Part shown: positions 1 to 64,000 of the stretch, piece by piece
Numbering within the stretch: the stretch's first letter is position 1
Layout: the number at the start of each line of letters is the position of its first letter
DNA from: an uncultured Planctomycetales bacterium
GTDB taxonomy: Bacteria; Omnitrophota; Gorgyraeia; Zapsychrales; JAHFFX01
Direction of reading: 5' to 3'
NCBI GenBank assembly: GCA_964372915.1
Contig: CAYJRN010000004.1
Coordinates: forward strand, 55,516-119,515
DNA: 64,000 bases
The notes under the pieces: generated by a model
The model's database searches: none
What the model was told of the DNA's origin: nothing
Seen by the model: the letters and a program-made list of their open reading frames with translations, nothing else
Position numbers and translations under genes: made by a program

Positions 1-423
1 ACCCCGACGATGATTAAACAACTGGCGGCAATTTCCATTCCGGATCCTAAAACGATTATCATTCAGCCATGGGATGTTTCCAGTATTCTTGAGATCGAAA
101 AGGCCATTGCTAATTCCAAACTGGGCGTGTCGCCTTCCAATGATGGAAAGATCGTCCGTTTATCCATCCCCCCATTGTCGAAGGAAAGAAGGCAGGAGTT
201 GACCAAAGTGGTTAAGGACATGGCGGAAAACGGCCGCGTGTCGCTGCGGACCATCCGGCGTGATGCCAATGATAAAATCAAGAAGATACAGGCCGATGGC
301 CATCTTTCGGAAGACGAATGTTTCAAAGCCCAGGACGCCGTTCAGAAGATGATTGACAAGCATATTAAGGAAGTTGATCAAATCCTGGAGTCGAAGAACA
401 AGGAATTGACGGAATTTAACTAA
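1..423 (+). CDS. frr: Ribosome recycling factor, C-terminal 137 aa (5' end outside window)
   Basis: ORF 10..423 translates to the conserved RRF C-terminal region (…VRLSIPPLSKERRQELTKVVKDMAENGRVSLRTIRRDANDKIKK…); the frame is open to the window edge. Confidence 0.85.
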   Translation, partial: TPTMIKQLAAISIPDPKTIIIQPWDVSSILEIEKAIANSKLGVSPSNDGKIVRLSIPPLSKERRQELTKVVKDMAENGRVSLRTIRRDANDKIKKIQADGHLSEDECFKAQDAVQKMIDKHIKEVDQILESKNKELTEFN

Positions 424-440
424 AAGTCTTTGAAATCTAA

Positions 441-513
441 GACCCACTAGCTCATCTGGAAGAGCACTGCCCTTTTAAGGCAGGTGTGCCGCGTTCGAGT
501 CGCGGGTGGGTCA
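441..513 (+). tRNA. tRNA-Lys (anticodon TTT)
   Basis: Cloverleaf folded by hand: acceptor GACCCAC/GTGGGTC, D-stem GCTC/GAGC, anticodon stem CTGCC/GGCAG with loop CTTTTAA, T-arm CCGCG-TTCGAGT-CGCGG, discriminator A; no encoded CCA. Confidence 0.75.
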
Positions 514-755
514 TTCTACTTCGCTCGCACATTTTCATGTGCGAGCTTCGTAGGAACATCATTTTTCGCCAAATGAGCTTTTGTATTTGGCTTCGAAAAG
601 ACAGGTTCTCCTGCAAGGGGGCTTGCCCCTGCGAAGCTCAAGGCGATTCTACTTCGCTCCAGAATTTTCATGTTGGAGCTACGTAGGAATCGTTCCTTCG
701 AAGCTCAAACATAAGACATTTGAGCGAAGAAGAACGAAAGCACTTGAGCGAAGCA
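514..755. repeat. Inter-tRNA spacer with two ~45-bp direct repeat units (each a hairpin) plus short GAGCGAAG repeats
   Basis: attctacttcgctcgcacattttcatgtgcgagcttcgtaggaa (513-556) recurs as attctacttcgctccagaattttcatgttggagctacgtaggaa (~647-690); both contain a 10-bp inverted repeat; gagcgaag occurs three times near the 3' end. Confidence 0.6.
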
Positions 756-839
756 GGGCGGGTGGCGGAATGGTATACGCGCATGCCTTAGGAGCATGTC
801 CCGAAAGGGGTGGAGGTTCAAGTCCTCTCCCGCCCACCA
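756..839 (+). tRNA. tRNA-Leu (anticodon TAG), type II with long variable arm, CCA encoded
   Basis: Acceptor GGGCGGG/CCCGCCC, anticodon stem CATGC/GCATG with loop CTTAGGA, variable-arm hairpin CCCGAAAGGG, T-arm GGAGG-TTCAAGT-CCTCT, then ACCA. Confidence 0.75.
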
Positions 840-875
840 GCGTGATGAAGCTGTAAAAGATTTTTAAGATGAAGT

Positions 876-923
876 GCGGGCGGCACCCAAAGAATTGAAC
901 AAGTGGGTGCTCGCCGCATTTTT
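876..923 (+). terminator. Rho-independent terminator after tRNA-Leu
   Basis: GC-rich hairpin gcgggcggcaccc…gggtgctcgccgc followed by ATTTTTCCC. Confidence 0.55.
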
Positions 924-950
924 CCCTTGGTTAAAATATTGTGGAAAAAT

Positions 951-1024
951 GCGGCGGTAATTCAGTTGGCTAGAATGCTTCCTTGCCAAGGAAGATGTCG
1001 TGGGTTCGAATCCCATCCGCCGCT
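951..1024 (+). tRNA. tRNA-Gly (anticodon GCC)
   Basis: Acceptor GCGGCGG/CCGCCGC, D-stem ATTC/GAAT, anticodon stem CTTCC/GGAAG with loop TTGCCAA, T-arm GTGGG-TTCGAAT-CCCAT, discriminator T; no encoded CCA. Confidence 0.75.
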
Positions 1025-1058
1025 TAAAATTGGTTATCGTTTGGGTACAAAATTTTAA

Positions 1059-1158
1059 CCCCGCCGCATTCTTGCAGAATGCAAGAGGCGGGGTCAATTC
1101 CGGCTCTCACTTACGTCGTAATCTCCGTAAGTGAGGCCGTCATTGAAGGAGGCATTGC
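1059..1158 (+). repeat. Intergenic repeat element E, copy 3 (hairpin cassette ending in GTCATTGAAGGAGG directly before the ptsN start)
   Basis: ccccgccgcattcttgcagaatgcaagaggcgggg hairpin + GGGTCAATTCCGG + ctcacttacg…cgtaagtgag hairpin + gtcattgaaggagg; the same architecture occurs at 31150-31309 and 35691-35878. Confidence 0.65.
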
Positions 1159-1629
1159 ATGAAGATTGGCGATTTTCTTTTGCCGAAGGCGATCACAGCG
1201 GATTTGAAAGGTAACACAAAAGAAGAGGTCATCGAAGAGTTGGTGAAGTTGTTGGTCGCCACCGGCGCGATTGACAAAAAACACAAGGCCAAACTCGTCG
1301 AGATTCTGATGGCCCGTGAAGCGCTGGGTTCCACCGCCATCGGACAGGGAATCGCGATCCCGCACGGCAAATGCGAATACGTCAATAAGCTCATCGCCGG
1401 CCTCGGTATCAGCAGAAGTGGAATCGATTTCGATTCTCTAGATGGAGAACCGGCGCACATATTTTTCTTATTGGTCGCTCCCGCCGATTCCGCGGGGCCC
1501 CACCTCAAAGCCCTGGCCAGAATTTCACGTTTGTTGAAAGACAAATACTTCCGAGAACATCTTAAGAACGTCAAAGACGAAAAAATGATCCTGGAACTTA
1601 TTTCCCAGGAAGATGATCGGGTCCTTTAA
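1159..1629 (+). CDS. ptsN: PTS IIA-like nitrogen-regulatory protein PtsN (EIIA-Ntr)
   Basis: 156 aa; fructose/mannitol-type EIIA fold with the phosphorylatable His region (IAIPHGK); clustered with ptsH/ptsI. Confidence 0.75.
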   Translation: MKIGDFLLPKAITADLKGNTKEEVIEELVKLLVATGAIDKKHKAKLVEILMAREALGSTAIGQGIAIPHGKCEYVNKLIAGLGISRSGIDFDSLDGEPAHIFFLLVAPADSAGPHLKALARISRLLKDKYFREHLKNVKDEKMILELISQEDDRVL

Positions 1630-1643
1630 AACCCTACAGTCTC

Positions 1644-2882
1644 ATGTCCCAAAATTTCCTTAAGTGGTTTTATCCCCGTTTAAAGATCAAGCGGTGGTTT
1701 CTTACCTCTCTGCTGGGAATCCTGATCGTCTGGTTGGGGGCGATCTTCACGACCAAACCCTATTCGATTGTCAATGCCTTTGGGTTTGTCGTTATCTTTG
1801 TAGGCATTGCTTTTATTGTCTGGGGAATTTCCGAAACCATCATTTCGATCTTAAGTCTGTTTCTTCCCGGCGGCGTCCAGGAGCTCGTCAACATCCTCTA
1901 TCAGAGGCGTTACTTGGAGCGAGGGCCTAAAGTGGTCGCGATTGGAGGAGGCCACGGCCTTTCGAATCTTTTATTAGGATTAAAGGGATATACCTCGAAT
2001 TTGACGGCCATCGTCACGGTCGCCGACAGCGGCGGTTCTTCCGGACGCTTGAGAGAAGAGTTCAACATTGTCGCCCCGGGAGATATCCGTAACTGCCTGG
2101 TCGCTTTGGCCGATGCGCCGGCTTTGATGGGCAATCTCTTTCAATTTAGATTTTCCAAAGATTCCCAGCTGCAAGGCCACAATCTAGGGAATCTTTTCCT
2201 GACGGCGATGGTTCAATTGATGGACGGGGATTTTGAAAAAGCGGTGAAGGAATGCAGCAAGGTTTTGGCCATTCGCGGGAAGGTCGTTCCGGCGACGGTC
2301 AGCAACATCCATTTGGTGGCGGAATATATGGACGGTAGCCGCACCCAAGGAGAGGCCAGAATTCCTAAAAGCGGAGCCAAGATTAAACGTCTGACTTTAA
2401 CCGACAATGCCAACCCAACAGAAGATGCCCTGGAGGCCATCCGTCAGGCGGAAATTATTGTTTTGGGACCGGGAAGTCTATACACAAGCGTCATTCCCAA
2501 TCTTATCATCAAGGGAATGGCCGAGGCGATCGCCGGGTCTCGGGCCTATAAGCTTTATGTATGCAATGTGATGACCCAGCGCGGCGAGACGGAAGGGTAT
2601 TCGGCCGCCGATCACATCCAAGCCATTCTTGATCATGCCAATGGAGGGGTTATGAACGCCTGCATCGTCAATAACGCCGTTGTCCCAAAGAATGCGCTCA
2701 GCCGTTATGAAGCCGAAGACTCTTATCCGGTTAAACCCGACACGGAAAAGATTCACGACATGGGATATGAAGTGGTCGCCACGGATCTTTTGACCGTCAA
2801 CGATTACGTCCGTCACGATTCGAGAAAATTAACCAAAGCCTTGATCAATCTCATTGAAAAGCATCGTGTGATCAAACGTTAA
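1644..2882 (+). CDS. YvcK/CofD-like gluconeogenesis factor family protein (UPF0052) with an N-terminal 2-TM extension
   Basis: Core VVAIGGGHGLSNLLLGLK…TVADSGGSSGRLR typical of the YvcK/CofD family; the N-terminal ~90 aa are hydrophobic. Confidence 0.7.
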   Translation: MSQNFLKWFYPRLKIKRWFLTSLLGILIVWLGAIFTTKPYSIVNAFGFVVIFVGIAFIVWGISETIISILSLFLPGGVQELVNILYQRRYLERGPKVVAIGGGHGLSNLLLGLKGYTSNLTAIVTVADSGGSSGRLREEFNIVAPGDIRNCLVALADAPALMGNLFQFRFSKDSQLQGHNLGNLFLTAMVQLMDGDFEKAVKECSKVLAIRGKVVPATVSNIHLVAEYMDGSRTQGEARIPKSGAKIKRLTLTDNANPTEDALEAIRQAEIIVLGPGSLYTSVIPNLIIKGMAEAIAGSRAYKLYVCNVMTQRGETEGYSAADHIQAILDHANGGVMNACIVNNAVVPKNALSRYEAEDSYPVKPDTEKIHDMGYEVVATDLLTVNDYVRHDSRKLTKALINLIEKHRVIKR

Positions 2883-2892
2883 CAAGAGCACG

Positions 2893-3022
2893 GTGTAACA
2901 ACCCTGAGTCCCTCGACTTCGCTCGGGATGGTGAGCTTGTCGAACCACAAGTCCCGGACTTCCCCGGCCCGCCAGAGGCGACAGCCGGGACGGGCAGTCC
3001 GGGGTGTGTCGAAGGGTTGACC
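2893..3022. repeat. GC-rich intergenic repeat element A (related to copy B at 8337-8472)
   Basis: Shares GTGTAAC…TCGACT(T)CGCTC…CTGAGCTTGTCGAA…AGTCCGGGGTG(T/C)GTCGAAGGGTTGAC with 8367-8472; both copies encode the same spurious antisense peptide VNPSTHPGL. Confidence 0.65.
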
Positions 3023-3042
3023 GTAATCCATGGACCCCAAGG

Positions 3043-3306
3043 ATGCCCAAGATCGAAAAAGAGATGACAATTATGAATGGCCAGGGACTTCATGCCCGTC
3101 CGGCGGCGATGTTCGTTCAGATCGCGGTCAAATACGATTCCAAGATTACCGTTAAGAAAGGCGAGGAAGCGGTTAACGGCAAATCCATTATGGGGATTCT
3201 GATGCTGGGGGCACAGCATCTAAATAAGGTGACGCTGACTATCGAAGGCGATGATGCCGAGGCGGCCTTGAAGGAACTTGAGGAGTTTTTAGGAAAAGAT
3301 GGATGA
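3043..3306 (+). CDS. ptsH: Phosphocarrier protein HPr
   Basis: [11 protein letters not shown] active-site His motif with HPr length and fold signature; start ambiguous between ATG 3043 and ATG 3064 (3043 gives an N-terminal length closer to known HPr). Confidence 0.8.
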
Positions 3307-5071
3307 AGATGAAGTTGTCTTAAAAGGGATTCCGGCGGCACCGGGCATTGCGAGCGGTTCAGCGTTTATCCTCGACAAGCAGGACTTTATTGTCCCGGTC
3401 CGGGCGGTGATGAAACAGGAAGTCCCCATTGAAATTGCGCGCTTTGAGGAGGCCCTCATTAAGACCCGCGAGGAAATTCTGGCTATCCAGAAAAAAATCA
3501 GCGAGGCGATGGACGGCCAGCATGCGAAAATTTTTGATGCGCATCTGCTTGTGCTCGAGGATCGTATGCTCATTGAAGAGGTCATTAAGGATATCAAAAA
3601 GGAAAAACTTTCCGCCGAGTACATCTTCTCCAAGGTTTTGAAGAAATATACCAAGGCGATGTCTAAAATTGAGGATGAGTACCTGCGCGAGCGCACCGGC
3701 GATGTGAATGATATCGGGCGCCGAATCCTCAAGAATCTCATGGAGGAGAGCAAGCTCCAGGAGTTCGAAGATCTCACGGAAAAGATCATCATTGTGGCGC
3801 ATGACCTTTCTCCCTCGGACACAATCACCATGTACCATAAAAATATCATAGCGTTTGTGACTGACATCGGCGGCAGAACCTCTCACACGGCGATCATGGC
3901 GAAATCTTTGGGGGTGCCGGCGGTCGTGGGGTTAAAAGATTCCACGCTTAAGATCAACAATCAGGATCATATTATCGTGGACGGCCGTATGGGGCTGGTT
4001 ATTGTCAATCCCACCTCAACAACGGAGGGGATCTACCGCAACGAACAGAATCGCATTGTGGCCCTCAAGGACCGTTTCGCCGACATCAAAGATCTTCCGG
4101 CTCAAACCATCGACGGCAAAAAAGTTTCCATCCTGGCGAATATTGAATTGCCGGAGGAAATCCCGATGGTCAAAAAATACGGCGCCTCCGGGATCGGTCT
4201 TTACCGCACCGAATACATGTATATGAATCGGGTGGATCTTCCTCTGGAAGAAGAGCAGTTCAAAGCCTATCAGCAGGTGGCTAAGGCCATGGCCCCTTAC
4301 CCGGTCACGATCCGCAGCCTTGATCTGGGCGGCGATAAGTTTGTTTCCAGCTTGCAGATCCCTCGGGATATGTCTCCGTTCTTAGGCTGGCGGGCGATCA
4401 GGTTCTGCTTGGAACGCCCCGATATTTTTAAGGCCCAACTGCGAGCGATTCTTAGAGCGTCCATGTATGGGAAATTGCGCCTGATGTACCCGATGATCTC
4501 GGGGGCCGGGGAACTGCGTCAGGCAAACGCTATCCTGGAAGAAGTCAAAGTCAATTTGAGGGAAGAAAAAATCCCGTTTGATGAACAAATGCCGGTAGGT
4601 GTCATGATCGAAGTTCCTTCAGCGGCGTTAACCGCCGATCTTCTGGCGCGGGAAGCAAAGTTTTTTAGTATCGGCACCAATGACCTTATCCAATACACGC
4701 TGGCCGTCGAGCGCATCAATGAAAAGACCGCGGACCTTTATGAGCCGGGACATCCGGCAGTTTTGAAACTCATCAAGGCGTCCATCGACGCCGGTCACAA
4801 AGAGAATATCAGCGTGGGGCTTTGCGGAGAAATGTCGAGTGAGCCTTCGCTCGCTTTGCTTTTGTTGGGGTTGGGGTTGGATGAATTCAGCATGTCTCCG
4901 GGAAGTATTTTGCAGATCAAGAAACTCATCAGGAGTGTCCGTTTCACGGATGCCCAGAAGCTGGCCAACAAGGCCCTGACTATGTCGACGGGACAGGAAG
5001 TAGAGGAGATCGCCGTCGCCCGCCTGAAGGAGCTTGCCCCGAACATTTTTACGACCGAGAGGGAAGACTGA
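3299..5071 (+). CDS. ptsI: Phosphoenolpyruvate-protein phosphotransferase (PTS Enzyme I)
   Basis: 590 aa; [21 protein letters not shown] phospho-His region and the C-terminal PEP-utilising domain (…LDLGGDK…GTNDLIQY…). Confidence 0.9.
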
Positions 5072-5075
5072 CGCC

Positions 5076-5813
5076 ATGAAGGTCTTGATTCTTGCCGCCG
5101 GCTATGGCACGCGACTTGAGGTCATCGCCAAGGATATCCCGAAGCCATTGTTGTCCATCAAGGATCGGCCGCTCATCGATTATATCGCGGACAAATTCCG
5201 CAATCTTTCCGGAATCTCTCAGATTCTCGTTGTGACCAATAACAAATTTTTTCATGCCTTTGAATCGTGGGCCGAGAAACAAAAGGATTTTTCTCAAAAA
5301 CCGAAAGTCATCAATGATGGTTCCAAGTCTCCGGATGAGCGTCTGGGATCCATGGGCGACATCAACTTTGTTATTCAAAAGGAAAAAATCTCGGAGGACC
5401 TCTTGGTTGTTGGGGGTGACAATTTGTTCGATGCCGGCCTTGAGGATTTTATCCGCCGGGCTAAGGAAAATTCTCCTCATGTGACGATCGGCCTGTATGA
5501 TATCAAAGAGAAAGAAAAGGCGAAAATCTTTGGCGTTGTCGGTCTGGATGAAAAGGGAAAAGTGATTTCCTTCGAGGAAAAACCTTCGCAACCCAAATCC
5601 ACGCTCATCGGGATGTGCCTGTATTATTATCCAAAGGAATCGCTTGGGCTTGTGGATCGCTACCTCAAGGAATCCAAGAAATCGGATACGGCCGGCGATT
5701 ATATCAACTGGTTGTACCAAAAAGAAAGTGTTTATGGTTTTAAATTTTCGGGGAAATGGTATGATATCGGGAGCGTTGAATCCTATTATGAGGCGTCGGG
5801 GAACTTTAAATGA
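5076..5813 (+). CDS. Sugar-phosphate nucleotidyltransferase (NDP-sugar pyrophosphorylase family)
   Basis: MKVLILAAGYGTRL…KPLL… N-terminal nucleotidyltransferase signature; RBS GAGAGGGAAG upstream; substrate unknown. Confidence 0.65.
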   Translation: MKVLILAAGYGTRLEVIAKDIPKPLLSIKDRPLIDYIADKFRNLSGISQILVVTNNKFFHAFESWAEKQKDFSQKPKVINDGSKSPDERLGSMGDINFVIQKEKISEDLLVVGGDNLFDAGLEDFIRRAKENSPHVTIGLYDIKEKEKAKIFGVVGLDEKGKVISFEEKPSQPKSTLIGMCLYYYPKESLGLVDRYLKESKKSDTAGDYINWLYQKESVYGFKFSGKWYDIGSVESYYEASGNFK

Positions 5814-5851
5814 CCCCGTAGACCTATATTCAGAAAGGAAGGAAATCTAAA

Positions 5852-7000
5852 GTGAAAGAGAAATATTTTATTACTTCAGAATCCGTCGGTAACGGTCATC
5901 CGGATAAAGTGTGCGATCAAATTTCTGATGCGGTGTTGGATTGCGTCCTCAAGGACGATCCCAAAGGGCGCGTGGCCTGCGAAACATTTGTCACCGCGGG
6001 GCTCGTCATCGTCGGGGGCGAGATCACGACCAAGACATTCGTCGATGTGCACAAATTGGTTCGCCGGGTGCTCACCGAAATTGGTTACACGCATAGTAAA
6101 TACGGATTCAATTCCGAAACTTGCGCTATCCTCAATGCCATCAACGGTCAGTCGCCGGACATTGCGCAAGGCGTGGACACGGGCGGTGCCGGGGACCAGG
6201 GCATCATGATCGGCTATGCCTGCGATGAGACGCCGGAGCTTATGCCTTTGCCCATCATGCTCGCGCACCGTTTGGTCAAGCGCGTGGAAGACGTGCGAAG
6301 CAAGATTCTCCCTTACCTGGGGCCGGATTGCAAGAGCCAAGTGACCGTCGAATACAAAGACGGAGTGCCGCAAAGAGTTGATACGGTCGTTCTGGCCTGT
6401 CAGCATACGGAAGAAATTCTCGATAAGACCGGTAAAAAGATTACCGATCAAGCCCGTGAGGAAATGATCAATGAGGTTGCCAAGCCGATCGTCGGAAAAA
6501 TGGCAGATAAGGGTACCAAATATTACGTCAATCAAACCGGAAAATTCATTGTCGGCGGTCCGCAGTCGGACACGGGAATGACGGGACGCAAGATCGTCGT
6601 GGATACCTACGGAGGTGTCGTTTCCCACGGCGGCGGGGCTTTTTCCGGCAAGGATCCGACCAAGGTGGACCGTTCCGCAACCTATATGGCCCGTTATCTG
6701 GCCAAGAATATCGTCGCGGCCAAGCTCGCCAAGAAATGCTGGATTCAATTCGGCTATTGTATCGGCAAGGCCGAACCGGTGAGCGTCATGATCGACACCT
6801 ATGGGACGGGAAAAATTTCTGATCAGAAGTTGGTTGAGTTGACGCGTAAGCACTTTGATCTCACCCCCAAGGGTATTATTGAGACACTCAAGCTTTTGGT
6901 GCCGATTTACCAAAAAACAGCCGCCTACGGTCATTTCGGTCGTGAGGAATTTTCCTGGGAAAAGACCGATAAGGTCAATCTCTTCAAGAAGAATGCGTAA
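5852..7000 (+). CDS. metK: S-adenosylmethionine synthetase
   Basis: GTG start; …[22 protein letters not shown]… and [17 protein letters not shown] motifs. Confidence 0.9.
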
Positions 7001-7004
7001 AAAT

Positions 7005-8261
7005 ATGAAGTATGATATTAAGAATCGTTCGCTGGCCAAGAAAGGGAAACTCCGTATTGAATGGGCCGGGCGGGATATGCCGGTCCTCAAGCTCATTGAA
7101 AAAAGATTTAAGCAAGAAAAGCCTTTGAAGGGTTTAAAGGTGAGTTGCTGTTTGCACGTGACCACAGAAACAGGCAATCTCGCGCGTGTTCTAAAGGCCG
7201 GCGGGGCGCAAGTGGCTGTTTGCGCTTCCAATCCGTTATCCACTCAGGATGATGTGGCGGCGTCTCTGGTCGAGGATTATGGCATTCCGGTTTTTGCCAT
7301 CAAAGGGGAAGATAGGGATACCTATTACAACCATTTGAATGCCGCGCTTGATATCAAACCGAATCTCACCATGGATGACGGCGCGGATCTGGTGTCGGTC
7401 GTGCATCAAAAACGAAGGAATCTCGCCCAGAATATTTTTGCGGGAACGGAAGAAACGACCACGGGCGTCATCCGCCTGAAAAGCCTTGAACAGCAGAATC
7501 TCTTGCTGTACCCCATCATTGCCGTCAACGACGCCATGACGAAACATTTTTTTGACAACCGTTACGGCACGGGCCAGTCGACGCTCGATGGGATCATCCG
7601 CGCCACCAACCGTTTGATCGCCGGCGCCAATTTTGTCGTGAGCGGTTACGGCTGGTGCGGTCGAGGCGTGGCGAGTCGGGCTGCCGGGATGGGGGCAAGC
7701 GTCATCATCACGGAGGTGAATCCTTTACGCGCCCTTGAGGCCATCATGGATGGCTATCGGGTGATGCCGATTAAGCAAGCCGCCCGGGTGGGCGACATTT
7801 TTGTGACCGTGACCGGCGATATCAACGTCATCCGCGCCGAGCACATGGTTTTAATGAGAGACGGCGCTATCCTTGCTAATTCCGGGCACTTCGACGCGGA
7901 ATTGGATTTAAAAGGCCTTACCAAAATCACCAAGGCCAAACGCCTGATCCGTGATTTTGTCGAGGAGCATAAGCTGACCAACGGCCGTAATATTTATATT
8001 CTAGGGGAAGGTCGTTTGATCAATCTCGCTTCTGCCGAAGGGCACCCAGCTTCCGTCATGGACATGAGCTTTGCCAATCAGGCGCTCTCTGCCGAATACG
8101 TGGCTAAAAACCACACAACGTTACAGAAGAAAGTCTACGGCGTTCCCGAGGCCATCGATCGGATGATTGCCAAGTTGAAACTTGAGAGCCTAGGTGTTAA
8201 AATTGATACCCTAACACCCGAGCAAAAAAAATACCTGTCTAGCTGGGAAATGGGAACTTAA
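7005..8261 (+). CDS. ahcY: Adenosylhomocysteinase (S-adenosyl-L-homocysteine hydrolase)
   Basis: ~418 aa from ATG 7005; NAD-binding [13 protein letters not shown] and conserved AdoHcyase blocks; the ORF-track frame extends upstream, but the conserved N-terminus begins [14 protein letters not shown]. Confidence 0.88.
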
Positions 8262-8290
8262 GACGTTTGCAAGTTATTGAGAAGAACCCA

Positions 8291-8323
8291 AGGCTACAGG
8301 TGGCGGACGGCTGCTTGTAGCCT
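8291..8323 (+). terminator. Hairpin after ahcY (putative terminator, no T-run)
   Basis: aggctaca…tgtagcct 8-bp stem 30 nt after the ahcY stop. Confidence 0.3.
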
Positions 8324-8336
8324 TAATCCTTGTTGC

Positions 8337-8472
8337 CACTGCGCGGCCCGCTTGGCGGGCCGCGCAGTGTAACCCATTCGACTCGCTCCGCTCGCTCATG
8401 GCCCTGAGCTTGTCGAAGGGCAACCCTGAGCAAGCCCCGGACTGAAGTCCGGGGTGCGTCGAAGGGTTGACG
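8337..8472. repeat. GC-rich intergenic repeat element B (15-bp perfect palindrome + element A-like core)
   Basis: cactgcgcggcccgc-ttgg-cgggccgcgcagtg followed by gtgtaac…cgactcgctc…ctgagcttgtcgaaggg…agtccggggtgcgtcgaagggttgac. Confidence 0.65.
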
Positions 8473-8500
8473 TTTGTATCATGAACCACGGGAGTGAATC

Positions 8501-9517
8501 ATGCCAAAAATCTATTATGACAAAGACGCGGATTTGAATTTTATCAAAGATAAAAGGATCGCGATTATTGGCTACGGGATCCAAGGCCGGGGACACGCGC
8601 TCAATTTACGCGACAGCGGCCTCAAGGTTGTTGTCGGGCAACGCTCCCCGCAAGAAGCCGCGGGGCAGGCCGGAGGGTCTAATTATGAACAGGCGAAGAA
8701 AGACGGTTTTACGCCGATGGAAGCGACCGAGGCCGCCAAGAGTGCGGATATCATTGTGATCCTTACCCAGGATCACCTGCAGGGGGAAGTGTACAAGAAA
8801 TCCATCAAAAAGAATTTGAAGAAGGGCAAGTCGCTCGTTTTCTCTCACGGTTTTAATATCCATTTCAAACAGATCGTTCCCCAAAGGGATGTGGATGTGT
8901 TCATGATCGCTCCGAAAGGGCCGGGCTCACTGGTGCGCCGGCAGTATGAAGAGGGCAAAGGCGTCCCTTGTTTGGTGGCCATTCATCAGGACCCCTCGGG
9001 GCAGGCGCTTAAAACCGCGCTCGCTTATGCCAAAGGGATCGGGGGGGCTCGCGCCGGGGTCATCGAAACGACGTTCAAAGAAGAAACCGAGACCGATCTT
9101 TTCGGCGAACAGTCCGTCCTGTGCGGCGGCACCTCCGAACTGGTGAAGGCGGGCTTTGAAACGCTGGTGGCCGCCGGCTATCAGCCGGAGATTGCTTACT
9201 TTGAGTGTTTGCATGAGCTTAAACTCATCGTCGATCTTATTTATGAAGGCGGTTTGACGGGCATGCGCAGGCGCGTCTCCGACACGGCCGAGTACGGCGA
9301 TTACACAAGGGGGCCCCGCGTCATCAATCAAAGGACCCGCAAAGAAATGCAGAAGATCCTCAAGGAAATTCAATCGGGAAAATTTGCCCGCGAATGGATG
9401 AGGGAAAACAAAAAGGGCCGTCCCAATTTTAACGAATTCCGCAAGCGCGACGAGAATCATCCGGTGGAAGCGGTGGGGCGCGAGCTACGGGATATGATGC
9501 CCTGGATGAAGAAATAG
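8501..9517 (+). CDS. ilvC: Ketol-acid reductoisomerase
   Basis: 338 aa; [21 protein letters not shown] Rossmann motif and KARI C-terminal domain. Confidence 0.9.
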
Positions 9518-9582
9518 ATCCCTCGGCCGAGCGAGTTTATATGGAATCTAAGGGGCCTCGGGATAAATTCGACTAACAACTT

Positions 9583-10290
9583 ATGTCGTTTTGCTCCATA
9601 AGTTGTAGTCTTATTTATGATGCCGTGGATGAAAAAATAGTTATGGCCGTTGAGACAAAAATCCAAGCGCCATTAAAATTGCACTTAGGCTGCGGGACCA
9701 ACAAGCTTTCCGGATGGGTGAATATCGACTCGGTCAAGGGCTGTGGGCCGGATCAGGTTCTGGATTTGATGCAGCCTTTGCCGTATACAGATGAGAGTGT
9801 CGATGAAATCCTCGGCGAGGATTTGCTGGAACATTTTGACAAATACATGCGCTTTGTGGTTTTTGGCGAATGGGCCAGAGTTTTAAAAATTGGAGGGACG
9901 ATCACCGTACAGGTCCCCGATTTAGAGAAAATTTTATCAAAGCAACGCAAATTCGGTGGTCTTGAGAATTTTATGGATTTTATTTTTGGCGAAAATATGT
10001 GGCGCTCCGAAATTTATATAGGACACTTCGGCAATCACAAGTGCGGTTATTCTGACAAGTCACTACAGGAATTTGTATCGCATTTTGGAATTAAAACCGT
10101 CTCGTTAGAAACCGTTGGCTTCAATTTGCGTTTGACGGGGCACAAAGCCCGGCATGTTCCAGCGGAGGAACTCGATAAAATACTGATTCATTCCCACGCG
10201 AACGCGACCGGCATCGGCCAGGCCGATTTGTCGCTTGGGTTTGTGCGGGAGAAAATTAAACAGTTTCAGAAAAATATAGAAAGCGACTAA
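9583..10290 (+). CDS. Class I SAM-dependent methyltransferase-like protein (hypothetical)
   Basis: LKLHLGCGTNKLSGWVNID motif-I-like segment; likely true start near 9643 (MAVETK…); function unknown. Confidence 0.5.
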   Translation: MSFCSISCSLIYDAVDEKIVMAVETKIQAPLKLHLGCGTNKLSGWVNIDSVKGCGPDQVLDLMQPLPYTDESVDEILGEDLLEHFDKYMRFVVFGEWARVLKIGGTITVQVPDLEKILSKQRKFGGLENFMDFIFGENMWRSEIYIGHFGNHKCGYSDKSLQEFVSHFGIKTVSLETVGFNLRLTGHKARHVPAEELDKILIHSHANATGIGQADLSLGFVREKIKQFQKNIESD

Positions 10291-10292
10291 TT

Positions 10293-10366
10293 CGTCACAA
10301 GTCACAAGGTCACACGTCATAAGTAGTTTTTACTTGTGCCTTGTGTCTTGTGACATGTGACTTTTA
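10293..10366 (+). promoter_or_regulatory. Long imperfect hairpin built from tandem GTCACAAG / CTTGTGAC heptamer repeats, followed by TTTT; terminator or leader structure upstream of leuA
   Basis: gtcacaagtcacaaggtcacacgtcataagtag-ttttt-acttgtgccttgtgtcttgtgacatgtgac then ttttaagg, 12 nt before the leuA ATG. Confidence 0.45.
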
Positions 10367-10377
10367 AGGAATAACTT

Positions 10378-11889
10378 ATGAAAGACGAAAACAGAGTATT
10401 AATCTTCGATACCACCCTGCGCGACGGCGAACAGGCGCCGGGAGCGAGCATGACGGAAAAGGAAAAGCTCGAGATCGCGTTTGCTCTTGAGCGTCTGGGG
10501 GTCGATATTATCGAGGCCGGGTTTCCGATCAGTTCCGCAGGCGATTTTAATGCCGTCGCGATGGTCGCCAAGAACATCAAAACGTCCGTTGTGTGCGGAT
10601 TAGCCCGTTGCATCAAAAAAGACATCGATGCGGCCGGCGACGCCATCAAGGCCGCCAAACGCGGGCGCATTCACGTATTCCTTGCCACCTCGAAGATCCA
10701 TCTTCAATATAAATTCAAAAAAAGTGAAGAAGAGATCTTTCAGATGGCGGTTGATTCGGTTAAGTACGCGCGCGGCAAGACCGAGAACGTGGAATTTTCT
10801 CCCGAAGATGCCTCGCGTTCGGAGAAGTCCTTTCTGTACCATGTGCTCGAGGCGGTCATTGAAGCAGGAGCCACGACCGTCAATATTCCTGACACCGTCG
10901 GTTACGGCGTTCCTCAAGAATACGGAAAACTTATTACGGACATCAAGAATCATGTTCCCAACATTCACAAGGCCGTGATCTCGGCCCATTGCCACGACGA
11001 TCTGGGACTGGCGGTGGCCAATTCCATGGCGGCGATTCAAAACGGGGCAAGGCAAGTCGAATGCACTATTAATGGCGTGGGAGAGCGCGCCGGCAACGCC
11101 TCGATGGAAGAGATCGTCATGCAATTAAAGACCCGTCAGGATTTTTATAAGTGCACAACCGGCATTAACACCAAGGAGATTGCCCGCGTCTCGCGTTTGG
11201 TGAGTAAGGCGACCGGTTTTATCGTCCCGCCTAACAAGGCGATCGTGGGTGCCAATGCTTTTCGTCACGAGTCGGGCATCCATCAGGACGGAATACTCAA
11301 AGAACGCTCGACGTATGAAATCATGCAACCCGAAGATGTCGGGATTGTCGGAACCGGGGGCCTCGTTCTGGGGAAGCACTCCGGCCGTCATGCGTTCAAG
11401 GCCCGCTTAAAAAGTCTGGGAGTTGATCTCAGTGATTCGCAACTCGACAAGGCCTTTGAACGTTTCAAAACCGTGGCCGATAAGAAAAAACAGGTTTTTG
11501 ATGAAGACCTTCTGGCGATCGTTGAGGATGAGACCAAACTGGTTCGGGATACTTGGAGCTTAGTGAGCCTTAAGACCACCAGCGGCACTAATATCAAACC
11601 GCACGTGGAGGTGGTCCTTAAGTCCAAAGGCAAAACCTTTGAGGCCAGTTCTTCCGGTGATGGTCCCATCGATGCGTGTTACAAGGCCATTGACAGTATC
11701 ACCAACATGAAAGGCGAGCTTCTGGATTACTCGATCCAGTCCGTCACGCGCGGCCAAGACGCCTTAGGCGAGGTTACGCTCAAGGTTAAGATCAAGGACA
11801 AGAGCGTGATTGTCCACGGCGCCAGCACGGATATCCTCGAAGCCTCTGCCAAGGCCTATTTGAACGCCATCAACAAGGTGCTCTCATAA
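10378..11889 (+). CDS. leuA: 2-isopropylmalate synthase
   Basis: 503 aa; LRDGEQAPGASMT…HCHDDLGLAVANS… HMGL-like domain plus the LeuA dimerisation/regulatory C-terminus. Confidence 0.9.
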   Translation: MKDENRVLIFDTTLRDGEQAPGASMTEKEKLEIAFALERLGVDIIEAGFPISSAGDFNAVAMVAKNIKTSVVCGLARCIKKDIDAAGDAIKAAKRGRIHVFLATSKIHLQYKFKKSEEEIFQMAVDSVKYARGKTENVEFSPEDASRSEKSFLYHVLEAVIEAGATTVNIPDTVGYGVPQEYGKLITDIKNHVPNIHKAVISAHCHDDLGLAVANSMAAIQNGARQVECTINGVGERAGNASMEEIVMQLKTRQDFYKCTTGINTKEIARVSRLVSKATGFIVPPNKAIVGANAFRHESGIHQDGILKERSTYEIMQPEDVGIVGTGGLVLGKHSGRHAFKARLKSLGVDLSDSQLDKAFERFKTVADKKKQVFDEDLLAIVEDETKLVRDTWSLVSLKTTSGTNIKPHVEVVLKSKGKTFEASSSGDGPIDACYKAIDSITNMKGELLDYSIQSVTRGQDALGEVTLKVKIKDKSVIVHGASTDILEASAKAYLNAINKVLS

Positions 11890-11895
11890 GAATAG

Positions 11896-11946
11896 CCGGG
11901 GGCACCCCGCACCAAATTGGTGCGGGGCGCCCCCGGCAGTTTTTCC
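11896..11946 (+). terminator. Rho-independent terminator after leuA
   Basis: ccgggggcaccccgcacc-aaatt-ggtgcggggcgcccccgg followed by CAGTTTTTCC. Confidence 0.7.
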
Positions 11947-11947
11947 T

Positions 11948-12826
11948 ATGCAAAATCGCAAAGCTGTCTTCGGTATCATCGGGGATCCCCTCAGTCATAG
12001 CCTTTCTCCCGTCATGCATAATACGGCATTCAAGGAGCTCGGTTTGAATGCCGTCTACAAGCTCATTCCCTTGAAAGCAGAAGAATTGATGGTCTTTTTC
12101 GCGGCCTTGAAGGATGAGGAAAGCGACATCTTTGGGCTCAACGTGACGATCCCCTACAAGCAAAAGGTCGTCGAGTATATGGATTTTTTACAGCCGTTTG
12201 CCCAAGAGGTGAAGGCGGTCAACACCGTCGTTGTCTCGCCCAATCGGACCTTAACGGGAGTGAATACGGACGGACCCGGCTTTCTCGCGCACTTGGCGGA
12301 ACTTAAAGTTGATACGAAAAACAAAAAGATTGCCCTTTTAGGCGCCGGAGGGGCCGCGCGCGCGATCATCGCTTCGTTATGCCTTATTCCTGAAAGACCG
12401 TATTCCATTCGAGTCTACAATCACCATAAGGAAAAGACAGACGCGCTCATCAAAGATCTTAAGGAAAGAATGGATGTGAGCTTTGTAAGCTCGGTTGCTA
12501 CCCGCGAAGAATTAAACCTAGCATCGGCGGATTTGCTCATCAACGCCACTCCCTTGGGACTGAACAATGAGGATCCTTTGCCGATCGACGAGAATCTGAT
12601 CCATCGGAATTTGCTGGTGTACGACGTGATCTACAATCCTCAAGAAACGCGTTTACTGCGCGCGGCCCAAAAAAAAGGCGCTAAGACCGCCAACGGTCTT
12701 GGGATGTTGTTCTGTCAAGGGACACTTTCCTTTCATCACTGGATGGGATTTGAGCTGAGCGATAAAATCAAGATAAAAATGTGGAAAAGTCTTATTGACG
12801 ATTGTTCCTCTAAAAAGGATTTTTAA
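11948..12826 (+). CDS. aroE: Shikimate dehydrogenase
   Basis: VFGIIGDPLSHSLSPVMHN… substrate-binding N-terminus and GAGGAARA NADP motif. Confidence 0.85.
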   Translation: MQNRKAVFGIIGDPLSHSLSPVMHNTAFKELGLNAVYKLIPLKAEELMVFFAALKDEESDIFGLNVTIPYKQKVVEYMDFLQPFAQEVKAVNTVVVSPNRTLTGVNTDGPGFLAHLAELKVDTKNKKIALLGAGGAARAIIASLCLIPERPYSIRVYNHHKEKTDALIKDLKERMDVSFVSSVATREELNLASADLLINATPLGLNNEDPLPIDENLIHRNLLVYDVIYNPQETRLLRAAQKKGAKTANGLGMLFCQGTLSFHHWMGFELSDKIKIKMWKSLIDDCSSKKDF

Positions 12827-12828
12827 AA

Positions 12829-12936
12829 GAGAACAATCGTCGCCCCTGTTTTCCTTAAAACATATTCAGAGGAAACTGGGGCAGTCCTCACTTCCTCTGA
12901 AAATTTTTCAAAGGAAAGTGAGGGCGAGATACTGGC
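12829..12936. repeat. MITE-like repeat element C, copy 1 (forward)
   Basis: gagaacaatcgtcgcccctgttttccttaaaa…cctcacttcctctg…ggaaagtgagg…gatactggc is the reverse complement of 41919-42020 at ~90% identity; internal hairpin cctcacttcc/ggaaagtgagg. Confidence 0.7.
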
Positions 12937-12989
12937 TACCATAACTGTATTTAGAAAAGAAAAAGCCAGTAAAGAAGGAAGGCGGTAAC

Positions 12990-13991
12990 GTGGCGGAACT
13001 TGATCTCTTCTTCAAAATTTTCTTTTTTCTCTTTGGCGCGATTGTTGGGAGCTTTCTTAATGTCTGCATCGTGCGTCTTCCTCAAGGACAATCGGTGGTG
13101 GCGCCGCGGTCGCGCTGTGTCCACTGCGAGAAAACAATTCCTTGGCACGACAATATTCCGTTGATCAGTTATGTTCGGCTCGGCGGCAGATGCCGGTTTT
13201 GCAAAAAGAAAGTTTCGTTCCGTTATTTTTTGGTGGAATCGTTGACGGCCGCCGCGTTTGTTTTATTCTACAAAACTTTTGGGCTGACACCGTTGTTGTT
13301 GCCCTATCTTCTTTTGACGTGCGGCTTCATTGCTGCCACCTTCATTGATTTGGAGCACCGCATTATTCCCGATGAAATCACCATCGGAGGAATGTTCGCA
13401 GGTCTTGCCTTAAGTATATTCATTCCGCAGATGCAGGATACGGCGGTTTGGACGATTTCCAGCGGACGGGTCCTCATGCGGATTCTGGTGGCAATCTTTT
13501 TTGTGGCGTATTTTTTGAATTTTTTCATCAAAAAAGAACCGATCCTCAAAGAGGACAATGAGCTTTTTATTTTTATTGGGATTTTGTTTTTGGTTGATGT
13601 CTTTATAGGCCTGTCTATCCGTCCGGGAGATGTCCTTGATGGAATCAAAGCGTACATGATCAACCTGGATGCTTCACTGCTGGGGCTTTTGGTCGGCGGG
13701 GGTCTCATTTATTCGATGGGGATGCTGGGTGATTTTCTTTTTAAGAAGGAATCGATGGGCGGCGGGGACGTCAAACTTTTAGCCATGATCGGCGCGTTTT
13801 TAGGCTGGAAGTTGGCCGTGCTATCGTTTTTTATCGCTCCTGTCTTTGGGGCCTTAGTAGGTATTGTGATAAAAATCAAGACGAACGAAAGTGTCATCGC
13901 CTACGGGCCGTTCCTGTCGCTGGGGGCGCTCATGAGTATATTCTGGGGCGATGCAATTCTAGCTTGGATTTTGGCAGGTCATGGGTTATAG
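12990..13991 (+). CDS. Prepilin peptidase (A24 family leader peptidase / N-methyltransferase)
   Basis: N-terminal tetra-Cys motif CVHC…CRFC, polytopic membrane body, GGGDVKLLAMIGAFLGW catalytic region. Confidence 0.75.
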   Translation: MAELDLFFKIFFFLFGAIVGSFLNVCIVRLPQGQSVVAPRSRCVHCEKTIPWHDNIPLISYVRLGGRCRFCKKKVSFRYFLVESLTAAAFVLFYKTFGLTPLLLPYLLLTCGFIAATFIDLEHRIIPDEITIGGMFAGLALSIFIPQMQDTAVWTISSGRVLMRILVAIFFVAYFLNFFIKKEPILKEDNELFIFIGILFLVDVFIGLSIRPGDVLDGIKAYMINLDASLLGLLVGGGLIYSMGMLGDFLFKKESMGGGDVKLLAMIGAFLGWKLAVLSFFIAPVFGALVGIVIKIKTNESVIAYGPFLSLGALMSIFWGDAILAWILAGHGL

Positions 13992-14066
13992 TAACGTAAG
14001 AGTTTTCCTCTTCGGCAGCTTCTTTTTTCCACCTCCCAAGAAAATTTGAGTTAGCCGGCATATCTT

Positions 14067-14095
14067 TTGACAGGTTCTTCCTCTCGTGTTAAAAT
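14067..14095 (+). promoter_or_regulatory. Sigma70-like promoter for aroK (predicted leaderless transcript)
   Basis: TTGACA (14067-14072), 17-nt spacer, TAAAAT (14090-14095); predicted TSS ~14102-14104, coinciding with the aroK ATG at 14104. Confidence 0.45.
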
Positions 14096-14103
14096 CTGCC
14101 CAT

Positions 14104-14610
14104 ATGATAAAGAACATTGTTTTGATTGGATTTATGGGTGCTGGTAAGTCTTTGGTGTCCAATAGTTTAGCAAAAGAACTCAACCGAGAAAGAATTTCGA
14201 CGGATGAGTGGATCGAGAAAAAAGAAGGAAAGACCATTACCGAAATCTTTCGGGATTCCGGAGAAAGACACTTTCGCAGGCTTGAAGAAGACCTGGTCCG
14301 GGAGCTCAGCCATCGAGAGAACCTTATCATCGACTGCGGCGGCGGCGTTGCTGCCAATCAGAAAAACCTCGACTTTCTTAAGAACAATGGAATTCTTTTT
14401 TATCTCAAAATTTCTCCGGCCGTCGTCTATAAACGGGTGAAGAATAATCCCCATCGGCCATTATTGCAAGGGGCGGAGCCCCTCAAGAAAATCGAAGAAT
14501 TGCTCAAAGCCAGAAGTCTATTTTATGAACAGGCTGATTTTATTATTGATACCGACACGCACCGCATCGAAGACACGGTGCGCGAGGTTTTGAGGCTGTT
14601 GCCGAAATGA
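14104..14610 (+). CDS. aroK: Shikimate kinase
   Basis: MIKNIVLIGFMGAGKSLVS P-loop at the N-terminus; alternative GTG start at 14086. Confidence 0.85.
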   Translation: MIKNIVLIGFMGAGKSLVSNSLAKELNRERISTDEWIEKKEGKTITEIFRDSGERHFRRLEEDLVRELSHRENLIIDCGGGVAANQKNLDFLKNNGILFYLKISPAVVYKRVKNNPHRPLLQGAEPLKKIEELLKARSLFYEQADFIIDTDTHRIEDTVREVLRLLPK

Positions 14611-15734
14611 ACGAACGTGAATCCATTCTCATCTTAAACAGCATCCCGGGGTTGGGAAATGCTCGGGTCCGAGGACTGATCGATCGTTTTGGTTCCCCCG
14701 CAGGTGTCTTGGCCCAATCCCCCCGAGAACTGGCGCGAGAGAAGAGTATTTCTTTTGAACTCGCCCAGAGCATCGCGAGTTTTTCCAAGGATGGATATTT
14801 AGAAAGAGAATGTCGCTTTATCGAAAAAAATCGCGTTCGAGTGATGACCTTCCATGATGCCGATTATCCGTCGAGGTTGAAGGAAATCCCGGACGCTCCG
14901 GTTGTGCTTTTTGTAAAAGGGGAATTGCCGGAAGAGATCGATTTTTCAATTGCGGTCGTAGGCTCACGCCAGGCGTCCGTTTATGGATTGACCACGGCAC
15001 AGAAGTTCTCCTGTGACTTGGCCCAAATGGGGATGGTCGTTGTTTCGGGGCTGGCCAGAGGCATTGATACCGCGGCCCACCGCGGAGCGCTTAAAGCCCG
15101 CGGCAAGACAATCGCGGTTTTAGGCTGCGGTCTGGCGCATGTTTATCCGTCGGAAAATAAAAAGCTGTTTGAGGAAATCGCGGAATCAGGCGCGATCATT
15201 TCAGAGTTCTCTTCCCAAGTTCCGCCGGCGACTTTTAATTTCCCGCGGCGGAACAGAATCATCAGCGGTCTGTCCTTGGGCGTTATTGTTGTTGAGGCTT
15301 CTTTAAAAAGCGGGGCTCTGATCACGGCGGATTTTGCGCTGGAGCAGGGGCGCGAGGTCTTCGCGGTTCCCGGCAAGGTGGATAACCCGACGGCCCAGGG
15401 CACGCATAAGCTCATCAAGCAGGGAGCGAAGCTCGTCAGTAGCGTGGATGATGTTCTTGAAGAACTGAAAAATGATTTGAAAGAAGAGCTTCTCAAAAGA
15501 AAAAGCCTGCTTTTTCCAGCGCCCGTTCAAAGAAATTTCAAAACGCCCGGGGGCTTATCGGCTCAAGAGGTCACAGTTGTTGAGTGCGTTGCCGACGAGC
15601 CGGTCCACATCGACAATATTTCTTCAAAAAGCGGTTTGAAAGAGTCTCTGGTCGGCGCGATTTTGCTGCAGTTGGAATTAAAACGCATCGTAAAACAATT
15701 ACCCGGAAAGATGTTTGTAAGGAACAATATATGA
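14607..15734 (+). CDS. dprA: DNA processing protein DprA (Smf)
   Basis: 375 aa; Rossmann-like DprA core (…VVSGLARGIDTAAHRGALKA…) and the conserved smf-topA adjacency. Confidence 0.8.
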   Translation: MNERESILILNSIPGLGNARVRGLIDRFGSPAGVLAQSPRELAREKSISFELAQSIASFSKDGYLERECRFIEKNRVRVMTFHDADYPSRLKEIPDAPVVLFVKGELPEEIDFSIAVVGSRQASVYGLTTAQKFSCDLAQMGMVVVSGLARGIDTAAHRGALKARGKTIAVLGCGLAHVYPSENKKLFEEIAESGAIISEFSSQVPPATFNFPRRNRIISGLSLGVIVVEASLKSGALITADFALEQGREVFAVPGKVDNPTAQGTHKLIKQGAKLVSSVDDVLEELKNDLKEELLKRKSLLFPAPVQRNFKTPGGLSAQEVTVVECVADEPVHIDNISSKSGLKESLVGAILLQLELKRIVKQLPGKMFVRNNI

Positions 15735-17719
15735 TCCAATCGCTTGTCATCGTCGAGTCTCCCGCTAAGGTCAAGACCATCAACAAAATTCTCGGGAGTA
15801 AATATAAGGTCGTGTCTTCAATGGGCCACCTTATTGATTTGCCCAAATCGAAACTGGGTGTTGACATTGAAAATGATTTTAACCCGAAGCTGGTTGTCGT
15901 CAAAGCCAAACAGAAGATTCTGACCCAGCTTAAGAAAGACGCGCAATCTAAAAAAGAGATTTATATCGCCACCGATCCCGACCGCGAGGGGGAGGCCATC
16001 GGCTGGAACATCATCAGTCACATTGGCGATGGGAAAAAATACTACCGTGTGACCTTCCACGAAATCACCAAAGACGCCGTCTTGAAAGCGTTTGAAAACC
16101 CCAGAGAGTTTGATACCAAAAAGATCGACGCGCAGGTCGCGCGCCGGGTACTGGATCGCATCGTCGGCTACCAGATCAGCCCCTTACTCTGGAAGAAGGT
16201 TGGCTCCCGGCTCAGCGCCGGGCGCGTGCAGTCGGTGGCGCTGCGTTTGATCGTCGAACGCGAGCGCTCCATCAAAAGTTTTGTCCCGCAGGAATACTGG
16301 GAGATCGCCGTGGATCTTAAGAAAGACGGTTACGAAGACATCTTGGTCGCCGCGCTTGAAAAGATCGACGGACAGAGGGCGGAGCTAAAAAACAAAGAGT
16401 TGACGGAACGTATCGTCGAAGAAATCAAAAAACAGCAGTTCGCCGTTTCTCAGATTACCCAGCGCGAGGTCAAGCGTAACCCCTCGCCGCCTTTGATTAC
16501 CAGTACCATGCAGCAGGAGGCTTTCAATAAACTGGGCTTCAACGCGCAAAAGACCATGATGATCGCTCAGCAGCTTTACGAAGGGGTTGAGATCGGCTCA
16601 GATGAGACGACGGGTCTTATCACCTACATGAGAACCGACTCGGTGAACATTTCCAAAGAAGCCATGGAAAAGGTTCGCGCCTACATCAGCAAGACTTATG
16701 GTGAAAAATATCTTCCTGAAAAGCCCAACGTTTACAAATCGAGAAAGTCCGCGCAAGAAGCCCACGAGGCCATTCGTCCGACGGATGTGACGCGTAAGCC
16801 CCAGGACATCAAGAATTTTCTCGATGAGGATCAATACAAACTTTATGAACTTGTCTGGCGAAGGTTTGTCAGCTCTCAAATGGTACCGGCGGTTTATCAA
16901 TATAAAAAGATTGAGATCGTCGCTGGAGTGTTTACCTTTGGGACTTCCGGCTCCACACTTCTTTTTGATGGTTTTCTGGCGCTTTCCGCCGAGGATCGTG
17001 AACAGGAAGAGAAGCTTGATTTGACGCATTATGCAAAAGGAGACGCCTTGAGCCTTCAAGAGGTTCATCCTAGTCAGCATTTCACCAAACCGCCGGCCCG
17101 CTATTCGGAAGCAAGTTTGGTCAAAGCCCTTGAAGAGAACGGCATCGGCCGGCCGAGCACGTATGCCTCGATCATCTATACGCTGGTCTTAAGGAATTAT
17201 GTTATGCGTGAACGAGGTTATTTCATGGCAACGGAATTGGGAATGCTCATTTGCGATCTCTTAGTCGAATATTTTCCCAAAATCATGGACATTGGGTTCA
17301 CGGCGACGATGGAAGAAAATCTCGATCGCATTGAAGAGGGAGACCTCGAGTATCAGAAACTGCTGCACGAATTTTATCAGCCTTTTAAGGAAGAACTCGA
17401 TTATGCCATGGAAAACATCGTGAAGACCCAGAATTTTATCGACCGTACCTGTCCGCAATGCGGCAAAAAAATGACTATCAAATGGGGGCGCAAAGGGAAA
17501 TTTTTAAGCTGTTCCGGATTTCCCGAATGCAAATTCGCGGAACCTTTTCGTACCGGCGTCAAGTGCCCCGAACCTAATTGTCCCGGGGAGCTCGTCGAGC
17601 GACGCTCCAAGCGCGGCGCGGTTTTTTATGGGTGCAGCAATTATCCGGAGTGCAAGCACATCGAAAACAAATTGCCGGAAAAGCAAGCAAATATCGAGGC
17701 GGATGATCTGGACGTTTGA
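15731..17719 (+). CDS. topA: DNA topoisomerase I
   Basis: Start MIQSLVIVESPAKVKTINKILG (TOPRIM); C-terminal CPQCGKKM…CPEPNCPGE…CSNYPEC zinc ribbons; ATGA overlap with the dprA stop. Confidence 0.9.
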   Translation: MIQSLVIVESPAKVKTINKILGSKYKVVSSMGHLIDLPKSKLGVDIENDFNPKLVVVKAKQKILTQLKKDAQSKKEIYIATDPDREGEAIGWNIISHIGDGKKYYRVTFHEITKDAVLKAFENPREFDTKKIDAQVARRVLDRIVGYQISPLLWKKVGSRLSAGRVQSVALRLIVERERSIKSFVPQEYWEIAVDLKKDGYEDILVAALEKIDGQRAELKNKELTERIVEEIKKQQFAVSQITQREVKRNPSPPLITSTMQQEAFNKLGFNAQKTMMIAQQLYEGVEIGSDETTGLITYMRTDSVNISKEAMEKVRAYISKTYGEKYLPEKPNVYKSRKSAQEAHEAIRPTDVTRKPQDIKNFLDEDQYKLYELVWRRFVSSQMVPAVYQYKKIEIVAGVFTFGTSGSTLLFDGFLALSAEDREQEEKLDLTHYAKGDALSLQEVHPSQHFTKPPARYSEASLVKALEENGIGRPSTYASIIYTLVLRNYVMRERGYFMATELGMLICDLLVEYFPKIMDIGFTATMEENLDRIEEGDLEYQKLLHEFYQPFKEELDYAMENIVKTQNFIDRTCPQCGKKMTIKWGRKGKFLSCSGFPECKFAEPFRTGVKCPEPNCPGELVERRSKRGAVFYGCSNYPECKHIENKLPEKQANIEADDLDV

Positions 17720-17827
17720 ACTGATAATGAACCTATCCGATAACGAAAAACGAGACGCGGTAAAGTTTATTCAGGAAGGTAAACCTTTGTCTGAGAAATA
17801 TCGATTTTTTCAAGCGGTAAGGCACTT

Positions 17828-18688
17828 ATGAACCGATACCTTGACAAATTTCTCTCTTATCTTGAAATTGAGAAGAATTATTCTTCGCATACGCTTCTTA
17901 ACTACCGGCTCGACCTTGAGGATTTCTTGAAGTTTTCCACCGAGACGCCCATTGAGAGCGTGGATTACCTTTTGTTGAGAAAATATTTGGCTCACCTGCG
18001 CATCAAGGAGCCTCGGCCTCGGACGCTGGCTCGCAAACTTTCCTCCTTGAGGAGTTTTTTTAAATTCCTGCAACGGGAAAATCATGTGAAGGATAATCCG
18101 GCGGTGCTTTTGCAGACGCCGAAGCTCGATAAAAAGTTGCCGAAATTTTTGAGTGAAAACGAAATGGTTCAGCTCATCGAAGCGCCGCCGGTTGACAGCT
18201 TGAGCGGAAAACGCGACCGGGCGATTTTTGAGGTTCTCTATTCAACGGGAATACGCGTGAGTGAACTGGTGTCTTTGAACATCGACAGCGTGGATTTTAT
18301 CGGGAATATCGTCAAGGTGATGGGTAAGGGGAAGAAAGAACGATTGGCCCCGATCGGGGACAAGGCCCTGGAGGCGATTCAGGATTATTTGAACAATCGA
18401 AAAAATCCATCGACGGCGATTTTTTTGAACCAGAACGGCAAAAGGCTCACCACGCGCAGTATCTTGAATATCACCAACAAGTACATTGGGATTGCAAGCA
18501 TCAAAATCAAAGTTTCTCCACACGTTCTCCGTCACTCCTTTGCCACACACTTACTCAACCGCGGCGCGGACCTGCGTTCGGTCCAGGAACTCTTGGGACA
18601 CGTCAATCTTTCCACCACCCAGATCTATACCCACGTCACGACGGAACGCCTCAAAAATGTTTATGATAAAGCTCATCCAAGAGCATAG
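17828..18688 (+). CDS. Tyrosine site-specific recombinase XerC/XerD family
   Basis: …HVLRHSFATHLLNRGADLRSVQELLGHVNLSTTQIYTHV… catalytic R-H-R-Y region. Confidence 0.85.
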   Translation: MNRYLDKFLSYLEIEKNYSSHTLLNYRLDLEDFLKFSTETPIESVDYLLLRKYLAHLRIKEPRPRTLARKLSSLRSFFKFLQRENHVKDNPAVLLQTPKLDKKLPKFLSENEMVQLIEAPPVDSLSGKRDRAIFEVLYSTGIRVSELVSLNIDSVDFIGNIVKVMGKGKKERLAPIGDKALEAIQDYLNNRKNPSTAIFLNQNGKRLTTRSILNITNKYIGIASIKIKVSPHVLRHSFATHLLNRGADLRSVQELLGHVNLSTTQIYTHVTTERLKNVYDKAHPRA

Positions 18689-18701
18689 TTTTTCTTAAAA
18701 T

Positions 18702-19958
18702 ATGTTCATTTTATACGATATTATCTTCTTTTTGTACATGGTCTTTTATATTCCTTGTCTTTTGATGAGAGGCAAATGGCATTCCGGTTTGTGGCAGCGA
18801 TGGGGCTTTTTTTCATCGGAGATGAAAAAAAGCCTAAGGCAAAAGAAGAACATCTGGGTGCATGCGGTCAGCGTCGGAGAAGTTTTGTCGGTGGCTGGTT
18901 TACTTGAAGAGCTTGCCAAACGATATCCGAATGATCACCTGGTTCTTTCAGTGGTGACTCCAACCGGTTTTCATCTGGCTCAATCCAAGTTTGGCCCCAA
19001 GATGACCGTCATCTACGCGCCTTTGGATTTTAGCTGGGTTGTGAGGCGGTACATTAATCTCATCCGTCCGAAAATCTATCTTGTGGCCGAGACTGAGATC
19101 TGGCCTAACCTATGGTCGTTTCTGCATCAAGAGAAGATCCCCATCGTGCAGGTGAACGGTCGTATTTCGACGGGCGCGTTTCGGATTTATAGGCAAGTTC
19201 GATGGTTTATAAAACCTGTTTTAAGAGGAGTCAGCGCCTTTTGCGTGCAAAGTGAGGGTGACGCAAAAAGGATTATAGAGTTAGGGGCGGATGCCGACAA
19301 GATCCATGTGGTCGGAAATATCAAGTTCGATGACCTTCCGCGAGAAATCCCATCGGACTTAAAGGGGTTAGGGTTCAAGATTGCCGATGAACTTTTGATT
19401 GCCGGCAGCACGCACAAAGGGGAAGAAGATATCATGCTCGAGATCTTCAAGGCGATTTCTCCTGAGTTTAAAGATTTGCGTCTGGTCTTGGCCCCTCGCC
19501 ATCCGGAAAGAGCCGCGGAGGTTATCCGGTTGGTCGAACGCGCCGGTTTTGAAGCGGTGAGATTTTCCCAGATCAAAAATTCAAAGATCGAACGCCAGAG
19601 CATCGTGGTGGTGGACACGATTGGTCAGCTGCGTTCCCTTTACGCTTTGGGAACAATTATTTTTGTCGGCAAAAGTCTTACCGTTGGGGGAGGGCAGAAC
19701 ATCATTGAGCCGGGATTTTTTGCAAAACCCGTTCTGGTGGGGCCCTGGATGCAGAATTTTCAGGATGTTCTGGAAATCTTTCTTCAATATAAAGCCGTGG
19801 TGCAAGTTCAGGATAAAGAAGAATTGCGCGAAGAGATCGAAAGGTTACTTAAGAGTCCTCAACAGATGGAAGTCCTCGGCTCCCAGGCTAGGAGTGTCAT
19901 CGAAAAATTTAAAGGGGCTAGGGCCCGAACCTCTAACATTATTTCCCAATACATCTAA
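18702..19958 (+). CDS. waaA: 3-deoxy-D-manno-octulosonic acid (Kdo) transferase, GT30
   Basis: …RWGFF…IWVHAVSVGEVLSVAGLLEEL…ETEIWPNL… matches WaaA/KdtA throughout. Confidence 0.85.
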   Translation: MFILYDIIFFLYMVFYIPCLLMRGKWHSGLWQRWGFFSSEMKKSLRQKKNIWVHAVSVGEVLSVAGLLEELAKRYPNDHLVLSVVTPTGFHLAQSKFGPKMTVIYAPLDFSWVVRRYINLIRPKIYLVAETEIWPNLWSFLHQEKIPIVQVNGRISTGAFRIYRQVRWFIKPVLRGVSAFCVQSEGDAKRIIELGADADKIHVVGNIKFDDLPREIPSDLKGLGFKIADELLIAGSTHKGEEDIMLEIFKAISPEFKDLRLVLAPRHPERAAEVIRLVERAGFEAVRFSQIKNSKIERQSIVVVDTIGQLRSLYALGTIIFVGKSLTVGGGQNIIEPGFFAKPVLVGPWMQNFQDVLEIFLQYKAVVQVQDKEELREEIERLLKSPQQMEVLGSQARSVIEKFKGARARTSNIISQYI

Positions 19959-19964
19959 AAATCT

Positions 19965-21038
19965 ATGAAAGAATATTTATATCGTCTGGCCACGGATCAA
20001 AAAAATGGTTTTCCCGCCCGGTGTCTCAAGGCGTTGCTCTTGCCTCTGGCAGGCTGCTATGGGTGGGCTGTGAAATTGGTATATACCTTTCATCGTTGCG
20101 GGATTTTAAGAACGCACCAGCTCCCTAAGCCGGTCATCAGCATCGGCAACATCACTTTAGGGGGGGTAGGGAAGACTCCTTTGGTGTTGCTGGTGGCGGA
20201 ATATCTCTCGAACAAGAGGGCCCGACCGGTTATTCTCATCCGCGGGTATATGGATGAGCGCCCCATCACGCTTAAAGACCCTCGCACGATGAGCGACGAG
20301 GCTTTGACGCTCGAGGCGGCCTTGGAAAACGTGCCGGTCATGATCGGCCGCGACCGCCTCAAGAGCGCCCGAAGGGCGCTCAAAGAGCATGGGGTCGACG
20401 TTTTTATTTTGGACGATGGTTTTCAGCACTGGCGCTTGCATCGAAATCTCGATATCGTCGCTATCGACACGACCAATCCTTTCGGCAATGGGCAGCTCAT
20501 TCCCCGCGGGACCCTGCGGGAACCCGTCGACGCCTTGAAGCGGGCCAATCTTTTTGTTCTGACCAAAGTGGATGCGGGAAAAGATAATATTGAGAGAATC
20601 ATAAAAAAGATTCGTGAGCTTAATTCCGAGGCGCCCATCGTCCAGGCGGTACACGTTCCCGTTGGGCTGATGAGCATCACGCATCCCAAACGGCACTGGG
20701 ATCTTCAATTTTTAAGAGGAAAGAAGGTTTGTGGTTTCTGCGGGATTGGGGATCCTTCGTCGTTTAAGAATTCACTGCTGGCGTTGGGCGCAGAGGTGGT
20801 CGCGTTTATTCCGTTTATGGATCACCATTGTTATACCGAGAGCGATATCCACAAAATACTCGACGAAGGCCTTAAAAAGGGGGCCACGACATTGATCACG
20901 ACCGAAAAAGACAAAGTTAAACTGGAAGAATTTAAGCATCTTTTTAAGGACGACCAGGAACTGTTGTTTCTTAAGATCAAAATCGAAATCACCCAAGGTA
21001 AAGATGAATTCTTTCATCGAATCACTCATATACTATAG
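19965..21038 (+). CDS. lpxK: Tetraacyldisaccharide 4'-kinase
   Basis: PVISIGNITLGGVGKTPLVLLVAEYL Walker A region of LpxK. Confidence 0.85.
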   Translation: MKEYLYRLATDQKNGFPARCLKALLLPLAGCYGWAVKLVYTFHRCGILRTHQLPKPVISIGNITLGGVGKTPLVLLVAEYLSNKRARPVILIRGYMDERPITLKDPRTMSDEALTLEAALENVPVMIGRDRLKSARRALKEHGVDVFILDDGFQHWRLHRNLDIVAIDTTNPFGNGQLIPRGTLREPVDALKRANLFVLTKVDAGKDNIERIIKKIRELNSEAPIVQAVHVPVGLMSITHPKRHWDLQFLRGKKVCGFCGIGDPSSFKNSLLALGAEVVAFIPFMDHHCYTESDIHKILDEGLKKGATTLITTEKDKVKLEEFKHLFKDDQELLFLKIKIEITQGKDEFFHRITHIL

Positions 21039-22977
21039 CGTCAGAGCTTTCGGTTTTTTTATCCGACTGCTGCCCGTTTCCGTGGCTCTGTGGATCGGAC
21101 GCGGGATCGGTACCGTCGGTTATTACTACGATGTCCGTCATCGCTCGATGGCCTATGCGAATCTGAAGATCGCTTTTGCCAGGACCAAAAGTCCACAGGA
21201 AATCAAGGAGATCACCAAGTCGCTTTTTAAGAATTATGGCCAGAATTTGATTGAGCTTTTGCGCTTGCCGTTACTCACCCGCGAGAATTACAGCGATTTT
21301 ATCCACCTGGAAGGCAAGGAACATGTTGATGAGGCCATCAAGTTAGGCAAGGGAGTGCTTTTTGTCGCGATGCATTTCGGCAGTTGGGAACTCTCGAGCC
21401 TTTCCTGTTCGATGTTGGGCAAATACAAACTTGTAGCGAAACCTCAGACCAAATTTTCACGTCTCGATGATTTTTTGAACTCTTACCGGGCCTGCAGCGG
21501 AACCATGACGGTCGCCAAGGGCTCGGGCACTCGCGAAATTTTAAGGAGTCTACGGAGCAACGAGCTCGTTGGCATCGTGGTGGATCAGGGCGGCAAAGAT
21601 GGGGCCCTGGTTCCTTTTTTCGGCCGACAGGCGTCCATGGCGGTCGGAGCGGTGAGGATCGGGCTCAAAACTGGAGTTCCTTTATGTCCGTGCGTCATCA
21701 TCCGTCAAGGAGGGCATCGACACCGGATGATCATTCATGAGCCGCTCAAGCTCATCGATACCGGTCATATTGAAAAGGATGTGATGGCAAATCTTGAGAA
21801 TATTGTTCGCTGGATGGAAGGCTACATCGAAAAATACCCTGCCGAGTATATGTGGTTCTACAAGATTTGGAAATATTCAAAGGAATCAACCACGCTCATT
21901 TTAAGCGACGGCAAGATGGGGCACGCGCGTCAATCGCAGGCCGTGGCCAGAACGCTTACGGAGGCCCTGGAGGAACGCGGGATCGCCAGTGAGGCAAAGA
22001 TCACGGAAGTTAAATTTAAAAGTCCTTTAAGGGCGCGTTTGATCTCGGTCTTAGGGTTACTGGCGAACCGGTTTTGTTTTCAGGGGCGATTGAATTTCCT
22101 GCAATGGTTTCTCACGGAAGAATCGTATCGGGACGTTATGAACTTTAAGGCGGATTTCATCATTTCCTGCGGATCTTCACTGGCGAGCTTGAATTTCCTT
22201 CTTACCATGGATCATAAGGCGAAGAACATCGCGATCCTTAAACCAGGACTTCTCAACTTCAAGAAATTTGATCTCATCATTTTGCCCAGGCACGACCGGC
22301 CGCGCGGAGAACCTTACCCGGGGAGGGTTGTGTACACGCGTATTGCCCCGAATCTTGTCGATGAAAATTATTTGAGCCAGCAGTCGGAACTTTTTTTGAA
22401 GCGTTATTCGCACCTAAGAAGCCGCGACAAGATGCGGATCGGGGTTTTACTCGGCGGAGACGCGAAACAATTGACGTTCCGTGAACCGCTCATGAAAATG
22501 ATGATCAGTCAGATCAAGCAAGCGGCAGAAGAGCTGAATGCCGATATCCTTTTTACGACCTCTCGCCGCACCTCGGCGCGCGTCGAGAATCTCGTTGTGA
22601 GGGAACTTAAAAAATTTTATCGCTGCCAGGTCTTCATCATGGCCAATCACAGCAATATTCCCGAGGCTGTGGGCGGAATTTTAGGGCTTTCAGATATTGT
22701 TGTTGTGTCGACAGACAGTATCTCGATGATCTCCGAGGCCGTGAGCGCCAAGAAAGCCACGATCGTTTTTGGATTAAAGAACTCGGCGGCCGGCATATTG
22801 AGCCCTCGAAACAAGTACGAGCTCTTCGTGGGGACCTTGAATGATGAAGGGTACGTGATATCCGCCGGCGCCAAGAACATCGGGCGGCTTATTCTGGATG
22901 TGGCGCGGTGCAAAATTCAAACAAAGATTATCCATGATGAGGGCGTGATTCTTAGCGGAGTAAGACAGATCCTATGA
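21004..22977 (+). CDS. Fusion: lipid A late acyltransferase (LpxL/LpxM family, PF03279-like) + C-terminal ELM1/DUF1022-like domain
   Basis: The N-terminal ~290 aa carry MHFGSWELSS (HX4E-like acyltransferase motif); the C-terminal ~360 aa begin …LILSDGKMGHARQSQAVARTL…, which I recognise as ELM1-family-like. Confidence 0.6.
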   Translation: MNSFIESLIYYSVRAFGFFIRLLPVSVALWIGRGIGTVGYYYDVRHRSMAYANLKIAFARTKSPQEIKEITKSLFKNYGQNLIELLRLPLLTRENYSDFIHLEGKEHVDEAIKLGKGVLFVAMHFGSWELSSLSCSMLGKYKLVAKPQTKFSRLDDFLNSYRACSGTMTVAKGSGTREILRSLRSNELVGIVVDQGGKDGALVPFFGRQASMAVGAVRIGLKTGVPLCPCVIIRQGGHRHRMIIHEPLKLIDTGHIEKDVMANLENIVRWMEGYIEKYPAEYMWFYKIWKYSKESTTLILSDGKMGHARQSQAVARTLTEALEERGIASEAKITEVKFKSPLRARLISVLGLLANRFCFQGRLNFLQWFLTEESYRDVMNFKADFIISCGSSLASLNFLLTMDHKAKNIAILKPGLLNFKKFDLIILPRHDRPRGEPYPGRVVYTRIAPNLVDENYLSQQSELFLKRYSHLRSRDKMRIGVLLGGDAKQLTFREPLMKMMISQIKQAAEELNADILFTTSRRTSARVENLVVRELKKFYRCQVFIMANHSNIPEAVGGILGLSDIVVVSTDSISMISEAVSAKKATIVFGLKNSAAGILSPRNKYELFVGTLNDEGYVISAGAKNIGRLILDVARCKIQTKIIHDEGVILSGVRQIL

Positions 22978-25073
22978 AAGTTTTGCAGATACTGCCGGAG
23001 TTGAATGTGGGGGGCGTGGAAACGGGGACGGTGGATTTTGCCAAATACCTCGCGGAGCACGGCCACCGGGCGGTGGTCGTCTCTAACGGCGGAACCTTGG
23101 TCGGTGAACTGGAAAAGATCGGGGTGAATCATTATCAGCTTCCCGTGCATAAGAAAAATTTATGGACGATGATTCAATCGGTGCGTAGACTTAAGAAAAT
23201 CATTATTGGAGAGGGGGTGGATGTCGTTCATGCGCGTTCGCGCGTGCCGGCGTGGATCGCTTACTTTGCGTGCCGTAAGACGCCGGCGGCGTTTATTACC
23301 ACATGCCACGGTCATTATCAGAAACATTTTTTCAGTCGTATCATGGGCTGGGCCAAATTCGTGATCGTGCCCAGCACCGTGATCGGTAAACATATGATTG
23401 AAAGTTTCGGCGTTTCTGCCTCAAACGTGCGTTTGATTCCGCGCAGTGTCGATTTAGAAAAATTCAATGTCCCTCGCCAGCGCGATTCTCAGAAATCCCA
23501 TTGCGTGATTTCGATGGTCGGTCGAATCACACCCTTAAAAGGCCACGAATATTTTTTGCGGGCGATGGCCAAGGTGATTCGCTATATGCCGTATGCCAAG
23601 ATTTGGATCATTGGCGACGTGCCCGAGAAAAAGGAATCGTACCGGCAAGAGCTGGAGGTCTTGGTGAAGCACTTAGGGCTATCGGAGCATGTCCAATTTT
23701 TAGGAAACCGCCGCGACATTCCCGCCTTACTGGCCAAGACCGATCTGTTGGTGCTCTCAACGGTAACACAGGAAGCTTTTGGCCGTGTGATTCTGGAAGC
23801 GCAGGCGGCCGGCGTGCCGGTCGTGGCTACCCGTGTCGGGGGTGTCGTGGAAATCATCGACGACGGCAAAACCGGAATTCTCGTCCCCCCCAAAGACGTC
23901 GAGGCCATGGCCCAGGAAGTGATGCGGGTTCTCAAGGATAAAAAGTTAGCGGAAAGTCTTGTGACCGAGGCCCGCAAAAAACTGGAAGCCAATTTTCGCC
24001 TTGAGCATATGGCCACAAAGACGATTGAGGTTTACAAAGAACTTTTGGCGTCTTTGAACATCCTGGTTATTAAATTGAGTTCTATCGGCGATGTGGTTCT
24101 GGTGACGGCGTCTTTGAGGGCTTTAAGGAAAAAGTTTCCTCATGCCAAGATTTATTGTTTGGTCGGGAAAGAATCCCGAGAGATCCTTATCCGTTGTCCG
24201 TATCTTGATGGTCTCATTGTTTATGATGTGAAAAGCTCTCCTTGGGGGTGGACAGCTTTTTTAAAGACGGTAAAAAAGCTCAGGCACTATCAGTTTGATA
24301 AGATCATTGATTTTCAAAATAATGCGAGAAGTCATTGGCTGTGTTTTTTAAGTTTCTCCAAGGAAAGTTACGGCTACAATCGCAAGTGGGGATTCTTACT
24401 TTCGAATCGGATTAGCGATAACCAAGACCCCCTCGGACCGGTAGAGCATCAATTTGAGGTTTTGAAAATTTTAGGGATTGAACTTAAAGAGGGAATTGCC
24501 CTTGAGCTGTGGCCATCAGCCAAGGATGAACAATATGTCGAGGAACTTTTGAGCTCCGAATGGCTGACCAATGCTCAAGCGATTGTCGGCATCAATCTCT
24601 GCGCGTCCGAGAAATGGAAGACAAAGAATTGGCCCATCTCCCACGTGGCGCGCCTGTGCGATATCTTAATGAGCAAGAATGTGCGTGTTTTGATTACCGG
24701 GACCGGGAAAGATCGGGAGGCGGCCCGGCAACTTTTGAAGTTAACGAAGACCAAGCCCGCGATTTTCGTCGGTAAAACCGATATCCTGCAATTAGCGGCT
24801 TTGATCAAACGCTGCAAGGTGTATCTGACGCCGGATTCGGCCCCCATGCATGTGGCCGCGGCCATGGGAACACCCTTCATCGCTTTTTTTGGGCCCACGG
24901 ATGCCCGACGCCATCTTCCGCCGGCCGCAAAATTCTCGGTCCTTAAGAAATCCATGGCCTGTTCGCCCTGTTACAGCGGAACCTGCCGGATCAAGACGCA
25001 CGCCTGCATGAAGGAGATCACCCCCGATGAGGTTGCCAAGGAGATTGGGAAATTGATGGGAAGTATCCGATGA
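22974..25073 (+). CDS. Fusion glycosyltransferase: N-terminal GT4 (RfaG-like) + C-terminal GT9 (heptosyltransferase-like)
   Basis: N-half MKVLQILPELNVGGVETGTVDFAKYL… with EAFGRVILEAQAAGVPVVATRVGG (GT4 E-x7-E region); C-half LNILVIKLSSIGDVVLVTASLRAL…PDSAPMHVAAAMGTPFIAFFGPTD (GT9). Confidence 0.7.
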   Translation: MKVLQILPELNVGGVETGTVDFAKYLAEHGHRAVVVSNGGTLVGELEKIGVNHYQLPVHKKNLWTMIQSVRRLKKIIIGEGVDVVHARSRVPAWIAYFACRKTPAAFITTCHGHYQKHFFSRIMGWAKFVIVPSTVIGKHMIESFGVSASNVRLIPRSVDLEKFNVPRQRDSQKSHCVISMVGRITPLKGHEYFLRAMAKVIRYMPYAKIWIIGDVPEKKESYRQELEVLVKHLGLSEHVQFLGNRRDIPALLAKTDLLVLSTVTQEAFGRVILEAQAAGVPVVATRVGGVVEIIDDGKTGILVPPKDVEAMAQEVMRVLKDKKLAESLVTEARKKLEANFRLEHMATKTIEVYKELLASLNILVIKLSSIGDVVLVTASLRALRKKFPHAKIYCLVGKESREILIRCPYLDGLIVYDVKSSPWGWTAFLKTVKKLRHYQFDKIIDFQNNARSHWLCFLSFSKESYGYNRKWGFLLSNRISDNQDPLGPVEHQFEVLKILGIELKEGIALELWPSAKDEQYVEELLSSEWLTNAQAIVGINLCASEKWKTKNWPISHVARLCDILMSKNVRVLITGTGKDREAARQLLKLTKTKPAIFVGKTDILQLAALIKRCKVYLTPDSAPMHVAAAMGTPFIAFFGPTDARRHLPPAAKFSVLKKSMACSPCYSGTCRIKTHACMKEITPDEVAKEIGKLMGSIR

Positions 25074-26185
25074 ACGTTTTGATTCTTTCGACACATTTTC
25101 ATACAGGGGGAATCACGCGCTACATCCTCACTTTGACCAAAGGTCTGGCGCGAAGAGGGAACCGAATTTTTGTTGTCAGCGCGGGGGGGAATTGTGTCGA
25201 GCATTTGTCGCAGTTCGCAGGGATGGCGCAGCATCAATCGATGAACATCCGGACGAAATCCGAACTGGATTTAAGGATTTATTGGGCCTTGCCGGCGCTT
25301 CAAAAGTTTATTCGAGAAAACACGATTGACATTATCCATTCCCAGACGCGCGTCACCCAGGTCATGGGGACGTTTTTAGCTTTGATGACGCGCAAACCCT
25401 ATGTTTCGACAGCCCACGGATTTTTTAAAAAGCGTCTGAGCCGGAAAATCTTCCCGTGTTGGGGGGAGCGGGTGATCGCGGTGAGCGAGCCCGTGCGTGA
25501 ACACCTCATCAAGGATTTGGGAGTGCCCGGGCAAAAGATTGCGATAGTCCCCAACGGCATCGACGTCAATGATTTCCTTCCCATTGATGACCAAGAGAGG
25601 AAAAAGTTACGGCAGAAATATCAGTTGATGGATGATCCGGTGATTGGGATTATCGCGCGGCTTTCCAGCGTCAAAGGCATCGATGTCCTGGTCGCGGCGA
25701 TGAAAAAAGTGTCGGCAAAAAAGCCGCAGGCGAAACTTTTGATTGTGGGGCAAGGCCCCGAAGAGCCAGATCTTAAAGCAATGGTGGGCAAGCTGCGTCT
25801 GGAGCGTAACGTGTTTTTCTATCCGATCGTCGATAAAACGGCGGAGATCCTGGCTCTTTTGGATGTTTTCGTGATGCCGTCGCGGCAGGAAGGCTTGGGG
25901 CTTTCTATTATGGAGGCACAGGCGGCCGGGGTTCCTGTCGTAGCTTCCAAGGTCGGAGGAATCCCAAGTCTCATCGAAGACGGGCGTAACGGCCTTTTGG
26001 TTTCGCCTGAAAATCCGGAAAGCCTGGCACAGGCTATCCTGCTTCTTTTGGAAAACAAAGAACAAGCTAAGAAAATGGGCGAGGCCGGACGAGCCTTTGT
26101 TGGGAAACATTTTTCCGATGATAAAATGATCGAGGGGACCCTTAAGGTTTACTCCGACGCCAGAAAACTCTATGCACCCAGATAA
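25070..26185 (+). CDS. Glycosyltransferase family 4
   Basis: …EGLGLSIMEAQAAGVPVVASKVGGIPSLIEDGRNGLLV… GT4 C-terminal motif. Confidence 0.75.
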   Translation: MNVLILSTHFHTGGITRYILTLTKGLARRGNRIFVVSAGGNCVEHLSQFAGMAQHQSMNIRTKSELDLRIYWALPALQKFIRENTIDIIHSQTRVTQVMGTFLALMTRKPYVSTAHGFFKKRLSRKIFPCWGERVIAVSEPVREHLIKDLGVPGQKIAIVPNGIDVNDFLPIDDQERKKLRQKYQLMDDPVIGIIARLSSVKGIDVLVAAMKKVSAKKPQAKLLIVGQGPEEPDLKAMVGKLRLERNVFFYPIVDKTAEILALLDVFVMPSRQEGLGLSIMEAQAAGVPVVASKVGGIPSLIEDGRNGLLVSPENPESLAQAILLLLENKEQAKKMGEAGRAFVGKHFSDDKMIEGTLKVYSDARKLYAPR

Positions 26186-26251
26186 TTGGTTTTCTGGGTC
26201 GGAGTTCTATCTTTGAAAAAGCGTCGGAATGAAAGTCTGGTGAAGTGAGCG

Positions 26252-27265
26252 ATGAAAAAGATATTGGTTGTTAATGTCAATTGGATGGGCGATGTGATTT
26301 TTTCCGCGCCGGTTTTTAAAGCCTTGAAGAAAGCTTATCCGCGGGCTGAGATCGTCTCTTTGGCGGTTCCACGAGTTGGGGATGTTCTTGCCAGTATTCC
26401 TCATATCGATCGCGTTATTCTTTATGATGAAGAAGGCAAGGATCGCTCACCTTTGGCCAAGGGACGGTTGATTTCACAATTAAAGAAAGAACAATTCGAT
26501 ATCGCCTTCTTGCTACACCGCTCCTTCACGCGGGCGCTTTTAGTCACTTTGGCCGGAATTCCCCAGCGGGTAGGATATGACGAAAAAAATAGAGGCCGAT
26601 TTCTCACGCACAAAGTCAAACCCCTCAATGGGATTGTTCATCGCAGCGACCATTATTTACAGGTGATCGAGTCCTACGGCATCAGAGTTGAAGATCGACG
26701 CTGTGAATTGATTTTTACTGAAGAAAGTCAGCGATACGTTGATGATCTTCTTAGGAAAGAGGGTGTTGCCACAGAGGATTTTTTGGCCGTTGTTAATCCC
26801 GGCGGGAATTGGGATCTGAAGCGCTGGCCCAAAGAAAAGTTTGCCGAGCTTATTGATCGGTTGCACAAGGATTGTCAGGCCAAGGTTGTGGTTTCGGGAG
26901 CTCTTAATGATTTGAATTTGGCCAACGAAATTGCGCGGTTAACCGATCGAAAACCCATCATCACCGCCGGGAAAAGCGATCTCAATCAATTGCTGGCCCT
27001 GATGCGCCGCGCGAATGTCGTTATCTCAGCCGACTCAGGTCCGTTACATCTGGCGCACGGCGTGGGAGCGAAGGTGATCGGGGTCTTTGGCCCCACCCGA
27101 CCAGAGGTGACGGGCCCCAGGGGGAGTGGAAAAAGTTTAATCTTACAAAGGGATGTCGGATGTAACCCTGAGCCATGCTATCATCTTCAGTGTCCCGACA
27201 ACATTTGCATGCGTTCCATTAATGTGGATGATGTGATCGATGCTGTTCAAAAAATCCGAAATTAA
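26252..27265 (+). CDS. Glycosyltransferase family 9 (LPS heptosyltransferase-like), paralogue 1
   Basis: ILVVNVNWMGDVIFSAPVFKALKKAYP…DSGPLHLAHGVGAKVIGVFGPT. Confidence 0.75.
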   Translation: MKKILVVNVNWMGDVIFSAPVFKALKKAYPRAEIVSLAVPRVGDVLASIPHIDRVILYDEEGKDRSPLAKGRLISQLKKEQFDIAFLLHRSFTRALLVTLAGIPQRVGYDEKNRGRFLTHKVKPLNGIVHRSDHYLQVIESYGIRVEDRRCELIFTEESQRYVDDLLRKEGVATEDFLAVVNPGGNWDLKRWPKEKFAELIDRLHKDCQAKVVVSGALNDLNLANEIARLTDRKPIITAGKSDLNQLLALMRRANVVISADSGPLHLAHGVGAKVIGVFGPTRPEVTGPRGSGKSLILQRDVGCNPEPCYHLQCPDNICMRSINVDDVIDAVQKIRN

Positions 27266-28214
27266 AAAAATTCTCGTCGTCTCGTTAAGCAATCCGGGGG
27301 ATGTGATTCTCACCTTCCCGGTCGTTGATATTCTTCTGGAGAATTTTCCGGACGCGCCGTTGTCGGTCGTGGCGGGGGAAAAGGCAAAGGAATTCTTTAC
27401 CGGGAATCCTTTCATCCAAAATGTTTATGTCTTCAATAAAAAATCTTCGTCGTGGGATAAGCTGTCATGGGTTCTTCATTTAAGAAGAGAAAGATTTGAT
27501 CTTATCGTTGATTTGCGCAATACCGCGATTCCGTTTTTTGCCGGCGGTCAATACCGTACCAGCTATCGGATGTCTAAAAAACCTTTGATGCACATGAAAG
27601 AAAAACATTTGAACCGTCTGCGGACGGTTCTGGATTTCAGTCATGAATCGCGGACCCGTCGGGCTATTTATATTACAGCCCAAGATAAGAAATTTGTCGA
27701 TGACGTTTTCAAAAGCGGGATTGGCGAAGGGGAAACGTTCGTGGTCGTTTCGCCCGGGGCCGCCAATCATATCAAGCGCTGGAGGGAAGAAGGGTTTGCG
27801 CGCGTGTGCGAGTCCTTGGCTGCCCGGCATAAGGCAAAGATTGTTTTTGTGGGCGACCAGAATGACCGGGCCCTCGCGCGTTCGATTGCCGCTCAAATGA
27901 AGCACCCCGTGGTGGACCTGACCGCTCAAACGACGTTGCTGCAGCTCGCGGAAGTTATTCATCGCGCGAAACTTGTCATCGCCAACGACAGTGCCGTCAT
28001 GCATCTGGCCAGTTATTTGAATGTTCCAACGTTGGCCATTTTCGGCCCGACGGACGAACACAAGTACGGTCCTTGGAGTGACCGCTCTTGGGTCGTACGC
28101 AAGAATCTTTTTTGCTCTCCGTGCGAAAAATCCGGCTGCGCCTATCACCATGAATGTATGGAAGAGATTAGGTCTGAGGAAGTTTTGTCGGTCTTGGAGA
28201 AAAATTTCCTATGA
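27240..28214 (+). CDS. Glycosyltransferase family 9 (LPS heptosyltransferase-like), paralogue 2
   Basis: ILVVSLSNPGDVILTFPVVDILLENFP…DSAVMHLASYLNVPTLAIFGPTD. Confidence 0.75.
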   Translation: MLFKKSEIKKILVVSLSNPGDVILTFPVVDILLENFPDAPLSVVAGEKAKEFFTGNPFIQNVYVFNKKSSSWDKLSWVLHLRRERFDLIVDLRNTAIPFFAGGQYRTSYRMSKKPLMHMKEKHLNRLRTVLDFSHESRTRRAIYITAQDKKFVDDVFKSGIGEGETFVVVSPGAANHIKRWREEGFARVCESLAARHKAKIVFVGDQNDRALARSIAAQMKHPVVDLTAQTTLLQLAEVIHRAKLVIANDSAVMHLASYLNVPTLAIFGPTDEHKYGPWSDRSWVVRKNLFCSPCEKSGCAYHHECMEEIRSEEVLSVLEKNFL

Positions 28215-29248
28215 AAAAATATCGGAACATCTTGGTTGTCCGCACGGATCGCGTGGGCGATGTCATTCTGACAACGCCCGCCCTCGCGGCGTTGAGGGCG
28301 GGTTATCCGAAGGCGCGAATTTCCATTCTCATGGCGCCTTCCAATCTGGAGCTCGTAGAGGGAAATCCGAATTTAGATGAGGTGCTATTCGATGATCGTC
28401 AAGGAAAACATAGAGGGTTCATTGGTTTTCTAAAATTGGTGAGAGAAGTCAAGTCCAGGGCCTTTGATGCCGCGTTTATTTTTCACACCAAGAGAAGGAC
28501 GAATCTGCTTTGCTTCCTGGCGGGGATCCCGGAAACCATTGGTTATAAAAACGATAAGTTGGGTTTCTTGTTGACACGGGGGCTCATTGATACCCGGCCG
28601 CAGGGGTTAAAGCCTGAGGCGGAATATTGTCTGGATGTTTTAAGAGCGGTGGGAATTCCCATAAAAGACCCTCAACTCTTTCTTTATGTGAGCCCGGAGG
28701 CGGAACGTTGGGCCCGGAGATTTTTTTTAGAAAACGGTATCGATGATCAAGATAAGCTGGTGGCTATCCATCCGGGAGCCAGTTGCATTTCCAAAAGATG
28801 GATGCCCGAACGGTTCGCCGAAGTCGCCGACCAGTTGAGGGAAAGGCGCCCCTACAAAATTGTTTTCATCGGCTCCGCGGACAATCGAGAAATCATGCAA
28901 AATATCAAATCCGCCTTGAAAATCAAGGCGCTCGACGCGACGGGAATGACGACTTTGGCTCAACTGGCCGGCCTCTTGAAGCGTTGCGCGCTGTTGATCT
29001 CTAACGATTCCGGCCCCGTGCACATCGCCGCGGCTCTTAAGGTCCCGGTCATTTCCATCTTTGGCCGCAATCAGGCGGGTTTAAGCCCCTTACGCTGGGG
29101 GCCGCTCACCTCCAAGAGTGTCATCTTGCATAAAGAAGTGGGTTGTCCCGTGTGCCTGGCGCACAATTGTAATATTAACTTTAAGTGCTTGGAAGAAATC
29201 AAGACCCAGGAGGTTTTAGAAGCTGTTGACGCCCTTTTGAGACTATGA
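28211..29248 (+). CDS. Glycosyltransferase family 9 (LPS heptosyltransferase-like), paralogue 3
   Basis: ILVVRTDRVGDVILTTPALAALRAGYP…DSGPVHIAAALKVPVISIFG. Confidence 0.75.
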   Translation: MKKYRNILVVRTDRVGDVILTTPALAALRAGYPKARISILMAPSNLELVEGNPNLDEVLFDDRQGKHRGFIGFLKLVREVKSRAFDAAFIFHTKRRTNLLCFLAGIPETIGYKNDKLGFLLTRGLIDTRPQGLKPEAEYCLDVLRAVGIPIKDPQLFLYVSPEAERWARRFFLENGIDDQDKLVAIHPGASCISKRWMPERFAEVADQLRERRPYKIVFIGSADNREIMQNIKSALKIKALDATGMTTLAQLAGLLKRCALLISNDSGPVHIAAALKVPVISIFGRNQAGLSPLRWGPLTSKSVILHKEVGCPVCLAHNCNINFKCLEEIKTQEVLEAVDALLRL

Positions 29249-29297
29249 TAAAATCAACCCTTGTTTTGTTAACAAATTCTTACTGCCCAAAGGTTTT

Positions 29298-30323
29298 TTG
29301 ATGAGACATTATAACGAAATCATCGCCAATTTCCGCAAGAAAAGGATTTTGGTGATCGGGGACATCTTGCTGGATGAATATGTGTTTGGGAGTGTCTCCC
29401 GGGTTTCGCCGGAAGCGCCTGTCCCCATCGTGTTGCAGGAAGGGCAGCCCAGCTATACACCGGGAGGGTCTGCTAATGTCGCCAACAACCTGCAATCGTT
29501 AGGGGCCCGTGTGACGCTCATGGGAAAAGTCGGCGCCGACAAAGAAGGCGCGATTCTTCTTAAGGAGCTTAAGAAAAGAAAAATCAATACCACCGCTATC
29601 ATGGTCGATCGCAGGATTTCCACGCCCTTGAAAACTCGCATTGTGGCCCAGCACCAACAGGTTTTACGGCTCGACCGTGAAACAGTTTGCGATTTTTCCG
29701 ACGCGTCCTTAAAAGAAAAAGTCCGACGCTACTTTAAGTCATCCATCAAGAATTTTGATGCCGTGATTATTTCCGATTACGGCAAAGGGATGATTACCGC
29801 CGATCTTGTTTCGCAGGTCTGTTTGAGCGCCATCCAGGCGAAGAAAATCATTACCGTGGACCCTAAAGTCGAACACTTCACGTATTATCAAGGGGTGACC
29901 GCGATTACCCCCAACCGTAAAGAAACCGAGAACGCGATTCGTAACATCAAAATCACGCACAGCGCCGGTAAAAAGCTGGATGTCGAACACGATCGTCTGG
30001 AAACGGATGCCGACATTAAGCGGGCCGGCGAGGCAATCGTAAAATATTTGAAATTGAAAAGCCTTTTGATTACATTGGGCGAGCAGGGAATGGTCTTGTT
30101 TGAGGCGGGAAAGCCTCCGATTTATATCGATACTAAGGCCCAGGAAGTTTTTGATGTGACGGGCGCGGGCGACACGGTGATTTCGGTTTTTACTCTAGCG
30201 CTCACCGCCGGAGCGAGTCAGCGGCAGGCGGCGGATATGGCCAATTTCGCGGCCGGCATTGTCGTTGGAAAACGCGGAGCGGCGACCGTCACGCCTCAAG
30301 AACTTTTGGCGGCGATCCCATGA
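29298..30323 (+). CDS. hldE: D-glycero-beta-D-manno-heptose-7-phosphate kinase (RfaE/HldE domain I only, PfkB family)
   Basis: …ILVIGDILLDEYVFGSVSRVSPEAPVPIV…GGSANVANNL…DVTGAGDTV… PfkB ribokinase-like motifs; no adenylyltransferase domain II attached. Confidence 0.75.
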   Translation: MMRHYNEIIANFRKKRILVIGDILLDEYVFGSVSRVSPEAPVPIVLQEGQPSYTPGGSANVANNLQSLGARVTLMGKVGADKEGAILLKELKKRKINTTAIMVDRRISTPLKTRIVAQHQQVLRLDRETVCDFSDASLKEKVRRYFKSSIKNFDAVIISDYGKGMITADLVSQVCLSAIQAKKIITVDPKVEHFTYYQGVTAITPNRKETENAIRNIKITHSAGKKLDVEHDRLETDADIKRAGEAIVKYLKLKSLLITLGEQGMVLFEAGKPPIYIDTKAQEVFDVTGAGDTVISVFTLALTAGASQRQAADMANFAAGIVVGKRGAATVTPQELLAAIP

Positions 30324-31174
30324 GGACAAAAAGCCCCTCGATGATTTCAGCTCGTAATCCTTTAAAGACCAAGGCCACTGCCAAAACGCTGAAGGTCATC
30401 GGTGTCATCCCGGCCCGCTATGGTTCCACGCGTCTTGCGGCCAAGGTGCTGGCGGATCTAAACGGCAAACCGATGATCCAGCATGTGTACGAGCGCGCGG
30501 CCAAGAGTCAATATTTGGATGAACTTTTGATTGCCTGCGACCATGAACGCGTTTTGAACAAAGCTAAAGAGTTCGGCGCCCAAGCGGTTTTAACGTCGGT
30601 CCATCACGCCTCGGGCACGGAACGGATCGCGGAAGCGGTGAAATCCATCGACGCGGAAATCGTCATTAACATTCAGGGAGATGAGCCGCTCATTCATCAT
30701 TCGGTGATCGATGATTTGGCAAAAGCCCTTTTGGATGATTCCAATTGTCTTATGGCCACGGCCATCAAGCCCGTTGCCGTTGGGAGCAAGGAGTTGGACG
30801 ATCCCAACATCGTCAAGGTCGTCATTGACAAGAATCACAATGCTTTGTATTTTTCGAGGTCGTTGATTCCTTATGTACGTAAATCTAGCGAAGGTTTGAG
30901 GTACTTTAAACATTTGGGGATTTATGCCTACCGGAAAAAGTTCTTGATGGGCTTTAAGGATTTACCGAAATCGCGTTTGGAAGAAACGGAAAGTTTGGAA
31001 CAGTTGAGAGTTCTGGAAGCCGGATACAAAATTAAGACCGTTGAAACCAACATCGAGACGATCAGCGTCGATGTGGAGGAAGATATCAAGAAGGTCGAGG
31101 AGTATTTGAAAAAATCATCATCATCGGCCACAACTTACGGAGTCTCGCCGAAGGCGGACGAACGTAAGTTGTGA
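30320..31174 (+). CDS. kdsB: 3-deoxy-manno-octulosonate cytidylyltransferase (CMP-Kdo synthetase)
   Basis: VIGVIPARYGSTRLAAKVLADLNGKPMIQHVYERA; ~30 aa N-terminal extension; the 3' end overlaps the start of repeat E copy 1. Confidence 0.85.
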   Translation: MRTKSPSMISARNPLKTKATAKTLKVIGVIPARYGSTRLAAKVLADLNGKPMIQHVYERAAKSQYLDELLIACDHERVLNKAKEFGAQAVLTSVHHASGTERIAEAVKSIDAEIVINIQGDEPLIHHSVIDDLAKALLDDSNCLMATAIKPVAVGSKELDDPNIVKVVIDKNHNALYFSRSLIPYVRKSSEGLRYFKHLGIYAYRKKFLMGFKDLPKSRLEETESLEQLRVLEAGYKIKTVETNIETISVDVEEDIKKVEEYLKKSSSSATTYGVSPKADERKL

Positions 31175-31309
31175 GCCGAACTCGACCCAGCACTTATTTT
31201 GCGACACGGTGTTAAAGCCAAAATAAGTGCTGGGTTCAATTCCGTCACAGACTTACGTCGCTCCAAATGGGAGCTTCCGTAAGTCTGGACGTCATTGAAG
31301 GAACATTAA
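31150..31309 (+). repeat. Intergenic repeat element E, copy 1
   Basis: …gacgaacgtaagttg…cccagcacttattttg-cgacacggtgttaaag-ccaaaataagtgctggg (16-bp perfect stem) + GGTTCAATTCCG + cagacttacg…cgtaagtctg + gtcattgaagga + ATG of kdsA. Confidence 0.7.
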
Positions 31310-32131
31310 ATGTCACGGATTGTGAATGTCGGGAAAATCAAAATCGGAAACGGGACGCCGCTGGTTCTTATCGCGGGCCCGTGCGTGATTGAAAGTCGCG
31401 CCCTTGCCTTCAAGGTCGCTTCCGAAATTAAAAAGATCACCGCCGCTTTGAAGATTCCATTCATTTTTAAAGCGAGCTATGACAAAGCCAACCGGACATC
31501 CCTGGCGTCATTCCGCGGCCCCGGGATGTCCCAAGGCTTGGAAGTTCTAAGGGAAATCAAGGAACGACTGGGTGTTCCGGTATTGAGTGACGTGCATAGT
31601 TCTCAAGAAGTACAAGAGGCGGCGCAAGTGCTCGATGTGTTACAGATCCCGGCGTTTCTTTGCCGGCAAACGGATATTCTTATTGCGGCCGCTCAAAGCG
31701 GAAGAGTGGTAAATATTAAAAAGGGCCAGTTTCTAGCGCCAGGGGATATGCAACAGGTCGTTAAGAAAATCGAATCCGCCGGCAATCGCAACATTCTTTT
31801 GACCGAACGAGGGGCCAGTTTCGGTTATAACAATTTGGTCACGGATTTTCGCTCGCTTTCGATTATGCGCAAGACCGGTTATCCGGTTGTGTTCGACGCC
31901 TCTCACAGCGTTCAGCAGCCCGGCGGTTTGGGGAGCGTCTCCGGGGGAATGAGCGAGTTCATTCCGTTATTAAGTCGCTGCGCCGTGGCGGCCGGCTGCG
32001 ATGCTGTTTTCATGGAAGTTCATCCTAATCCTAAGAAAGCCTTGTCGGACGGGCCCAATATGCTCAGGCTTGACCAGCTGAGGAAACTGCTCGTTGATTT
32101 AAAAGCGATTGATGCAATTGTGACCTTGTGA
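31310..32131 (+). CDS. kdsA: 2-dehydro-3-deoxyphosphooctonate aldolase (Kdo8P synthase)
   Basis: MSRIVNVGKIKIGNGTPLVLIAGPCVIES… DAHP/KDO8P synthase family. Confidence 0.9.
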   Translation: MSRIVNVGKIKIGNGTPLVLIAGPCVIESRALAFKVASEIKKITAALKIPFIFKASYDKANRTSLASFRGPGMSQGLEVLREIKERLGVPVLSDVHSSQEVQEAAQVLDVLQIPAFLCRQTDILIAAAQSGRVVNIKKGQFLAPGDMQQVVKKIESAGNRNILLTERGASFGYNNLVTDFRSLSIMRKTGYPVVFDASHSVQQPGGLGSVSGGMSEFIPLLSRCAVAAGCDAVFMEVHPNPKKALSDGPNMLRLDQLRKLLVDLKAIDAIVTL

Positions 32132-32143
32132 TTTTTAAAAGCC

Positions 32144-33100
32144 ATGTCTCTTAAGCTTGCCAAAGATGTCATCAAAATCGAAGCCGCCGCGGTGAAAAAT
32201 CTCGCGCGTGCGGTTGACGGGAATTTTCTCAAGGCCGTTGAAATGATCGTCAAGTGCAAAGGCCGGGTGATCGTGACCGGCATGGGCAAGGCCGGCATCA
32301 TCGGCCATAAGATCGCCGCGACACTTTCTTCGACGGGAACGCCCAGCATTTGGATGCATAGCGCCGAGGCCGTGCACGGGGATATGGGTCAAGTCACGCG
32401 CAATGACATCTTAATTCTCTTGTCGAATAGCGGCGAGACCGATGAAACCAAAAGACTTTTACCTCTCATAAAAAAAATCGGTGCCAAGATCATTGCCATG
32501 ACGGGCAATACAAAATCAACTTTGGCCAAGCACAGCGATGTGGTGTTAAACGTATCGGTGAGAACAGAAGGCTGTCCTCTGGGGCTCTCCCCGATGGCCT
32601 CCACGACGGCAACGTTGGTTATGGGCGATTGCTTGGCAGCGTGTCTCATTGAGCGCAAAGGCTTTAAAAAAGAAAATTTCGCTTTTAATCATCCGGCGGG
32701 AATGTTGGGGAAGAAATTGCTCTTGAGAGTAGAAGACATTATGCGCACTGGTCCTACGTTGGCCAAAGTGAAAGAACAGATGCGCGTGAAAGACGTTTTG
32801 CTTTCCATTACCCGCGCCCGCTGCGGTTCGGCATGTGTCATTGATGCTAAAGGACGGTTGGTAGGGATTTTCACCGATGGGGATTTGCGCCGGCATCTGG
32901 AAACGGACTCGGATCTTTCGTTGCGGAAAGTCAAGGACGTGATGACGCGAAAACCCACGACCATTGAGAAAGACAAATTGGCGACCGAGGCCTTAAGGAT
33001 TTTGCAGGATAAGAAGATCGACGAACTGCCGGTTGTTTCCAAAGGAAAATTGGTGGGACTCTTGGATGTTCAGGATTTATTGAAAGCCGGACTGGTATGA
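32144..33100 (+). CDS. kdsD: Arabinose-5-phosphate isomerase (SIS + tandem CBS)
   Basis: SIS domain (…GRVIVTGMGKAGIIGHKIAATLSSTGTPS…) followed by a CBS pair. Confidence 0.85.
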   Translation: MSLKLAKDVIKIEAAAVKNLARAVDGNFLKAVEMIVKCKGRVIVTGMGKAGIIGHKIAATLSSTGTPSIWMHSAEAVHGDMGQVTRNDILILLSNSGETDETKRLLPLIKKIGAKIIAMTGNTKSTLAKHSDVVLNVSVRTEGCPLGLSPMASTTATLVMGDCLAACLIERKGFKKENFAFNHPAGMLGKKLLLRVEDIMRTGPTLAKVKEQMRVKDVLLSITRARCGSACVIDAKGRLVGIFTDGDLRRHLETDSDLSLRKVKDVMTRKPTTIEKDKLATEALRILQDKKIDELPVVSKGKLVGLLDVQDLLKAGLV

Positions 33101-33152
33101 AGTTCATAATTATTTGTAGTTGCCATCACGATTTTTAAAATAGGAGGTTAAA

Positions 33153-33338
33153 ATGATATCTCCCAAAAAACAAATTGCCAAGATCATCAAAGAACAGCCG
33201 GAGGACAGTTCTTATGAGGAAATTCTCCGCGAGCTGGCTTTTGGCCGGATGGTGGATCGCGGGTTGGCCGATTCTAAGGTGGGTCGAACCATCAGCAATG
33301 CGGAAATGAAGCAGAGGATCAGCAAGTGGCGGAAATAA
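33153..33338 (+). CDS. Putative type II antitoxin (ParD/RelB-like partner of the downstream ParE)
   Basis: 61 aa; overlaps the downstream RelE/ParE toxin gene by 13 nt in the classic antitoxin-toxin order. Confidence 0.5.
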   Translation: MISPKKQIAKIIKEQPEDSSYEEILRELAFGRMVDRGLADSKVGRTISNAEMKQRISKWRK

Positions 33339-33628
33339 GGTGGACCCACGAAGCGCACAAGTGGCTTAAGGACATTCACGATTACATCGCCGTTGATAAT
33401 CCGATGGCGGCACATAAAGTCATCGAAGATATATTTCAAAAGGTTCAAGTGTTGCGACGTTTGCCTGAAATTGGTTTCCGGTATGATCGGTATCCTGAAT
33501 TAAACATTCGAATTTTGTTATATGGGCATTACCGGATTGCCTATTGGATCAAGTCAGTCGATCAGATCGATATTTTGGGAGTATTTCACGGGGCACTGGA
33601 GATTGATAACTATCTCAAGATGAATTAG
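33326..33628 (+). CDS. parE: RelE/ParE-family type II toxin
   Basis: 100 aa; …ILGVFHGALEIDNY… C-terminal ParE/RelE signature; size and operon context fit. Confidence 0.7.
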   Translation: MAEIRWTHEAHKWLKDIHDYIAVDNPMAAHKVIEDIFQKVQVLRRLPEIGFRYDRYPELNIRILLYGHYRIAYWIKSVDQIDILGVFHGALEIDNYLKMN

Positions 33629-33629
33629 C

Positions 33630-34157
33630 ATGCAATCCATGAATATGAAAGAAAGACTTAAAAAGATTAAACTTTTAATCATGGACGTCGACGGTGTTTT
33701 GACTGACGGCAGGATCGTCGTTGATGAGCGCGGCCGAGAAACCAAGAATTTTGACGTGCAGGATGGGTTTGGCATCGTTGTCTTCCAGCGCGCCGGTTTT
33801 AAAACGGCGATCCTGAGCGCCGCCCGGGCCTCGGCGGTCGTCAAGTACCGCGCCCGCGACCTTGAGATCGACCAAGTGCATTTGAACGCGTATCCTAAGA
33901 TTGATGCCTACAAAAAGATTTTAAGAGCCCTTAAACTCAACGATGAGGACGCTTGCTTCATCGGTGATGATTTGCCGGACCTGGAAGTTTTATCGAAGGT
34001 CGGTTTCGCCGTGGCTGTCCCTTACGCGAGGGCGGAAGTCAAAAAAGTCGCCGACTATATCACTAAGAAACAGGGCGGTAACGGCGCGGTCCGGGAAGTG
34101 ATTGAGCTCATTATGAAGACCCAAAACCTGTGGCCGAACCCTTCAGGGAAAAGGTGA
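33630..34157 (+). CDS. kdsC: 3-deoxy-D-manno-octulosonate 8-phosphate phosphatase (HAD family)
   Basis: LLIMDVDGVLTDGRIVV…GDDLPDL… HAD motifs I and IV; kdsD-kdsC-lpt context. Confidence 0.85.
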   Translation: MQSMNMKERLKKIKLLIMDVDGVLTDGRIVVDERGRETKNFDVQDGFGIVVFQRAGFKTAILSAARASAVVKYRARDLEIDQVHLNAYPKIDAYKKILRALKLNDEDACFIGDDLPDLEVLSKVGFAVAVPYARAEVKKVADYITKKQGGNGAVREVIELIMKTQNLWPNPSGKR

Positions 34158-34987
34158 CGATCGTGTTGAACCGAGTGTTTTTCATTATGCTTGTTTTTTT
34201 TAGCGGTGTTGTCTTTTTACACGCTGAAGACAGTCCGCAGCAATTCCAGGGATTCACCCTCGATGGGTATACGGATGGGGGGCACAAGGCCTGGGACGTG
34301 AAAGGCGATACCGCCGATGTCAGCGGTAATACCATCGAACTCACCAACCCCGATGCGAATTCCTATGGGAAGGATAATGTCAATATCAAGGCGAAAACCG
34401 GATCCATCGATAAAGAAAGCGGCCAGATGCATTTAGAGAAGGATGTGGTCATCACCACTCAAAGCGGAGCCAGGATGACGACGAATTCCCTTGATTGGGA
34501 ACGCGAAAAAGATTTGGTCACTACCAACGATAGAGTGAAGATCACGCGCGACGATATTATCGCCGAGGCGATGGGCGCGATAGCCCATCCCAATCTGCAG
34601 ACGGGCCAGATGAACAAGGACGTCACTGTTGAGCTGAGACCCAAACCCGATAAGGACGGAAATCCACAGTTGCCCGTGACCATCACTTGCGACGGGCCGC
34701 TGGAGATCGATCAATTGAAACAACAGGCGACCTTTAACAAGAACGTGGTCGCGGTCCAGGAAGGCCGGGAACTCAAGGCAGACAAAGTTGAGGTCTTCTT
34801 CGATCAGACCACCAAGCAGATTAAACAGATGATCTGCACCGGCCACGTCGCAATCACGCAGGGCGGCAACACGACTTATTCCGAATCCGCCGTCTACACC
34901 GCAGGAGACCAGAAGATGATTTTGTCGGGAAGACCGAAGCTCATTTTACAGACGCAAGGAGGCCAATTTGCATCTCCTGGAAACTAA
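34130..34987 (+). CDS. LPS transport periplasmic protein, LptC/LptA (OstA-like) family
   Basis: N-terminal hydrophobic anchor/signal, then an OstA-like beta-jellyroll region; located between kdsC and lptB as in kdsD-kdsC-lptC-lptA-lptB operons; start uncertain (GTG 34154 or 34163 likely). Confidence 0.6.
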   Translation: MAEPFREKVTIVLNRVFFIMLVFFSGVVFLHAEDSPQQFQGFTLDGYTDGGHKAWDVKGDTADVSGNTIELTNPDANSYGKDNVNIKAKTGSIDKESGQMHLEKDVVITTQSGARMTTNSLDWEREKDLVTTNDRVKITRDDIIAEAMGAIAHPNLQTGQMNKDVTVELRPKPDKDGNPQLPVTITCDGPLEIDQLKQQATFNKNVVAVQEGRELKADKVEVFFDQTTKQIKQMICTGHVAITQGGNTTYSESAVYTAGDQKMILSGRPKLILQTQGGQFASPGN

Positions 34988-35690
34988 AGGACTCGTTAAG
35001 ACCTACGGCGGCCGCCGGGTTGTCGACGGCTTAAGTATCTCGGTGGGTCGTTCCGAAATTGTGGGACTCTTGGGGCCCAATGGCGCCGGTAAGACGACGA
35101 CTTTTTATATGGCCGTGGGGATTGTGAAGCCCGAGGAAGGAAATATATTTTTTGATGAGGAAGATATCACCAAGAAACCCATCCATGAACGTTGCCGTCT
35201 GGGCATGGGATATCTCGCGCAGGAACCATCAATCTTCCGAAAATTGACCGTTGAGGAAAACATCCTGGCGATCCTGGAGACTTTGAACATCTCTCCGCGC
35301 GAACGCCAGTACCGCCTGCGCTCCCTTTTGGACGAATTGAACATTGCGCATCTGGCTAAGGCCAAGGCCTACACGCTTTCCGGCGGGGAACGAAGACGTC
35401 TTGAAATTACGCGGGCGTTAGTGACCAATCCGTCATTTTTGCTGTTGGACGAACCGTTTTCGGGGATTGATCCGATCGTCGTGGCCGAGGCGCAGGAAAT
35501 CATCAGAGACTTAAAAGGCCGGGGCTTGGGAATTCTTCTCACGGATCATAACGTTCGCGAGACGCTTTCGATCACCGACCGGGCGTATTTGATCGCCGAG
35601 GGCCGCGTTCTCATCTCCGGCTCGGCGCAGGATCTTATCAATGATCCAAAGGCCAGGAAGATTTATTTGGGGGAGAAGTTTACGATGTGA
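34968..35690 (+). CDS. lptB: LPS export ABC transporter ATP-binding protein
   Basis: GLLGPNGAGKTTTF Walker A, LSGGERRRLEI signature, LLLDEPFSGIDP Walker B. Confidence 0.88.
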   Translation: MHLLETKGLVKTYGGRRVVDGLSISVGRSEIVGLLGPNGAGKTTTFYMAVGIVKPEEGNIFFDEEDITKKPIHERCRLGMGYLAQEPSIFRKLTVEENILAILETLNISPRERQYRLRSLLDELNIAHLAKAKAYTLSGGERRRLEITRALVTNPSFLLLDEPFSGIDPIVVAEAQEIIRDLKGRGLGILLTDHNVRETLSITDRAYLIAEGRVLISGSAQDLINDPKARKIYLGEKFTM

Positions 35691-35878
35691 GTTGAGCGCA
35701 CAACTTGCGGAGCGTTTTAGGCGACGTAAGTTGACAGCGCGAAACTCACCCAGCACTTATTTTGCGATACCAGATTTAAGCCAAAATAGGTGCTGGGTAA
35801 ATTCGCACTTATAAGTTACGTCGTCCGCCAAAGGCGGACTCCGTAACTTATGTGCTCATTTAAGGAGTTAACAGCAAC
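35691..35878 (+). repeat. Intergenic repeat element E, copy 2
   Basis: …ggcgacgtaagttgacagcgcgaaactcacccagcacttattttgcgatacc…ccaaaataggtgctggg + gcacttataagttacg…cgtaacttatgtgc hairpin with inner gtccgcc/ggcggac + tcatttaaggag + ATG of tig. Confidence 0.7.
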
Positions 35879-36793
35879 ATGAAACTGGAAGTCAAGAAAG
35901 TCGACGCGACAAAAAGAGAATTAAAATTTGAGATCCCCAAAGACAGGGTTTCACAAAAGCTGGAAGAAGTTTACGTCGAAATCGCCAAGGTTGCCAAGGT
36001 CAGGGGTTTCCGTCCCGGGAAGGCCCCGCGCAATGTCATTGAGGGGGAACACAGCCGTCTGGCGCAGGAAGAGATGCTCAAAAAAATCATCCCCGAGGTT
36101 TATCAGGAGGGAATCGATAAAGAAAAGATCGTGCCCATGGACATGCCGGATATTCACGACGTGTCCTACAAGGACGGCAAGGTTACCTTTAACGCGACTT
36201 TGGATATCCGGCCTGAGGTCAAGGTCAAGAATTACAAAGGCGTTCAGCTCAAGAGAAAGACCTCTCAGGTGACCGAGGAAGAAATCAACAAGACCCTTGA
36301 ATTTTTTAAAAGAGGCCAGGGCGAGAAGGAAGTCAATATCGACGATCAGTTCGCGCGCGGACTCGGCTATCCAAACTTGGAGGATTTTAAGAATTTTTTA
36401 AAACGCCAGATGGAAATGGACAAGGATCGCCAAAACCGGATGGATGTCGAGAATCAGATTCTTGAGGCGCTTTTAAAAGAATCGTCGCTGGTCGTTCCCG
36501 CGTCGGTCGTCCAAAGACAGCTGGAGCATCTTGTTGGGGAAAACATCCGGCACTTAAAGTCTCGTCCCGCCGTTGGCGGAGCAGGCCGAATGCCGGAAGA
36601 GGAGATTAAAAAGAAAGAAGACGAGCTGCGCAAGGAACTAAAGTCTGTGGCGGAAAGAGATGTGAAAATTTTTCTCATCATGGAGAAGATTGCCGAGCTT
36701 GAGAACATTTCTGTGGGGCCCAACGAAAACATGCCTCATAAGGTTTTGGAATTTTTAATGAAAAACGCTAATTGGGAGGAAACGAAATCATGA
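35879..36793 (+). CDS. tig: Trigger factor, short form lacking the central PPIase domain
   Basis: N-terminal ribosome-binding domain with the GFRPGKAP signature, joined directly to the C-terminal chaperone arm (…[21 protein letters not shown]…); 304 aa versus ~430 aa typical. Confidence 0.75.
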
Positions 36794-37398
36794 GCGAAAA
36801 GAATCAAGTTCTGGTTCCTATGGTCATCGAGAAAACCGGTCACGCCGAAAGGGCCTATGATATTTATTCGCGGCTTCTTAAGGATAGAATTATCTTCATC
36901 GGGACGGGGATTGACGATACCGTCGCGAACCTTGTGATCGCGCAAATGCTGTTCTTACAGCTGGAGGATTCCGGCAAAGACATTCATTTGTACATCAATT
37001 CCCCCGGGGGGTCAGTGACGGCGGGCCTGGCGATTTACGACACCATGCAATTCGTCAAACCCGATGTCTGCACGTATTGCGTTGGGCAGGCAGCCAGCAT
37101 GGGGGCGGTTCTGCTTACGGCCGGGACCAAGGGAAAACGTTATGCCCTTCCTTTTTCACGGATGATGATCCACCAGCCGTGGGGCGGGATGCAGGGGACG
37201 GCCAGCGACATTTCAATCCATGCCAAAGAAATCCTGCGCGTGAGGGAAGAATTGAACCAGATCCTTTCCAAACATACCGGCCAAAATCTTCAAAGGATCC
37301 AAACTGATACCGACCGGGATTTTTTTATGAATTCCAAAGAGTCCAAGGATTATGGATTGGTGGATGAAGTCATTGTCAGTTTAAAGAAAGATAAGTGA
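36790..37398 (+). CDS. clpP: ATP-dependent Clp protease proteolytic subunit
   Basis: …[24 protein letters not shown]…[19 protein letters not shown]…AASMGAVLL…MIHQPWGG… Ser-His-Asp triad context. Confidence 0.9.
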
Positions 37399-37424
37399 GG
37401 GGTCGGGGAATTCCCCGACCCCTC
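37397..37424 (+). terminator. Perfect palindromic hairpin overlapping the clpP stop (no T-run)
   Basis: gagggg-tcgggg-aatt-ccccga-cccctc; followed by a GC-rich segment with partial similarity to repeat A/B (…cctgagcgg…gtcgaagga…). Confidence 0.4.
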
Positions 37425-37489
37425 ATCCTGAGCGGAGCCCCGAGGCTACGCCGAGGGGCGGAGTCGAAGGATCAGAAAGGATTGAATGT

Positions 37490-38632
37490 ATGAAACGAAA
37501 TCTGCTGCTCACCCCGGGTCCCACGCAAATTCCAGATTCGGTCCGCGAAATTCTAGGCCGGCCGATCATTCATCACCGCACGCCGCAATTCCAGGCGGCT
37601 TTAAAAGAAGCGGCGGAAGGGCTCAAGGATATTTTTCAGACCCGTAATGATGTCCTCATTCTCACTTCCTCGGGCACCGGCGGGATGGAAGCGGCTGTCT
37701 GTAATCTTCTCTCCAAGGGCGACAAGGCGATTTCTGTTGAGGGCGGTAAGTTCGGCGAGCGCTGGAGCGAGCTGTCCCGAGCCTATGGCGTCGATATCCG
37801 TGTGATCAAGGTCAAGTGGGGGCAGACGGTTGACCCGAATGAAATCAAAAAGCTTTTGGACGCCCAAAAAGATATTAAAGCGGTATTCGTCACGCTCGTT
37901 GAAACCTCGACGGGAGTGACCAGCGATATCAAGGCCATCGGGGACATGGTTAAGAAAACCCCCGCGGTCTTGGTGGTGGATGCCATCAGCGGGCTGGGCG
38001 CAACGGAACTCAAAGCTGACGAATGGGGCGTGGATGTGGTTGTGTCAGGCTCACAAAAAGGATTGATGCTGCCGCCGGGTTTGGCATTCGTGAGCGTTTC
38101 TTCCAAAGCCTGGGCCTTAATCGAAAGATCCACGAATCCCAAATATTATTTCGATCTTAAAGCGGCCAAGAGAGCGGCAGAAAAAGCCGATACGCCTTAC
38201 ACGCCGGCCATCAATATCATTTTGGCTTTAAATGAATCCATTCGTCTTATCAGGGAAGCGGGGATAGACAAATTGTTGGCCCATTATGCGCGCCTGGCCA
38301 AGGCCACCCGCGCGGCGGCCAAGGCTTTGAACCTCACGCTGTTCGCGGATGAGAAATGCGTTTCCAACGTCGTGACGGCAATCAATTTGCCGGCGGGGAT
38401 CGATGGTGAGAAACTCGTGAAAGTCATGCGCGACACCTATGGCATCAGTGTTGCCGGCGGGCAAGATACCTTGAAAGGCAAAATTGTCCGCTTCTCACAG
38501 ATGGGATGCCTGGATGAGTATGATATCTTAACGGGAATTTCCTGCTTTGAAAAAGTTTTAAACGAGATGGGGTATAAGTTCACTTTGGGCGCTGGAGTCG
38601 CCGCGGCCCAGAAAGTTCTCAATACTCAATAA
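37490..38632 (+). CDS. serC: Class V aminotransferase, probable phosphoserine aminotransferase (AGXT-like SerC)
   Basis: MKRNLLLTPGPTQIPDSV… class V fold-type I N-terminus; immediately upstream of serA. Confidence 0.6.
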   Translation: MKRNLLLTPGPTQIPDSVREILGRPIIHHRTPQFQAALKEAAEGLKDIFQTRNDVLILTSSGTGGMEAAVCNLLSKGDKAISVEGGKFGERWSELSRAYGVDIRVIKVKWGQTVDPNEIKKLLDAQKDIKAVFVTLVETSTGVTSDIKAIGDMVKKTPAVLVVDAISGLGATELKADEWGVDVVVSGSQKGLMLPPGLAFVSVSSKAWALIERSTNPKYYFDLKAAKRAAEKADTPYTPAINIILALNESIRLIREAGIDKLLAHYARLAKATRAAAKALNLTLFADEKCVSNVVTAINLPAGIDGEKLVKVMRDTYGISVAGGQDTLKGKIVRFSQMGCLDEYDILTGISCFEKVLNEMGYKFTLGAGVAAAQKVLNTQ

Positions 38633-38636
38633 GCCA

Positions 38637-40232
38637 TTGGAGCGAACGATGAAGATCTTGATTACCGATAAGCTGGCGCAGGAGGGCGTGGACATCCTCA
38701 AAGCCGTTAAAGAATTTACGGTGGACTGCAAGTTCGGCATAAAATCCGATGAGCTTAAAGCCATCATCAAGGATTACGATGCCTTGATCATCCGCAGCGA
38801 GACGAATCTCACGGCCGATATCATAGAAAAGGCTGACCGCCTGAAAGTGATCGGCCGCGCGGGGGTGGGACTGGACAATGTGGACTTGAAGGCCGCCACT
38901 CGAAAAGGGATCGTGGTCATGAATACGCCGGCCGGCAACACGACCTCGACGGCGGAACACACCATGAGTATGATCCTTGCCTTATCGCGCAATATCCCTC
39001 AGGCCTGCGCGTCCTTGAAGTCGGGAAAATGGGAACGTTCCAAGTTTACCGGCGTTGAGCTCTACGGCAAGACGCTGGGCGTCATTGGCCTGGGACGTAT
39101 TGGTTCAACGGTTGCCCGGATGGCTAAAGGTTTTGGCATGAAGATCGTTGCCTGTGATCCATTTCTTTCAAATGAAGTAGCTGCCAAGATGGGGGTCGAA
39201 ATGGCGGAATTGGAATCGCTTCTTAAGACCTCCGACTACATCACGATTCATATTCCTAAAGGTACGGACAGCCGGAGCCTGATTTCAAGACCGGAATTCG
39301 CCCTTATGAAAAAAGGTGTGCGCATCATCAATTGCGCGCGCGGCGGCATCATCGATGAGACCGCCTTGGCTGAGGCGCTTGCCAACAAAACGATTGCGGG
39401 TTGCGCCTTGGATGTTTTTGAAAAAGAACCCCCCAGCGCCGGTCATCCGCTCTTAAAGTTCGACCATTGCGTGGCCACGCCGCATTTGGGAGCAGCTACT
39501 TCCGAGGCGCAGCTCAACGTGGCCATCGAGATCGCCGAGTGCGCGCGCAATGCTTTATTAGGGAAGGGCATCGTGAATGCCGCCAACTTTCCCTCGGTCA
39601 GTGCTGAGGCTTACAAAGTGCTTGAACCCTACATCGATTTGGCGGAACGCATGGGACGCTTTTCCGGACAACTCATTAACGGTCCCATTAAGGAAATCAA
39701 AATTACCTATAGCGGGACCGTTACCAATTACAAAGTGGCTCCCGTGACGATGGCGATCGTCTTCGGAGTTTTGTCGCCTATCTTAGGGGAGACGATTAAT
39801 CTTGTGAACGCCGTCGATTACGCCCGCGAGCGGGGCATCAACGTCCAAGAAATCCAGTCGACCAAAGAAGAGGAATTTGTGAATCTTGTGAGCCTGGAAG
39901 TCGTTTCTGACCACGACACGTTTTCTTTATGGGGGACGCTGTCCGCCAATAATAAACCGCGCATTGTCCGCGTCAACAAAATTTACGTGGAGGCGACTCC
40001 CGACGGATACATGCTGTTCATCAACAATAATGATAAGCCCGGCATCGTTGGTGCCGTCGGAACTATTCTTGCCCAGGCGAACATCAATATCGGCAGCATC
40101 AGCTTTGGCCGTGAGGTGCAAGGCGGACAGGTTGTGAGCGTGGTCAATGTTGATAGTGAAGTTCCCAATGGGGTGATCGAGAAGCTGCGTAAGACCAAAG
40201 ATATTCTTTTTGTCAAATTGATCGAGGTCTAA
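38637..40232 (+). CDS. serA: D-3-phosphoglycerate dehydrogenase with C-terminal ACT domain
   Basis: 531 aa; GLGRIGSTVA NAD motif, 2-hydroxyacid dehydrogenase catalytic region, ASB and ACT C-terminus. Confidence 0.88.
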   Translation: MERTMKILITDKLAQEGVDILKAVKEFTVDCKFGIKSDELKAIIKDYDALIIRSETNLTADIIEKADRLKVIGRAGVGLDNVDLKAATRKGIVVMNTPAGNTTSTAEHTMSMILALSRNIPQACASLKSGKWERSKFTGVELYGKTLGVIGLGRIGSTVARMAKGFGMKIVACDPFLSNEVAAKMGVEMAELESLLKTSDYITIHIPKGTDSRSLISRPEFALMKKGVRIINCARGGIIDETALAEALANKTIAGCALDVFEKEPPSAGHPLLKFDHCVATPHLGAATSEAQLNVAIEIAECARNALLGKGIVNAANFPSVSAEAYKVLEPYIDLAERMGRFSGQLINGPIKEIKITYSGTVTNYKVAPVTMAIVFGVLSPILGETINLVNAVDYARERGINVQEIQSTKEEEFVNLVSLEVVSDHDTFSLWGTLSANNKPRIVRVNKIYVEATPDGYMLFINNNDKPGIVGAVGTILAQANINIGSISFGREVQGGQVVSVVNVDSEVPNGVIEKLRKTKDILFVKLIEV

Positions 40233-40235
40233 CCT

Positions 40236-40949
40236 ATGCCTTTTTTTGTGGCCGGGGCCGCCGACGGGACGAATCCTTTGGCGCTTTCAACGCTGGTCAT
40301 CTTTATTCTGATTCTTTTATTTTTACGGCGTAATCGTCAAGAAGTCTTGATGACCGGTATCATCTTTATCGGTACGATTCTTTTTACTAATTTTTTGGCC
40401 AAGAATTATTTTTTTGACGAGCTCTTTGATACGGATGTATTTTATTATATCGCGCAATGGACATATCTTTTTTTGGGTTTGGGCGCCTTGGCCGCCGGGG
40501 CGGTGAATCTTTATGACTGGTGGAAGATCAAAACGACCGGCGAGATAAAAGATAGTTTTTTAAAACGTTCGCCGATTTCCACCGTTCAAGCAAAAAAGGT
40601 TTCTTTCCGCTGGTTTTTTGTGGCGACTTTTTCTTTTTTCACGGCACTCTTTTTGTCCTTGATTCAATCGGTCTATCCGTCTCCGCCGTACTTGCAGGCT
40701 TTGGTCGATGTTTATCTCATCCATAAGCTTAATCAAGAACTGGCGTTTTATCTTTTGATTTACAGCTTCATGAGTGTTCTTCCGCTGGTTTTAGCGTTGG
40801 TTTTTGTCCTGATCGGATTTTTTTCTCTGCGATTCACGAATTTTTTAGGCTTTCGGGCCAGGACCGTTAAGATCGCCGCATCAGCTTTTTTTGGAGCTTG
40901 GGGACTAGGCCTACTCTATCAACTCAACAAATCCATTTTTGGAGGATAA
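40236..40949 (+). CDS. Hypothetical cysteine-free polytopic membrane protein (~6 TM)
   Basis: 237 aa, strongly hydrophobic segments, no recognisable motif. Confidence 0.45.
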   Translation: MPFFVAGAADGTNPLALSTLVIFILILLFLRRNRQEVLMTGIIFIGTILFTNFLAKNYFFDELFDTDVFYYIAQWTYLFLGLGALAAGAVNLYDWWKIKTTGEIKDSFLKRSPISTVQAKKVSFRWFFVATFSFFTALFLSLIQSVYPSPPYLQALVDVYLIHKLNQELAFYLLIYSFMSVLPLVLALVFVLIGFFSLRFTNFLGFRARTVKIAASAFFGAWGLGLLYQLNKSIFGG

Positions 40950-40961
40950 CAGAAGGATCAT

Positions 40962-41879
40962 ATGAAAAAAATTTTCTTTGTTCTTTTTGTAGTGTTTCTG
41001 CTCTCAGTTTCTCTTTTAAATGCGCAAGAGAAGGGGAAGGTTGCCCCTAAGGAGACCTTAACGAAAACGGCCGCTAAACCGTCTTTAGACCTTTGGGTGA
41101 TTGTCCCTTCGGATTGTCGCACCTGTCAGTTGGGACCCGTTGTGGACTCCTTGAAATCTTTTTTTCCGGATATTCAACCTCAACTCATAAGTTCGGCGGA
41201 ACCCTCAACGGTGGAAATGATTAAGCAGTTCAAAATTACGATGCTGCCGGCGTATCTCTTTTCCAAGTCTCTGGACAAAGAGGCGAACTTTGAGAAATTT
41301 CAACAAGCCGTTGAGCCCATCGCAGACAAGTACTACATGAAGCCCTCGCTTTCAGGCGTTTCTTACTTTTTGAATCGTCCGTTTAAGGCCGGCAGGCTTG
41401 ACTTGTTCGTCTTCATTTCCGCTAAAGAAAGTTTGCCCATCTTGAAGATGGTGGAAGGGATCGTGGAGCAAAAGCAAAGTTCCAAGAAGTTCACGCTCCA
41501 TTTGATTGGCAGAGAGAATCCGCAAAAAAAAGGAGAATTTCTTTCTCCCATGGGCAATCGGGAAGTGGAGGAGGGAAAACTGTTCGCCTGCATTGATGCT
41601 TATGCGCCGAAAGCCGCGGGGCAGTATCTGACCTGCCGTATGGCCGATAGCAACAGTCTTTTTTGGGAAGATTGTTTTCAGTCTAAGAGCGCTTCAAAAG
41701 ATAAAATCAAGGCATGCGTGAAGGGTGAAGAGGGCAAGCGGCTATACTTAGAAAAAATCAAGATGTCTCAGGAGTGGCAGATCTTGTATGGGCCGCTGTT
41801 TGCCTTGAACAACGTTGAGATTTTCGGTGTCACGTCCCAGTCCACGATCAACGATGTTTTGAACGCCATTGGACAGTAG
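40962..41879 (+). CDS. Hypothetical secreted protein with N-terminal CxxC (thioredoxin/DsbA-like?)
   Basis: Signal peptide MKKIFFVLFVVFLLSVSLLNAQE; …VIVPSDCRTCQLGP… then …ITMLPAYLF… reminiscent of a thioredoxin fold; additional Cys pairs C-terminally. Confidence 0.4.
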   Translation: MKKIFFVLFVVFLLSVSLLNAQEKGKVAPKETLTKTAAKPSLDLWVIVPSDCRTCQLGPVVDSLKSFFPDIQPQLISSAEPSTVEMIKQFKITMLPAYLFSKSLDKEANFEKFQQAVEPIADKYYMKPSLSGVSYFLNRPFKAGRLDLFVFISAKESLPILKMVEGIVEQKQSSKKFTLHLIGRENPQKKGEFLSPMGNREVEEGKLFACIDAYAPKAAGQYLTCRMADSNSLFWEDCFQSKSASKDKIKACVKGEEGKRLYLEKIKMSQEWQILYGPLFALNNVEIFGVTSQSTINDVLNAIGQ

Positions 41880-41918
41880 TTTCTACTGACCTTTTCCTTT
41901 CCAAAGACATTAAGGAAG

Positions 41919-42020
41919 GCCAGTATCTCGTCCTCACTTCCTCTGTATTTAAGGAAAGTGAGGACTGTCCCAGTTTCCTCTGGATCAATTTTAAGGAAAA
42001 CAGGGACGATGATTGTTCTC
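41919..42020. repeat. MITE-like repeat element C, copy 2 (inverted relative to copy 1)
   Basis: Reverse complement matches 12829-12936; flanked by inverted repeats gacgatgattgttctc / gaggaacaatcgtc. Confidence 0.7.
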
Positions 42021-42074
42021 TTAAGAAAACCCTGTTTAGAGGAACAATCGTCAATAAAAGAGGGTTATCCATTC

Positions 42075-43346
42075 ATGAATATTGCTGTTGTGGGAGCGCA
42101 ATGGGGCGATGAGGGCAAGGGGAAGCTCATCGATATTCTTTCCAAAGATACCGACATCACGGCGCGTTATCAAGGCGGAAATAATGCCGGGCACACGGTC
42201 GTTGTCGAAGATGAGGTATATGTGTTTCACCTCATCCCTTCCGCCGTCTTGCGCAAAGGCAAGGTTTGTGTCATCGGCAACGGTGCCGTCATTGACCCTA
42301 AGGCTTTGCTGGAAGAGATCGATGGTTTGACTAAGCGGGGAATTCCCGTGAATTCCAAGAAGCTCAAGATTTCCGGACATGCCCACGTGGTCATGCCCTA
42401 CCATCGGATCCTCGATGGATTACGTGAGTCCAAACGCAAGAATAAAATCGGGACAACGGGGCGCGGCATTGGTCCTTGTTACTCTGATAAAGTGAGTCGC
42501 TGCGGGATCCGGATGATCGATCTTTTGAACCCGCGAATCCTTAAGGGAAAACTGGAAGATAATTTAAGAGAGAAGAATGAGATTTTCTCAAAAGTTTATG
42601 ACCAGAATGATTTTTCCTTGGGGAATATTTACAATGAGTACTTGGGCTACGGTGAAAGGCTTAAAAATTTTGTCTGCGACACGGCCATTTTTTTAAACCG
42701 CGAAATCGATAAGAAGAAATCGGTCCTTTTTGAAGGCGCGCAAGGCACGTTTCTTGATATTGATTTTGGGACCTATCCTTTCGTCACTTCTTCCAATTCT
42801 ATTGTGGGCGGTGTGTCTTCCGGCACGGGAGTTCCTCCCACCAAGATCGATAAGGTGATTGCCTGTGTCAAGGCCTATACGACACGGGTGGGAGAGGGGC
42901 CGTTTCCCACGGAGTTCTCTGATAATCTTAAAGAAGATATCCGCAATAAAGGCCAGGAGTTCGGCGCCACCACCGGGCGCCCCCGGCGCTGCGGTTGGTT
43001 CGACAGCGTGCTGGTCAAATACTCGGCGATCATCAATGGGATTTCCGAACTCGCCATCATGAAACTCGATGTGTTGGATGATCTTAAAAAAATCAAAATC
43101 TGTACCGCTTATAAATATCAGGGAAAGGTCTATAAAGATTTCCCTATGGATCTTGAAGTCTTGAGCCGTGCCGAAGCCCTCTACGAAGAGCTGGACGGCT
43201 GGCAAACGGTCATTTGCGAGGTCCGTAAGTATAAGGATCTTCCCAAAAACGCGAGGGGCTATGTCGAGCGCCTGGAGGCCATGGTGGGGGTGAGGATCAA
43301 GTACGTTTCCATCGGTTCCAAAAGAGATCAGATCATTATCCGTTAA
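42075..43346 (+). CDS. purA: Adenylosuccinate synthetase
   Basis: Start MNIAVVGAQWGDEGKGKLIDIL; GHTVVV…TTGRGIGP… motifs; the ORF-track frame extends upstream into repeat C, but the conserved N-terminus starts at 42075. Confidence 0.9.
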   Translation: MNIAVVGAQWGDEGKGKLIDILSKDTDITARYQGGNNAGHTVVVEDEVYVFHLIPSAVLRKGKVCVIGNGAVIDPKALLEEIDGLTKRGIPVNSKKLKISGHAHVVMPYHRILDGLRESKRKNKIGTTGRGIGPCYSDKVSRCGIRMIDLLNPRILKGKLEDNLREKNEIFSKVYDQNDFSLGNIYNEYLGYGERLKNFVCDTAIFLNREIDKKKSVLFEGAQGTFLDIDFGTYPFVTSSNSIVGGVSSGTGVPPTKIDKVIACVKAYTTRVGEGPFPTEFSDNLKEDIRNKGQEFGATTGRPRRCGWFDSVLVKYSAIINGISELAIMKLDVLDDLKKIKICTAYKYQGKVYKDFPMDLEVLSRAEALYEELDGWQTVICEVRKYKDLPKNARGYVERLEAMVGVRIKYVSIGSKRDQIIIR

Positions 43347-43459
43347 CATTTTACGTGTCAAAAAGATAGGTAATTTTACAAGCCTCGGCTAGAGAATCCT
43401 TTGTGATTTTTCATCAATGCTCGACGAGTGGAGGCAGCGCTGACTACCTTAGAAAAATC

Positions 43460-43488
43460 TTGACTTTAAAAAGTGCGCATGTTATTGT
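43460..43488 (+). promoter_or_regulatory. Putative sigma70-like promoter upstream of the OmpA-like gene
   Basis: TTGACT, 17 nt, TATTGT; weak -10. Confidence 0.3.
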
Positions 43489-43545
43489 GGGTCTAATTCT
43501 TTACCCCTCTTGCGGGGTTTACCGATAAAAATAGGGATTTTTCTT

Positions 43546-44154
43546 ATGAAATTTTTAAAGGCAACGGCTTTCATTGTGGGAGTTGGTCTTGTCTCATCCG
43601 GCTGTACAGTTATTTTCCAAAAAGGTCGTCGCGCGGACGTTGAAAAGATCTCCCATCTCAGCGGTCAATTGAGCGAATTGGAGAAGGCAAAAGTCGAACT
43701 GGAGGATCGCCTCAAGCAGGAAATCTCCGATAAACAAGTGAAGGTGGAAATGCTCGAGAAGGGGCTCGTCATCACCTTTATGTCGGAGGTGCTCTTTGAT
43801 TCCGGGAAGGCGCATTTGCGTAACGACTCCTTGTCGAAACTCGATAAAGTGGGAAGTGTCCTTAATACCACCGTCAAGAATTTGAATGTTGGCATCGAGG
43901 GACATACCGATAATATCCCGATCAAGTACTCCGGTTGGAAGTCGAATTGGGAGCTGTCCTCGGCTCGCGCCATGAGCGTTCTGCATTATCTCATCGAGAG
44001 TCAAAAAGTGGCCCCGGCTCGTTTGGCGGCGACCGGCTACGGGGAATACCGGCCCGTTGCCTCCAATGACACAGCGGATGGCTGTCAGAAAAATCGGCGT
44101 GTGGAAATCGTCATTCTTCCAAAGACCACACAAGAAAAAACGGGAACGGAATAA
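43546..44154 (+). CDS. OmpA-family peptidoglycan-associated (lipo)protein with N-terminal coiled coil
   Basis: Signal + …LVSSGC lipobox-like; C-terminal OmpA domain GHTDNIP…NWELSSARAMSV…NRRVEIVI. Confidence 0.75.
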   Translation: MKFLKATAFIVGVGLVSSGCTVIFQKGRRADVEKISHLSGQLSELEKAKVELEDRLKQEISDKQVKVEMLEKGLVITFMSEVLFDSGKAHLRNDSLSKLDKVGSVLNTTVKNLNVGIEGHTDNIPIKYSGWKSNWELSSARAMSVLHYLIESQKVAPARLAATGYGEYRPVASNDTADGCQKNRRVEIVILPKTTQEKTGTE

Positions 44155-44160
44155 TACTCA

Positions 44161-44562
44161 ATGTCCATGAAGCGGAGGGAAAACGTGAGCGATAAGATAA
44201 AGAATGCGATTCTTCTTGTGGCAGTGGTTTTGACGATCGGCTCGTGTCTTATAGCCGTCAGTTCCGGCCGGGCGGCTCAGAAGATGCAGCAAAGTTTGGA
44301 TCAGGAGCGTTATCAACGAATGGTTGCCGAGGAAAAGCTCGAAAAATCATCTTTACAGATTGCCTCTCTGGAATCGGAATTGGACAGCGTTAAGGGCAAA
44401 ATTCAGGGAATCCAGGCGATCATGCAAGATGGCAACCACGCGAACGCGGATTTGAAGATTCAGCTGGAGAGTATTACCAAAGTGAAGGAATCCCTCGAGA
44501 AGCAACTGGAAGAAATGCAAAGAGCGCAAGGGGAAGCCCCGCAGGTTAAGGCGGCTCCTTAA
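44161..44562 (+). CDS. Hypothetical membrane-anchored coiled-coil protein
   Basis: N-terminal TM (ILLVAVVLTIGSCLIAV) then heptad-rich …QIASLESELDSVKGKIQGIQ…; no assignable family. Confidence 0.4.
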   Translation: MSMKRRENVSDKIKNAILLVAVVLTIGSCLIAVSSGRAAQKMQQSLDQERYQRMVAEEKLEKSSLQIASLESELDSVKGKIQGIQAIMQDGNHANADLKIQLESITKVKESLEKQLEEMQRAQGEAPQVKAAP

Positions 44563-44667
44563 GGCGCCGGCGGAATGGCGGCGGAGGGGTCACCCAATAG
44601 GTGTTAGCTATGCTTAACTTTCGCTAAAAGCATTCACGCTTCGATGAAGTTGAGAAGAGGACGTTAG

Positions 44668-44697
44668 ATGGGGGATCACAAATCCCCCATTTTTCTT
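44668..44697 (+). terminator. Rho-independent terminator
   Basis: atggggga-tcacaa-atcccccat followed by TTTTCTT. Confidence 0.7.
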
Positions 44698-44761
44698 GTC
44701 GGCGTATCCTCAATGTCACCAAAGCGTAAGTTTTAAATAATTTTAGATAAGGAAATACGTT

Positions 44762-45490
44762 TTGATGAGCTCTAAACATCTTCCCCATCTTCCCCAGCAC
44801 GTCGCTATCATTATGGACGGAAACGGCCGTTGGGCGCAGAAAAGACGCCAGCCCCGCACTCAAGGCCATCTGGAGGGAGTCAAACGTGTGGAGGAAATCG
44901 TTGCGCTCGCGCAGAGGATGGGGATCAAGGTCCTCACTCTTTTTACCTTTTCAACGGAAAACTGGACCCGTCCCAAGAATGAGGTCTCGATGCTGATGCG
45001 CACGCTCATCACGGTTCTTAATTCTAAGGTGAAGAGTTTAAATAAACGTAATGTGCGGTTACAGTTCATTGGCCGTAAGAACGGTTTGCCGGATATGGTC
45101 GTAAAGAGCATGACTTCCACAGCGGAACTGACGAAAAATAACACCGGGCTCATCGTTAATTTGGCGTTCAATTACGGCGGGCGGATGGAAATCTTGGACG
45201 CCGTCAAGAAGATCGCCGCGCGCGTTAAAGGAGGCGAAATTAAGCCCGAGAACATTGACGAGCAACTTTTAAGCGACAACCTTTATACCGGCGGTTTGCC
45301 GGACCCGGATTTTTTGATCAGGACCTCCGGTGAAAAACGGATCAGCAATTTTCTTCTTTGGCAGCTTTCGTATGCCGAACTTTATTTTACCGAGAAGTTT
45401 TGGCCGGAGTTTGACAAACAGGAATTTAAGAAAGCCATTGCCGATTATCAATCCAGAGACAGACGCTACGGGAATGTGTCGGTCCAATGA
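44762..45490 (+). CDS. uppS: Undecaprenyl pyrophosphate synthase
   Basis: HVAIIMDGNGRWA…FSTENW…LLWQ… cis-IPPS motifs. Confidence 0.9.
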   Translation: MMSSKHLPHLPQHVAIIMDGNGRWAQKRRQPRTQGHLEGVKRVEEIVALAQRMGIKVLTLFTFSTENWTRPKNEVSMLMRTLITVLNSKVKSLNKRNVRLQFIGRKNGLPDMVVKSMTSTAELTKNNTGLIVNLAFNYGGRMEILDAVKKIAARVKGGEIKPENIDEQLLSDNLYTGGLPDPDFLIRTSGEKRISNFLLWQLSYAELYFTEKFWPEFDKQEFKKAIADYQSRDRRYGNVSVQ

Positions 45491-46338
45491 GGATATCCAT
45501 GACGCTCAAGCGCTGCATCAGTTCACTGGTTAGCATCGTCATTACCACGCTGGCCATTCTCAATGAATGGGTCTTTGTGGCGGTGATCGCAGGGCTCACC
45601 CTGGGAGGATTGTACGAGTTCTTTTACATGATCAAGAAGAAAGGGATTCCCATTTACAGTTATGTGGGGATCTTTATCGGCTTTCTTATTCCGGCTTCGA
45701 TTTATACGCGTTTTGAGCTGACCCGCAACTGGGAACTTCTTTTTATCGTCGTCGGGTTGTTGCTTTTGTTGCTGTCGCAATTCGGGCGTCAAGACAATCG
45801 CAACGCCATCGTGGGGATTTCCACAACGCTTTTCGGCGTTTTGTATGTTTCGTGGTTTTTTAGTTTTCTGGTTAAGATCCGTTTGCTCATTCCTAATTCC
45901 GACGGGACGGCCAGCCTGTATGGAATTAAACTTTTGGGTTTTATCGTCCTGGTCACCAAAGCCGGAGATATCGGGGCGCTGTTGGTTGGGAGTATTTGCG
46001 GGAAGCATCCGCTTTTGCCTAAAGTCAGCCCCAATAAATCCGTGGAGGGGTGCCTGGGGAATTTTGTCTTTAGCGTCCTTGCGGCTGTTTTGGGCAAATC
46101 CCTGCTTCCGGAATTCTTGAACTTTCCTCTGGTGCAGGTGGCCATGATGGGAGCTTTCTTCGGCGGCATGGGACAACTGGGCGATCTGTCCGAATCGCTC
46201 ATTAAACGTGATTGTAACGTCAAGGATTCAGGGAAATTGCTCCCCGGCATGGGCGGGGTTCTGGACATTATCGACAGCTTGCTTTTCTCGGCCCCTGCGT
46301 TTTATCTTTATATGAGCTCCGCGCTGAACATGAGGTAA
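45487..46338 (+). CDS. cdsA: Phosphatidate cytidylyltransferase
   Basis: Polytopic; C-terminal …SPNKSVEGCLGN…DSLIKRDCNVKDSG… CTP-transferase signature. Confidence 0.85.
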   Translation: MRISMTLKRCISSLVSIVITTLAILNEWVFVAVIAGLTLGGLYEFFYMIKKKGIPIYSYVGIFIGFLIPASIYTRFELTRNWELLFIVVGLLLLLLSQFGRQDNRNAIVGISTTLFGVLYVSWFFSFLVKIRLLIPNSDGTASLYGIKLLGFIVLVTKAGDIGALLVGSICGKHPLLPKVSPNKSVEGCLGNFVFSVLAAVLGKSLLPEFLNFPLVQVAMMGAFFGGMGQLGDLSESLIKRDCNVKDSGKLLPGMGGVLDIIDSLLFSAPAFYLYMSSALNMR

Positions 46339-46343
46339 ACTGT

Positions 46344-47495
46344 ATGGGCCGTAAAAAAGTTGCCATCTTGGGCTCCACGGGTTCGATCGGTATTAATACG
46401 CTTAAAGTGATTGACCGCTATCCCGATCTCTTCAAAGTGGTGGCTTTAAGCGCCAATAATAACATTGAACTTCTCAGTGCCCAGATCAAGAAATATTCGC
46501 CGGAATTTGTCGCGGTCAATGTCCAGGGTATTGATGAGCTCAAAAAACGGGCCGGTTTTAAAAATTTTAAGTTTTTTAATGTTAAAGACGTGACCAGTCT
46601 CGTGGAATGTTCTGGCGCCGGCATCCTGGTTCTTGCGATGAGCGGCTCCGCGGCGCTGCCGCCTTTTTTAAGCGCGGTCCGTCTTGGGATGAGGGTAGCC
46701 CCCGCCAATAAAGAGGCACTCGTCATGGCGGGAGACATCATCATGCGCGAGGCCAAGAAATACGGGGCCACCATTATTCCCATCGATAGCGAGCAGAGTG
46801 CGATTTTTCAATGCCTCGCCGGCCATGATAGAAATGAATTGAAGAAGGTTTTGTTGACCGCCTCCGGCGGGTCTTTGTATCGCACCAACCCTAAGACTTG
46901 GAGTCGAATTTCCGTCCGTGAGGTTTTGAGGCATCCGCGTTGGAAAATGGGAAAGAAGATCACCGTCGATTCGGCGACCTTGATGAACAAGGGTTTTGAG
47001 GTGATCGAAGCGAAGATGCTCTTTGGTTTGGAAGTGGATCAGATTGAGGTCGTGATTCATCCGGAAGCGATCATTCATTCGATGGTGGAGTTCAAAGATG
47101 GTTCGCTTTTGGCGCAGATGGGCGTTACGGATATGCGGCTGCCCATTCAGTACGCGCTGACCTATCCAAAACGTTTGTCATCGGATGTAAGGCCCATGGA
47201 TTTCTCTCAGGTGAGCCGGTTGACGTTTGGAAAACCGGACTTTAAGAAATTTCCGGCGCTGTCCTTGGCGTTTTACTGCGCGAAAAAAGGCGGGACGCTT
47301 CCCTGTGTCCTCGCCGCCGCCGATGAAGAAGCGGTCTCTGCTTTTTTAGAAGGAAGGATTGGATTTTTGCAGGTTTATTCCGTCGTTAAGAAGGTTGTTT
47401 TAAAACACAGGAACGTTTTGAATCCTGAGCTTAAAAATATCATGGCCGCCGATACCTGGGCCCGGGAAGAAGCTCAAAAAATCATCTTAAACTAA
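46344..47495 (+). CDS. dxr: 1-deoxy-D-xylulose 5-phosphate reductoisomerase
   Basis: KVAILGSTGSIGINTL NADPH motif and the Dxr central/C-terminal domains. Confidence 0.9.
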   Translation: MGRKKVAILGSTGSIGINTLKVIDRYPDLFKVVALSANNNIELLSAQIKKYSPEFVAVNVQGIDELKKRAGFKNFKFFNVKDVTSLVECSGAGILVLAMSGSAALPPFLSAVRLGMRVAPANKEALVMAGDIIMREAKKYGATIIPIDSEQSAIFQCLAGHDRNELKKVLLTASGGSLYRTNPKTWSRISVREVLRHPRWKMGKKITVDSATLMNKGFEVIEAKMLFGLEVDQIEVVIHPEAIIHSMVEFKDGSLLAQMGVTDMRLPIQYALTYPKRLSSDVRPMDFSQVSRLTFGKPDFKKFPALSLAFYCAKKGGTLPCVLAAADEEAVSAFLEGRIGFLQVYSVVKKVVLKHRNVLNPELKNIMAADTWAREEAQKIILN

Positions 47496-48586
47496 TGGAC
47501 ATTATTATTTTTTTTATTGTTTTAAGCGTGCTCATCATCGTGCACGAATACGGGCATTTCATCACGGCCAAGAAATGCGGGGTCAAGGTCGAACGCTTTG
47601 CTTTGGGATTTGGCCCGAAGCTCGGATCTTTTACCCGCGATGGGACAGAATTTGTCCTGTGCCTCATTCCTTTAGGGGGGTATGTCAAGATGGCCGGGGA
47701 TGAACGGTCTCAATGTAAAGGCGAGCCTGCAGAATTTCTTTCTCAACCCGTGGGCCGTCGGGCGTTCATCGTTTTTATGGGGCCGGTGGTTAACTATCTT
47801 TTGGCGTATGTGTGTTTTGTGTTGGTTTTTTTCTTAGGGTACCAGACCCTCTCGGCCCAAGTGGGAGAAACTATTCAGGATTCGCCGGCACAAGTGGCGG
47901 GTCTTTTGCAAGGAGACAGAATCGTGGCGATCGACGATACAAAAATTCTGAGCTGGGAAGATCTGCAGAAAAAAGTTTCCGGTTCTAAGAATGAGGTCTT
48001 GAAGGTTAAGGCCCTTCGCGGCGGGCAGATCGTGGAGAAAACAATCGCTCCTCGTATCGAGGTTCTTAAGAATATTTTGGGGCAAGAGGAGAATGTCCGC
48101 ATCATCGGCATTAAGCCTCAGGAGGATGAAATTATCCTCCTGAAATTTGGTTTGATCGAATCTTTGGGAAAGGCGAAAGAGCGACTGTGGGACATCACTG
48201 TCCTCACCTATAAAGCTTTTTACCGGATGATCACCGGGGCCATGTCTCCCCGGGAAGCCATGACCGGCCCCATCGGTATATTCTTTATCGTGAAGGACGC
48301 CCTCCGGCAAGGGTTATCCTATCTTTTGTACATCGTCGGGAACATTTCTTTGAGTTTGGCGATTTTTAATCTCATGCCGTTGCCGGTCCTCGACGGCGGC
48401 CACCTGGCGCTCTTGGCGGCAGAGAAATTAAGAGGCAGGGCCTTGTCCCCCAAAGTGGATGAAGGTATTGCCCGGGTGGGCTTTAGTCTCATCCTTTGCC
48501 TGGCCTTATTTGTGTTTTACATTGATTTTCAAAGATATGGCTGGATCGATAAGATTGTTGGCATCTGGCAGCGTATGGGTCTTTAA
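47495..48586 (+). CDS. rseP: RIP metalloprotease RseP (site-2 protease, M50)
   Basis: HEYGHF zinc motif in TM1, PDZ domain, …NLMPLPVLDGGH… second motif. Confidence 0.88.
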   Translation: MDIIIFFIVLSVLIIVHEYGHFITAKKCGVKVERFALGFGPKLGSFTRDGTEFVLCLIPLGGYVKMAGDERSQCKGEPAEFLSQPVGRRAFIVFMGPVVNYLLAYVCFVLVFFLGYQTLSAQVGETIQDSPAQVAGLLQGDRIVAIDDTKILSWEDLQKKVSGSKNEVLKVKALRGGQIVEKTIAPRIEVLKNILGQEENVRIIGIKPQEDEIILLKFGLIESLGKAKERLWDITVLTYKAFYRMITGAMSPREAMTGPIGIFFIVKDALRQGLSYLLYIVGNISLSLAIFNLMPLPVLDGGHLALLAAEKLRGRALSPKVDEGIARVGFSLILCLALFVFYIDFQRYGWIDKIVGIWQRMGL

Positions 48587-48617
48587 ACAGCAGGAAGCTG
48601 ATCAAAGGAGTTTAAAT

Positions 48618-49880
48618 ATGGACGATATTAAAAAAGGAATCCATCAATACTTTATTCAAAAAGGCGAATTGTTGAAGATCAAGGACAAGTTGACGGAAGA
48701 TGAGTTAAGAAAGTATGTGGCCAAAAATATCCATGATTTGTGCGAGGAGCATAATCTGACGCTAGGTGAGAGCGAACGGGTAGCGCTTGTGCGTGAGATC
48801 GTGGGCGCCATGGTGAGTTTCGGCCCCTTACGCTCCTTAATGGAAGATCCGACGATCACGGAAATCATGGTCAACGGCCCCCAAAAAATTTACGTGCAAA
48901 GAAACGGTAAAATCGAACTGACCCAATACAAGTTCGACGACAACCAACATCTGGTGCATACGATTGAGAAGATCTTGGCCGCCTCAGGTTCGAGTCGCCG
49001 CGTGGATGAATCCTCGCCCTACGTGGATTTTTCTCTCCAAGACGGTTCCCGCGCCAATGTTATTCTTCCTCCGGTTTCTTTGAGCGGGCCGTGCATCACG
49101 ATTCGTAAGTTTGCCACCGACATCGGGACCATCGAAGACCTTTGCAATCGAGCGATGCTGAATAAAAAAATGGCGACCCTTTTGATCGCGGGAATCAAAG
49201 CCAAATTGAATATGGTATTTTGCGGGGCCACGGGAAGCGGAAAAACCACGACCTTGAACGTCCTCTCCCGTCATATTCCTGAGGACGAGAGGATTGTCAC
49301 GATTGAAGATACCTCCGAGCTGCGTCTTATGCAGCAGCACGTGGTGAGCCTACAGACCAAGGCCTCCAACATCGAAGGCAGAGGAGCCATTACCATCAGA
49401 GATCTTTTTATCAATTCTTTGCGTATGCGGCCTGATCGCATTATCATCGGCGAAATCAGAAGCGAGGAATGTCTGGATCTGGTCCAGGCCATCAGTTCCG
49501 GCCACTCAGGCTCTTTGGCGATTGTTCACGCCGACAGCCCGCAGGACTGTTTCGACCGCATGGTGACCATGGTCTTAATGTCCGGGATTCGCCTGAGCGC
49601 GGAAGAGATCCGCCGGCAAATCGCCAACGCCATTGATATGATCGTTTATACGGAACTCTATATGGACGGTTGTCGTCGGATTACCAACATCACCGACGTG
49701 GAATTCGTTACACAGAACGACGATATTTGCCTGCGGGACATTTTCCGTTGGGAAACCGCAATGTTCAAGGATCGGAAGATTATCGGGGACTGGGTCATGG
49801 ATTCCAAGCCGCCGAGCTTTTTAAAGAAATTAAAAAAGAGAAATGTCGATTTGCCGCAAGAATTTTTTGAAAAGCCCTAA
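48618..49880 (+). CDS. CpaF/TadA-like secretion ATPase (type II/IV secretion NTPase superfamily), orphan
   Basis: ~420 aa; Walker A FCGATGSGKTTTLNVL, …IIGEIRSEE… Asp/His boxes typical of Flp-pilus CpaF/VirB11-like ATPases; no pilus genes adjacent. Confidence 0.7.
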   Translation: MDDIKKGIHQYFIQKGELLKIKDKLTEDELRKYVAKNIHDLCEEHNLTLGESERVALVREIVGAMVSFGPLRSLMEDPTITEIMVNGPQKIYVQRNGKIELTQYKFDDNQHLVHTIEKILAASGSSRRVDESSPYVDFSLQDGSRANVILPPVSLSGPCITIRKFATDIGTIEDLCNRAMLNKKMATLLIAGIKAKLNMVFCGATGSGKTTTLNVLSRHIPEDERIVTIEDTSELRLMQQHVVSLQTKASNIEGRGAITIRDLFINSLRMRPDRIIIGEIRSEECLDLVQAISSGHSGSLAIVHADSPQDCFDRMVTMVLMSGIRLSAEEIRRQIANAIDMIVYTELYMDGCRRITNITDVEFVTQNDDICLRDIFRWETAMFKDRKIIGDWVMDSKPPSFLKKLKKRNVDLPQEFFEKP

Positions 49881-49894
49881 AACATAAAGACGAC

Positions 49895-51151
49895 ATGGAC
49901 TGGTCAAAATATCTTATTCCAACTTTGAAGGAAGTTCCCATAGGAACAGAGGTCGTGAGCCATCAGCTTTCGCTGCGCTCGGGGCTCATCCATATGCTGA
50001 CCTCCGGAGTCTATTCCTATCTGCCGTTGGGTTTGAGGGTCCTCAAGCGCATCGAGCGTATTATTAGAGAAGAGATGAACGCCACCGGCGCTTTAGAGCT
50101 TTTTTTGCCGGTGCTGCAGCCTTTGGAGCTATGGCAACAAACCGGTAGGGATAAAACGCTTTCCGAGGTCATGATCCGCTTTGAAGACAAGCGCAAAAGA
50201 CAAATGTGTCTGGGGCCCACGCACGAAGAGGTCATTACAGATTTAGTGAAAAGTTTTGTGCAGAGCTACCGGCAGCTCCCCTTAAATCTTTATCAGATCC
50301 AAACGAAGTTTAGGGACGAAGTTCGGCCGCGCTTTGGAATCGTCCGGGCCTGCGAGTTCATCATGAAAGACGCTTATAGCTTTGACCGGAACAAGGAGGG
50401 CCTCAAGAAAAATTATCAATTGATGTACGAGGCGTACAAAAAGATTTTTGCAAGGTGCGGTTTAAAAACTGTTATTATAGAGGCCGATTCCGGTGCGATG
50501 GGAGGAGATGTTTCTCATGAATTTTTAGTGCCCACCTTGATTGGGGAGGATTCGATTTTGTTGTGCGGCGCCTGCGGCGCCGCACAGGCGTTTTCGCCTC
50601 AACAAGAAGGCGGGAATTGTCCCCAATGCCACAAGGCCAGCTTAGAGAAAAAAGTCGCCATTGAGTTGGGCCATATTTTTCAATTGGGGCTTAAATACAG
50701 CCTGGCCCAGCATGCAGATTTCTTGGATGAAGACGGTCAGAAAAAACCACTCGTGATGGGCTGCTATGGGATTGGCGTGAGCCGCCTGATTGCCGCGATT
50801 ATAGAGGGGAATAATGACGCCAAAGGAATCATCTGGCCCAAGGAAGTTGCTCCTTTTGATGTTGAGATTCTGCCTTTGAAGACCGAGGATGAAATGCTGA
50901 TGGCCCTTGCCCGTCAACTCGAAAAAGATTTTGTTAAAGCGGGCTTGGACGTTTTGGTGGATGACCGCAATGAAAGCGCCGGTGTCAAATTCAACGATGC
51001 GGACTTGGTCGGCATTCCTTTAAGAGTGGTCTTGGGCAAGAAAACAGTTGTGGACAAAACGGCAGAGATCAAGGATCGCAAGAGCGGCGAGGTGAAGATC
51101 TTTCCCATCAAGGAAGTCTCCGCAAAGCTTATCGAAATCTCTAGAGGCTAA
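49895..51151 (+). CDS. proS: Prolyl-tRNA synthetase, short form lacking the INS editing domain
   Basis: Class II motifs (…FRDEVRPRFGIVRACEFIMKDAYSF…), C-terminal anticodon-binding domain; 418 aa with a CGACG…CPQC zinc-ribbon-like insert. Confidence 0.8.
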   Translation: MDWSKYLIPTLKEVPIGTEVVSHQLSLRSGLIHMLTSGVYSYLPLGLRVLKRIERIIREEMNATGALELFLPVLQPLELWQQTGRDKTLSEVMIRFEDKRKRQMCLGPTHEEVITDLVKSFVQSYRQLPLNLYQIQTKFRDEVRPRFGIVRACEFIMKDAYSFDRNKEGLKKNYQLMYEAYKKIFARCGLKTVIIEADSGAMGGDVSHEFLVPTLIGEDSILLCGACGAAQAFSPQQEGGNCPQCHKASLEKKVAIELGHIFQLGLKYSLAQHADFLDEDGQKKPLVMGCYGIGVSRLIAAIIEGNNDAKGIIWPKEVAPFDVEILPLKTEDEMLMALARQLEKDFVKAGLDVLVDDRNESAGVKFNDADLVGIPLRVVLGKKTVVDKTAEIKDRKSGEVKIFPIKEVSAKLIEISRG

Positions 51152-51152
51152 G

Positions 51153-51626
51153 TTGATGATTTTCGAGTTGGAAGAGAAAATCAGAATGATCGCAGCGCCT
51201 CTTTTAAGCGAATTATTGCTGGAGATCGTAGAAATGCAGATCCGCCCTCAAGGCAAGAGCCTGGTCATTGAAATTCTCGTCGACAAGCCTGGGGGCGGCG
51301 TTACCATTCAAGAATGCGCGATTCTTAACCGCAGGATCGGCAATGCCCTTGAGGCAGAGAACGTGATCGCCGGCCAATACCTTTTGGAAGTTTCATCGCC
51401 GGGGCTGGACCGGCCTTTAAAGACCAGAAGTGATTTTAGCCGTGGGCTTCATAAAGAAATCAAATTTTTCTTAACCGAACCCATCGAAGAACAATGGGAG
51501 TATCTGGGGAAGATTGTCAAGGTGAGCGACGAGGAGGTCGTCATCGAAGTCAAGGGACGGCAGACTCTCCTCCCCTTTAGTAAAATCAATAAAGCCAAAC
51601 ACAATATCAATATAGGAAGGATCTAG
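51153..51626 (+). CDS. rimP: Ribosome maturation factor RimP
   Basis: 157 aa, RimP/DUF150 fold pattern; conserved rimP-nusA-infB order. Confidence 0.8.
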   Translation: MMIFELEEKIRMIAAPLLSELLLEIVEMQIRPQGKSLVIEILVDKPGGGVTIQECAILNRRIGNALEAENVIAGQYLLEVSSPGLDRPLKTRSDFSRGLHKEIKFFLTEPIEEQWEYLGKIVKVSDEEVVIEVKGRQTLLPFSKINKAKHNINIGRI

Positions 51627-51627
51627 T

Positions 51628-52824
51628 ATGGAGAGCGAGTTGTTGGTCATCTTGGAACAATTGGAAAGAGATAAAGGCATTAATAAGGAAATTCTCATTG
51701 AGGCCGTGGAGGCGGCTGTCGCCTCGGCCGCCAGAAAGGTTTGGACCGTCGATAAAGAGGAAGAGATCAAGGTGGTGTTGGATCGGAAAACCGGAAAACT
51801 CACCGCCTTTGCCGGCGGACAGGAGATTCGTTCGAATGAGTTCGGCCGCATCGCCGCCCAGACGGCGAAGCAAGTGGTCATTCAAAAAATCCGCGAGGCG
51901 GAGAAGGACGTGGTCTTTTCCGAATACCAGGCCCGCATCGGCCAGATCATCAGCGGCAGCGTGTACCGTTTTGATAAAGGCAGTATCATCGTTGATTTGG
52001 GAAAGACTGAGGCCTTTATCCCCAAGTCCGAACAATCCGGTAAAGAGGAATTCCGTCAAGGCGATAGGATTCGTGCCTATGTTTTGGATGTGAAGCGCGA
52101 GGCCAAGGGGCCGCAGATCCTTCTGTCTCGCGCCAATCCCAATTTTGTGAAACGCCTTTTTGAATTAGAAGTCCCCGAAATCTTTGAGGGGATCGTCGAG
52201 GTCAAATCCATCGCGCGTGATGCCGGGGAACGGACCAAGATCGCGGTTTATTCGAAGGATGAAAAGGTGGACTGCGTGGGCGCCTGTGTCGGGATGAGAG
52301 GCTCACGCGTTAAGAATATCGTCTCTGAATTACACGGGGAAAAGATCGACATCGTCCGCCATTCCTCGGATGTGAAGGAATACATCCAGGCCGCGCTTTC
52401 CCCGGCGGAGTTGTCGCAGATCCAGATGAATACCTCAGATAAGAAGGCCAATATTATCGTGGCCGACGACCAATTGTCGCTGGCGATAGGCAAGCACGGG
52501 CAAAATGTGCGTCTGGCCAGCCGTTTGATCGGCTGGGAGATCAACATTTTTTCCGCCGAGCAATGGCAGAATCAGAAAGAGGCCTCGGCCGTCCAAGTCC
52601 AAGACGGCGCCGCTAAGGCTAAGGACGGCGAAGGCGCTTCCGTTGCCGACCTTCCCGGCGTGGGAGAAAAAGTGCTGGGATTACTTAAAGAAGCCGGTTA
52701 CGATTCTTTGGAAAAAATCGCCAACGCTTCCGTCGATGGGCTTGTCAAAATTAAAGGATTAGGGGAAGTGAAGGCGACCAAGATGATCAAGGAAGCAAAA
52801 GGATTGTTAAAGGAAAAGAAATAA
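51628..52824 (+). CDS. nusA: Transcription termination/antitermination factor NusA
   Basis: N-terminal domain, S1, two KH domains (…GMRGSRVKNIVSELHGEKIDIV…), C-terminal acidic/HhH region. Confidence 0.9.
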   Translation: MESELLVILEQLERDKGINKEILIEAVEAAVASAARKVWTVDKEEEIKVVLDRKTGKLTAFAGGQEIRSNEFGRIAAQTAKQVVIQKIREAEKDVVFSEYQARIGQIISGSVYRFDKGSIIVDLGKTEAFIPKSEQSGKEEFRQGDRIRAYVLDVKREAKGPQILLSRANPNFVKRLFELEVPEIFEGIVEVKSIARDAGERTKIAVYSKDEKVDCVGACVGMRGSRVKNIVSELHGEKIDIVRHSSDVKEYIQAALSPAELSQIQMNTSDKKANIIVADDQLSLAIGKHGQNVRLASRLIGWEINIFSAEQWQNQKEASAVQVQDGAAKAKDGEGASVADLPGVGEKVLGLLKEAGYDSLEKIANASVDGLVKIKGLGEVKATKMIKEAKGLLKEKK

Positions 52825-52896
52825 TCATTGAGTCCGCTGGGTCATTGAGTCAATAGGCTCAACAGACCCAACAGACGCAGTATAAAAATTTTATCT

Positions 52897-55344
52897 ATGA
52901 GAGTATCCGAATTAGCCAAAGAGTTTAATACAACCAGCCCGGTGGTCTTGGAGAAACTTAAGAACTTAAAGCTTAAGGCCAAAGATGAAAACCAGGACTT
53001 GAATGCGGCGGTGGTGATTGTTTTGCGCAGCGAACTTAAAAACCTTGTTCCCGCCGGCAGACCCAAACCCGCGGTTCCGGCCGTGGATCCTTCCAGGCGT
53101 CCCAAATGGGACAGAGCCGAGGTTAAAGAACCTCTTTTGAAAAAGAAGGAAGAAAAACAAAAGGAACCTACAGTCTTCCAAGACAAGAAAACGCTTAAAA
53201 AAGAGGAACACTCCGTTTCCAAAGGCGGAAAGGTCAAGGAAATAAAAGCGACCGCCAAAGCCAAGACAACTAAGCCTAAGATTGCCGCGAAACCGAAGAA
53301 AGCGCCGGTAAAGGCAAAAGCCGAAAAAGCCGAAAAAGTTAAAAAAGCCGCACCCAAGGTTGTTCTTCCTGCCGAGATTCTTAAACCTAAACCGATTGTC
53401 AAAATCAGCGATGAGCCGTTTGTCAGCCTCAAACCGCTCTTGAAAAAGAGAAGACCGATGCCTCATGGGGCGGGCGCCGGGAAGCGGGGTTTCCCGGGCG
53501 AAACCAGGCCCGCTTCCAGCGGACCGTTTTCGACACCGGCAACGTCGGCCGCCCAATTTCCCCCCGGTGGTGAAGACAACCGGATCTTGCAAGACATCGA
53601 AATCAAGCTTCCCATTGCCGTCAAAGACCTGGCGGTTAAATTCCAGCAGAAACCCAGCGCCATCCTCAAGCAATTGATGTTCATGGGCCTCCTCGTTAAT
53701 ATCAACCAGAATCTCGATGAGGATGTGGTGAAGAAACTCGCCCAGGATTTTGGGTTTAATCTCATTAAGGTCAAATCGCAGGAAGAACAGCTCGTTGAAC
53801 TGCACGAAGTGGAAAAAGAGGATCCCAGTAAACTGAAACCCCGCGCGCCAGTCATCACTTTTATGGGACATGTCGACCACGGAAAAACTTCGCTCTTGGA
53901 CCGTGTGCGCAAAAGTCGTGTGGCCGATAAGGAACATGGCGGGATCACCCAGCATATCGGCGCTTATTCGGTGAAAACCCCTAAAGGGATCATCACGTTT
54001 CTCGATACCCCGGGTCACGAAGCCTTTACGGCGATGCGCGCCCGCGGGGCCCACATCACCGATATCGTCGTTCTCGTCGTCGCCGCCGATGAAGGAATCA
54101 TGCCTCAAACGGAAGAGGCCATTGACCATGCCCGCGCGGCCCAGGTCCCAATCGTCGTTGCCTTGAATAAGATTGATAAAAAGAACGCCGACGTCGACCG
54201 CGTCAAAAAGCAGTTGATGGAAAAGGGATTGACCCCCGAAGACTGGGGCGGCAAAACCATTACCGTTGGTGTCTCTGCCTTTACGGGAGAGGGCGTGGAC
54301 CAGCTTCTTGAAATGATTCTCCTAGAGGCCGAACTTTTAGAGCTCAAGGCCAACTATGACAAAAGAGCCTCCGGGATCGTGGTCGAGGCGCATTTAAGTC
54401 AGGGGAAAGGCGCTTTGGCAACTCTTATTGTTCAAAATGGGACGCTCCGCGACACCGATACGATTGTCGTTGGGCCCTACTACGGGCGCGTGAAAGCATT
54501 ATTTGACGATTACGAGCGTCCTATCAAAGAAGCAGGTCCCTCGATGCCGGTGGAAATCTTGGGGCTGCCGGGTGTTCCGGACGCTGGAGAGCTTTTTTAT
54601 GTCGTTGAGGACGAGCGTCACGCCCGCGACATTGCCTATCGCCGGCGCGACCAGATCAAGGAACAGAAGATACAGAGTTATTCTAAAATCACGCTGGAAG
54701 ACCTCTATTCGCAGATCCAGGAAGGCAAGCTTAAAGAACTTAAAGTCATCCTCAAGACCGACGTGCAAGGATCGATGGAAGCCCTGGTGGATTCCTTGAA
54801 GAAGATCCCCAGCGACCAGGTGCAGCTTAATATCATTCATACCGGAGTCGGTGAGATCAACGCTTCCGACGTTATCCTGGCGGTCGCTTCCGATGCCATT
54901 GTGATTGGGTTCAACGTTGATACAGATACCCGGGGGAAACAGGAACTGGAAAAAAATCCCGTGGACGTGAGGACCTACCGCATCATTTACGACGCGGTCA
55001 ACGATATTAAAAAAGCCCTTGAAGGGTTGCTCGAACCCAGGACCCGCAAAAAATTCTTAAGCCGCGTGGAAATCCGTGAGGTCTTCAAGCTCAGCCGCTC
55101 AGGCGTCGTGGCCGGTTGTTCTGTGCAAAAAGGAAAAGTCATCCGCAGGGCCCATGTCGATGTTGTTAGAAACGGCGAGACGGTATTTTCCGGGACCATC
55201 GCGTCCTTGAAGCGGTTCAAGGACGACGTGAAAGAAGTGGCCGAAGGCGTGGAATGCGGTATTACCATAAGCGGCTATGATAAGGTGCTGGCCGGGGATG
55301 TCCTCGAAGTGTACGAGATCGAGAAAATCGCCAGGACATTATGA
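52897..55344 (+). CDS. infB: Translation initiation factor IF-2
   Basis: MRVSELAKEF N-terminus, K/A/P-rich linker, G-domain GHVDHGKTSLLD…DTPGHEAF…NKIDK. Confidence 0.92.
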   Translation: MRVSELAKEFNTTSPVVLEKLKNLKLKAKDENQDLNAAVVIVLRSELKNLVPAGRPKPAVPAVDPSRRPKWDRAEVKEPLLKKKEEKQKEPTVFQDKKTLKKEEHSVSKGGKVKEIKATAKAKTTKPKIAAKPKKAPVKAKAEKAEKVKKAAPKVVLPAEILKPKPIVKISDEPFVSLKPLLKKRRPMPHGAGAGKRGFPGETRPASSGPFSTPATSAAQFPPGGEDNRILQDIEIKLPIAVKDLAVKFQQKPSAILKQLMFMGLLVNINQNLDEDVVKKLAQDFGFNLIKVKSQEEQLVELHEVEKEDPSKLKPRAPVITFMGHVDHGKTSLLDRVRKSRVADKEHGGITQHIGAYSVKTPKGIITFLDTPGHEAFTAMRARGAHITDIVVLVVAADEGIMPQTEEAIDHARAAQVPIVVALNKIDKKNADVDRVKKQLMEKGLTPEDWGGKTITVGVSAFTGEGVDQLLEMILLEAELLELKANYDKRASGIVVEAHLSQGKGALATLIVQNGTLRDTDTIVVGPYYGRVKALFDDYERPIKEAGPSMPVEILGLPGVPDAGELFYVVEDERHARDIAYRRRDQIKEQKIQSYSKITLEDLYSQIQEGKLKELKVILKTDVQGSMEALVDSLKKIPSDQVQLNIIHTGVGEINASDVILAVASDAIVIGFNVDTDTRGKQELEKNPVDVRTYRIIYDAVNDIKKALEGLLEPRTRKKFLSRVEIREVFKLSRSGVVAGCSVQKGKVIRRAHVDVVRNGETVFSGTIASLKRFKDDVKEVAEGVECGITISGYDKVLAGDVLEVYEIEKIARTL

Positions 55345-56324
55345 AAAAAATCGTCTTTAGTGCCATGCGTCCCACGGGTAAGCTTCATTTGGGGCATCTG
55401 GTGGGGGCTCTCGCCAACTGGGTTGAGCTTCAAAAGCAGCATGATTGCATCTTTGGCATCGTTGACTGGCATGCCTTGATGGGAGAGTACGAAGAGAGCC
55501 AAGGCATTAAAGAAAACATCGTCGAGATTGCCATCGACTGGATCGCCTGCGGCATCGATCCGCAAAAATCCATCCTTTTTGTGCAATCGGCGGTTCCCGA
55601 ACATTTGGAGCTGGCGATAGTCCTCTCGTGCATCACTCCTTTAGGCTGGCTTGAGCGCAATCCGACGTACAAGGAACAATTAAGAGAAATCACCACGCGC
55701 GATTTACAGACGTATGCCTTCTTAGGCTACCCGGTTTTGCAGGCGGCCGACATTCTTCTCTATAAAGCGACCGCGGTGCCGATTGGCGAAGATCAGCTGC
55801 CGCATCTGGAACTCGCGCGTGAGATCGCCCGGCGGTTCAATCGTATTTACAAAACCGAATTTTTTCCCGACTGCAAAGCCATTTTGACCCAAACACCCAG
55901 GCTCTTGGGCGTCGATAACCGCAAGATGAGCAAAAGCTATCAGAATGCGATCAATGTGTCCGATGCGCCGGAGGTTTTAAAGAAAAAAGTTGCCTCGATG
56001 GTGACGGATCCAAGACGCATTAAGATGAGTGATCCCGGGCACCCGGAGGATTGTAACGTCTATAGTTACCACAAAGTTTTTGCGCCGTCCCAAAAAGCAG
56101 CGGTTTATGATTGGTGCTCGAACGCCAAGAAGGGATGTGTCGAGTGTAAACAGATCTTGAGCGGGCATCTTTCGGATCAGCTTAAATCCATTCAGGAAAA
56201 ACGTCGTGATCTTGAGAAAAACAAAAATCACATTGAAGAGATTTTAGATGAAGGGGCCAAGAAGGCCCGTGTAATCGCGCAAAAAACGATGGCGGAAGTG
56301 AAGGAAGTAATATTCCAGCCATAG
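55341..56324 (+). CDS. trpS: Tryptophanyl-tRNA synthetase
   Basis: PTGKLHLGH (HIGH) and KMSKS motifs. Confidence 0.9.
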   Translation: MKKIVFSAMRPTGKLHLGHLVGALANWVELQKQHDCIFGIVDWHALMGEYEESQGIKENIVEIAIDWIACGIDPQKSILFVQSAVPEHLELAIVLSCITPLGWLERNPTYKEQLREITTRDLQTYAFLGYPVLQAADILLYKATAVPIGEDQLPHLELAREIARRFNRIYKTEFFPDCKAILTQTPRLLGVDNRKMSKSYQNAINVSDAPEVLKKKVASMVTDPRRIKMSDPGHPEDCNVYSYHKVFAPSQKAAVYDWCSNAKKGCVECKQILSGHLSDQLKSIQEKRRDLEKNKNHIEEILDEGAKKARVIAQKTMAEVKEVIFQP

Positions 56325-56408
56325 AAAAGACCGAATGAATAAATCCCAAGCTCCAAACACCAATAACCAAAATTTGGTGATTGTAACTTGGTAATTGGTT
56401 ATTAAACC

Positions 56409-57146
56409 ATGACTTATAAACTTAAACTCGACATGTTCGAAGGGCCGCTGGACCTGCTTTTATATCTCATCAAGAAAGATCAGATCGACATTTACGATAT
56501 TCCCATCTCCCAGGTGACCGAACAGTATATGGAATACATCGAGATGATGAAACTTCTTAATCTCGATGTCGTTGGGGATTTCCTGGTTATGGCCGCGACT
56601 TTGATGCAGATCAAGTCCAAAATGCTTTTGCCGCCGGATCCCACCCAAGAAGAGCAGGAAGAGGAGGACCCGCGGGACGAACTGGTACGCCGCTTACTCG
56701 AGTACAAAAAATTCAAAGAGATCGCCGAGGAATTGCAAGGCAAAGAGGCCAGCCGCCAGGATCTCTTCCGGCGCGTCACGGATATCGAGAGGCTCAAGGA
56801 ACTCAAAGAGGACGCCAAGGAAGTTTATGTTGAGGCGAGCCTTTTTGATCTGATCAGCGCCTTCACCAAGGCGCTGCGCAAGGTTCAGGAAAAGGCGGTC
56901 TATTCGATCAAGCAAGAAGAATTCACCGTCGAGATGAAGATTCACGCGATCCTCCATTTGCTCCTGGATCAGGAGGCTGTCAGCTTAAACAACCTGTTTG
57001 GCCAATGCCGCGATAAAATGGAAATCGTCGTGACGTTTATGGCGATCCTGGAGTTGATTCGCATCAAGGAAATTGTGGTCATGCAAAAACGGATGTTCGA
57101 TGAGATTGAAATCCTGCGCAACAAGGATAATGTTATCTCTGGTTAG
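56409..57146 (+). CDS. scpA: Segregation and condensation protein A
   Basis: …LDMFEGPLDLLLYLIKKDQIDIYDIPIS…; no scpB adjacent. Confidence 0.8.
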   Translation: MTYKLKLDMFEGPLDLLLYLIKKDQIDIYDIPISQVTEQYMEYIEMMKLLNLDVVGDFLVMAATLMQIKSKMLLPPDPTQEEQEEEDPRDELVRRLLEYKKFKEIAEELQGKEASRQDLFRRVTDIERLKELKEDAKEVYVEASLFDLISAFTKALRKVQEKAVYSIKQEEFTVEMKIHAILHLLLDQEAVSLNNLFGQCRDKMEIVVTFMAILELIRIKEIVVMQKRMFDEIEILRNKDNVISG

Positions 57147-57149
57147 TCT

Positions 57150-58163
57150 ATGCTGGAAGAAACCAAAAAACTTTTTTTAAATCAGGAAACCGAAGAAGAC
57201 CAGGTCATCAGTCTTTCTCTGCGCCCGGCCAGCATCGATGACTTTATCGGACAGAAAGATTTGGTTTCGAATCTCAAGGTCTCCCTCGCTGCGGCCAAGA
57301 GCCGGCAAGAGCCTATCGAGCATATACTCTTTAGCGGCCCGCCGGGGCTGGGAAAGACCTCGTTGGCTTATATCGTCGCTCATGAGATGGGGGCGCGCAT
57401 TACCGTGACCTCGGGCCCGGCCATTTCCCGCGCCGGTGATTTGATCGGGATCTTGACCAATCTTGAAAAAGGCGATTGTCTATTTATCGATGAGATCCAT
57501 CGCTTGTCAAAAACGGTCGAAGAGTTTCTGTATCCGGCGATGGAAAGTTTTCAGATCGATTTTATCGTCGACAAAGGGCCGTACGCGAAAACCATCAGAT
57601 TTAATCTCAAACCTTTTACGCTCATCGGCGCCACGACTCGCAGCGGGCTGTTGGCCTCGCCTTTACGAGACCGCTTTGGCATTTTTCATCATTTGGATTT
57701 TTATTTGGTTCAGGAATTAAAAGAAGTCGTTCTCAAATCCTCCCGGAAATTAAACGTCCAGATCGAAGACGGGGCGGCGTTTGAAATTGCCCGCCGCGCC
57801 CGGGGGACCCCGCGCATCGCCAACCGCCTTTTGCGGCGGGTGCGAGATTTTGCCCAAGTAAGATCGGGGGGAAAGACGATCAATACGTCTATCGTCGAGG
57901 AGGCGATGGCCACGCTTGGCATCGATGAGGCAGGCCTCGATGAAACGGACCGGCGCTTGATCAAGGTCATCAAAGATATTTACAAGGGCGGCCCCGTTGG
58001 GGTGGAGGCCCTGGCCGCGACCTTGAATGAAGAAGTCGATACGATCGTGGACGTCGTCGAACCTTTTTTGCTTAAGATCGGATTTTTAAAGCGCACGGCC
58101 CGTGGTCGCGAACTCACGGACATTTCGCTCAACCATCTGTATTCATCATCCCACCCTAAATGA
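57150..58163 (+). CDS. ruvB: Holliday junction ATP-dependent DNA helicase RuvB
   Basis: LRPASIDDFIGQ…LFSGPPGLGKTSLA…FIDEIHRL. Confidence 0.9.
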   Translation: MLEETKKLFLNQETEEDQVISLSLRPASIDDFIGQKDLVSNLKVSLAAAKSRQEPIEHILFSGPPGLGKTSLAYIVAHEMGARITVTSGPAISRAGDLIGILTNLEKGDCLFIDEIHRLSKTVEEFLYPAMESFQIDFIVDKGPYAKTIRFNLKPFTLIGATTRSGLLASPLRDRFGIFHHLDFYLVQELKEVVLKSSRKLNVQIEDGAAFEIARRARGTPRIANRLLRRVRDFAQVRSGGKTINTSIVEEAMATLGIDEAGLDETDRRLIKVIKDIYKGGPVGVEALAATLNEEVDTIVDVVEPFLLKIGFLKRTARGRELTDISLNHLYSSSHPK

Positions 58164-58200
58164 CGTAGCACTTTTCATCTAAAAAAATATTTAGGAAAAA

Positions 58201-58485
58201 GTGCGTACGGAATTTACCCCAAAGCTGCGATGGATAAAAGCAGCGTGGGGCTACCATCAAAGAGGACACATGGGAGATATCGGTAAGACCTTGATGTTCG
58301 CCGGAGCCATTTTCATGGTCGTCGGACTCGCGCTCGTTTTCTTGGGAAAGTTGCCGGGCGTGGGGAAATTGCCCGGAGATATCTTCCTCAAACGCGAGAA
58401 CTTCTCCTTTTATTTTCCTTTGACCACGTGTCTTTTATTGAGCGCGTTTTTAAGTCTCATCCTGTTTTTTATGAACCGCAGGTAA
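58201..58485 (+). CDS. DUF2905-like small membrane protein
   Basis: …GKLPGDIFLKRENFSFYFP… motif I associate with the DUF2905 family; probable true start at M58270. Confidence 0.5.
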   Translation: MRTEFTPKLRWIKAAWGYHQRGHMGDIGKTLMFAGAIFMVVGLALVFLGKLPGVGKLPGDIFLKRENFSFYFPLTTCLLLSAFLSLILFFMNRR

Positions 58486-58488
58486 AAT

Positions 58489-59655
58489 ATGCAATCAGGA
58501 TTTAAACGCAGCCCGCTTATTCTTTGTCTTCTTGTCTTTTTCTCTTTTTCTGTTGGCGCAAGCCCCACGCAGTCCCCGCAACCCACGATTCGTGTGGCAG
58601 TCCTTGAAGGTGCCGTCCAGTTTGAGCTTTCCGTCCGCGGCAAATATGAAATCATTGATGTTCATTCGGGCGAGGTAGTTTTTAGCGGCGCTTATTTACA
58701 AAAGGCCCCGGTGTCTTTACAAGAGGACGCCATCCACATCGGCCACCTCAAATACACAGCCGATCGCTTGAGGGTCATTGCCAGGAAAGATGCCGCGATT
58801 TTTACCGACGGATGGCGTTTACGCGGAGACATCGAGATCCTAAGAACCAAGAACAAGAATTTCATAGTTATCAACCGCGTCGGCCTTGAGGATTACGTGA
58901 AAGGCGTTCTGTATAAAGAAATTTCCAACCGCTGGCCGCTCGCGGCCATCAAGGCGCAGGCCGTGGCCACAAGAACCTATGCCCTCTTTCGCATGGCAAA
59001 GAGTAAAGGCGCCGAGTACGATGTCACCAGCGACATCTATTCTCAGGTTTACGGCGGGCGTAATGCGGAAAAGTATCGCACGACGGTGGCCGCCAACCGC
59101 ACCGAAGGAGAGGTCCTCGCTTATAAAGGGGAAATCCTTCCGGCGTACTTTCATGCCACCTGCGGCGGATTTACCGAGGACGCCGACCAACTCTGGAAGC
59201 AGGACCTGCCTCCCTTAAAAGGAGTTTTTTGTCCCTGGTGCCGGACCTCGCCGCATTATTTCTGGCGAAAGAATTTTCGTTCCAAGGACATTCAGGCTCA
59301 GTTGAATCAACACGGCTATGAGCTGGGTCTCATTCAGAAAATTCAGCTGGTTGACCGCAACTTAAGCGGCCGCATCCGGAATCTTAAGATTATCGCCCGC
59401 GATGGGAAAGAAACCCTGATGGCGGGAAAAGATTTTAGGGAAATCATCGGCCCCAATCTCATCAGGAGCAACAATTATACGGTGGAAATGAAGGGATATT
59501 ACTTTGACCTCGTTGGAAAAGGCTGGGGGCATGGGGTAGGGATGTGCCAGTGGGGAGCGAGCGAAATGGCGCGCCTGGGCAAAAACTATAAGCAGATTTT
59601 GAGTTATTATTATCCGGGGGCGGATTTAGTGAACTTCTCGGAAGTGAAATTTTGA
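58489..59655 (+). CDS. SpoIID/LytB-domain protein (amidase enhancer-like)
   Basis: Signal peptide; …LEDYVKGVLYKEISNRWPLAAIKAQAVATRTYAL… SpoIID signature. Confidence 0.75.
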   Translation: MQSGFKRSPLILCLLVFFSFSVGASPTQSPQPTIRVAVLEGAVQFELSVRGKYEIIDVHSGEVVFSGAYLQKAPVSLQEDAIHIGHLKYTADRLRVIARKDAAIFTDGWRLRGDIEILRTKNKNFIVINRVGLEDYVKGVLYKEISNRWPLAAIKAQAVATRTYALFRMAKSKGAEYDVTSDIYSQVYGGRNAEKYRTTVAANRTEGEVLAYKGEILPAYFHATCGGFTEDADQLWKQDLPPLKGVFCPWCRTSPHYFWRKNFRSKDIQAQLNQHGYELGLIQKIQLVDRNLSGRIRNLKIIARDGKETLMAGKDFREIIGPNLIRSNNYTVEMKGYYFDLVGKGWGHGVGMCQWGASEMARLGKNYKQILSYYYPGADLVNFSEVKF

Positions 59656-59710
59656 TCTATTGAAGTCAACCCCAGCTCAATGAATGCAAGAGACCCAATA
59701 ATCCCATCCT

Positions 59711-60736
59711 ATGATCAGCCTCAAAGACTTCCACTACGACCTTCCCAAAGAATTGATCGCTCAAAGACCGCTTGAAGAGCGCGATCGCTGCCGGCTTATG
59801 GTTATTGACCGGCAAAAGTCCCGAATCACCCACGATGTTTTCGCGAATATCGGCCAATATCTTCCTCAAGGCAGCACGATTGTCCTTAATGACAGTAAAG
59901 TCATTCCCGCGCGGCTTTTGGGGAACCGCGCCACCGGCGGAACAGTGGAGGTGCTGCTTTTGAGGCGTTTGTCTGATGGATATTCGTATGAGTGTCTCAT
60001 CAAGCCTTTAGGGAGGCTGAAGCTTGAAGAAAAAATTATTTTTAATGGGAGCGCAGTATACGCAGAACTCAAGGATCATCAGAAAAAAATCGTTCGTTTT
60101 AACAAAAAGAATATTGGTTCCTTTTTGAATCGCATCGGACATATGCCGCTGCCGCCGTACATCAAGCGGACGGATGAGCCAAAGGACCGCGAATTTTATC
60201 AGACGGTGTACGCGAGGAAAGAGGGCTCGGTGGCGGCTCCGACCGCGGGGTTGCATTTCACGCCGGAGCTTTTAGAGCGTCTTCAAAAAGACGGTCACAG
60301 AATTGAGAAGGTGACGCTGCACGTCAATTACGCGACGTTTAAAATAGTCGAGGAAGAGGACATTACGAAACACCAAATGTATTTTGAGGATTACGCGGTC
60401 TCGGCGAAAACGATGAAAGCTCTGGGGCCCCGCCGACTGTCCCGCCTTGGCGGGACGGTGGGGCCCATCGTCGCCGTCGGCACCACCAGCTGCCGCGTCC
60501 TGGAGACGCTCGTACGCACGCAACAATCCCAAGGCAGCACCAACATCTTTATTTATCCGGGACTTAAATTTCAGAGAACGGACGTCCTCATCACCAATTT
60601 TCATCTGCCCAAAAGCACGCTGTTGATGCTTGTCTATGCCTTCGGCGGAACCGAGTTGATGAAGAGAGCGTATCAAGAGGCCATCGAACAAAGGTATCGG
60701 TTTTATAGTTACGGGGATGCGATGGTGATCCTTTAG
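59711..60736 (+). CDS. queA: S-adenosylmethionine:tRNA ribosyltransferase-isomerase
   Basis: MISLKDFHYDLPKELIAQRPLEERDRCRLMV… QueA N-terminus and length. Confidence 0.88.
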   Translation: MISLKDFHYDLPKELIAQRPLEERDRCRLMVIDRQKSRITHDVFANIGQYLPQGSTIVLNDSKVIPARLLGNRATGGTVEVLLLRRLSDGYSYECLIKPLGRLKLEEKIIFNGSAVYAELKDHQKKIVRFNKKNIGSFLNRIGHMPLPPYIKRTDEPKDREFYQTVYARKEGSVAAPTAGLHFTPELLERLQKDGHRIEKVTLHVNYATFKIVEEEDITKHQMYFEDYAVSAKTMKALGPRRLSRLGGTVGPIVAVGTTSCRVLETLVRTQQSQGSTNIFIYPGLKFQRTDVLITNFHLPKSTLLMLVYAFGGTELMKRAYQEAIEQRYRFYSYGDAMVIL

Positions 60737-60808
60737 TTGACTTTATCGCGGCAGGCCGGTATACTTAACGTAGATACAGAAGTATCTACAATGGAAGGGA
60801 GCAAAATT

Positions 60809-61093
60809 ATGAGTATAGCCATTAGCCTTTTGAAAGCCCCACACGTGGGTATCCGGGAGCTTAAGCAAGGGTTGTCTGATTTTCTTAAAAGAGATCAACC
60901 CCTCATCGTTACGGATCGGGGTGAGCCGACCAATGTCATTTTGCATTATGATGATTTTTTGGAACTTGTGGATATTATTGAAGAAATCAACGACCCGCGC
61001 ACAAGAAAACTTGTAGCCGAGGGACGCAGATTCATTAAAGAAGGTTCCTTAGGCATTCCAGTTTTTCCCGTCAAAGCCCTCAAACGCAAATGA
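60809..61093 (+). CDS. Phd/YefM-family type II antitoxin
   Basis: …VGIRELKQGLSDFLKRDQPLIVTDRGEPTNVILHYDDFLEL… matches the Phd/YefM pattern; strong RBS GGAAGGGAG; 4-nt overlap with the downstream toxin. Confidence 0.65.
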   Translation: MSIAISLLKAPHVGIRELKQGLSDFLKRDQPLIVTDRGEPTNVILHYDDFLELVDIIEEINDPRTRKLVAEGRRFIKEGSLGIPVFPVKALKRK

Positions 61094-61389
61094 AGTACGT
61101 CGCCAGGTTTCCTGCCGCCGCCATCGAGAGACACTTTCATAAAGCCTTGGAGGGTTTATCCCACGAAACCCATGAGAAAATCATGGAGGCCATTGCTTCT
61201 CTGCAAGATAATCCAAGACCTTTTGGCGCCAAACCGTTTACTCAGCTTAAACCTTCGGTGCATATTTATGATTATGTAGCACAATATCGGCTGCGCATCA
61301 GTGATTATCGTGTACTATATGATGTGGATGATCATAGAAAGATCGTCTGGATTCTTGCTTTAAGAAAGAGGAATGAAAAAACATATTAA
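61090..61389 (+). CDS. RelE/ParE-family type II toxin (mRNA interferase-like)
   Basis: 99 aa; …YRLRISDYRVLYDVDDHRKIVWILALRKR… RelE/StbE C-terminal signature. Confidence 0.7.
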   Translation: MKYVARFPAAAIERHFHKALEGLSHETHEKIMEAIASLQDNPRPFGAKPFTQLKPSVHIYDYVAQYRLRISDYRVLYDVDDHRKIVWILALRKRNEKTY

Positions 61390-61530
61390 ACCATCAAAAT
61401 TAACAAATAAGAGGGAAGATTTAAAAGAATTTGCCAAGCGCGCCCAAGAGCCAAGCATTTCTTTTGAAGAATTTCTAAAGAAACTTAAAGACGAAGGAAG
61501 AATATAGGGTAGGTGTATCAGGAGGTCGCA

Positions 61531-61794
61531 ATGCAGATTCATTGGAACAAAGACACCCAGGAGAAATTTAAAAAGATGATCGAGAAAATTCCGATTTTCC
61601 TGCGCGCTATCGCTGAGGACAAAGTCATGAAGAGAGCGGAAGGTCTCGCCACAAAAGACAATCGTTCGCAGGTGACCGAAAAAGACATGGTCGACGCCTT
61701 CTTTGCCGAAACCCCTTTCGGCTTTCATGGACCGATGAAGTGTGATATGGAAGAGATTGGGATTGATTATAAGAAGTATGGGTATGACAGTTGA
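61531..61794 (+). CDS. Small protein with PCP_red-like domain (hypothetical)
   Basis: W…EKFKKMIEKIPIFLRAIAEDKVMKRAE… resembles the ~45-aa PCP_red module found as standalone small proteins; RBS GGAGG 61521-61525. Confidence 0.4.
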   Translation: MQIHWNKDTQEKFKKMIEKIPIFLRAIAEDKVMKRAEGLATKDNRSQVTEKDMVDAFFAETPFGFHGPMKCDMEEIGIDYKKYGYDS

Positions 61795-61858
61795 GGATTA
61801 GAGGATTAAAAATCAAAGTTGACAAGCATACGCCAATGGCGCATACTGGTATCAGGAT

Positions 61859-62176
61859 ATGACCATCATTGAGACACCAATCTTTACTAAGAAAATCGTT
61901 GAGTATGTCTCGGATGAGGATTATCGAAGCCTGCAATTAACATTGATAGAACGTCCATCGGCCGGAAGCGTTATTCAAGGCACGGGCGGCTTGAGAAAAT
62001 ACCGTTGGGCCCATGAGGGGAAAGGCAAAAGCGGCGGGTTGCGAATCATCTATTTCTGGGACCCCAAGCATGAAGCAATTTACATGTTGCTGCCTTTCCG
62101 TAAGTCTGAAAAGAAAGATTTGACATCGGAGCAAAAGAAAATTCTCAAAAACGTGATAAAGGAGTATTTGACATGA
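61859..62176 (+). CDS. higB: HigB-like toxin (Gp49/COG4679-type RelE superfamily)
   Basis: …GGLRKYRWAHEGKGKSGGLRIIYFWDPKHEAIYMLLPFRKSEKKDLTSEQKKILKNVIKEY… matches the phage Gp49-like toxin family; toxin-first order with an overlapping HTH gene. Confidence 0.7.
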   Translation: MTIIETPIFTKKIVEYVSDEDYRSLQLTLIERPSAGSVIQGTGGLRKYRWAHEGKGKSGGLRIIYFWDPKHEAIYMLLPFRKSEKKDLTSEQKKILKNVIKEYLT

Positions 62177-62463
62177 AAAATCAGGAATTCAATGAGTTGG
62201 TTCAAAGCATACGCCAGGCCGGAGAGATCCAGAAAGGCAAACTTAAGGCCGGGCGGGTCTTCAAATTTCATCCTTTAGTGGTTAAACAGATCCGACAAAA
62301 ACTGCATCAATCGCAGAAGGATTTCGCGGAGATGATCGGGGTCAATCTTGCCACTCTGCAGAATTGGGAGCAGGGGCGTCGCCATCCGGAAGGGCCTGCC
62401 TTGACGCTGCTTAAAGTCGTCTCTAAAAATCCTCGCGCTGTTCTCAAAGCACTCCACGCGTAG
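62173..62463 (+). CDS. higA: HigA-like XRE-family HTH antitoxin
   Basis: …QKDFAEMIGVNLATLQNWEQGRRHPEGPALTLLKVV… HTH and C-terminal motif of COG5606-type HigA partners. Confidence 0.7.
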   Translation: MKNQEFNELVQSIRQAGEIQKGKLKAGRVFKFHPLVVKQIRQKLHQSQKDFAEMIGVNLATLQNWEQGRRHPEGPALTLLKVVSKNPRAVLKALHA

Positions 62464-62735
62464 ATTAAAATGATGGTCATTATTGAATGCATGGATGAAA
62501 TGATTCGGATTCGGGAAATAGTTTCCAATCTCAAGAGGAAAACTGTTTCATACCTGCTTTCCTTGATATGTTTTTAAAGATGAAGCAGGTACGTACCATC
62601 TTCCTTCTGGATAAAGTTTGCTGTGGAAAAGATGGTACGAAGTCAAAGGGGAAAGCGGGATTTACACTACAATTGTCGCCGGCCGGCAAGAATCTTGAAT
62701 TTCGATGGTGCGTGTCCACGGAATTCCAAAGAACG

Positions 62736-64000
62736 ATGAGCCAATTGTCGATGATGAATCAAAACTTCAAACTTTTCAAGAACGATCCATTCACTCGTGC
62801 CCGTCGTGGCGTCCTTACGACTCCTCACGGCACGATCCAAACGCCGTTTTTTATGCCGGTCGGTACCAACGGCACCGTGAAGACGCTGTCTTCCGAAGAC
62901 CTGCATGAAATGAATTCGCAGATCGTGCTGTCGAACACCTATCATTTGTTCATTCGTCCCGGAACGGATGTCATCAAAAACGCCGGAGGCTTGCACAAGT
63001 TTATGAATTGGGACAAGCCGATCTTGACCGACTCGGGTGGATATCAAGTATTCAGTCTTGCGCAATTACGCAAGCTCACCGATCAAGGCGTTGAGTTTCA
63101 ATCTCACTTCGACGGTAAAACGCATTTCTTAACCCCGGAAGATGTGATTTCTATTCAGCGTATTCTTGGTTCGGATATCATGATGCCGCTCGATGAATGC
63201 GCGCCTTTCCCATGCGAGCGCGACCATGCGCTTGAAGCTTTGGAACGAACGACGCGGTGGGCAAAACGGTCGAAGGAATTCTATTTTAGCGATTCCGACT
63301 GGCCTCTCGCCGGAACGCTTGCCCCGCCCCAGCGAGGCGGGGCTACGCTCGACGCTCGGACTCGCTCTCCCCGCCTTGCGGCGGGGAACCATGCCCGCTC
63401 GTCCTCACGACGTCCGGCTCAAGGCCAGTCGGAATCGCCGTCAGATCAATATCGTCAATTTTTGTTCGGCATCATCCAAGGCGCGGCGTTCAAGGATTTG
63501 CGCGAGCGCTCCGCCCGTGAAATCATCGACATAGGTTTTGATGGTTATGCCGTCGGCGGCGTGAGTGTGGGCGAGCCCGTGGACTTGATGTTCGAGACGC
63601 TCGAGTGGGTTGAACCGCTTTTACCGGAAGATCATCCGCGGTATTTTATGGGTATTGGTTATCCGGATCAGATCGTGCGCGCGGTGGGGATGGGGATGGA
63701 CATGTTCGACACCGTGATCCCGACGCGCTTTGGCCGTAACGGCAGCGCGTTCACGGACCGAGGCCGCTTGGCCATGCGCAATGCCGAGTACACCAGCGAC
63801 ACGCGGCCTTTGGATGAAAACTGCGCGTGTATTGTCTGCCGAAAATATTCCAGAAGTTATATCCGCCACCTTTTAAACGCCGGAGAAATCTTAGGCCTTA
63901 AACTGCTTGCGTATCACAACGTTACCTTCTATATTCATCTTATGGAACGGATGCGCGGAACAATCGAAGCGGGGACGTTCAAACAGTTTCACGATAATTT
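62736..64000 (+). CDS. tgt: Queuine tRNA-ribosyltransferase (3' end outside window), carrying a ~50-aa in-frame low-complexity insertion
   Basis: …ARRGVLTTPHGTIQTPFFMPVGTNGTVK…PILTDSGGYQVFSL…GFDGYAVGG…CxCxxC…H zinc site; open to the window edge (absent from the ORF track because no in-window stop); start 62736 or 62751. Confidence 0.88.
   Translation, partial: MSQLSMMNQNFKLFKNDPFTRARRGVLTTPHGTIQTPFFMPVGTNGTVKTLSSEDLHEMNSQIVLSNTYHLFIRPGTDVIKNAGGLHKFMNWDKPILTDSGGYQVFSLAQLRKLTDQGVEFQSHFDGKTHFLTPEDVISIQRILGSDIMMPLDECAPFPCERDHALEALERTTRWAKRSKEFYFSDSDWPLAGTLAPPQRGGATLDARTRSPRLAAGNHARSSSRRPAQGQSESPSDQYRQFLFGIIQGAAFKDLRERSAREIIDIGFDGYAVGGVSVGEPVDLMFETLEWVEPLLPEDHPRYFMGIGYPDQIVRAVGMGMDMFDTVIPTRFGRNGSAFTDRGRLAMRNAEYTSDTRPLDENCACIVCRKYSRSYIRHLLNAGEILGLKLLAYHNVTFYIHLMERMRGTIEAGTFKQFHDN
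63290..63450. repeat. GC-rich palindromic element inserted in-frame within tgt
   Basis: ~70% GC versus ~50% flanks; hairpins gccccgcc-ccagcga-ggcggggc and ccccgcc-ttgc-ggcgggg; contains cgactcgctc, also present in repeats A/B; lengthens the WAKRS…GIIQG spacing by ~50 residues. Confidence 0.55.

Follow-up and report, generated by a model that had tools for sequence, protein, structure and literature searches.

Hairpin repeats and their neighbours in the window

The window (the whole 64-kb stretch of DNA analysed here) contains seven copies of a ~60-nt hairpin, which we have termed H2, four forward and three inverted as found with model R1. Copy 1 lies between a tRNA-Gly (951-1024; tRNA call) and a PTS-EIIA(Ntr)-like gene beginning at 1159 (Pfam), and copies 2 and 3 lie upstream of kdsA and tig, respectively. 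A second hairpin, H1, accompanies H2, and the coordinates of both are collected in Table 1. No nuclease gene was found within the window.

Table 1. Positions of the H1 and H2 hairpins and of the flanking direct repeats in the window
Feature	Coordinates	Strand	Basis
H1 of copy 1, CCCCGCC...GGCGGGG class	1059-1093	+	sequence and fold
H2, forward copy 1	1092-1148	+	model R1, 64.7 bits, E 1e-16
Left direct repeat, final 24 nt of the upstream ORF (...MMPWMKK, stop)	9494-9517	+	
H1-like hairpin of forward copy 4, imperfect	9520-9562	+	sequence
H2, forward copy 4, TTATG/CATAA variant	9562-9619	+	model R1, 55.1 bits, E 1e-13
Right direct repeat, duplicate of 9494-9517	9617-9640	+	
Inverted H2 of the copy 2 region (first hairpin of the initial annotation)	31122-31181	-	model R1, 24.8 bits
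H1 class a, arms CCCAGCACTTATTTTG / CAAAATAAGTGCTGGG, 17 nt between	31186-31236	+	sequence and fold
H2, forward copy 2, 13 nt upstream of the kdsA ATG	31234-31300	+	model R1, 61.6 bits
Inverted H2 adjoining the stop codon of an lptB-like ABC ATPase gene (ORF 34968-35690)	35687-35749	-	model R1, 51.7 bits, E 1e-12
H1 class a with one G-T	35749-35798	+	sequence and fold
H2, forward copy 3, 18 nt upstream of the tig ATG	35796-35864	+	model R1, 73.4 bits
Inverted H2, diverged	58155-58218	-	model R1, 26.5 bits, E 7e-5
H1 of the inverted copy, CCCCAAAGCTGC...GCAGCGTGGGG	58217-58250	-	sequence

The initial annotation described a cassette shared by the regions of copies 1, 2 and 3, and the common order it reported is confirmed: H1 is followed by GGGTnAATTC, a hairpin ACTTACGTCG...TCCGTAAGT and TCATTnAAGGA, ending 13-18 nt before the ATG. 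The repeat is real, as the pattern TTACGTCG-N(4-30)-TCCGTAA has 3 matches against 0.00 expected from 100 shuffles, but it extends further than was described, with two additional copies at 9562-9619(+) and 58155-58218(-). Copy 1 had been said to start within kdsB, whereas it comes after the tRNA-Gly; the overlap belongs instead to copy 2, whose first hairpin sits in the 3' end of kdsB (ORF 30320-31174) and encodes a C-terminal extension of ~18 aa that is absent from the relatives compared. The hairpins that precede H1 in copies 2 and 3 are inverted copies of H2 (24.8 and 51.7 bits, model R1), and thus the regions at kdsA and tig are both palindromes of the form inverted H2-H1-H2. Half units, composed of H1 and H2, are found upstream of the PTS-EIIA gene and after an ilvC-like gene. 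The perfect 16-bp H1 stem ascribed to two copies is found in copy 2 only, and that of copy 3 contains one G-T. The H1 class CCCGCC/GGCGGG also stands upstream of H2 in loci L112, L187, L193 and L182.

The direct repeats around forward copy 4 are identical at 22 of 24 positions, and the element of L195 is flanked by the same duplication. At the diverged inverted copy, the TGA stop of ORF 57150-58163 falls inside the AATGA end of H2.

Structure and distribution of H2

The folds of copies 1, 2 and 3 are far more stable than those of their shuffled counterparts (z = -4.6, -9.7 and -9.1), and copy 3 carries compensatory changes, both as AGTTACG/CGTAACT and as TAAAT/ATTTA in place of TCAAT/ATTGA. 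In 79 aligned copies the stems of H2 show strong covariation, with 94.9% of cells paired and 13 pairs altered on both sides, a level attained by 0 of 500 shuffles; slid controls are 27-41% paired. The repeat is ~60-100 nt long here and has two conserved TC/TC internal loops and a bulge able to carry an extra stem. Mismatches in these otherwise almost entirely Watson-Crick stems comprise 13 G-T and 19 A-C, and the lack of a G-T excess argues for pairing as DNA, not RNA. The loop of H1 varies from 3 to about 30 nt across copies, and several conserved types of linker occur between H2 copies. A division into 'start-side' (AATTC/TCATT) and 'stop-side' (AAGTTC/TCACTT) hairpins was set aside, as it is a tendency only and no rule.

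At the gathering threshold Rfam matches only tRNAs, and a permissive scan returns sub-threshold chance matches of microRNA type. We therefore reject a self-cleaving ribozyme or other known RNA, for which the loops are also just 2x2. The motif GGGTTCAATTCCG, which had been likened to a tRNA T-loop, is not part of a T-arm: it combines the end of H1 with the 5' side of hairpin 2 at its base, where it pairs with CGTCATTGA in a stem that covaries, and ARAGORN and Rfam together give only three true tRNAs. Additionally, no terminator-like site was found within 31122-31309 or 35687-35878; what comes after the hairpins is TnAATTC or TCATTnA instead of a U-tract.

A scan of genomes with an H2-specific pattern returned at least 118 loci from about 100 species-level assemblies, nearly all of them Omnitrophota. 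Copy numbers were counted in the 64-kb window and in 886 kb of fetched loci; the latter hold 80 extra copies, and the density is roughly one per 9-11 kb. A looser pattern applied to viral contigs gave 85 single matches, about as many as would arise by chance with so permissive a pattern. The median identity of H2 copies is 0.683 both within one genome and between species, and just 3.9% of within-genome pairs reach 90%. As copies within a genome are no more alike than those of different species, this does not resemble a recent burst, and the sequences suggest that each copy is under long-term constraint.

The intergenic spacers that hold H2 copies would be very short without them, and both orientations occur. 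Single copies between co-directional genes are forward in 50 cases and reverse in 25. Adjacent copies are arranged (-)(+), with their AATTC ends inward, in 41 of 48 pairs and never (+)(-), and the typical gap of ~46 nt between them corresponds to H1. Just four families recur among 106 downstream genes. A leader that co-regulates translation, as the initial annotation suggested, does not agree with copies lying in both orientations, nor with downstream genes that are unrelated and not conserved between species. Copies adjoin start codons, stop codons or tRNAs; what follows TCATT(N)A may be the stop codon of an opposite-strand gene, a reversed tRNA or a canonical terminator. The element does not supply the Shine-Dalgarno (SD) sequence either, as conservation across ~200 copies ends at TCATT(N)A and the SD is that of the target gene. 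Many copies are directly followed by an ATG with no SD, and where target duplications are visible the SD falls in the duplicated target (L168). Sequestration of the ribosome-binding site by hairpin 2 finds no counterpart in the predicted folds of copies 1-3, in which the SD is unpaired.

GIY-YIG nuclease units and signs of insertion

In 10 of the 11 contexts examined, a gene for a GIY-YIG nuclease of 77-81 aa is accompanied by H2 on one side or both, and in 8 of the 11 it lies between inverted H2 copies, inside H1. nhmmer detects H2 on both sides of the gene in L148, L178, L176, L163, L288, L293 and L294, and in the first four of these the ORF is enclosed by the composite. In L291 and L139 the copy on one side is diverged or truncated (the diverged left H2 of L291 was recognised by eye only, not by nhmmer), L173 has H2 on one side only, and no H2 was found around the gene in L191. 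The four independent homologue contexts that were fetched (L288, L291, L293 and L294) all have H2-type copies on both sides. Pfam domain PF01541 is present in six ORFs of 68-81 aa (E 5e-10 to 2e-16), which are small, single-domain proteins, and there are at least 184 homologues of 71-124 aa. NCBIfam has no family for these proteins, and their best solved relatives, the UPF0213 proteins, are weak matches (E 0.04-0.3).

The H1 arms overlap the start and stop of the nuclease ORF and bracket it exactly in 10 of the 11 contexts. In L148, L178, L288, L291, L293 and L294 the ORF is bracketed by the arms CCCAGCACTTATTTTG / CAAAATAAGTGCTGGG, in the form CCCAGCAC(T/G)AATTT(T/C) and its complement; these 15-16-nt arms of the closest homologues also make up H1 of window copies 2 and 3. 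L288-290 share their sequencing runs with the window's exact KdsA and have the same GC, and we infer that the window's own genome carries such a nuclease gene. No transposase-like family is recurrent among the 848 ORFs in the 118 loci listed.

Direct repeats of at least 11 nt flank 15 of 192 copies and 4 of 569 controls. The duplications measure 11, 12, 12, 13, 23, 24, ~25 and 31 nt, while most copies have no detectable one, and the duplicated targets include tRNA ends, a stop+start junction, an SD+start and the 3' end of ilvC. This variation in length (11-31 nt) is unlike that left by a classical transposase and is a point against the reading that we propose below. None of four full-length gene-carrying units tested has a flanking duplication. 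Among 80 KdsA-related loci (639 kb) there is one good H2 match; the kdsB|kdsA junction of relatives is tight, at about 0-15 nt, and has no element in the five junctions cited, and a search for a conserved element upstream of kdsA in relatives found none. The initial description of a mobile or duplicated cassette is thus the part that gains support.

Proposed origin and comparison with known systems

The cassettes are probably orphan copies, without the gene, of a hairpin-repeat element. This element pervades some Omnitrophota genomes, and the GIY-YIG gene belongs to its complete unit. Such a unit would measure ~400 bp and comprise an inverted H2, a 15-16-nt arm, the gene of 77-81 aa, the complementary arm and a forward H2. 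Loss of the gene would allow the two arms to join as H1, leaving the palindromes seen at kdsA and tig. By analogy with the Ssn nucleases and their NTS repeats, discussed below, the enzyme may recognise H2 on single-stranded DNA, with the strand perhaps marked by the two conserved TC/TC mismatch loops, and may nick nearby, thereby driving or maintaining the spread of the repeat. Effects on neighbours, such as a stable hairpin beside a ribosome-binding site or a few extra kdsB codons, would be by-products. Several findings count against this reading: the window has no nuclease gene of its own, H2 copies are as diverse within a genome as between species, the four gene-carrying units tested lack duplications, and the repeat does not fit the SRM search motif discussed below. 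More tentatively, and at less than even odds in our estimation, the element is an active and previously undescribed insertion element: a transposon-like unit of ~400 bp whose sole gene encodes a GIY-YIG single-strand nuclease. A DNA hairpin of 60 nt would serve for recognition of the unit, which would insert into the few bases separating genes, duplicate 11-31 nt of the target, and have left many gene-less copies across a phylum of ultra-small bacteria.

It is unlikely that the cassettes are instead a host RNA element, either a terminator plus leader or an 'mRNA punctuation' hairpin that is cut or blocks exonucleases. Such an element would determine where the upstream message ends and where the downstream one begins, and could modulate ribosome access to the start. 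Most forward copies do have their TCATT end 1-24 nt from a start codon, that of reverse copies overlaps stop codons, and single copies are biased 2:1 toward the gene direction; however, about one third of all copies are antisense to both neighbours, and the SD is outside the conserved unit. Composites at successive junctions of an rnf-like operon (L196) would suit an RNA function, yet positions are not conserved between species, as at the empty kdsB|kdsA junction of relatives. While the predicted RNA hairpins are very stable and pairing has been kept by compensatory changes although the copies are old and diverse, G-U is not in excess over A-C and no Rfam family matches. The elements have no U-tract, and simple scans reveal no site in them that resembles a terminator or promoter, contrary to the terminator of the initial annotation, and canonical terminators come after some copies (L136, L186 and L198). 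The nested nuclease gene would be left unexplained.

We regard as quite improbable a REP/BIME-type repeat or classical MITE whose tyrosine (RAYT/IS200-IS605) or DDE transposase is encoded elsewhere, with the GIY-YIG gene as a passenger. The exact bracketing of the nuclease ORF by the H1 arms is not expected of a passenger, and the listed loci offer no recurrent transposase-like candidate. The imperfect palindromes, with their conserved asymmetry and alternating orientation around several linker types, would fit, as would the intergenic position and density of the copies, but the consensus lacks a GTAG-type REP tetranucleotide; target duplications exist, but their length is not fixed. Integron attC sites, IS200/IS605-type ends and REP/RAYT find no support, given the housekeeping context, the presence of duplications, and the lack of GTAG and of a Y1 gene. 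A promoter module, with either a -35 in the H1 loop and a -10 at TnAATT or a start at the A of TCATT preceded by a -10 at TAAGTT, would predict short-leader or leaderless messages and is hardly credible: TTGACA-N17-TCAATT can be read in some copies (L153) and many genes begin 1-5 nt past TCATT, but we reject it because the variable H1 loop does not keep the spacing, covariation with the 3' strand extends to the base pairs including TnAAT, reverse copies would direct transcription into the gene upstream, and the promoter scan was empty.

If the cassettes are gene-less copies of a GIY-YIG element, that element accounts for much of the non-coding DNA of compact, uncultivated Omnitrophota genomes, and apparent conserved leaders, C-terminal extensions (kdsB) and duplicated gene ends should be annotated with caution, as they may be inserted element. 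By its likeness to Ssn, it would bring a new phylum, and a much more elaborate recognition hairpin, to the newly found GIY-YIG nucleases that cut single strands and are associated with hairpin repeats. The duplicated targets, the empty junction of relatives and the derivatives without a gene add sequence evidence that the unit is mobile, and the nucleases could serve as new site-specific cutters of single-stranded DNA.

Several known systems share features with this element. Free-standing GIY-YIG homing endonucleases such as phage T4 seg are likewise small GIY-YIG genes between conserved genes, but these home to the same locus rather than to many different spacers, and we know of none that has long hairpin inverted repeats or leaves many copies without the gene. 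ERIC/IRU and Correia (NEMIS) elements are also imperfect palindromes of 100-200 bp found in short transcribed spacers, in either orientation and in many species; to our knowledge they have no cognate nuclease gene with the same ends. Correia elements make fixed TA duplications, whereas those of the Omnitrophota element are long and variable. As in classical MITEs, the gene-less copies 2 and 3 of the window retain H2 and the class-a arms of the gene-carrying units, although here again the duplications are of variable, not fixed, length. REP/BIME and REPIN-RAYT systems offer imperfect palindromes in alternating orientation, several conserved linker types and hundreds of intergenic copies, tied in REP/RAYT to one single-copy nuclease-type gene flanked by repeats. 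The enzyme here is nevertheless a GIY-YIG protein and not a Y1 (HUH) transposase, the GTAG motif is absent, the units are longer, and the core sequence is common to about 100 species rather than species-specific.

Among known systems the nearest is Ssn, a nuclease with NTS/SRM hairpin repeats found in Neisseria, Wolbachia and others (Chenal et al. 2025, PMC11893778). Ssn nucleases are GIY-YIG proteins of ~94 aa that cleave only single-stranded DNA, near the repeat, and the hairpin repeats flanking them occur in hundreds of copies; the authors point out an insertion-sequence-like, REP/RAYT-like architecture and raise mobility as a hypothesis only (PMC11893778). Both systems have a small single-domain GIY-YIG gene with hairpin repeats on both flanks, many orphan repeats between genes and a hairpin asymmetry that defines a strand. 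The Omnitrophota proteins, possible members of the Ssn clade (cd10448), are shorter (77-81 versus 94 aa), and the SRM search motif HGTCWY...RNCYNB is unmatched on both strands of the window and seven nuclease-carrying loci. The Omnitrophota repeat is 2-3 times longer (~60-100 nt), with two TC/TC loops and a bulge with a possible extra stem, and its units add a pair of arms that bracket the ORF. Furthermore, gene-less palindromic derivatives and target duplications, which we did not find described in the portions of PMC11893778 consulted, are seen here.

Architecture and spread of the hairpin repeat

The regions upstream of ptsN, kdsA and tig (copies 1, 2 and 3) do share one architecture, as the initial annotation held: a GC-rich hairpin (H1) is followed by GGGTnAATTC, a second hairpin of about 60 nt (H2; ACTTACGTCG ... 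TCCGTAAGT) and TCATTnAAGGA, which ends 13–18 nt upstream of the ATG. The core pattern occurs three times in the window against 0.00 expected, and, by prediction, the regions fold far more stably than shuffled sequences. The repeat is real, although it was misread as a leader cassette. The motif likened to a tRNA T-loop is made up of the H1 end and the 5′ strand of the H2 base, with CGTCATTGA as its pairing partner, and the copy whose first hairpin falls within the 3′ end of kdsB is copy 2; copy 1, previously placed there, sits after tRNA-Gly.

The H2 consensus reads, 5′ to 3′, TnAAT, TC, GnnC, a 2-nt bulge, ATAACTTACG, TC, G, a variable tip and C, then TC, CGTAAGTTAT, GnnC, TC and ATTnA, with two symmetric TC/TC internal loops and, in about one-third of loci, an additional stem at the bulge. 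Its structure is conserved: in an alignment of 79 copies, pairing holds in 94.9% of cells and 13 pairs carry changes on both sides, a level reached by none of 500 shuffles, while slid controls are 27–41% paired. As stem mismatches are G-T in 13 cases versus A-C in 19, and the pairs are otherwise almost all Watson-Crick, the stems lack RNA-type wobble tolerance. An Rfam search returned no family matching the element. In three-way-junction copies (L107, L118, L171, L180 and L195; L-numbers denote loci fetched for comparison) the tip often has (G)ACGTAAG, which could pair with the conserved CTTACGT in place of the usual 3′ strand, giving an alternative fold.

Repetition beyond the window was borne out by a genome-collection pattern scan, which found H2 at no fewer than 118 loci; the matches listed cover about 100 assemblies, labelled almost exclusively Omnitrophota or coarse 'Planctomycetia'. 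Two matches fall within ORFs of Balneola and Eubacteriales and appear to be chance. Typical elements also lie on 2–3-kb contigs labelled Methanobacteriota (L164) and Margulisiibacteriota (L195), which are probably mis-binned Omnitrophota. A profile search of the window plus 118 loci (886 kb) gave 205 H2 copies, 80 of them in addition to the 125 pattern seeds, and R1, a covariance model made from aligned H2 copies, places seven in the window. Its inverted matches identify the hairpins preceding H1 in copies 2 and 3 as inverted H2, which makes both copies palindromic (inverted H2–H1–H2). Among 48 adjacent H2 pairs, 41 are (−)(+), typically ~46 nt apart, and none is (+)(−). H1 is CCC...GGG in every case, and several sequence classes of H1 are found in more than one species. 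At L100 (4532–4775), H1+H2 is repeated three times in tandem with a period of 92 nt, the first two units having no TCATT end.

H2 copies detected by R1 in the window, and target duplications flanking H2 copies
Feature	Location	Strand	Length or identity	Position or target
H2	1092-1148	+		
H2	9562-9619	+		
H2	31234-31300	+		
H2	35796-35864	+		
H2, inverted	31122-31181	-		upstream of H1, copy 2
H2, inverted	35687-35749	-		upstream of H1, copy 3
H2, inverted	58155-58218	-		
Target duplication	L112		11 nt	stop+start junction
Target duplication	L193		13 nt	tRNA 3′ end
Target duplication	L187		23 nt	tRNA 5′ end
Target duplication	L168		~25 nt	SD + start
Target duplication	L195		31 nt	last codons of ilvC-like gene
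Target duplication	window 9494-9517 and 9617-9640		22/24 identical	last codons of ilvC-like gene

Relation to neighbouring genes

The leader reading does not fit the placement of the copies, which occur in both orientations beside unrelated housekeeping genes. The expected adjacency to start codons holds for most forward copies, which end 1–24 nt upstream of one, often as TCATT-a-ATG without a Shine-Dalgarno; it fails for reverse copies, which overlap the neighbouring gene's stop codon (TCATTA reversed is TAATGA). Still others have a reversed tRNA or a canonical terminator after them. Between co-directional genes, single copies are forward in 50 cases and reverse in 25. Some of the downstream genes belong to ribosomal-protein, rnf and V-ATPase operons. 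Downstream families recur at about the level of random placement (4 among 106), and simple scans placed no terminator-like or promoter-like site within the elements.

Several other features of the window were observed. A different 44-nt hairpin repeat (513–556 and 646–689, 84% identical, ATTCTACTTCGCTCGCACATTTTCATGTGCGAGCTTCGTAGGAA), whose stem has TTCG/CTTC-type loops, directly follows tRNA-Lys and precedes tRNA-Leu. A perfect 30-nt palindrome, TGAGGGGTCGGGGAATTCCCCGACCCCTCA (37396–37425), directly follows clpP and scores as terminator-like on the minus strand. The trigger-factor ORF (35879–36793) has only 304 aa, with N and C domains and no match to the middle PPIase domain, and overlaps the called start of clpP. 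Gene-like long ORFs are essentially all on the + strand (1–64000).

Insertion and nuclease-carrying units

Direct repeats of at least 11 nt flank 15 of 192 H2 copies versus 4 of 569 mismatched controls; tandem arrays account for four of these copies, and the rest are target duplications of widely differing lengths. The ilvC-end duplication is retained in two diverged species, around different element subtypes. For the kdsB–kdsA junction we compared 80 loci with KdsA 56–74% identical, syntenic wherever the upstream flank was read. Their tight spacing (~0–15 nt in five cited junctions) and the single good H2 match in 639 kb indicate that the window's 135-nt spacer is an insertion, and the final ~18 codons of its kdsB are read from the inserted element. 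Unrelated palindromic inserts occupy this spacer in L210 (~7830–8000), L214 (~1560–1785) and L215 (~4100–4250, ending ...GACATGTCATTGATATG), which suggests further hairpin-repeat families in related organisms. H2 copies are as diverged within a genome as between species (median identity 0.683 for both), yet keep their pairing, a pattern less suggestive of a recent burst than of constraint acting on long-lived copies, or of many old lineages. We infer the way in which H2 units spread.

At L148, the H1 loop is replaced by a 77-aa ORF, which has an inverted H2 on one side and a forward H2 on the other; the sequences bracketing it, CCCAGCACTAATTTT and AAAATTAGTGCTGGG, are those of the H1 arms in window copies 2 and 3. 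Homologous ORFs are likewise placed in L178, L176 (partial) and L163 and adjoin an H2 copy in L139 and L173, and all have a GIY-YIG catalytic domain. A database search returned at least 184 homologues, the named sources being Omnitrophota, including Ca. Velamenicoccus archaeovorus. All four independent homologue contexts fetched have the same layout: upstream gene's stop, inverted H2, GAATTnA, CCCAGCACTAATTTT, nuclease ATG to TAA, AATTAGTGCTGGG, TnAATTC, H2, TCATTnAAGGAGG and the downstream gene's ATG, at the junctions coaE–rho, nadE–pqqD, V-ATPase D–I and x–rpmE. One context (L288–290) and the window's exact KdsA share their sequencing runs, and their GC agrees as well. Across the repeat-free KdsA-related loci (639 kb), no nuclease homologue turned up. 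Separately, an ORF belonging to the same GIY-YIG superfamily lies in L191 (3650–4400) amid repeated partial tRNA 5′-end copies (CGGGGCGTAGCG...), where H2 hairpins are absent.

Toward its 3′ side, the H1 loop sequence in the window (TTAAAGCCAAAATAAG) is similar to the 3′ end of the nuclease ORFs, in-frame stop included, which fits an origin of H1 by internal deletion in a nuclease unit. The best explanation of the window copies is that they derive from an Ssn/REP-like hairpin element with a GIY-YIG nuclease gene and lack that gene.

Comparison with Ssn

The closest known system is Ssn (PMC11893778). Ssn nucleases are single-domain GIY-YIG proteins of ~94 aa. Their genes lie between ~30-nt hairpin repeats (NTS/SRM), of which there are hundreds of copies; binding and cleavage are restricted to single-stranded DNA, near the repeat and on one strand, and the authors call the architecture insertion-sequence-like and REP/RAYT-like (PMC11893778). 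The SRM motif given there has no match on either strand of the window and seven nuclease-carrying loci. The logic of the Omnitrophota unit is alike, a small GIY-YIG gene between hairpin repeats with many orphan copies, but its repeat is much larger and more structured than NTS/SRM and, unlike Ssn, it has an extra arm pair around the ORF.

Follow-up and report, generated by a model that had tools for sequence, protein, structure and literature searches.

Intergenic hairpin modules with a TGAGC/GTCGAA core in a probable Omnitrophota genome, likely clusters of REP/BIME-like repeats

In the 64-kb stretch of DNA analysed here (the window), elements A and B and a locus downstream of clpP (element C) are mosaics of one type of module, which occurs in both orientations and is partly nested. 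We regard A, B and C as probably being clusters of non-coding REP/BIME-like repeats that arrived in intergenic DNA as DNA elements. A preliminary description of this DNA had noted the likeness of A and B; it missed that what the elements have in common is a small module, in which variable but mutually compensating stems surround a conserved core, and that this module is shared between phyla.

Repeat modules in the window

The sequence blocks that had been reported as shared by A and B were borne out in part by our searches. The 26-mer AGTCCGGGGTGYGTCGAAGGGTTGAC is present exactly on the + strand at 2996-3021 and 8446-8471, where none was expected (100 shuffles), and no third site with three or fewer mismatches was found in the 64-kb window. 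The block said to be the longest holds for TGAGCTTGTCGAA, which is exact at both 2932-2944 (A) and 8405-8417 (B), but not for the base preceding it, which is G in A and C in B. The block given as TCGACT(T)CGCTC is TCGACTTCGCTC at 2913-2924 with its counterpart TCGACTCGCTC at 8378-8388, and copy B does start with a perfect 15-bp palindrome. A link to two further sites, the tgt insertion and the tRNA spacer, was not upheld: the 10-mer cgactcgctc that was said to recur there has a single occurrence in the window (8379). The tgt insertion carries GGACTCGCTC and the tRNA spacers carry CTACTTCGCTC, and a looser pattern gave four matches against 0.72 expected, which is not significant (2 of 100 shuffles had as many).

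Five strict modules, defined as TGAGC-N0-45-GTCGAA with at least three flanking pairs, were counted in the window, whereas 200 dinucleotide shuffles gave 0.13 on average and never more than 2; the repeat in the window is real and non-random. The total from loci A, B and C is seven modules. The parts of the three elements, and the open reading frames that run through two of them, are as follows (inner hairpins of B3 and C in parentheses).

2899..3019, + strand: outer module of element A, of the same subtype as B3, CAACCC-TGAGT ... GTCGAA-GGGTTG, with three more units between its halves
2910..2927, - strand: A-rev, a short reverse module, minus strand CCC-GAGC-GAA-GTCGAG-GG(G); regex match 2912-2925
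2930..2946, + strand: A2, a simple module, GG-TGAGCTTGTCGAA-CC
2951..3004, + strand: inner hairpin (P2) of element A, arms CCCGGACT (2953-2960) and AGTCCGGG (2996-3003)
8290..8334, + strand: terminator-like hairpin with T-rich tail, 3' of ahcY, separate from the repeat family
8337..8369, no strand: perfect 15-bp palindrome ahead of the B modules, arms 8337-8351 and 8355-8369, TTG loop
8374..8401, - strand: B-rev module, minus strand CCA-TGAGC-GAGCGGAGCGA-GTCGAA-TGG
8402..8420, + strand: B2, a simple module, CCC-TGAGCTTGTCGAA-GGG
8421..8469, + strand: B3, with inner hairpin, CAACCC-TGAGC-AAG-(CCCCGGACT GA AGTCCGGGG)-TGC-GTCGAA-GGGTTG
37399..37422, no strand: perfect palindrome GGGGTCGGGGAATTCCCCGACCCC, beginning 1 nt past the clpP stop codon
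37421..37474, + strand: element C, a canonical "GTCAT-class" module, CCTCAT-CC-TGAGC-GGAG-(CCCCGAGGC TAC GCCGAGGGG)-CGGA-GTCGAA-GG-ATCA
2872..3219, - strand: antisense ORF of 115 aa through element A, overlapping ptsH (3043-3306, +; gene call in L137)
8274..8489, - strand: antisense ORF of 71 aa through element B, without homologue

Every module in the window is intergenic, and the three spacers involved are bordered by yvcK, ptsH, ahcY, ilvC, clpP and an aminotransferase gene. Relative to the + strand genes, five of the seven modules are sense, and the orientation series are A-rev(-)/A2(+) and B-rev(-)/B2(+)/B3(+). The distance from the modules to the start codons of ptsH, ilvC and the aminotransferase gene downstream of them is 16-31 nt, and A and B end 23-31 nt ahead of those of ptsH and ilvC. 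Modules of 17-54 nt fold as hairpins, and the predicted RNA folds are very stable (z = -7.9 for element B). In the outer stem of element A, RNAfold pairs CAACCCU with AGGGUUG, and the loop of its P2 carries a second small hairpin. The flanks of the modules in A and B are CAACCC, GG, CCC or CCA, the stem of A2 being GG/CC where that of B2 is CCC/GGG; the ends of A and B (GTGTAAC...GTTGAC) are weakly inverted. Element C had been called a degenerate relative, but it is a textbook example of the subclass that is most frequent in the wider family: its frame is that of 51 other metagenome and viral instances, and it is identical across four Logan contigs.

Structure and covariation of the module

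Folded as a single strand, the core consists of U-A, tandem G.A/A.G, G-C, a bulged U/T and C-G, and the base pair adjacent to it is paired in 90% of cases, compared with 15-19% when the frame is slid. In our covariation alignment (alignment A2), with whose consensus structure B3 agrees, 94.9% of cells are paired versus 69.1% in shuffles, and compensatory change is seen in 10 of the 14 pairs. The covariation score is 0.651 versus 0.148 in shuffles, none of 500 of which reached 0.651, and is at most 0.123 when slid. The outer and inner stems (P1 and P2) show strong compensatory variation around an invariant core. By inspection we rejected a K-turn, as the consensus has tandem G.A/A.G flanked by U-A/G-C and one bulged U with no 3-nt bulge. 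Rfam covariance models gave no match at gathering score in the window; with the cut-off relaxed to E = 10, nothing but noise appeared at A, B and C. At 19 other module-bearing loci no Rfam match fell on the modules. We found no description of the core in Rfam or the searchable literature.

Distribution of the module outside this genome

Searches of IMG/VR found CTGAGCTTGTCGAAGG in at least 120 stretches, the 17-mer of A2 in 82 (versus 10 for a reversed control 17-mer) and the 22-mer of B-rev, TGAGCGAGCGNAGCGAGTCGAA, in 19, with six copies on one contig (loci L151 and L157). Copies can be dense: another IMG/VR contig (L206) holds at least 19 in 11 kb, and locus L151, from another genome, has eight copies of a unit of ~190 nt that carries modules and has 14-nt terminal inverted repeats. 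Exact, multi-copy, intergenic matches to B2 are present in replicons of Sphingobium, Novosphingobium, Polaromonas, Comamonas and Methylotuvimicrobium, and unannotated sites number up to 11 per record in Sphingobium and up to 22 in Sphingomonas replicons. In the sphingomonad replicons the modules form REPIN-like inverted pairs between convergent genes. The TGAGC/GTCGAA core is likewise multi-copy and intergenic in JGI metagenomes, and it is also present in soil metagenomes. By the underlying gene calls, which are crude ORF picks, modules lie in 21 convergent versus 6 divergent contexts, and in tandem contexts they occur in both orientations with a mild sense bias (29:16). Searches for nesting returned 17 matches against 0 in the control, of which 13 are truly nested and 4 come from a single tandem array (L258).

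Probable insertion in the lineage and alternative explanations

Element A separates yvcK from ptsH. Two relatives with the same gene order have no element here, and their yvcK stop codon overlaps the ptsH start (TAATG), from which we infer that A is a lineage-specific insertion within an operon. No modules were found in these relatives across about 60 kb, and the regions upstream of their ilvC and ptsH have no A/B sequence. Their IlvC identity is about 82-83%; since the Logan copies are all identical, with no empty-versus-filled polymorphism at A, B or C among the Logan samples, the inference of insertion rests on these relatives. Element B sits at a lineage-specific junction in gene order, downstream of the terminator-like hairpin at 8290-8334. 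Three Logan contigs of the same species, from three samples, end within A2 at 2932-2947, and such breaks inside the simple module of A are consistent with repeated k-mers. As an element, the hairpin-plus-tail 20-mer and 23-mer of A/B turned up neither in GTDB representative genomes nor in JGI metagenomes.

Strong covariation in P2 together with an invariant internal loop is also expected of a functional RNA. The module might accordingly be a structured RNA (a site bound by a conserved nuclease or RNA-binding protein, a signal that stabilises mRNA or directs its processing, or a small catalytic RNA) with its conserved GA-rich internal loop active and P1 and P2 as scaffold, the repeats then reflecting repeated recruitment and not mobility. 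We think this unlikely. It would fit the heavy compensation in both stems, the very stable folds, the sense placement of most window modules close upstream of start codons, the mild tandem bias and the scarcity of divergent (promoter-only) spacers relative to convergent ones, but it sits poorly with modules that, inside and outside the window, are frequent in both orientations and commonly form inverted pairs of neighbours, that nest within one another, that are amplified as near-identical copies inside single contigs and that are lacking from the same operon position in close relatives; no Rfam family, ribozymes included, matches them.

The preliminary description further proposed that the family marks operon boundaries. 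This was not supported, as A lies inside an operon and B at a lineage-specific junction past a separate terminator-like hairpin. That the elements are intrinsic terminators or boundary markers is improbable more generally: although they are GC-rich hairpins after stop codons (the C palindrome 1 nt past that of clpP, B after ahcY), the family hairpins, including the palindrome at 8337..8369, have no U/T tract on their 3' side, a terminator scan finds only 8290-8334, so that ahcY already has its hairpin and T-rich tail, and the genes around A are translationally coupled in the relatives. Still more improbable are gene-specific cis-regulatory leaders (a branched-chain amino-acid attenuator for ilvC, a PTS element for ptsH), for while A and B are sense and end shortly ahead of the two start codons, the same sequence precedes functionally unrelated genes, the ilvC and ptsH of the two relatives have no element upstream, there is no leader peptide, terminator/antiterminator logic or Rfam match, and the module is scattered among unrelated contexts across phyla.

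The peptide VNPSTHPGL is encoded, as had been reported, in both minus-strand ORFs, and these ORFs are spurious, again as proposed. A conserved minus-strand gene as the source of the similarity can be dismissed despite the existence of ORFs of 71 and 115 aa with a 9-aa peptide in common: a search of 5.8 billion proteins gave no homologue of the B ORF, the A ORF is antisense to ptsH where the two overlap, the likeness of the two is confined to the translated 26-mer, and a unit that works in both orientations and with variable-length insertions is incompatible with a reading frame.

Relation to known repeats and proposed mechanism

Our best reading is that the repeat is non-autonomous, REP/BIME-like and part of a cross-phylum superfamily. 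Like the REP/REPIN elements of E. coli and Pseudomonas (RAYT, Y1-HUH), the modules are short imperfect palindromes, extragenic and multi-copy, found singly, as inverted pairs and in clusters, scarce in divergent promoter regions, with conserved mismatches or bulges in a variable hairpin and a lineage-specific presence. Classical REP families are genus-specific, whereas the core described here is shared between phyla; the modules conserve this central core and not the foot of the stem, and we know of no description of REPs in which a module is recurrently nested inside the core of another. The BIMEs of E. coli are likewise mosaic clusters of alternating orientation, intergenic within or between operons, but have no evident sequence relationship to the window elements, and their units are juxtaposed whereas those here are also nested. 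The earlier assignment to a REP/BIME-like family therefore stands for hairpin, interspersed and mosaic character and for adjacent units of opposite orientation, but it does not extend to membership of the classical RAYT-type REPs: neither a GTAG tag nor CGTC/TGTC/CCTC was found in A or B, and element C alone has CCTC-AT...AT-CA.

The ends of IS200/IS605 elements have a subterminal imperfect hairpin with an extrahelical T and mismatches, read as single-stranded DNA, and they insert into targets related to their own ends. They serve as our analogy for the mechanism proposed below; the elements here are tens of nucleotides long and not full insertion sequences, no transposase or TnpB lies beside those in the window, and no other mobilising gene was seen in its 64 kb.

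The frame of element C and of the GTCAT class is also that of the CGTC-tagged REP superfamily: CGTC, TGTC or CCTC at the terminus, A-T/T-A at the ends of the stem, and a short 3' tail rich in C (Di Nocera et al. 2013, PMC3733652). That superfamily includes dRS3 of Neisseria and RPE-4/-6 of Rickettsia, is abundant in alphaproteobacteria, predominantly as dimers and with no dedicated transposase, and its published families have stems of 8-9 bp and loops of 4-5 nt (PMC3733652). The paper mentions no TGAGC/GTCGAA core, variable inner hairpin or nesting, the strings are absent from its supplements, and modules A and B are wholly without the tag.

The Acido-Lenti-1 RNA motif (RF01687), a repeated two-hairpin motif that belongs to intergenic mosaics of this type, lies 50-100 nt from GTCAT-class modules at three metagenome loci; it differs from the module in sequence and structure and has no match in the window.

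The unit of these REP/BIME-like repeats is a hairpin module with a short outer stem P1, variable in sequence yet complementary, and an invariant core, TGAGC lying 5' and GTCGAA 3'; the centre is either a variable inner hairpin, P2, or no more than 2-3 nt. Modules are found either way round, as adjacent inverted pairs, and nested in the core of another, and element A is a B3-type module with more units between its halves. In the mechanism that we propose, the invariant mismatched and bulged core may be the recognition site, and perhaps the target site, of a trans-acting enzyme acting on single-stranded hairpin DNA, by analogy with Y1-HUH transposases such as RAYT or those of IS200/IS605; this would account for the self-nesting. 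After insertion, the elements would be co-transcribed with the + strand genes, and the resulting RNA hairpins, 16-31 nt upstream of starts, may incidentally affect mRNA decay or the coupling between cistrons; no gene-specific regulatory role is implied.

More tentatively, the TGAGC/GTCGAA module could represent a superfamily of self-nesting hairpin elements that spans phyla and is new to the literature, its invariant GA-mismatch/bulged-T core serving as the recognition-and-target site of a single-strand nucleic-acid enzyme or binding protein, with members in a probable Omnitrophota genome, Alpha-, Beta- and Gammaproteobacteria, Acidobacteria-type soil contigs and phage-like contigs; its translations would also give many spurious short "hypothetical proteins" in the annotation of metagenomes. 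For the window itself, two false ORFs are removed from the annotation, the upstream regions of ptsH and ilvC are not dedicated regulators, and the yvcK-ptsH operon junction is split by an inserted hairpin mosaic. A single split core of 11 nt, flanked by stems that compensate, extends from a probable Omnitrophota genome to sphingomonads, soil metagenomes and phage-like contigs. Should one enzyme or binding protein recognise it, the core would be a mobile or structural nucleic-acid motif of unusually wide distribution, and it would also offer a practical filter against repeat-induced assembly breaks and spurious gene calls in metagenomes.

Shared modules in three intergenic spacers

The preliminary description of a repeat shared by the spacers upstream of ptsH (A) and ilvC (B) was essentially right. 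The similarity is present at both places and is not a chance match: exact copies of the 26-mer AGTCCGGGGTGYGTCGAAGGGTTGAC stand at 2996-3021 and 8446-8471, with no other window match at up to three mismatches and none in 100 shuffles, and TGAGCTTGTCGAA is likewise exact at 2932 and 8405. The reported 15-bp perfect palindrome exists at 8337-8369, and the antisense ORFs of A and B do have the peptide VNPSTHPGL in common. The shared TGAGC block is present in both spacers, although the base preceding it differs between them.

The unit of similarity is a module, stem-TGAGC-x-GTCGAA-stem', in which a variable outer stem (P1) encloses the TGAGC/GTCGAA core and an optional inner hairpin (P2). Detection by regular expression (13-nt core) with shuffle controls found five strict modules in the window, where 0.13 were expected; across 200 dinucleotide shuffles the count never exceeded 2. 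The features are as follows, with the window genes named by NCBIfam.

Repeat-bearing spacers and their modules
160-nt spacer from the yvcK/CofD-like gene (1644-2882) to ptsH (start 3043, + strand, gene call in same-species contig L137), filled by A; flanking genes on +
2899-2909 and 3008-3019, outer halves of A, CAACCC-TGAGT and GTCGAA-GGGTTG, matching those of B
2910-2927, reverse short module of A, between its outer halves
2930-2946, simple module of A, GG-TGAGCTTGTCGAA-CC, between its outer halves
239-nt spacer from ahcY (7005-8261) to ilvC (8501-9517), holding B; flanking genes on +
8374-8401, reverse module of B, minus strand, CCA-TGAGC-GAGCGGAGCGA-GTCGAA-TGG
8402-8420, simple module of B (B2), CCC-TGAGCTTGTCGAA-GGG
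8421-8469, inner-hairpin module of B (B3), CAACCC-TGAGC-AAG-(hairpin)-TGC-GTCGAA-GGGTTG
91-nt spacer from clpP to an aminotransferase gene (37490), holding C, CCTCAT-CC-TGAGC-GGAG-(hairpin)-CGGA-GTCGAA-GG-ATCA; flanking genes on +

The order in B is palindrome, reverse module, simple module and inner-hairpin module; a B3-like hairpin, with a small extra hairpin inside it, also lies between the outer halves of A. The G+C of these spacers (0.59-0.67) is at the top of the window's listed spacers, in which A's own is masked by a spurious antisense ORF, alongside a hairpin at 11888-11944 that is an ordinary terminator.

Structure and nesting of the module

The outer stems vary yet stay complementary (CCC/GGG, GG/CC, CCA/TGG, CAACCC/GGGTTG and ATCC/GGAT). 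An RNAalifold consensus from 21 instances, including B3 and C, has a P1 of 4 bp, a tandem G.A/A.G, a G-C pair, a bulged U, a C-G pair, a 3x3 purine-rich loop and a P2 of at least 8 bp, with compensatory change in 10 of the 14 consensus pairs. Paired alignment cells amounted to 94.9% (69.1% in shuffles), and the covariation score was 0.651 against 0.148 in shuffles, none of 500 reaching the observed value, and at most 0.123 with the partners slid. The core-adjacent pair was paired in 90% of an unbiased viral sample (TA, CG, TG and GC types), as against 15-19% when slid. Complete modules also occur within the core of another, TGAGC-nn-(TGAGCTTGTCGAA)-n'n'-GTCGAA, where nn and n'n' are complementary; a search for this pattern gave 17 matches, 13 of them truly nested and four from the tandem array L258, whereas the control pattern gave none, out of ~600 simple cores. 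Element A has the same kind of arrangement.

Position of the repeats relative to related genomes

The closest named homologues of IlvC (77-79% identical) are annotated as Candidatus Omnitrophota; look-ups of the exact IlvC and HPr sequences found no record. Logan assemblies ERR4904390-3 and ERR3478686/7 contain the window's species too, and their copies of A, B and C do not differ from those in the window. Three Logan contigs stop at window 2932-2947, within A's simple module; repeated k-mers would produce such ends, and a coverage drop at the GC-rich hairpin may also account for them.

Two relatives, GCA_023247725.1 and GCA_964612665.1, have an IlvC 82-83% identical and the conserved gene order EIIA-yvcK-ptsH-ptsI-...-metK-ahcY. 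In each of them the stop codon of yvcK and the start codon of ptsH overlap as TAATG, and a regular-expression search of ~60 kb found no non-coding modules, its sole match being in coding sequence. Because of this overlap and the lack of non-coding modules there, A is, as judged from sequence comparison, best read as a lineage-specific insertion within an operon, neither a conserved leader nor an operon-boundary signal, and the role proposed for the family in marking operon boundaries is not supported. In the relatives two to three genes split ahcY from ilvC (7286-9928 in locus L133, 5824-9901 in L135), encoding a DUF4140/DUF4139 protein, a phosphofructokinase and, in L135, a fructose-bisphosphate aldolase; therefore B, which occupies the junction at window 8262-8500 where these genes are missing, is at a lineage-specific junction. 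The relatives carry other palindromic repeats in the equivalent spacers (L133 7170-7300; L135 5710-5830 and 9880-10000), e.g., GTAG-rich GAAGTAGAGAGGAGCGAGTAG... 3' of ahcY and GGACGTGGGACGTCGACGTCC 5' of ilvC.

Copies of the module elsewhere

The core is also multi-copy in IMG/VR, PLSDB and JGI sequences, extending the family well beyond the window. The matches listed for CTGAGCTTGTCGAAGG alone cover more than 120 IMG/VR stretches, with a common 5' flank CCGTTCGyC and with multiple, tandem or inverted copies on several contigs. GGTGAGCTTGTCGAACC was found in 82 stretches (10 for a reversed control 17-mer), and a 22-mer of B's reverse module in 19, with six copies on one contig. PLSDB replicons of Sphingobium, Novosphingobium, Polaromonas, Comamonas and Methylotuvimicrobium carry multiple exact, unannotated copies of the B2 sequence, and a GAA-centred variant occurs at as many as 22 places in a single Sphingomonas parapaucimobilis replicon; modules on the Sphingobium and Sphingomonas replicons form inverted pairs between convergent genes, as REPINs do. 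A JGI scan with CCTGAGC-N14-44-GTCGAAGG gave an insert that was a strong hairpin in 51 of the 134 matches listed; the dominant GTCAT class is (T/C)GTCAT-CC-TGAGC-GRR-(P2)-SSA-GTCGAA-GG-A(T/C)C, of which C is a canonical member. A JGI scan with a 23-mer found nothing, and a 20-mer of hairpin plus tail had eight matches in GTDB genome contigs, all coding or chance (e.g., the ychF GLVRGASKGEG motif and a repeated Longimicrobiales gene).

The densest case was a phage-like contig of 39% GC (L206, IMGVR_UViG_3300025154_000037, 2600-11000) with at least 19 modules in 11 kb, lying between small genes in both orientations, often as back-to-back inverted pairs, with an outer stem GTCA(T/C)NN / N'N'(A/G)TGAC in which NN covaries. 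In some of its modules T and GAGC are separated by other, inserted hairpins. A BLAST search of L206 against GenBank phages gave no match. Another viral contig (L151/L157, IMGVR_UViG_3300031555_011079) holds eight copies of a ~190-nt unit with 14-nt terminal inverted repeats, bounded by TAAATGATCGTTTA / AAACGATCATTTA and containing one short-core and one hairpin-core module, inverted; this unit is a MITE made of TGAGC/GTCGAA modules.

Other repeats in the window

The preliminary description also linked the family to repeats in tgt and the tRNA spacers through a 'cgactcgctc' core; this core does not recur exactly in either, leaving the link unsupported. The tgt frame (starting at 62463) is continuous and runs off the window end, and its GC-rich, in-frame insertion of ~50 aa (63289-63438), bounded by 26-nt inverted repeats GCGATTCCGACTGGCC...GGCCAGTCGGAATCGC, is reminiscent of Rickettsia palindromic elements inside genes. 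The tRNA spacers have two 44-nt palindromic repeats (513-556 and 646-689, 84% identical) ending CTAC...GTAG (ATTCTACTTCGCTCGCAC...GTGCGAGCTTCGTAGGAA), a form nearer than that of the A/B family to classical GTAG-tagged REPs. A separate family at 31162-31302, 35748-35866 and 1124-1150 has a hairpin ACCCAGCACTTATTTTG...CAAAATAAGTGCTGGGT followed by TCCGTAAGT...CATTGAAGGA, and Logan contigs of the species begin at window 35817 and ~1059-1066, adjoining these repeats. A 172-nt AT-rich element at 41883-42054, in the gap that separates the stop codon of ORF 40962-41879 from the next gene, is absent from same-species Logan contig L009 (empty site TAGTTTT|TAAAAG), which is otherwise 99.9% identical, and has an inverted copy at 12792-12971 (79-88% complementary); it is a polymorphic MITE-like insertion.

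Does the module spread as DNA or act as RNA?

Occurrence in both orientations, adjacent inverted pairs, nesting, amplification within contigs and absence from the relatives all favour an element spreading as DNA, and stand against the module being a functional RNA, a reading that we consider improbable despite the strong covariation and a mild sense bias. That bias comes from a rough analysis of gene context for 150 instances of the GTCAT class, which counted 21 convergent and 6 divergent contexts and, among tandem ones, 29 sense versus 16 antisense (31 versus 27 in an earlier sample). Among known RNAs, Rfam at gathering score over the whole window found only tRNAs and noise, and searches of A, B and C at E-values up to 10 gave only noise. 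Resemblances to hammerhead and hairpin ribozymes, group II intron domain V, tRNA T-arm/D-arm, integron attC and the K-turn were dropped by inspection because defining positions do not fit. No family hairpin in A, B or C is followed by a T-run, and a separate terminator-like hairpin follows ahcY at 8290-8334. As for a minus-strand gene, a homology search with the 71-aa antisense ORF of B returned nothing, in keeping with the ORFs having been called spurious; the 115-aa ORF of A is antisense to ptsH.

Y1-HUH transposases (RAYT, IS200/IS605 TnpA) read mismatched, bulged-T-like features on single-stranded hairpins, and by analogy the invariant mismatched core of the DNA element, with its bulged T, may resemble their substrates. 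A search for a mobilising enzyme by clustering ORFs near modules yielded nothing beyond structural genes of phages and ORFs of low complexity, and the same was true of ORFs lying between inverted module pairs.

'REP/BIME-like' is a fair functional analogy; architecture and behaviour are like those of REP/BIME/REPIN. The frame of C (CCTC-AT...AT-CA) fits the verbal description of CGTC-tagged REPs, which have TGTC/CCTC variants, AT stem ends and a C-rich tail and are abundant in alphaproteobacteria with no dedicated transposase; however, their families have loops of 4-5 nt, unlike the modules here, and our core strings are absent from the supplements of that study (Di Nocera et al. 2013, PMC3733652). 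Neither A nor B modules carry a GTAG or CGTC tag. Searchable literature gave only primers or irrelevant matches to the core strings and typical translated peptides.

In three soil metagenome loci the Rfam 'sRNA' Acido-Lenti-1 (RF01687; L347 399-444, L316 1698-1743 and 3394-3439, L296 2511-2555) lies 50-100 nt from GTCAT-class modules, so the modules share their mosaics with other repeated hairpins. This placement suggests that Acido-Lenti-1 too belongs to intergenic mosaics of repeats. Taken alone, the intergenic repeat in the window is an ordinary finding; the self-nesting module to which it belongs, present across phyla, appears to be undescribed.

Follow-up and report, generated by a model that had tools for sequence, protein, structure and literature searches.

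A probable TA-inserting, MITE-type element at the aroE and purA loci of an uncultured Omnitrophota bacterium

The 64,000-nucleotide stretch of DNA analysed here (hereafter the window) carries the same short sequence twice, in opposite orientation and about 29 kb apart, once at the 3' end of aroE and once upstream of purA. What this repeat is, how far each copy extends and by which route a second copy came to lie at an unrelated locus are the questions that the pair raises. An earlier note on this DNA had read it as an inverted pair of ~105 bp with the hallmarks of a miniature inverted-repeat transposable element (MITE). As detailed below, the sequences argue for a small mobile element, the extent and the architecture of which differ from that first description.

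Extent and folding of the repeated unit

The inverted pair is real and far beyond chance. Indeed, gapped blastn of copy against copy gives 181 aligned positions with 82% identity (E 1.6e-40), and the two copies obtain nhmmer scores of 196 and 191 bits. The unit, however, is 169-175 nt long, about 70 nt more than the ~105 bp of the earlier note. Copy 1 (12795-12969, + strand, 175 nt), found by repeat alignment, is located in the 3' end of aroE and upstream of pilD; its ends were placed from the TA dinucleotides that flank it and by comparison with the empty site known for copy 2. Copy 2 (41886-42054, - strand, 169 nt) follows the stop codon of a gene for 305 aa and precedes the ribosome-binding site of purA, and its boundaries are exact, as given by the comparison of the filled with the empty purA site. 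Identity between the copies is ~80% overall and 88% across the first 102 nt, the longest run identical between them being 20 nt. The repeat search returns the arms as 12792-12893 with 41956-42057 (102 nt, 88%) and 12916-12971 with 41884-41939. Within the window, the two copies sit at unrelated loci, and neither blastn nor nhmmer detects a third copy. Furthermore, the G+C content of the element is 39-41% versus 49.6% for the window.

Both the minimum free energy (MFE) and the consensus structures present each copy as a row of four separate local hairpins. H1 (12797-12841, + strand, in copy 1; 42008-42052 in copy 2) has a 13-bp stem. H2 (12842-12882, + strand; 41967-42007) shows one compensatory pair between the copies, C-G to U-A. 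H3 (12884-12925, + strand; 41930-41965) is the central hairpin, cctcacttcc…ggaaagtgagg, that the earlier note had correctly recognised. H4 (12930-12971, + strand; 41884-41925) differs between the copies by a single compensatory pair and a single G-C to G-U change, and its stem takes in the flanking TA. On the other hand, the inverted repeat gacgattgttcctc / gagaacaatcgtc, which had been thought to flank the unit, is found at the left end only, where both of its arms form the stem of H1. A single end-to-end hairpin, which is the classic MITE fold, was rejected since the folds give four local hairpins. The H2-H3 core is ~70% self-complementary, and H3 appears to be flipped end for end between the copies (18 for the flipped alignment versus 12 for the direct one).

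The MFE values range from -64 to -71 kcal/mol with fold z-scores of -4.9 to -8.9, all 47 consensus pairs are kept between the copies (three of them through compensatory changes), and the copies differ by 10.6% in stems versus 34.9% in loops (p 1e-4). These features would be expected if a structured RNA with a function of its own (a small RNA gene, or a leader or spacer regulating in cis) had been duplicated and selection on the RNA kept its hairpins. Such a function is nevertheless very unlikely. The copies face opposite ways within uniformly + strand operons, so that their transcripts are complementary and not alike, and the G-U wobble changes conflict on the strand concerned, H1 fitting the minus and H4 the plus strand. 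Moreover, no Rfam family is matched at gathering or permissive thresholds, with noise as the only output, no promoter or terminator consensus is present inside the element on either strand, and the element is absent from purA in sister strains and from both loci in relatives, as described in the next section. A weak terminator-like hairpin occurs only at the copy 2 junction.

Filled and empty sites at aroE/pilD and purA

In the relative GCA_023247725.1 (L015), copy 1 is absent and aroE, which ends …AKKGR*, overlaps pilD (ATGA) with no spacer. In the window, what appears to be the displaced former 3' end of aroE (…K-E-G-R-R-stop) is still readable on the + strand at 12972-12988, where it holds the pilD ribosome-binding site GAAGGAAGG. 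Joining 12794 to 12972, which removes copy 1 and one TA, restores a 287-aa aroE product ending …KMWKSLKEGRR*, whose TAA lies 1 nt before the pilD GTG at 12990; aroE homologues are 287-292 aa long and end 5-11 residues past a KM[RW]xSL motif. As it stands, the element-encoded tail IDDCSSKKDF (10 residues) and its stop replace the last five residues, KEGRR. The overlap with the last codons of aroE proposed in the earlier note is therefore borne out, the last 10 codons and the stop being element sequence. aroE and pilD are now 163 nt apart with a strongly folded RNA between them. As judged from these sequences, copy 1 was inserted into the ancestral aroE/pilD junction.

The purA site is empty in all four of the Logan sister assemblies (ERR4904393, ERR3478687, ERR3478686, and ERR4904392; sister-strain assemblies labelled L001, L012, L013, and L014), which all read GGACAATAGTTTTTAAAAGAGGG at this place and are 99.97-100% identical to the window apart from it. 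Of the two copies, the sister strains sampled have only the one at aroE. The empty allele, GGACAATAGTTTT[TA]AAAGAGGG, holds a single TA, versus TA-element-TA in the filled allele of the window, …TTTC[TA]CTGACC…CGTCAA[TA]AAAGAGGG. In more distant relatives, the purA spacers measure 39 nt and 144 nt (one relative each) and have no similarity to the element. In the comparison of synteny that the earlier note had called for, relatives lack the element at both loci and sister strains lack the purA copy. There is no sign of the 29-kb inversion that the same note had considered between the copies: the gene order at both ends matches that of relatives, the longest identical run is 20 nt, and the sister strains have only one of the two copies.

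The surroundings of copy 2 form a divergent tract (41876-42164) that contains all six substitutions found versus L001 over 17.4 kb. Five of them are listed by the alignment, and the sixth, at 41883, lies at the junction; purA has three synonymous substitutions and the replacement K24Q. A tract of homologous recombination, at least ~290 bp long and originating from a lineage ~5% diverged, may have carried the purA allele in either direction, the filled allele into the genome of the window or the empty allele into the sisters. Copy 2 is then probably no fresh jump within the clone of the window. Position 41883 is the base just outside the TA at the right (H4) end of copy 2, and it is C in the filled versus T in the empty allele; because of this difference, reading copy 2 as flanked by a target-site duplication (TSD) needs the recombination tract as an explanation.

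Recombination at this locus, to which the six clustered substitutions between filled and empty alleles testify, and the fact that only two copies are known would also suit a repeat that is not mobile, with gene conversion or ectopic recombination as the source of the second copy and a secondary deletion as that of the empty purA allele. This scenario is hardly credible: a deletion running exactly from one 2-bp repeat to the other would need to recreate a relative-like spacer, both loci show a clean insertion versus relatives, in both cases at TA, and no homology that could drive an ectopic exchange exists between the flanks of copy 1 and those of copy 2.

Termini, target and probable mode of movement

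Direct reading of the sequence places a TA at 12793-12794, the target on the left of copy 1, and another at 12970-12971 on its right, which would be the duplicated target and also closes the H4 stem. For copy 2, the comparison of filled and empty sites gives a TA at 41884-41885 on the right (H4) end and at 42055-42056 on the left (H1) end. TA is thus present at 4/4 flanks and accounts for only 3.5% of the dinucleotides of the window. Looking for a TSD, as the earlier note had advised, meets with one TA in the empty purA site and a TA on either side of each copy, with the ambiguity that a 2-bp TA duplication looks the same as the insertion, behind a TA, of an element whose own last bases are TA.

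The actual termini are TTGACG… / …GYCAG. They form a weak and imperfect terminal inverted repeat (TIR), with 12/20 and 11/20 matches (shuffle p ~0.001 and 0.005), and the first six terminal bases, TTGACG versus CTGRC[TC], match at 3-4/6 positions. Taken together, the TA target and this weak YTGRC… repeat would indicate the IS630/Tc1-mariner group. The mover would probably be a cut-and-paste transposase of this type, encoded elsewhere in the genome and acting in trans; within the 64-kb window, no transposase gene, Y1 included, is found.

The same ends are open to another reading, in which H1 and H4 are recognised by a tyrosine HUH transposase (IS200/IS605-derived palindrome-associated or REP/RAYT-like) during single-strand transposition. 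The element would then insert 3' of a short target (…TYTTA), end in …CAGTA and create no true duplication. Strong hairpins directly at both ends next to a weak conventional TIR, conserved stems with diverged loops, the five bases left of the element (TCTTA and TTTTA, from two sites only) and the CAGTA at the end of both copies are in line with such a route, with which the empty purA site is equally compatible. However, IS200/IS605 elements have left and right hairpins that are alike when read in the same direction, whereas the stems of H1 (GACGATTGTTC) and H4 (TACTGGCY) are unrelated in direct orientation and similar only when inverted. Furthermore, the hairpins of IS608 lie 10-20 nt inside the element ends, whereas H1 and H4 abut them, and the window holds no Y1 transposase. 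We therefore consider HUH-mediated movement unlikely. About equally doubtful, in our view, is the broader alternative that the repeat is no conventional TIR/DDE MITE but a hairpin-array module with its four stems as functional units, either mobilised by a single-strand or hairpin-recognising route or kept in operons for a folded-RNA role such as stabilising or processing the transcript or insulating genes from one another. If this were true, the flip of H3 would point to rearrangement that is still going on with hairpins as templates.

The likely identity of the element is that of a non-autonomous DNA transposon of bacterial MITE type, which inserts at TA and has no gene of its own. Bacterial MITEs are <200 bp, non-coding and A+T-rich, with TA termini and a TSD, and they give stable folded transcripts and in-frame fusions to host ORFs (PMC2229807). 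The element has a comparable size without a protein of its own (one frame searched), filled and empty sites, TA termini and an A+T-rich folded transcript. The MITE proposed in the earlier note accordingly stands as a small mobile element, based on the empty purA site, the ancestral aroE/pilD junction and the TA flanks, but not for its supposed TIR, which is the internal hairpin H1. On this reading, it adds a new member to the MITEs of bacteria, with two copies documented in the 64-kb window, and its family is known only from this species.

Known families, distribution and consequences for the host

Among known systems, RUP (repeat unit of pneumococcus), a MITE of 107 bp with >100 copies, is proposed to be mobilised by IS630-Spn1 (PMC2229807). 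Like the present element it is small, non-coding and inserted at TA; it has short TIRs and is thought to be mobilised in trans (PMC2229807). RUP differs in that its TIRs match a known IS, whereas the element has a weak TIR, two copies seen, a length 60% greater and four separate hairpins. Correia/NEMIS of Neisseria and ERIC/IRU of enterobacteria share with it a size of 100-200 bp, TA termini with TA duplication, strong transcript folding and a position inside operons, where they are co-transcribed with neighbouring genes (PMC2229807). They nonetheless form one long hairpin in which 5' and 3' ends pair, in contrast to four local hairpins with unpaired ends, and share no sequence similarity with the element. 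YPAL/RU-2 of Yersinia (168 bp) and RPE of Rickettsia are alike in size, in having filled and empty sites in close strains and in being translated within an upstream gene, as is the aroE tail (PMC2229807). However, YPAL lacks TA at its termini, RPE lies in frame inside genes whereas a C-terminus is replaced here, and neither is similar in sequence. CIR (Caulobacter/Brucella intergenic repeat) has 5' and 3' sections that fold independently, TA termini and no clear TIR (PMC2229807). It differs by an exposed GANTC methylation motif, not noted for the element, and by a mobility that is unproven, as opposed to the empty-site support obtained here. Finally, the end hairpins and the lack of a strong TIR and of an unambiguous duplication recall IS200/IS605-derived palindrome-associated elements and REP/REPIN, from which the element departs by end hairpins dissimilar in direct orientation, a length much greater than that of REP and no Y1 nearby.

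No other copies were found in GTDB species representatives, JGI metagenomes, IMG/VR, plasmids or phages, collections in which the host genome is not included. Indeed, scanning 185,579 GTDB species genomes for the exact pattern GGAAACTGGGRCAGTCCTCAC returned 0 matches and did not recover the window either, meaning that the host genome is not in that collection, and exact look-ups of the aroE, purA, and right-end ORF of the window returned no record. Plasmids and phages gave no match by blastn, and a second IMG/VR pattern gave 0 matches. The 18-mer terminus TTGACGATTGTTCCTCTA had 15 JGI and 3 IMG/VR matches, all rejected as chance with no element past the 18-mer. Several frames of the element are open, with few stop codons. 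A protein search with one forward frame open in both copies gave no match and no other called copies; back-translated patterns of the open-frame peptide had no match in JGI metagenomes and a single one, archaeal and dismissed as spurious, in GTDB (48% over 25 aa; nhmmer E 0.3). Logan k-mer assemblies break inside copy 1, always at the same two positions, with one contig ending at 12846 (ERR4904392) and contigs from four samples starting at 12905 (ERR4904391, ERR4904392, ERR4904393, and ERR3478686). These shared breaks are an indirect hint of more copies.

Both copies lie inside operons, at the boundary where one gene ends and the ribosome-binding site of its downstream neighbour follows. The element appears to be tolerated there because it holds no terminator or promoter consensus and few stops and because the insertions, being upstream of the downstream ribosome-binding site, leave it intact. 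At aroE, the insertion gives shikimate dehydrogenase a different C-terminus and uncouples aroE from pilD.

To our knowledge, hardly any mobile elements have been described from the candidate phylum Omnitrophota, and a literature search retrieved no paper that connects this phylum with miniature inverted-repeat elements. While this element leaves the knowledge of how MITEs work unchanged, it documents a small TA-inserting element that lands in tightly packed housekeeping operons. Together with tRNA genes and other repeats, it coincides with contig breaks in short-k-mer metagenome assemblies of this organism; Logan contigs also break at the tRNA cluster. Its presence varies among strains that are otherwise identical across tens of kilobases, and the element could be a strain marker.

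Extent and anatomy of the repeat

The inverted pair that the earlier note had proposed after aroE and before purA is borne out, but as a longer unit than the roughly 105 bp first assigned to it. Inverted arms at 12792-12893 and 41956-42057 (102 nt, 88% identity) and a second arm pair at 12916-12971 and 41884-41939, both from a repeat search of the window, join in a single gapped blastn alignment (181 positions, 82% identity, E 1.6e-40), inside which the original intervals, 12829-12936 and 41919-42020, are contained. Copy 1 occupies 12795-12969 (+, 175 nt) and copy 2 occupies 41886-42054 (-, 169 nt). An nhmmer profile built from both scores 196 and 191 bits on them, and this two-sequence profile finds no third copy within the 64 kb. 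The G+C content of the element is 39-41%, against 49.6% for the window. Stop codons are scarce, and several frames run open through both copies. A protein search with one forward frame open in both gave no sign of coding capacity, and neither copy holds a promoter or terminator or matches an Rfam family.

Each copy is predicted to fold into four consecutive independent hairpins, H1 at the left end to H4 at the right end, with minimum free energies (kcal/mol) of -68.3 and -64.1 for the forward strand of the element, -71.0 and -62.8 for its reverse strand, and z-scores of -4.9 to -8.9. All 47 pairs of the RNAalifold consensus are retained by both copies, three via changes on both sides, and the copies differ at 10.6% of paired versus 34.9% of unpaired columns (Fisher p 1e-4). 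That the element acts as a functional RNA is nevertheless disfavoured and highly improbable, for its two copies lie in opposite orientations, it is absent in relatives, and the wobble evidence conflicts between hairpins. With about 70% self-complementarity, the H2-H3 core gives the element a loose overall dyad symmetry, despite which the fold is local and not end to end.

The short inverted repeat previously described as flanking the element, gacgattgttcctc / gagaacaatcgtc, turns out to be the stem of H1 (12797-12841 in copy 1), present at one end only, and the central hairpin is H3 (12884-12925 in copy 1, 41930-41965 in copy 2). H3 stems are identical between copies only once one copy is reverse-complemented, with contiguous matches of 15 bases in the 5' arm and 13 in the 3' arm. 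Because this alignment scores 18, against 12 in direct orientation, H3 appears to be flipped end for end in one copy, which suggests template switching as the route.

With TA counted as target, the element ends are 5'-TTGACGATTGTTCCTCTAAA… and, in reverse complement, 5'-CTGGCTTTTTCTTTTCTAAA / CTGACCTTTTCCTTTCCAAA. Their inverted match is 12/20 and 11/20 (shuffle p ~0.001 and ~0.005); read from the sequence, the termini are a weak, imperfect terminal inverted repeat. The longest run identical between copies is the leftmost 20 nt of the element. TA, which makes up 3.5% of window dinucleotides, is present at every flank of both copies.

Filled and empty sites at purA and aroE-pilD

In four independent Logan assemblies the purA site is empty, a 305-aa gene being followed directly by purA (…GGACAATAGTTTT[TA]AAAGAGGGTTATCCATTCATG), whereas in the window it is filled (…GGACAGTAGTTTC[TA]CTGACC…(169 nt)…CGTCAA[TA]AAAGAGGG…). 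The single TA of the empty site thus has its counterpart in two TAs, one on either side of the element, in the filled site, and copy 2 is an insertion polymorphism, absent from the sampled sister strains. More distant relatives also lack it, with purA spacers of 39 nt (contig L005) and 144 nt (contig L002) showing no similarity to the element.

Over the 17.4 kb shared with the near-identical sister strain L001, all six substitutions adjoin the insertion, confined to about 120 bp on its flanks (41876, the junction base 41883, 42131, 42144, 42158 and 42164), the remaining roughly 17 kb being identical. The four in purA (three synonymous and K24Q) look like ordinary divergence rather than damage. 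Such a cluster, at 41876-42164, is what a short tract of recombination leaves when it brings in the insertion allele, and its simplest reading is an exchange in which filled and empty alleles from lineages about 5% diverged would have been swapped on a tract of at least 290 bp. Such an exchange would also account for C versus T at 41883, just outside the TA at the right (H4) end. Both left-side substitutions (41876 A>G and 41883 T>C) lengthen the pairing possible between the element end and the stop-codon region of the host, and create at 41874-41888 a terminator-like hairpin, CAGTAG-TTT-CTACTG, followed by ACCTTTTCCT; this could be a coincidence or a junction-specific process.

For copy 1 the flanking TAs are those at 12793-94 and 12970-71. 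As the earlier note had seen, its outer arm lies inside aroE, which terminates within H1, so that the last ten codons (IDDCSSKKDF) and the stop are element sequence. In the relative GCA_023247725.1 (L015), aroE and pilD overlap by ATGA and the AroE C-terminus is …KMRETLTLAKKGR*. When the element and one TA (12795-12971) are removed in silico, aroE ends …KMWKSL-KEGRR*, its TAA lies 1 nt before the pilD GTG (12990) with GAAGGAAGG kept as pilD ribosome-binding site, and the restored protein has 287 aa (homologues, 287-292 aa). Judged from this reconstruction, copy 1 is an insertion too.

Copy 1 is found in every population sampled in the Logan assemblies, whose contigs are interrupted within it at two positions common to several independent samples (L006 ends at 12846; L007-L010 start at 12905). 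Since a k=31 graph breaks where other loci or variants have 30-mers in common with the element, these shared breaks are indirect evidence of additional copies or structural variants of H2/H3. Near position 1064, just past the tRNA cluster, Logan contigs break as well.

Gene order and genomic setting

Homologues of purA and aroE assign the window to the candidate phylum Omnitrophota (protein identity to the nearest database genomes about 80% and 61-64%, respectively), and Logan assemblies of ENA runs ERR4904390-93 and ERR3478686-87 represent essentially the same organism (99.96-100% nucleotide identity). Nearly all genes are on the + strand, and their content is housekeeping throughout: tRNAs, PTS, ilvC, leuA-like, aroE, pilD, aroK, dprA, topA, xerC/D-like, an LPS core and Kdo cluster, tig, clpP, serA, purA, dxr, rseP, proS, nusA, infB, trpS, ruvB and queA. 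A small RelE-like toxin and HTH/MqsA-like antitoxin pair (61859-62463, +) lies amid them near the right end.

For the suggested inversion of the 29 kb between copies, which would turn round about 25 co-oriented housekeeping genes, there is no evidence: no stretch of identity between the copies exceeds 20 bases, relatives are collinear, in the order pfkB-family kinase gene, Kdo/Lpt genes, tig, clpP, serA, purA (L002) and aroE-pilD-aroK-dprA-topA (L015), and the purA copy is missing from the sampled sister strains.

A second, unrelated palindromic repeat family occurs at 31162-31258 and 35725-35820 (+), each copy forming one long hairpin (about 100 nt, z -6 to -9) around a perfect 17-bp core, ACCCAGCACTTATTTTG / CAAAATAAGTGCTGGGT. 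Its copies fill the kdsB|kdsA spacer (135 nt) and the lptB|tig spacer (188 nt) and, as these measure only 9 and 72 nt in a relative, are probably insertions too. Contig L001 begins at the very edge of the copy at 35725-35820, at position 35817. A 44-nt direct repeat containing a hairpin (513-556 and 646-689, +; 84% identity) has its first copy immediately after tRNA-Lys and its second upstream of tRNA-Leu. Two neighbouring hairpins at 62530-62645, in a 203-nt spacer, have an X-TTCC…GGAA-X' style like H2-H4; as element relatives they are not significant (nhmmer E 0.3-1.8).

Mobility of the element

Copies at separate loci, filled and empty alleles with exact boundaries, and insertion relative to ancestral junctions support mobility, and the repeat is probably a true mobile insertion element, small and of the bacterial MITE class. 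The MITE proposal is supported as regards the mobile element, with its filled and empty alleles and TA flanks, and fails for the terminal repeats as first placed, in the H1 stem. IS630/Tc1-mariner transposases are TA-targeting DDE enzymes. Given this property, and on the second basis of a review (PMC2229807), a transposase of that type probably mobilises the element in trans; no transposase gene, cognate or other, was found within the 64-kb window.

The main rival, a single-strand (HUH) route recognising hairpins, draws on the fact that duplication of TA and a target ending in TA joined to an element ending in TA predict the same empty site, so that TA on both sides of both copies agrees with a target-site duplication and with this route alike. 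It is unlikely, the end hairpins H1 and H4 being unlike each other in direct orientation.

Searches of GTDB representatives (a collection that lacks the window's own genome), JGI metagenomes, IMG/VR, plasmids and phages gave no further copies or chance matches only, and a literature search found no paper linking Omnitrophota with MITEs. The element belongs to a new sequence family, known so far from the present species alone; its kind is ordinary, its four-hairpin build somewhat unusual, and its polymorphism at strain level clear.

Follow-up and report, generated by a model that had tools for sequence, protein, structure and literature searches.

GtrOC1 of Acinetobacter baumannii, predicted as a glycosyltransferase in 2014 (PMC4172580), is KdoT, a Kdo-III transferase acting on Kdo2-lipid IVA, as established by genetics in 2024 (PMC10936431) and by biochemistry in 2025 (PMC12856342). 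The enzyme (A1S_2903) uses CMP-Kdo:Kdo2-lipid IVA as its donor/acceptor pair (PMC10936431, PMC12856342), with a measured preference for a tetra-acylated acceptor. The first biochemical assignment of the bacterial ELM1-like family dates from late 2025 and so far covers Acinetobacter and one Rickettsia homologue only, the R. rickettsii protein, which partially complements a delta-kdoT mutant (PMC12856342, PMC10936431). An SRRT motif shows no variation among KdoT homologues; in KdoT models it touches the carboxylate of the Kdo in CMP-Kdo, and R180 is required for full activity (PMC12856342). KdoT in vivo also requires active GnaT, a dependence that is still unexplained, and a search for its catalytic base has identified none (PMC12856342). 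Further Mito_fiss_Elm1 paralogues (GtrOC14, 19a-c and 22) reside in outer-core loci of A. baumannii (PMC4172580) and presumably have other specificities than KdoT. Arabidopsis ELM1, the namesake of the Pfam family, is a mitochondrial fission factor; according to work cited in PMC10936431, plant ELM1 probably delivers dynamin-related proteins to the sites at which mitochondria divide. LpxL (HtrB) of E. coli and LpxM of A. baumannii (PDB 5kn7) are Kdo-dependent lipid A secondary acyltransferases, which are single-domain proteins of ~300-330 aa. Here we describe an ORF in which an LpxL-family domain and an ELM1-family domain are joined in one polypeptide.

The ORF belongs to an LPS operon of an Omnitrophota bacterium. 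It lies at 21004..22977 of the window, the whole 64-kb stretch of DNA that was analysed (all features below are on the + strand), and encodes 657 aa plus stop. It is uninterrupted in the ORF list and starts with ATG, with AAGG 7-8 nt 5' of this codon, and its stop shares an ATGA with the start codon of the gene that follows. Pfam detected two domains: PF03279 (Lip_A_acyltrans; 161.7 bits against a cut-off of 22.3, E 2.9e-47) covers residues 10-290, and PF06258 (Mito_fiss_Elm1; 149.6 bits against a cut-off of 27, E 1.5e-43) covers residues 306-620. These results bear out a sequence-only reading that had proposed a single 657-aa ORF with an N-terminal PF03279-like late acyltransferase and a C-terminal ELM1/DUF1022-like domain, the latter through the very domain scan that had been named as its refuting test. 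The full-length fusion was modelled confidently by AlphaFold2 (pLDDT 89.6, pTM 0.85). A public protein (P0001) is 100% identical to it, and the identical protein occurs on 4 contigs. Current annotation names one half at a time, as 'ELM1/GtrOC1 family putative glycosyltransferase' by NCBI and as 'Kdo2-lipid IVA lauroyltransferase' by JGI.

An ORF of this kind could also arise as an assembly or sequencing artefact, in which a lost stop or a frameshift joins an adjacent lpxL and ELM1-like gene. To address this issue, we examined homologues and the inter-domain junction. Both domains were present in all 120 of the best 90%-identity homologue clusters, at 51-64% identity to the fusion ORF, and in 116 of the 150 best representatives at 50% identity. 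The count of clusters, which were drawn from NCBI, JGI, ENA and Logan assemblies, is a lower bound, so the fusion exists in at least 120 independent clusters at 90% identity. This conservation of the two-domain layout excludes chance or assembly error. The junction (residues 279-310, PAEYMWFYKIWKYSKESTTLILSDGKMGHARQ; 21838..21933) has no flexible linker and was free of indels over its 32 residues in all 47 aligned sequences. It was the best-conserved stretch of the protein, the mean pairwise identity being 76% there, 59% in the N domain and 50% in the C domain, and W284-Y291 were nearly invariant. Neither a stop codon nor a homopolymer run was found across the junction DNA (21850-21930). Some database entries of ~355-368 aa hold the ELM1 part alone, as separate genes would predict; however, three of them fall in 90%-identity clusters of full-length proteins (642-667 aa), and these three are therefore regarded as fragments. 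An artefact, which we consider practically impossible, was thus ruled out by family conservation and clean junction DNA, and the earlier concern about a missing stop or frameshift is answered by the same two results, the conservation being phylum-wide. All named fusion homologues belong to Candidatus Omnitrophota. We conclude that the LpxL::ELM1 fusion is real and conserved across this phylum, of which the architecture is typical.

The N-terminal half begins with hydrophobic helices (residues ~1-42; 21004..21129). Its Kyte-Doolittle 19-residue mean peaks at 1.7 around residues 13-31, and helices are predicted by AlphaFold2 at residues 3-22 and 25-42. A hydrophobic N-terminal anchor is typical of LpxL-family enzymes (LpxL/LpxM), and by analogy this segment presumably anchors the fusion in the inner membrane. 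The LpxL-family (lysophospholipid/lipid A) acyltransferase domain (residues 10-290; 21031..21873) covers profile positions 16-294 of the 295 in PF03279. It matched A. baumannii LpxM (5kn7) both by profile (E 7.7e-19) and by Foldseek (E 6e-14, target TM 0.70), and the Foldseek match to PatA had a target TM of 0.82. The HFGSWE motif (HX4E type; 21373..21390), already spotted in the sequence-only reading, lies at H124-E129, and H124, G126, W128 and E129 were invariant in an alignment of 47 homologues. We take H124/E129 to be the catalytic dyad, as in LpxL, LpxM and PatA. None of 17 matches to NCBIfam equivalogs (LpxL, LpxM, LpxP) reached its cut-off, the best being NF006270 with 152.7 against 248 bits. 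To judge from these profile matches, the N domain is a member of the PF03279 family whose specific lipid A step, acyl chain and position are not assignable from NCBIfam scores.

The C-terminal half (residues 295-657; 21886..22974) was assigned to the ELM1/GtrOC1/KdoT-like GT-B glycosyltransferases by PF06258 and fold, and its homologues carry the NCBI name given above. In the predicted structure it has the two Rossmann-like lobes of a GT-B architecture, as had been guessed beforehand. It opens with ILSDGKMGH at residues 299-307, in agreement with the opening first reported for it, and within the N-lobe motif DGKMGH (21907..21924) and just beyond it D302, G306, H307 and Q310 were invariant in homologues. 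Counted from the start of the domain, D302 and H307 fall at positions 8 and 13, which matches the numbering of the candidate bases D8/H13 in A. baumannii KdoT (PMC12856342), a correspondence by position and motif only. The LPxHD motif contains an HD dipeptide (H430-D431; 22291..22296), in which H430 did not vary among the 47 homologues and D431 was conserved in 90% of them or more; LPxHD aligns with LPRHD/LPKHD of an alphaproteobacterial clade, and KdoT has H109-D110. The TSRRT motif (T519-S520-R521-R522-T523; 22558..22572) was invariant in the 47 homologues and is conserved in the alphaproteobacterial clade as well. Together with GDSxSMxSE, the motifs DGKxGH, LPxHD and TSRRT were invariant or nearly so in this alignment. 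By analogy with KdoT, TSRRT is read as the donor-positioning arginine motif of the ELM1 family.

We asked whether such a domain might be catalytically silent, with a scaffolding or regulatory role in which it brings downstream core enzymes to the LpxL platform or sets their pace there. The unexplained need of KdoT for active GnaT in vivo and the missing catalytic base would suit this role, as would plant ELM1, thought in the account cited above to be an adaptor and not an enzyme. By contrast, SRRT, which matters for KdoT catalysis, and the other cleft motifs are invariant in a domain of only ~50% overall identity, and the GT-B cleft is intact in a model with a pLDDT of 91.9. A silent domain is therefore very unlikely. 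Nothing in the bacterial gene context points to a role like that of plant ELM1.

The relatives of the C domain outside Omnitrophota are distant. Homology to stand-alone ELM1 proteins of Alphaproteobacteria, including one labelled Rickettsiaceae, extends over the whole domain (hhalign probability 100%, E 1e-41, 288 columns); identity to this clade is 27-29%, and BLASTP against one of its loci, L001, gave 29% identity (E 5e-21). The same locus was the one distant hit of a contig scan with the C-domain sequence, in which poorly conserved peptides served as query. When L001 was used to seed a homologue search, the matches were alphaproteobacterial proteins plus one 'Rickettsiaceae bacterium', and the R. 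rickettsii protein was absent among them. Relative to the alphaproteobacterial proteins, the acceptor lobe of the Omnitrophota domain is longer by an insertion of ~25-30 residues. A PDB sequence search found no solved structure of the ELM1 family.

The gene context was then compared. Upstream lie waaA (Kdo transferase; 18702..19958; PF04413, E 1e-58), which has the same position in a related locus (L002), and lpxK (lipid A 4'-kinase; 19965..21038; PF02606, E 9e-83), whose 3' end overlaps the start of the fusion by 35 nt. Downstream, and ATGA-coupled to the fusion, lies a two-domain GT4::GT9 glycosyltransferase (22974..25073), which also directly follows the ELM1 domain in loci L002, L003 and L004. 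The genes for CMP-Kdo supply, kdsB, kdsA, kdsD and kdsC (30320..34157; PF02348, PF00793, SIS+CBS and HAD), belong to the same gene string. The operon reads waaA-lpxK-fusion-GT4::GT9-GT4-GT9x3-PfkB-kdsB-kdsA-kdsD-kdsC-lptC/A-lptB, and synteny is retained in a relative at 54% identity. In sister Omnitrophota lineages the same ELM1 clade is fused to LpxK instead, in the same operon slot. This alternative fusion ties the ELM1 domain to the lipid IVA/Kdo2-lipid IVA stage. WaaA::LpxK proteins are also found in Omnitrophota.

Fusion to LpxK, the step right after LpxB, together with a 64-kb window in which no lpxB was found, might suggest that the ELM1-like GT-B domain stands in for another GT-B step of the Raetz pathway in Omnitrophota, for example the disaccharide synthase LpxB. 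We regard this replacement as unlikely in the extreme.

A stand-alone Omnitrophota ELM1 paralogue was observed in an O-antigen-type region, adjoining an msbA-like gene, which indicates that the ELM1 family is not limited to Kdo-III transfer.

Whether the donor of the fused domain is Kdo can be weighed from the same data. The fusion may be real and yet use a non-Kdo sugar (hexose, hexuronic acid or HexNAc) with the inner core or lipid A itself as acceptor, being KdoT-like in fold and membrane context and not in donor specificity. Consistent with this are the several outer-core candidates of A. baumannii besides GtrOC1, the 27-29% identity to the nearest non-Omnitrophota clade, the paralogue in the O-antigen-like region and the acceptor-lobe insertion. 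However, the donor-lobe SRRT, which is the element modelled on the Kdo carboxylate in KdoT, is invariant, and both the position immediately behind waaA-lpxK and the link with kdsABCD speak for a step at the Kdo stage. We consider a non-Kdo donor possible, although rather improbable. Kdo is the most likely donor sugar of the ELM1 domain, a choice that we infer, as sequence alone is not predictive of it.

The reading that we favour, with a probability of roughly 0.6, is that the ORF encodes a bifunctional LPS inner-core/lipid A enzyme, in which a membrane-anchored LpxL-type acyltransferase and a KdoT-type glycosyltransferase both act on Kdo2-lipid IVA, the added sugar being most probably Kdo. 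Architecture, conservation, folds, motifs and operon context, as observed here, are its bases; membrane topology, common acceptor, donor sugar, reaction order and inter-site channelling are what we infer from them. The N-terminal hydrophobic helix would hold the fusion at the inner membrane, on its cytoplasmic side. Residues ~10-290 would form an acyl-ACP-dependent secondary acyltransferase with the H124/E129 dyad, linked by a rigid and nearly invariant junction to residues ~295-657, a predicted inverting GT-B glycosyltransferase whose TSRRT arginines would position the nucleotide sugar. The common acceptor of both domains would be the WaaA product, Kdo-substituted lipid IVA. To this acceptor the LpxL domain would add a secondary acyl chain, and the ELM1 domain would attach the sugar that comes next in the inner core. 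That sugar is most probably another Kdo, drawn from the CMP-Kdo that the kdsABCD genes of this operon supply. Core extension may then fall to the GT4::GT9, GT4 and GT9 enzymes encoded downstream.

A bolder proposal, which we put forward as doubtful, is that the rigid LpxL::ELM1 polypeptide works as an assembly line with two sites, which keeps hold of Kdo2-lipid IVA during glycosylation and acylation and perhaps adds a substituent other than Kdo-III. If so, inner-core and lipid A maturation would have a fixed order and stoichiometry, and the ELM1 domain might install a substituent not yet seen at the Kdo2-lipid IVA stage. Sister lineages with LpxK::ELM1 in place of LpxL would then make lipid A without that secondary acyl chain, and the envelope chemistry of Omnitrophota would be distinct from proteobacterial models.

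Phylum-wide fusion to LpxL, or alternatively to LpxK, provides independent Rosetta-stone evidence for the role of the ELM1 family, indicating that in a distant and uncultured phylum the family acts at the lipid IVA/Kdo2-lipid IVA stage. This evidence is consistent with the tetra-acylated acceptor preference measured for KdoT. The sequence-only reading had called the bacterial ELM1 family one of unknown function, which is outdated now that GtrOC1 is KdoT (PMC10936431, PMC12856342). Its suggestion that the fusion ties ELM1 to late acylation of lipid A agrees with the existing KdoT assignment, but this is not the first link between ELM1 and lipid A. Neither enzymatic activity is new in kind: both halves come from families with known roles, and no long-standing question is opened. 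The fusion does offer a natural construct for studying the coordination of inner-core glycosylation and late acylation. In the literature we found no paper on an LpxL::ELM1 or LpxK::ELM1 fusion, on Omnitrophota LPS genes (lpxB, lipid A, Kdo) or on the pairing of an acyltransferase with a glycosyltransferase on lipid A.

Compared with known systems, the N domain shares with LpxL and LpxM the PF03279 family, the HX4(D/E) dyad, the N-terminal membrane anchor and the fold, and as with them its gene adjoins waaA and lpxK; unlike them, the fusion has a second, predicted catalytic domain. The C domain resembles KdoT in PF06258, GT-B fold, SRRT, the D...H motif at 8/13, the HD dipeptide, the lack of a transmembrane segment of its own and the LPS inner-core context, and the KdoT acceptor, Kdo2-lipid IVA, is also the LpxL substrate. 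KdoT, however, stands alone as a ~35-kDa protein encoded in an outer-core locus, whereas the Omnitrophota domain is C-terminal on LpxL (or LpxK in sister lineages) and carries the acceptor-lobe insertion, the two having been compared by motif and position. Stand-alone ELM1 proteins of Alphaproteobacteria and Rickettsiales share ILxDG, LPxHD, GGxsK, SRRT, GDSxSMxSE and KH..F with the C domain; the alphaproteobacterial ones are unfused, ~327-340 aa long and have Asn at the position of H307, and the L001 gene adjoins coaD, outside any LPS operon. With Arabidopsis ELM1, only PF06258 is common. Other fused LPS enzymes are HldE and ArnA, and these, like WaaA::LpxK and LpxK::ELM1, resemble the present fusion in combining consecutive or neighbouring pathway steps from adjacent operon genes in one polypeptide, each with a pair of activities different from that of LpxL::ELM1.

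The ORF at 21004..22977 (+) is single and uninterrupted, encodes 657 aa, carries AAGG 7-8 nt 5' of its ATG, and overlaps by its stop the start of the next gene (ATGA). The sequence-only reading had proposed that it joins an LpxL-type to an ELM1-type domain, and a Pfam scan detected both: PF03279 (Lip_A_acyltrans) at residues 10-290 (E 2.9e-47) and PF06258 (Mito_fiss_Elm1) at residues 306-620 (E 1.5e-43), each far over its curated cut-off. A missing stop or frameshift at the junction had also been considered. The junction DNA (21850-21930) contains neither a stop codon nor a homopolymer run hinting at a sequencing slip. Among 5.8 billion proteins searched, the identical protein appeared on four contigs, along with at least 120 further clusters (51-64% identity, about 650-660 aa), all with both Pfam domains and with every named member from Candidatus Omnitrophota. 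With the C domain alone as query, HMMER was run over all 1.84 billion 50%-identity representatives and found 1725 relatives, 219 of them at E <= 1e-30; the LpxL domain was also present in 116 of their 150 best representatives. Named sources of the most divergent fusions (32-35% identity) are likewise Omnitrophota. Three short, seemingly stand-alone ELM1 entries fall in 90%-identity clusters with full-length fusions and are thus fragments. Across 47 aligned fusions, residues 279-310 (...YMWFYKIWKYS-xxxxxx-ILSDGKxGH...), which form the junction, showed zero indels and the highest mean pairwise identity in the protein (76%, versus 59% in the N and 50% in the C domain). Given the recurrence, the indel-free conserved junction, the clean junction DNA and the fragmentary nature of the short entries, we rejected an assembly or sequencing artefact, whose probability we consider negligible; LpxL::ELM1 is a true fusion, and an old one. 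An AlphaFold2 model of the full chain (pLDDT 89.6, pTM 0.85) suggests, by its pTM, that the two domains hold a defined relative arrangement.

The N-terminal half matched Acinetobacter baumannii LpxM (5kn7) by profile (E 7.7e-19), and its model superposed on LpxM and mycobacterial PatA (Foldseek E 6e-14 to 1e-11). Its HX4E dyad (H124...E129) is invariant among the 47 fusions, and its first ~40 residues are hydrophobic helices of the type anchoring LpxL-family enzymes to the membrane. Because this half reached none of the NCBIfam equivalog cut-offs, we classify it as a late acyltransferase of the LpxL family without assigning its chain or position specificity.

The bacterial ELM1 family, taken by the sequence-only reading to be of unknown function, has already been assigned one (PMC10936431, PMC12856342). 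A. baumannii GtrOC1 was predicted to be a glycosyltransferase in 2014 by Kenyon and colleagues because its Pfam family, Mito_fiss_Elm1, belongs to clan CL0113 (PMC4172580). The same protein, A1S_2903, was shown in 2024 to be required for any core past Kdo2 (PMC10936431), and a December 2025 study renamed it KdoT and showed that, once purified, it uses CMP-Kdo to add Kdo to Kdo2-lipid IVA (PMC12856342). KdoT was inactive on lipid IVA without Kdo and preferred tetra-acylated to hexa-acylated acceptors; the SRRT motif is family-wide, its arginines being necessary for activity, and a Rickettsia rickettsii homologue complemented partially (PMC12856342).

A sequence search of the PDB found no solved structure of any ELM1-family member; modelled separately, the C-terminal half reached a pLDDT of 91.9. 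TSRRT (residues 519-523) is invariant in the 47 fusions, and an invariant D8...H13 (domain numbering) and an HD dipeptide mirror, by position and motif, D8, H13 and H109-D110 of KdoT. Aligned profile to profile with an alphaproteobacterial clade of unfused ELM1 proteins, one member of which is named Rickettsiaceae, the C domain matched over 288 columns (probability 100%, E 1e-41), with ILxDG, LPxHD, SRRT and GDSxSMxSE common to both. Because of these motifs and this match, membership of the C domain in the ELM1/GtrOC1/KdoT family is well supported. We put the probability that it is a KdoT-like Kdo transferase at about 0.6; a non-catalytic domain seems improbable, and to a substitute for LpxB we give hardly any credence. 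Transfer of a sugar other than Kdo, which we judge rather unlikely, is favoured by the further Mito_fiss_Elm1 paralogues of A. baumannii, which sit in outer-core loci (PMC4172580), and by a stand-alone Omnitrophota paralogue in an O-antigen-type region. The latter gene (357 aa, L005:8001-9074, JAUYMS010000040.1) overlaps the 3' end of a gene for an msbA-like ABC exporter and neighbours Wzy_C, Wzm/Wzt and methyltransferase genes. It gives the family a second setting linked to LPS in Omnitrophota, and its specificity possibly differs from that of the fusion. Another stand-alone ELM1 protein (340 aa, L001:7794-8816), from an AT-rich MAG, is encoded directly 3' of coaD and 5' of a gene for a 2243-aa repetitive membrane protein; the MAG's label, 'uncultured Rhizobiaceae', may be doubtful because relatives of this protein include a 'Rickettsiaceae bacterium' entry. 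In E. coli, coaD is kdtB and adjoins waaA.

The fusion is the third gene of a long co-directional string that starts with waaA (from 18702, +) and lpxK (from 19965, +). Directly 3' lies a two-domain GT4::GT9 transferase (22974-25073, +), followed by GT4, three GT9 heptosyltransferase-like genes, a PfkB kinase, kdsB, kdsA, kdsD, kdsC, an LptC+LptA ORF and lptB. GT4::GT9 (699 aa; GT4 at residues ~1-358, heptosyltransferase-like GT9 at ~362-694) has an ATG overlapping the stop of the LpxL::ELM1 gene and is kept in three related loci, L002, L003 and L004 (698-714 aa). With it, the operon holds four GT9 domains. The stand-alone GT9 genes and the PfkB-family kinase (26252-29248 and 29298-30323, +) had no adenylyltransferase partner for the kinase among the ORFs scanned; the kinase possibly performs the HldE/HldA kinase step. 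The 285-aa ORF before lptB (34130-34987, +), LptC-like at residues 39-161 and LptA/LptD_N-like at 191-272, may encode a fused LptC-LptA bridge protein.

A relative (L002, 1.17-Mb contig) has the same leuA-to-kdsD order, its fusion protein being 54% identical to the one in the window. Sister Omnitrophota lineages have this operon slot without an LpxL domain, and ELM1 is fused straight to the LpxK C-terminus (~700-740 aa, at least 35 clusters, including P0158, P0285 at L003:10001-12136 of CP070837.1, and P0189 at L004:3438-5543), with GT4::GT9 following at once. In these lineages waaA and lpxK are separated by genes for a CBS protein and a Na+/H+ exchanger. Across the window and the three related loci examined, the ELM1 domain always lies immediately upstream of GT4::GT9 and has LpxL or LpxK as its N-terminal partner; both partners are membrane-anchored enzymes whose substrates are lipid IVA-type intermediates on the cytoplasmic side of the inner membrane. 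Other Omnitrophota carry WaaA::LpxK fusions (PF04413+PF02606, 757-817 aa; P0314, P0316, P0320, P0321, P0323, P0325, P0327, P0339 and P0351), and in P0308, an unusual protein of 879 aa, LpxK is accompanied by PolyA_pol/CCA-adding domains and an HD domain. Fusion of genes within the lipid A operon seems to recur in this phylum.

E. coli LpxL works only once WaaA has added Kdo. KdoT acts on Kdo2-lipid IVA and prefers it ahead of late acylation (PMC12856342). On these two grounds the domains of the fusion most likely draw on one substrate pool. Architecture, conservation, folds, motifs and synteny are observations; in the scheme proposed here, topology, common acceptor, donor, reaction order and any channelling are inferred. 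The LpxL anchor would tether the otherwise peripheral GT-B domain to the membrane, and the rigid junction would fix how the two active sites lie relative to each other. One protein would attach both a single secondary acyl chain and a single inner-core sugar; the sugar is most probably another Kdo, provided by KdsA-D from the same operon. Core extension would then pass to GT4::GT9, whose translation is coupled to that of the fusion.

Public databases already hold the fused proteins, each annotator naming one half only. Full-text literature searches found no paper on an LpxL::ELM1 or LpxK::ELM1 architecture or on LPS genes of Omnitrophota, and fusions go unmentioned in the KdoT paper (PMC12856342). 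Both domains come from characterised families, and the novelty is a domain architecture built from known kinds. The fusion, a natural bifunctional construct that will not surprise a specialist, lends independent genomic support to the new KdoT assignment. In A. baumannii the enzyme acting straight after KdoT, GnaT, is also a GT4, as is the first domain of the GT4::GT9 protein that follows the fusion in the window.
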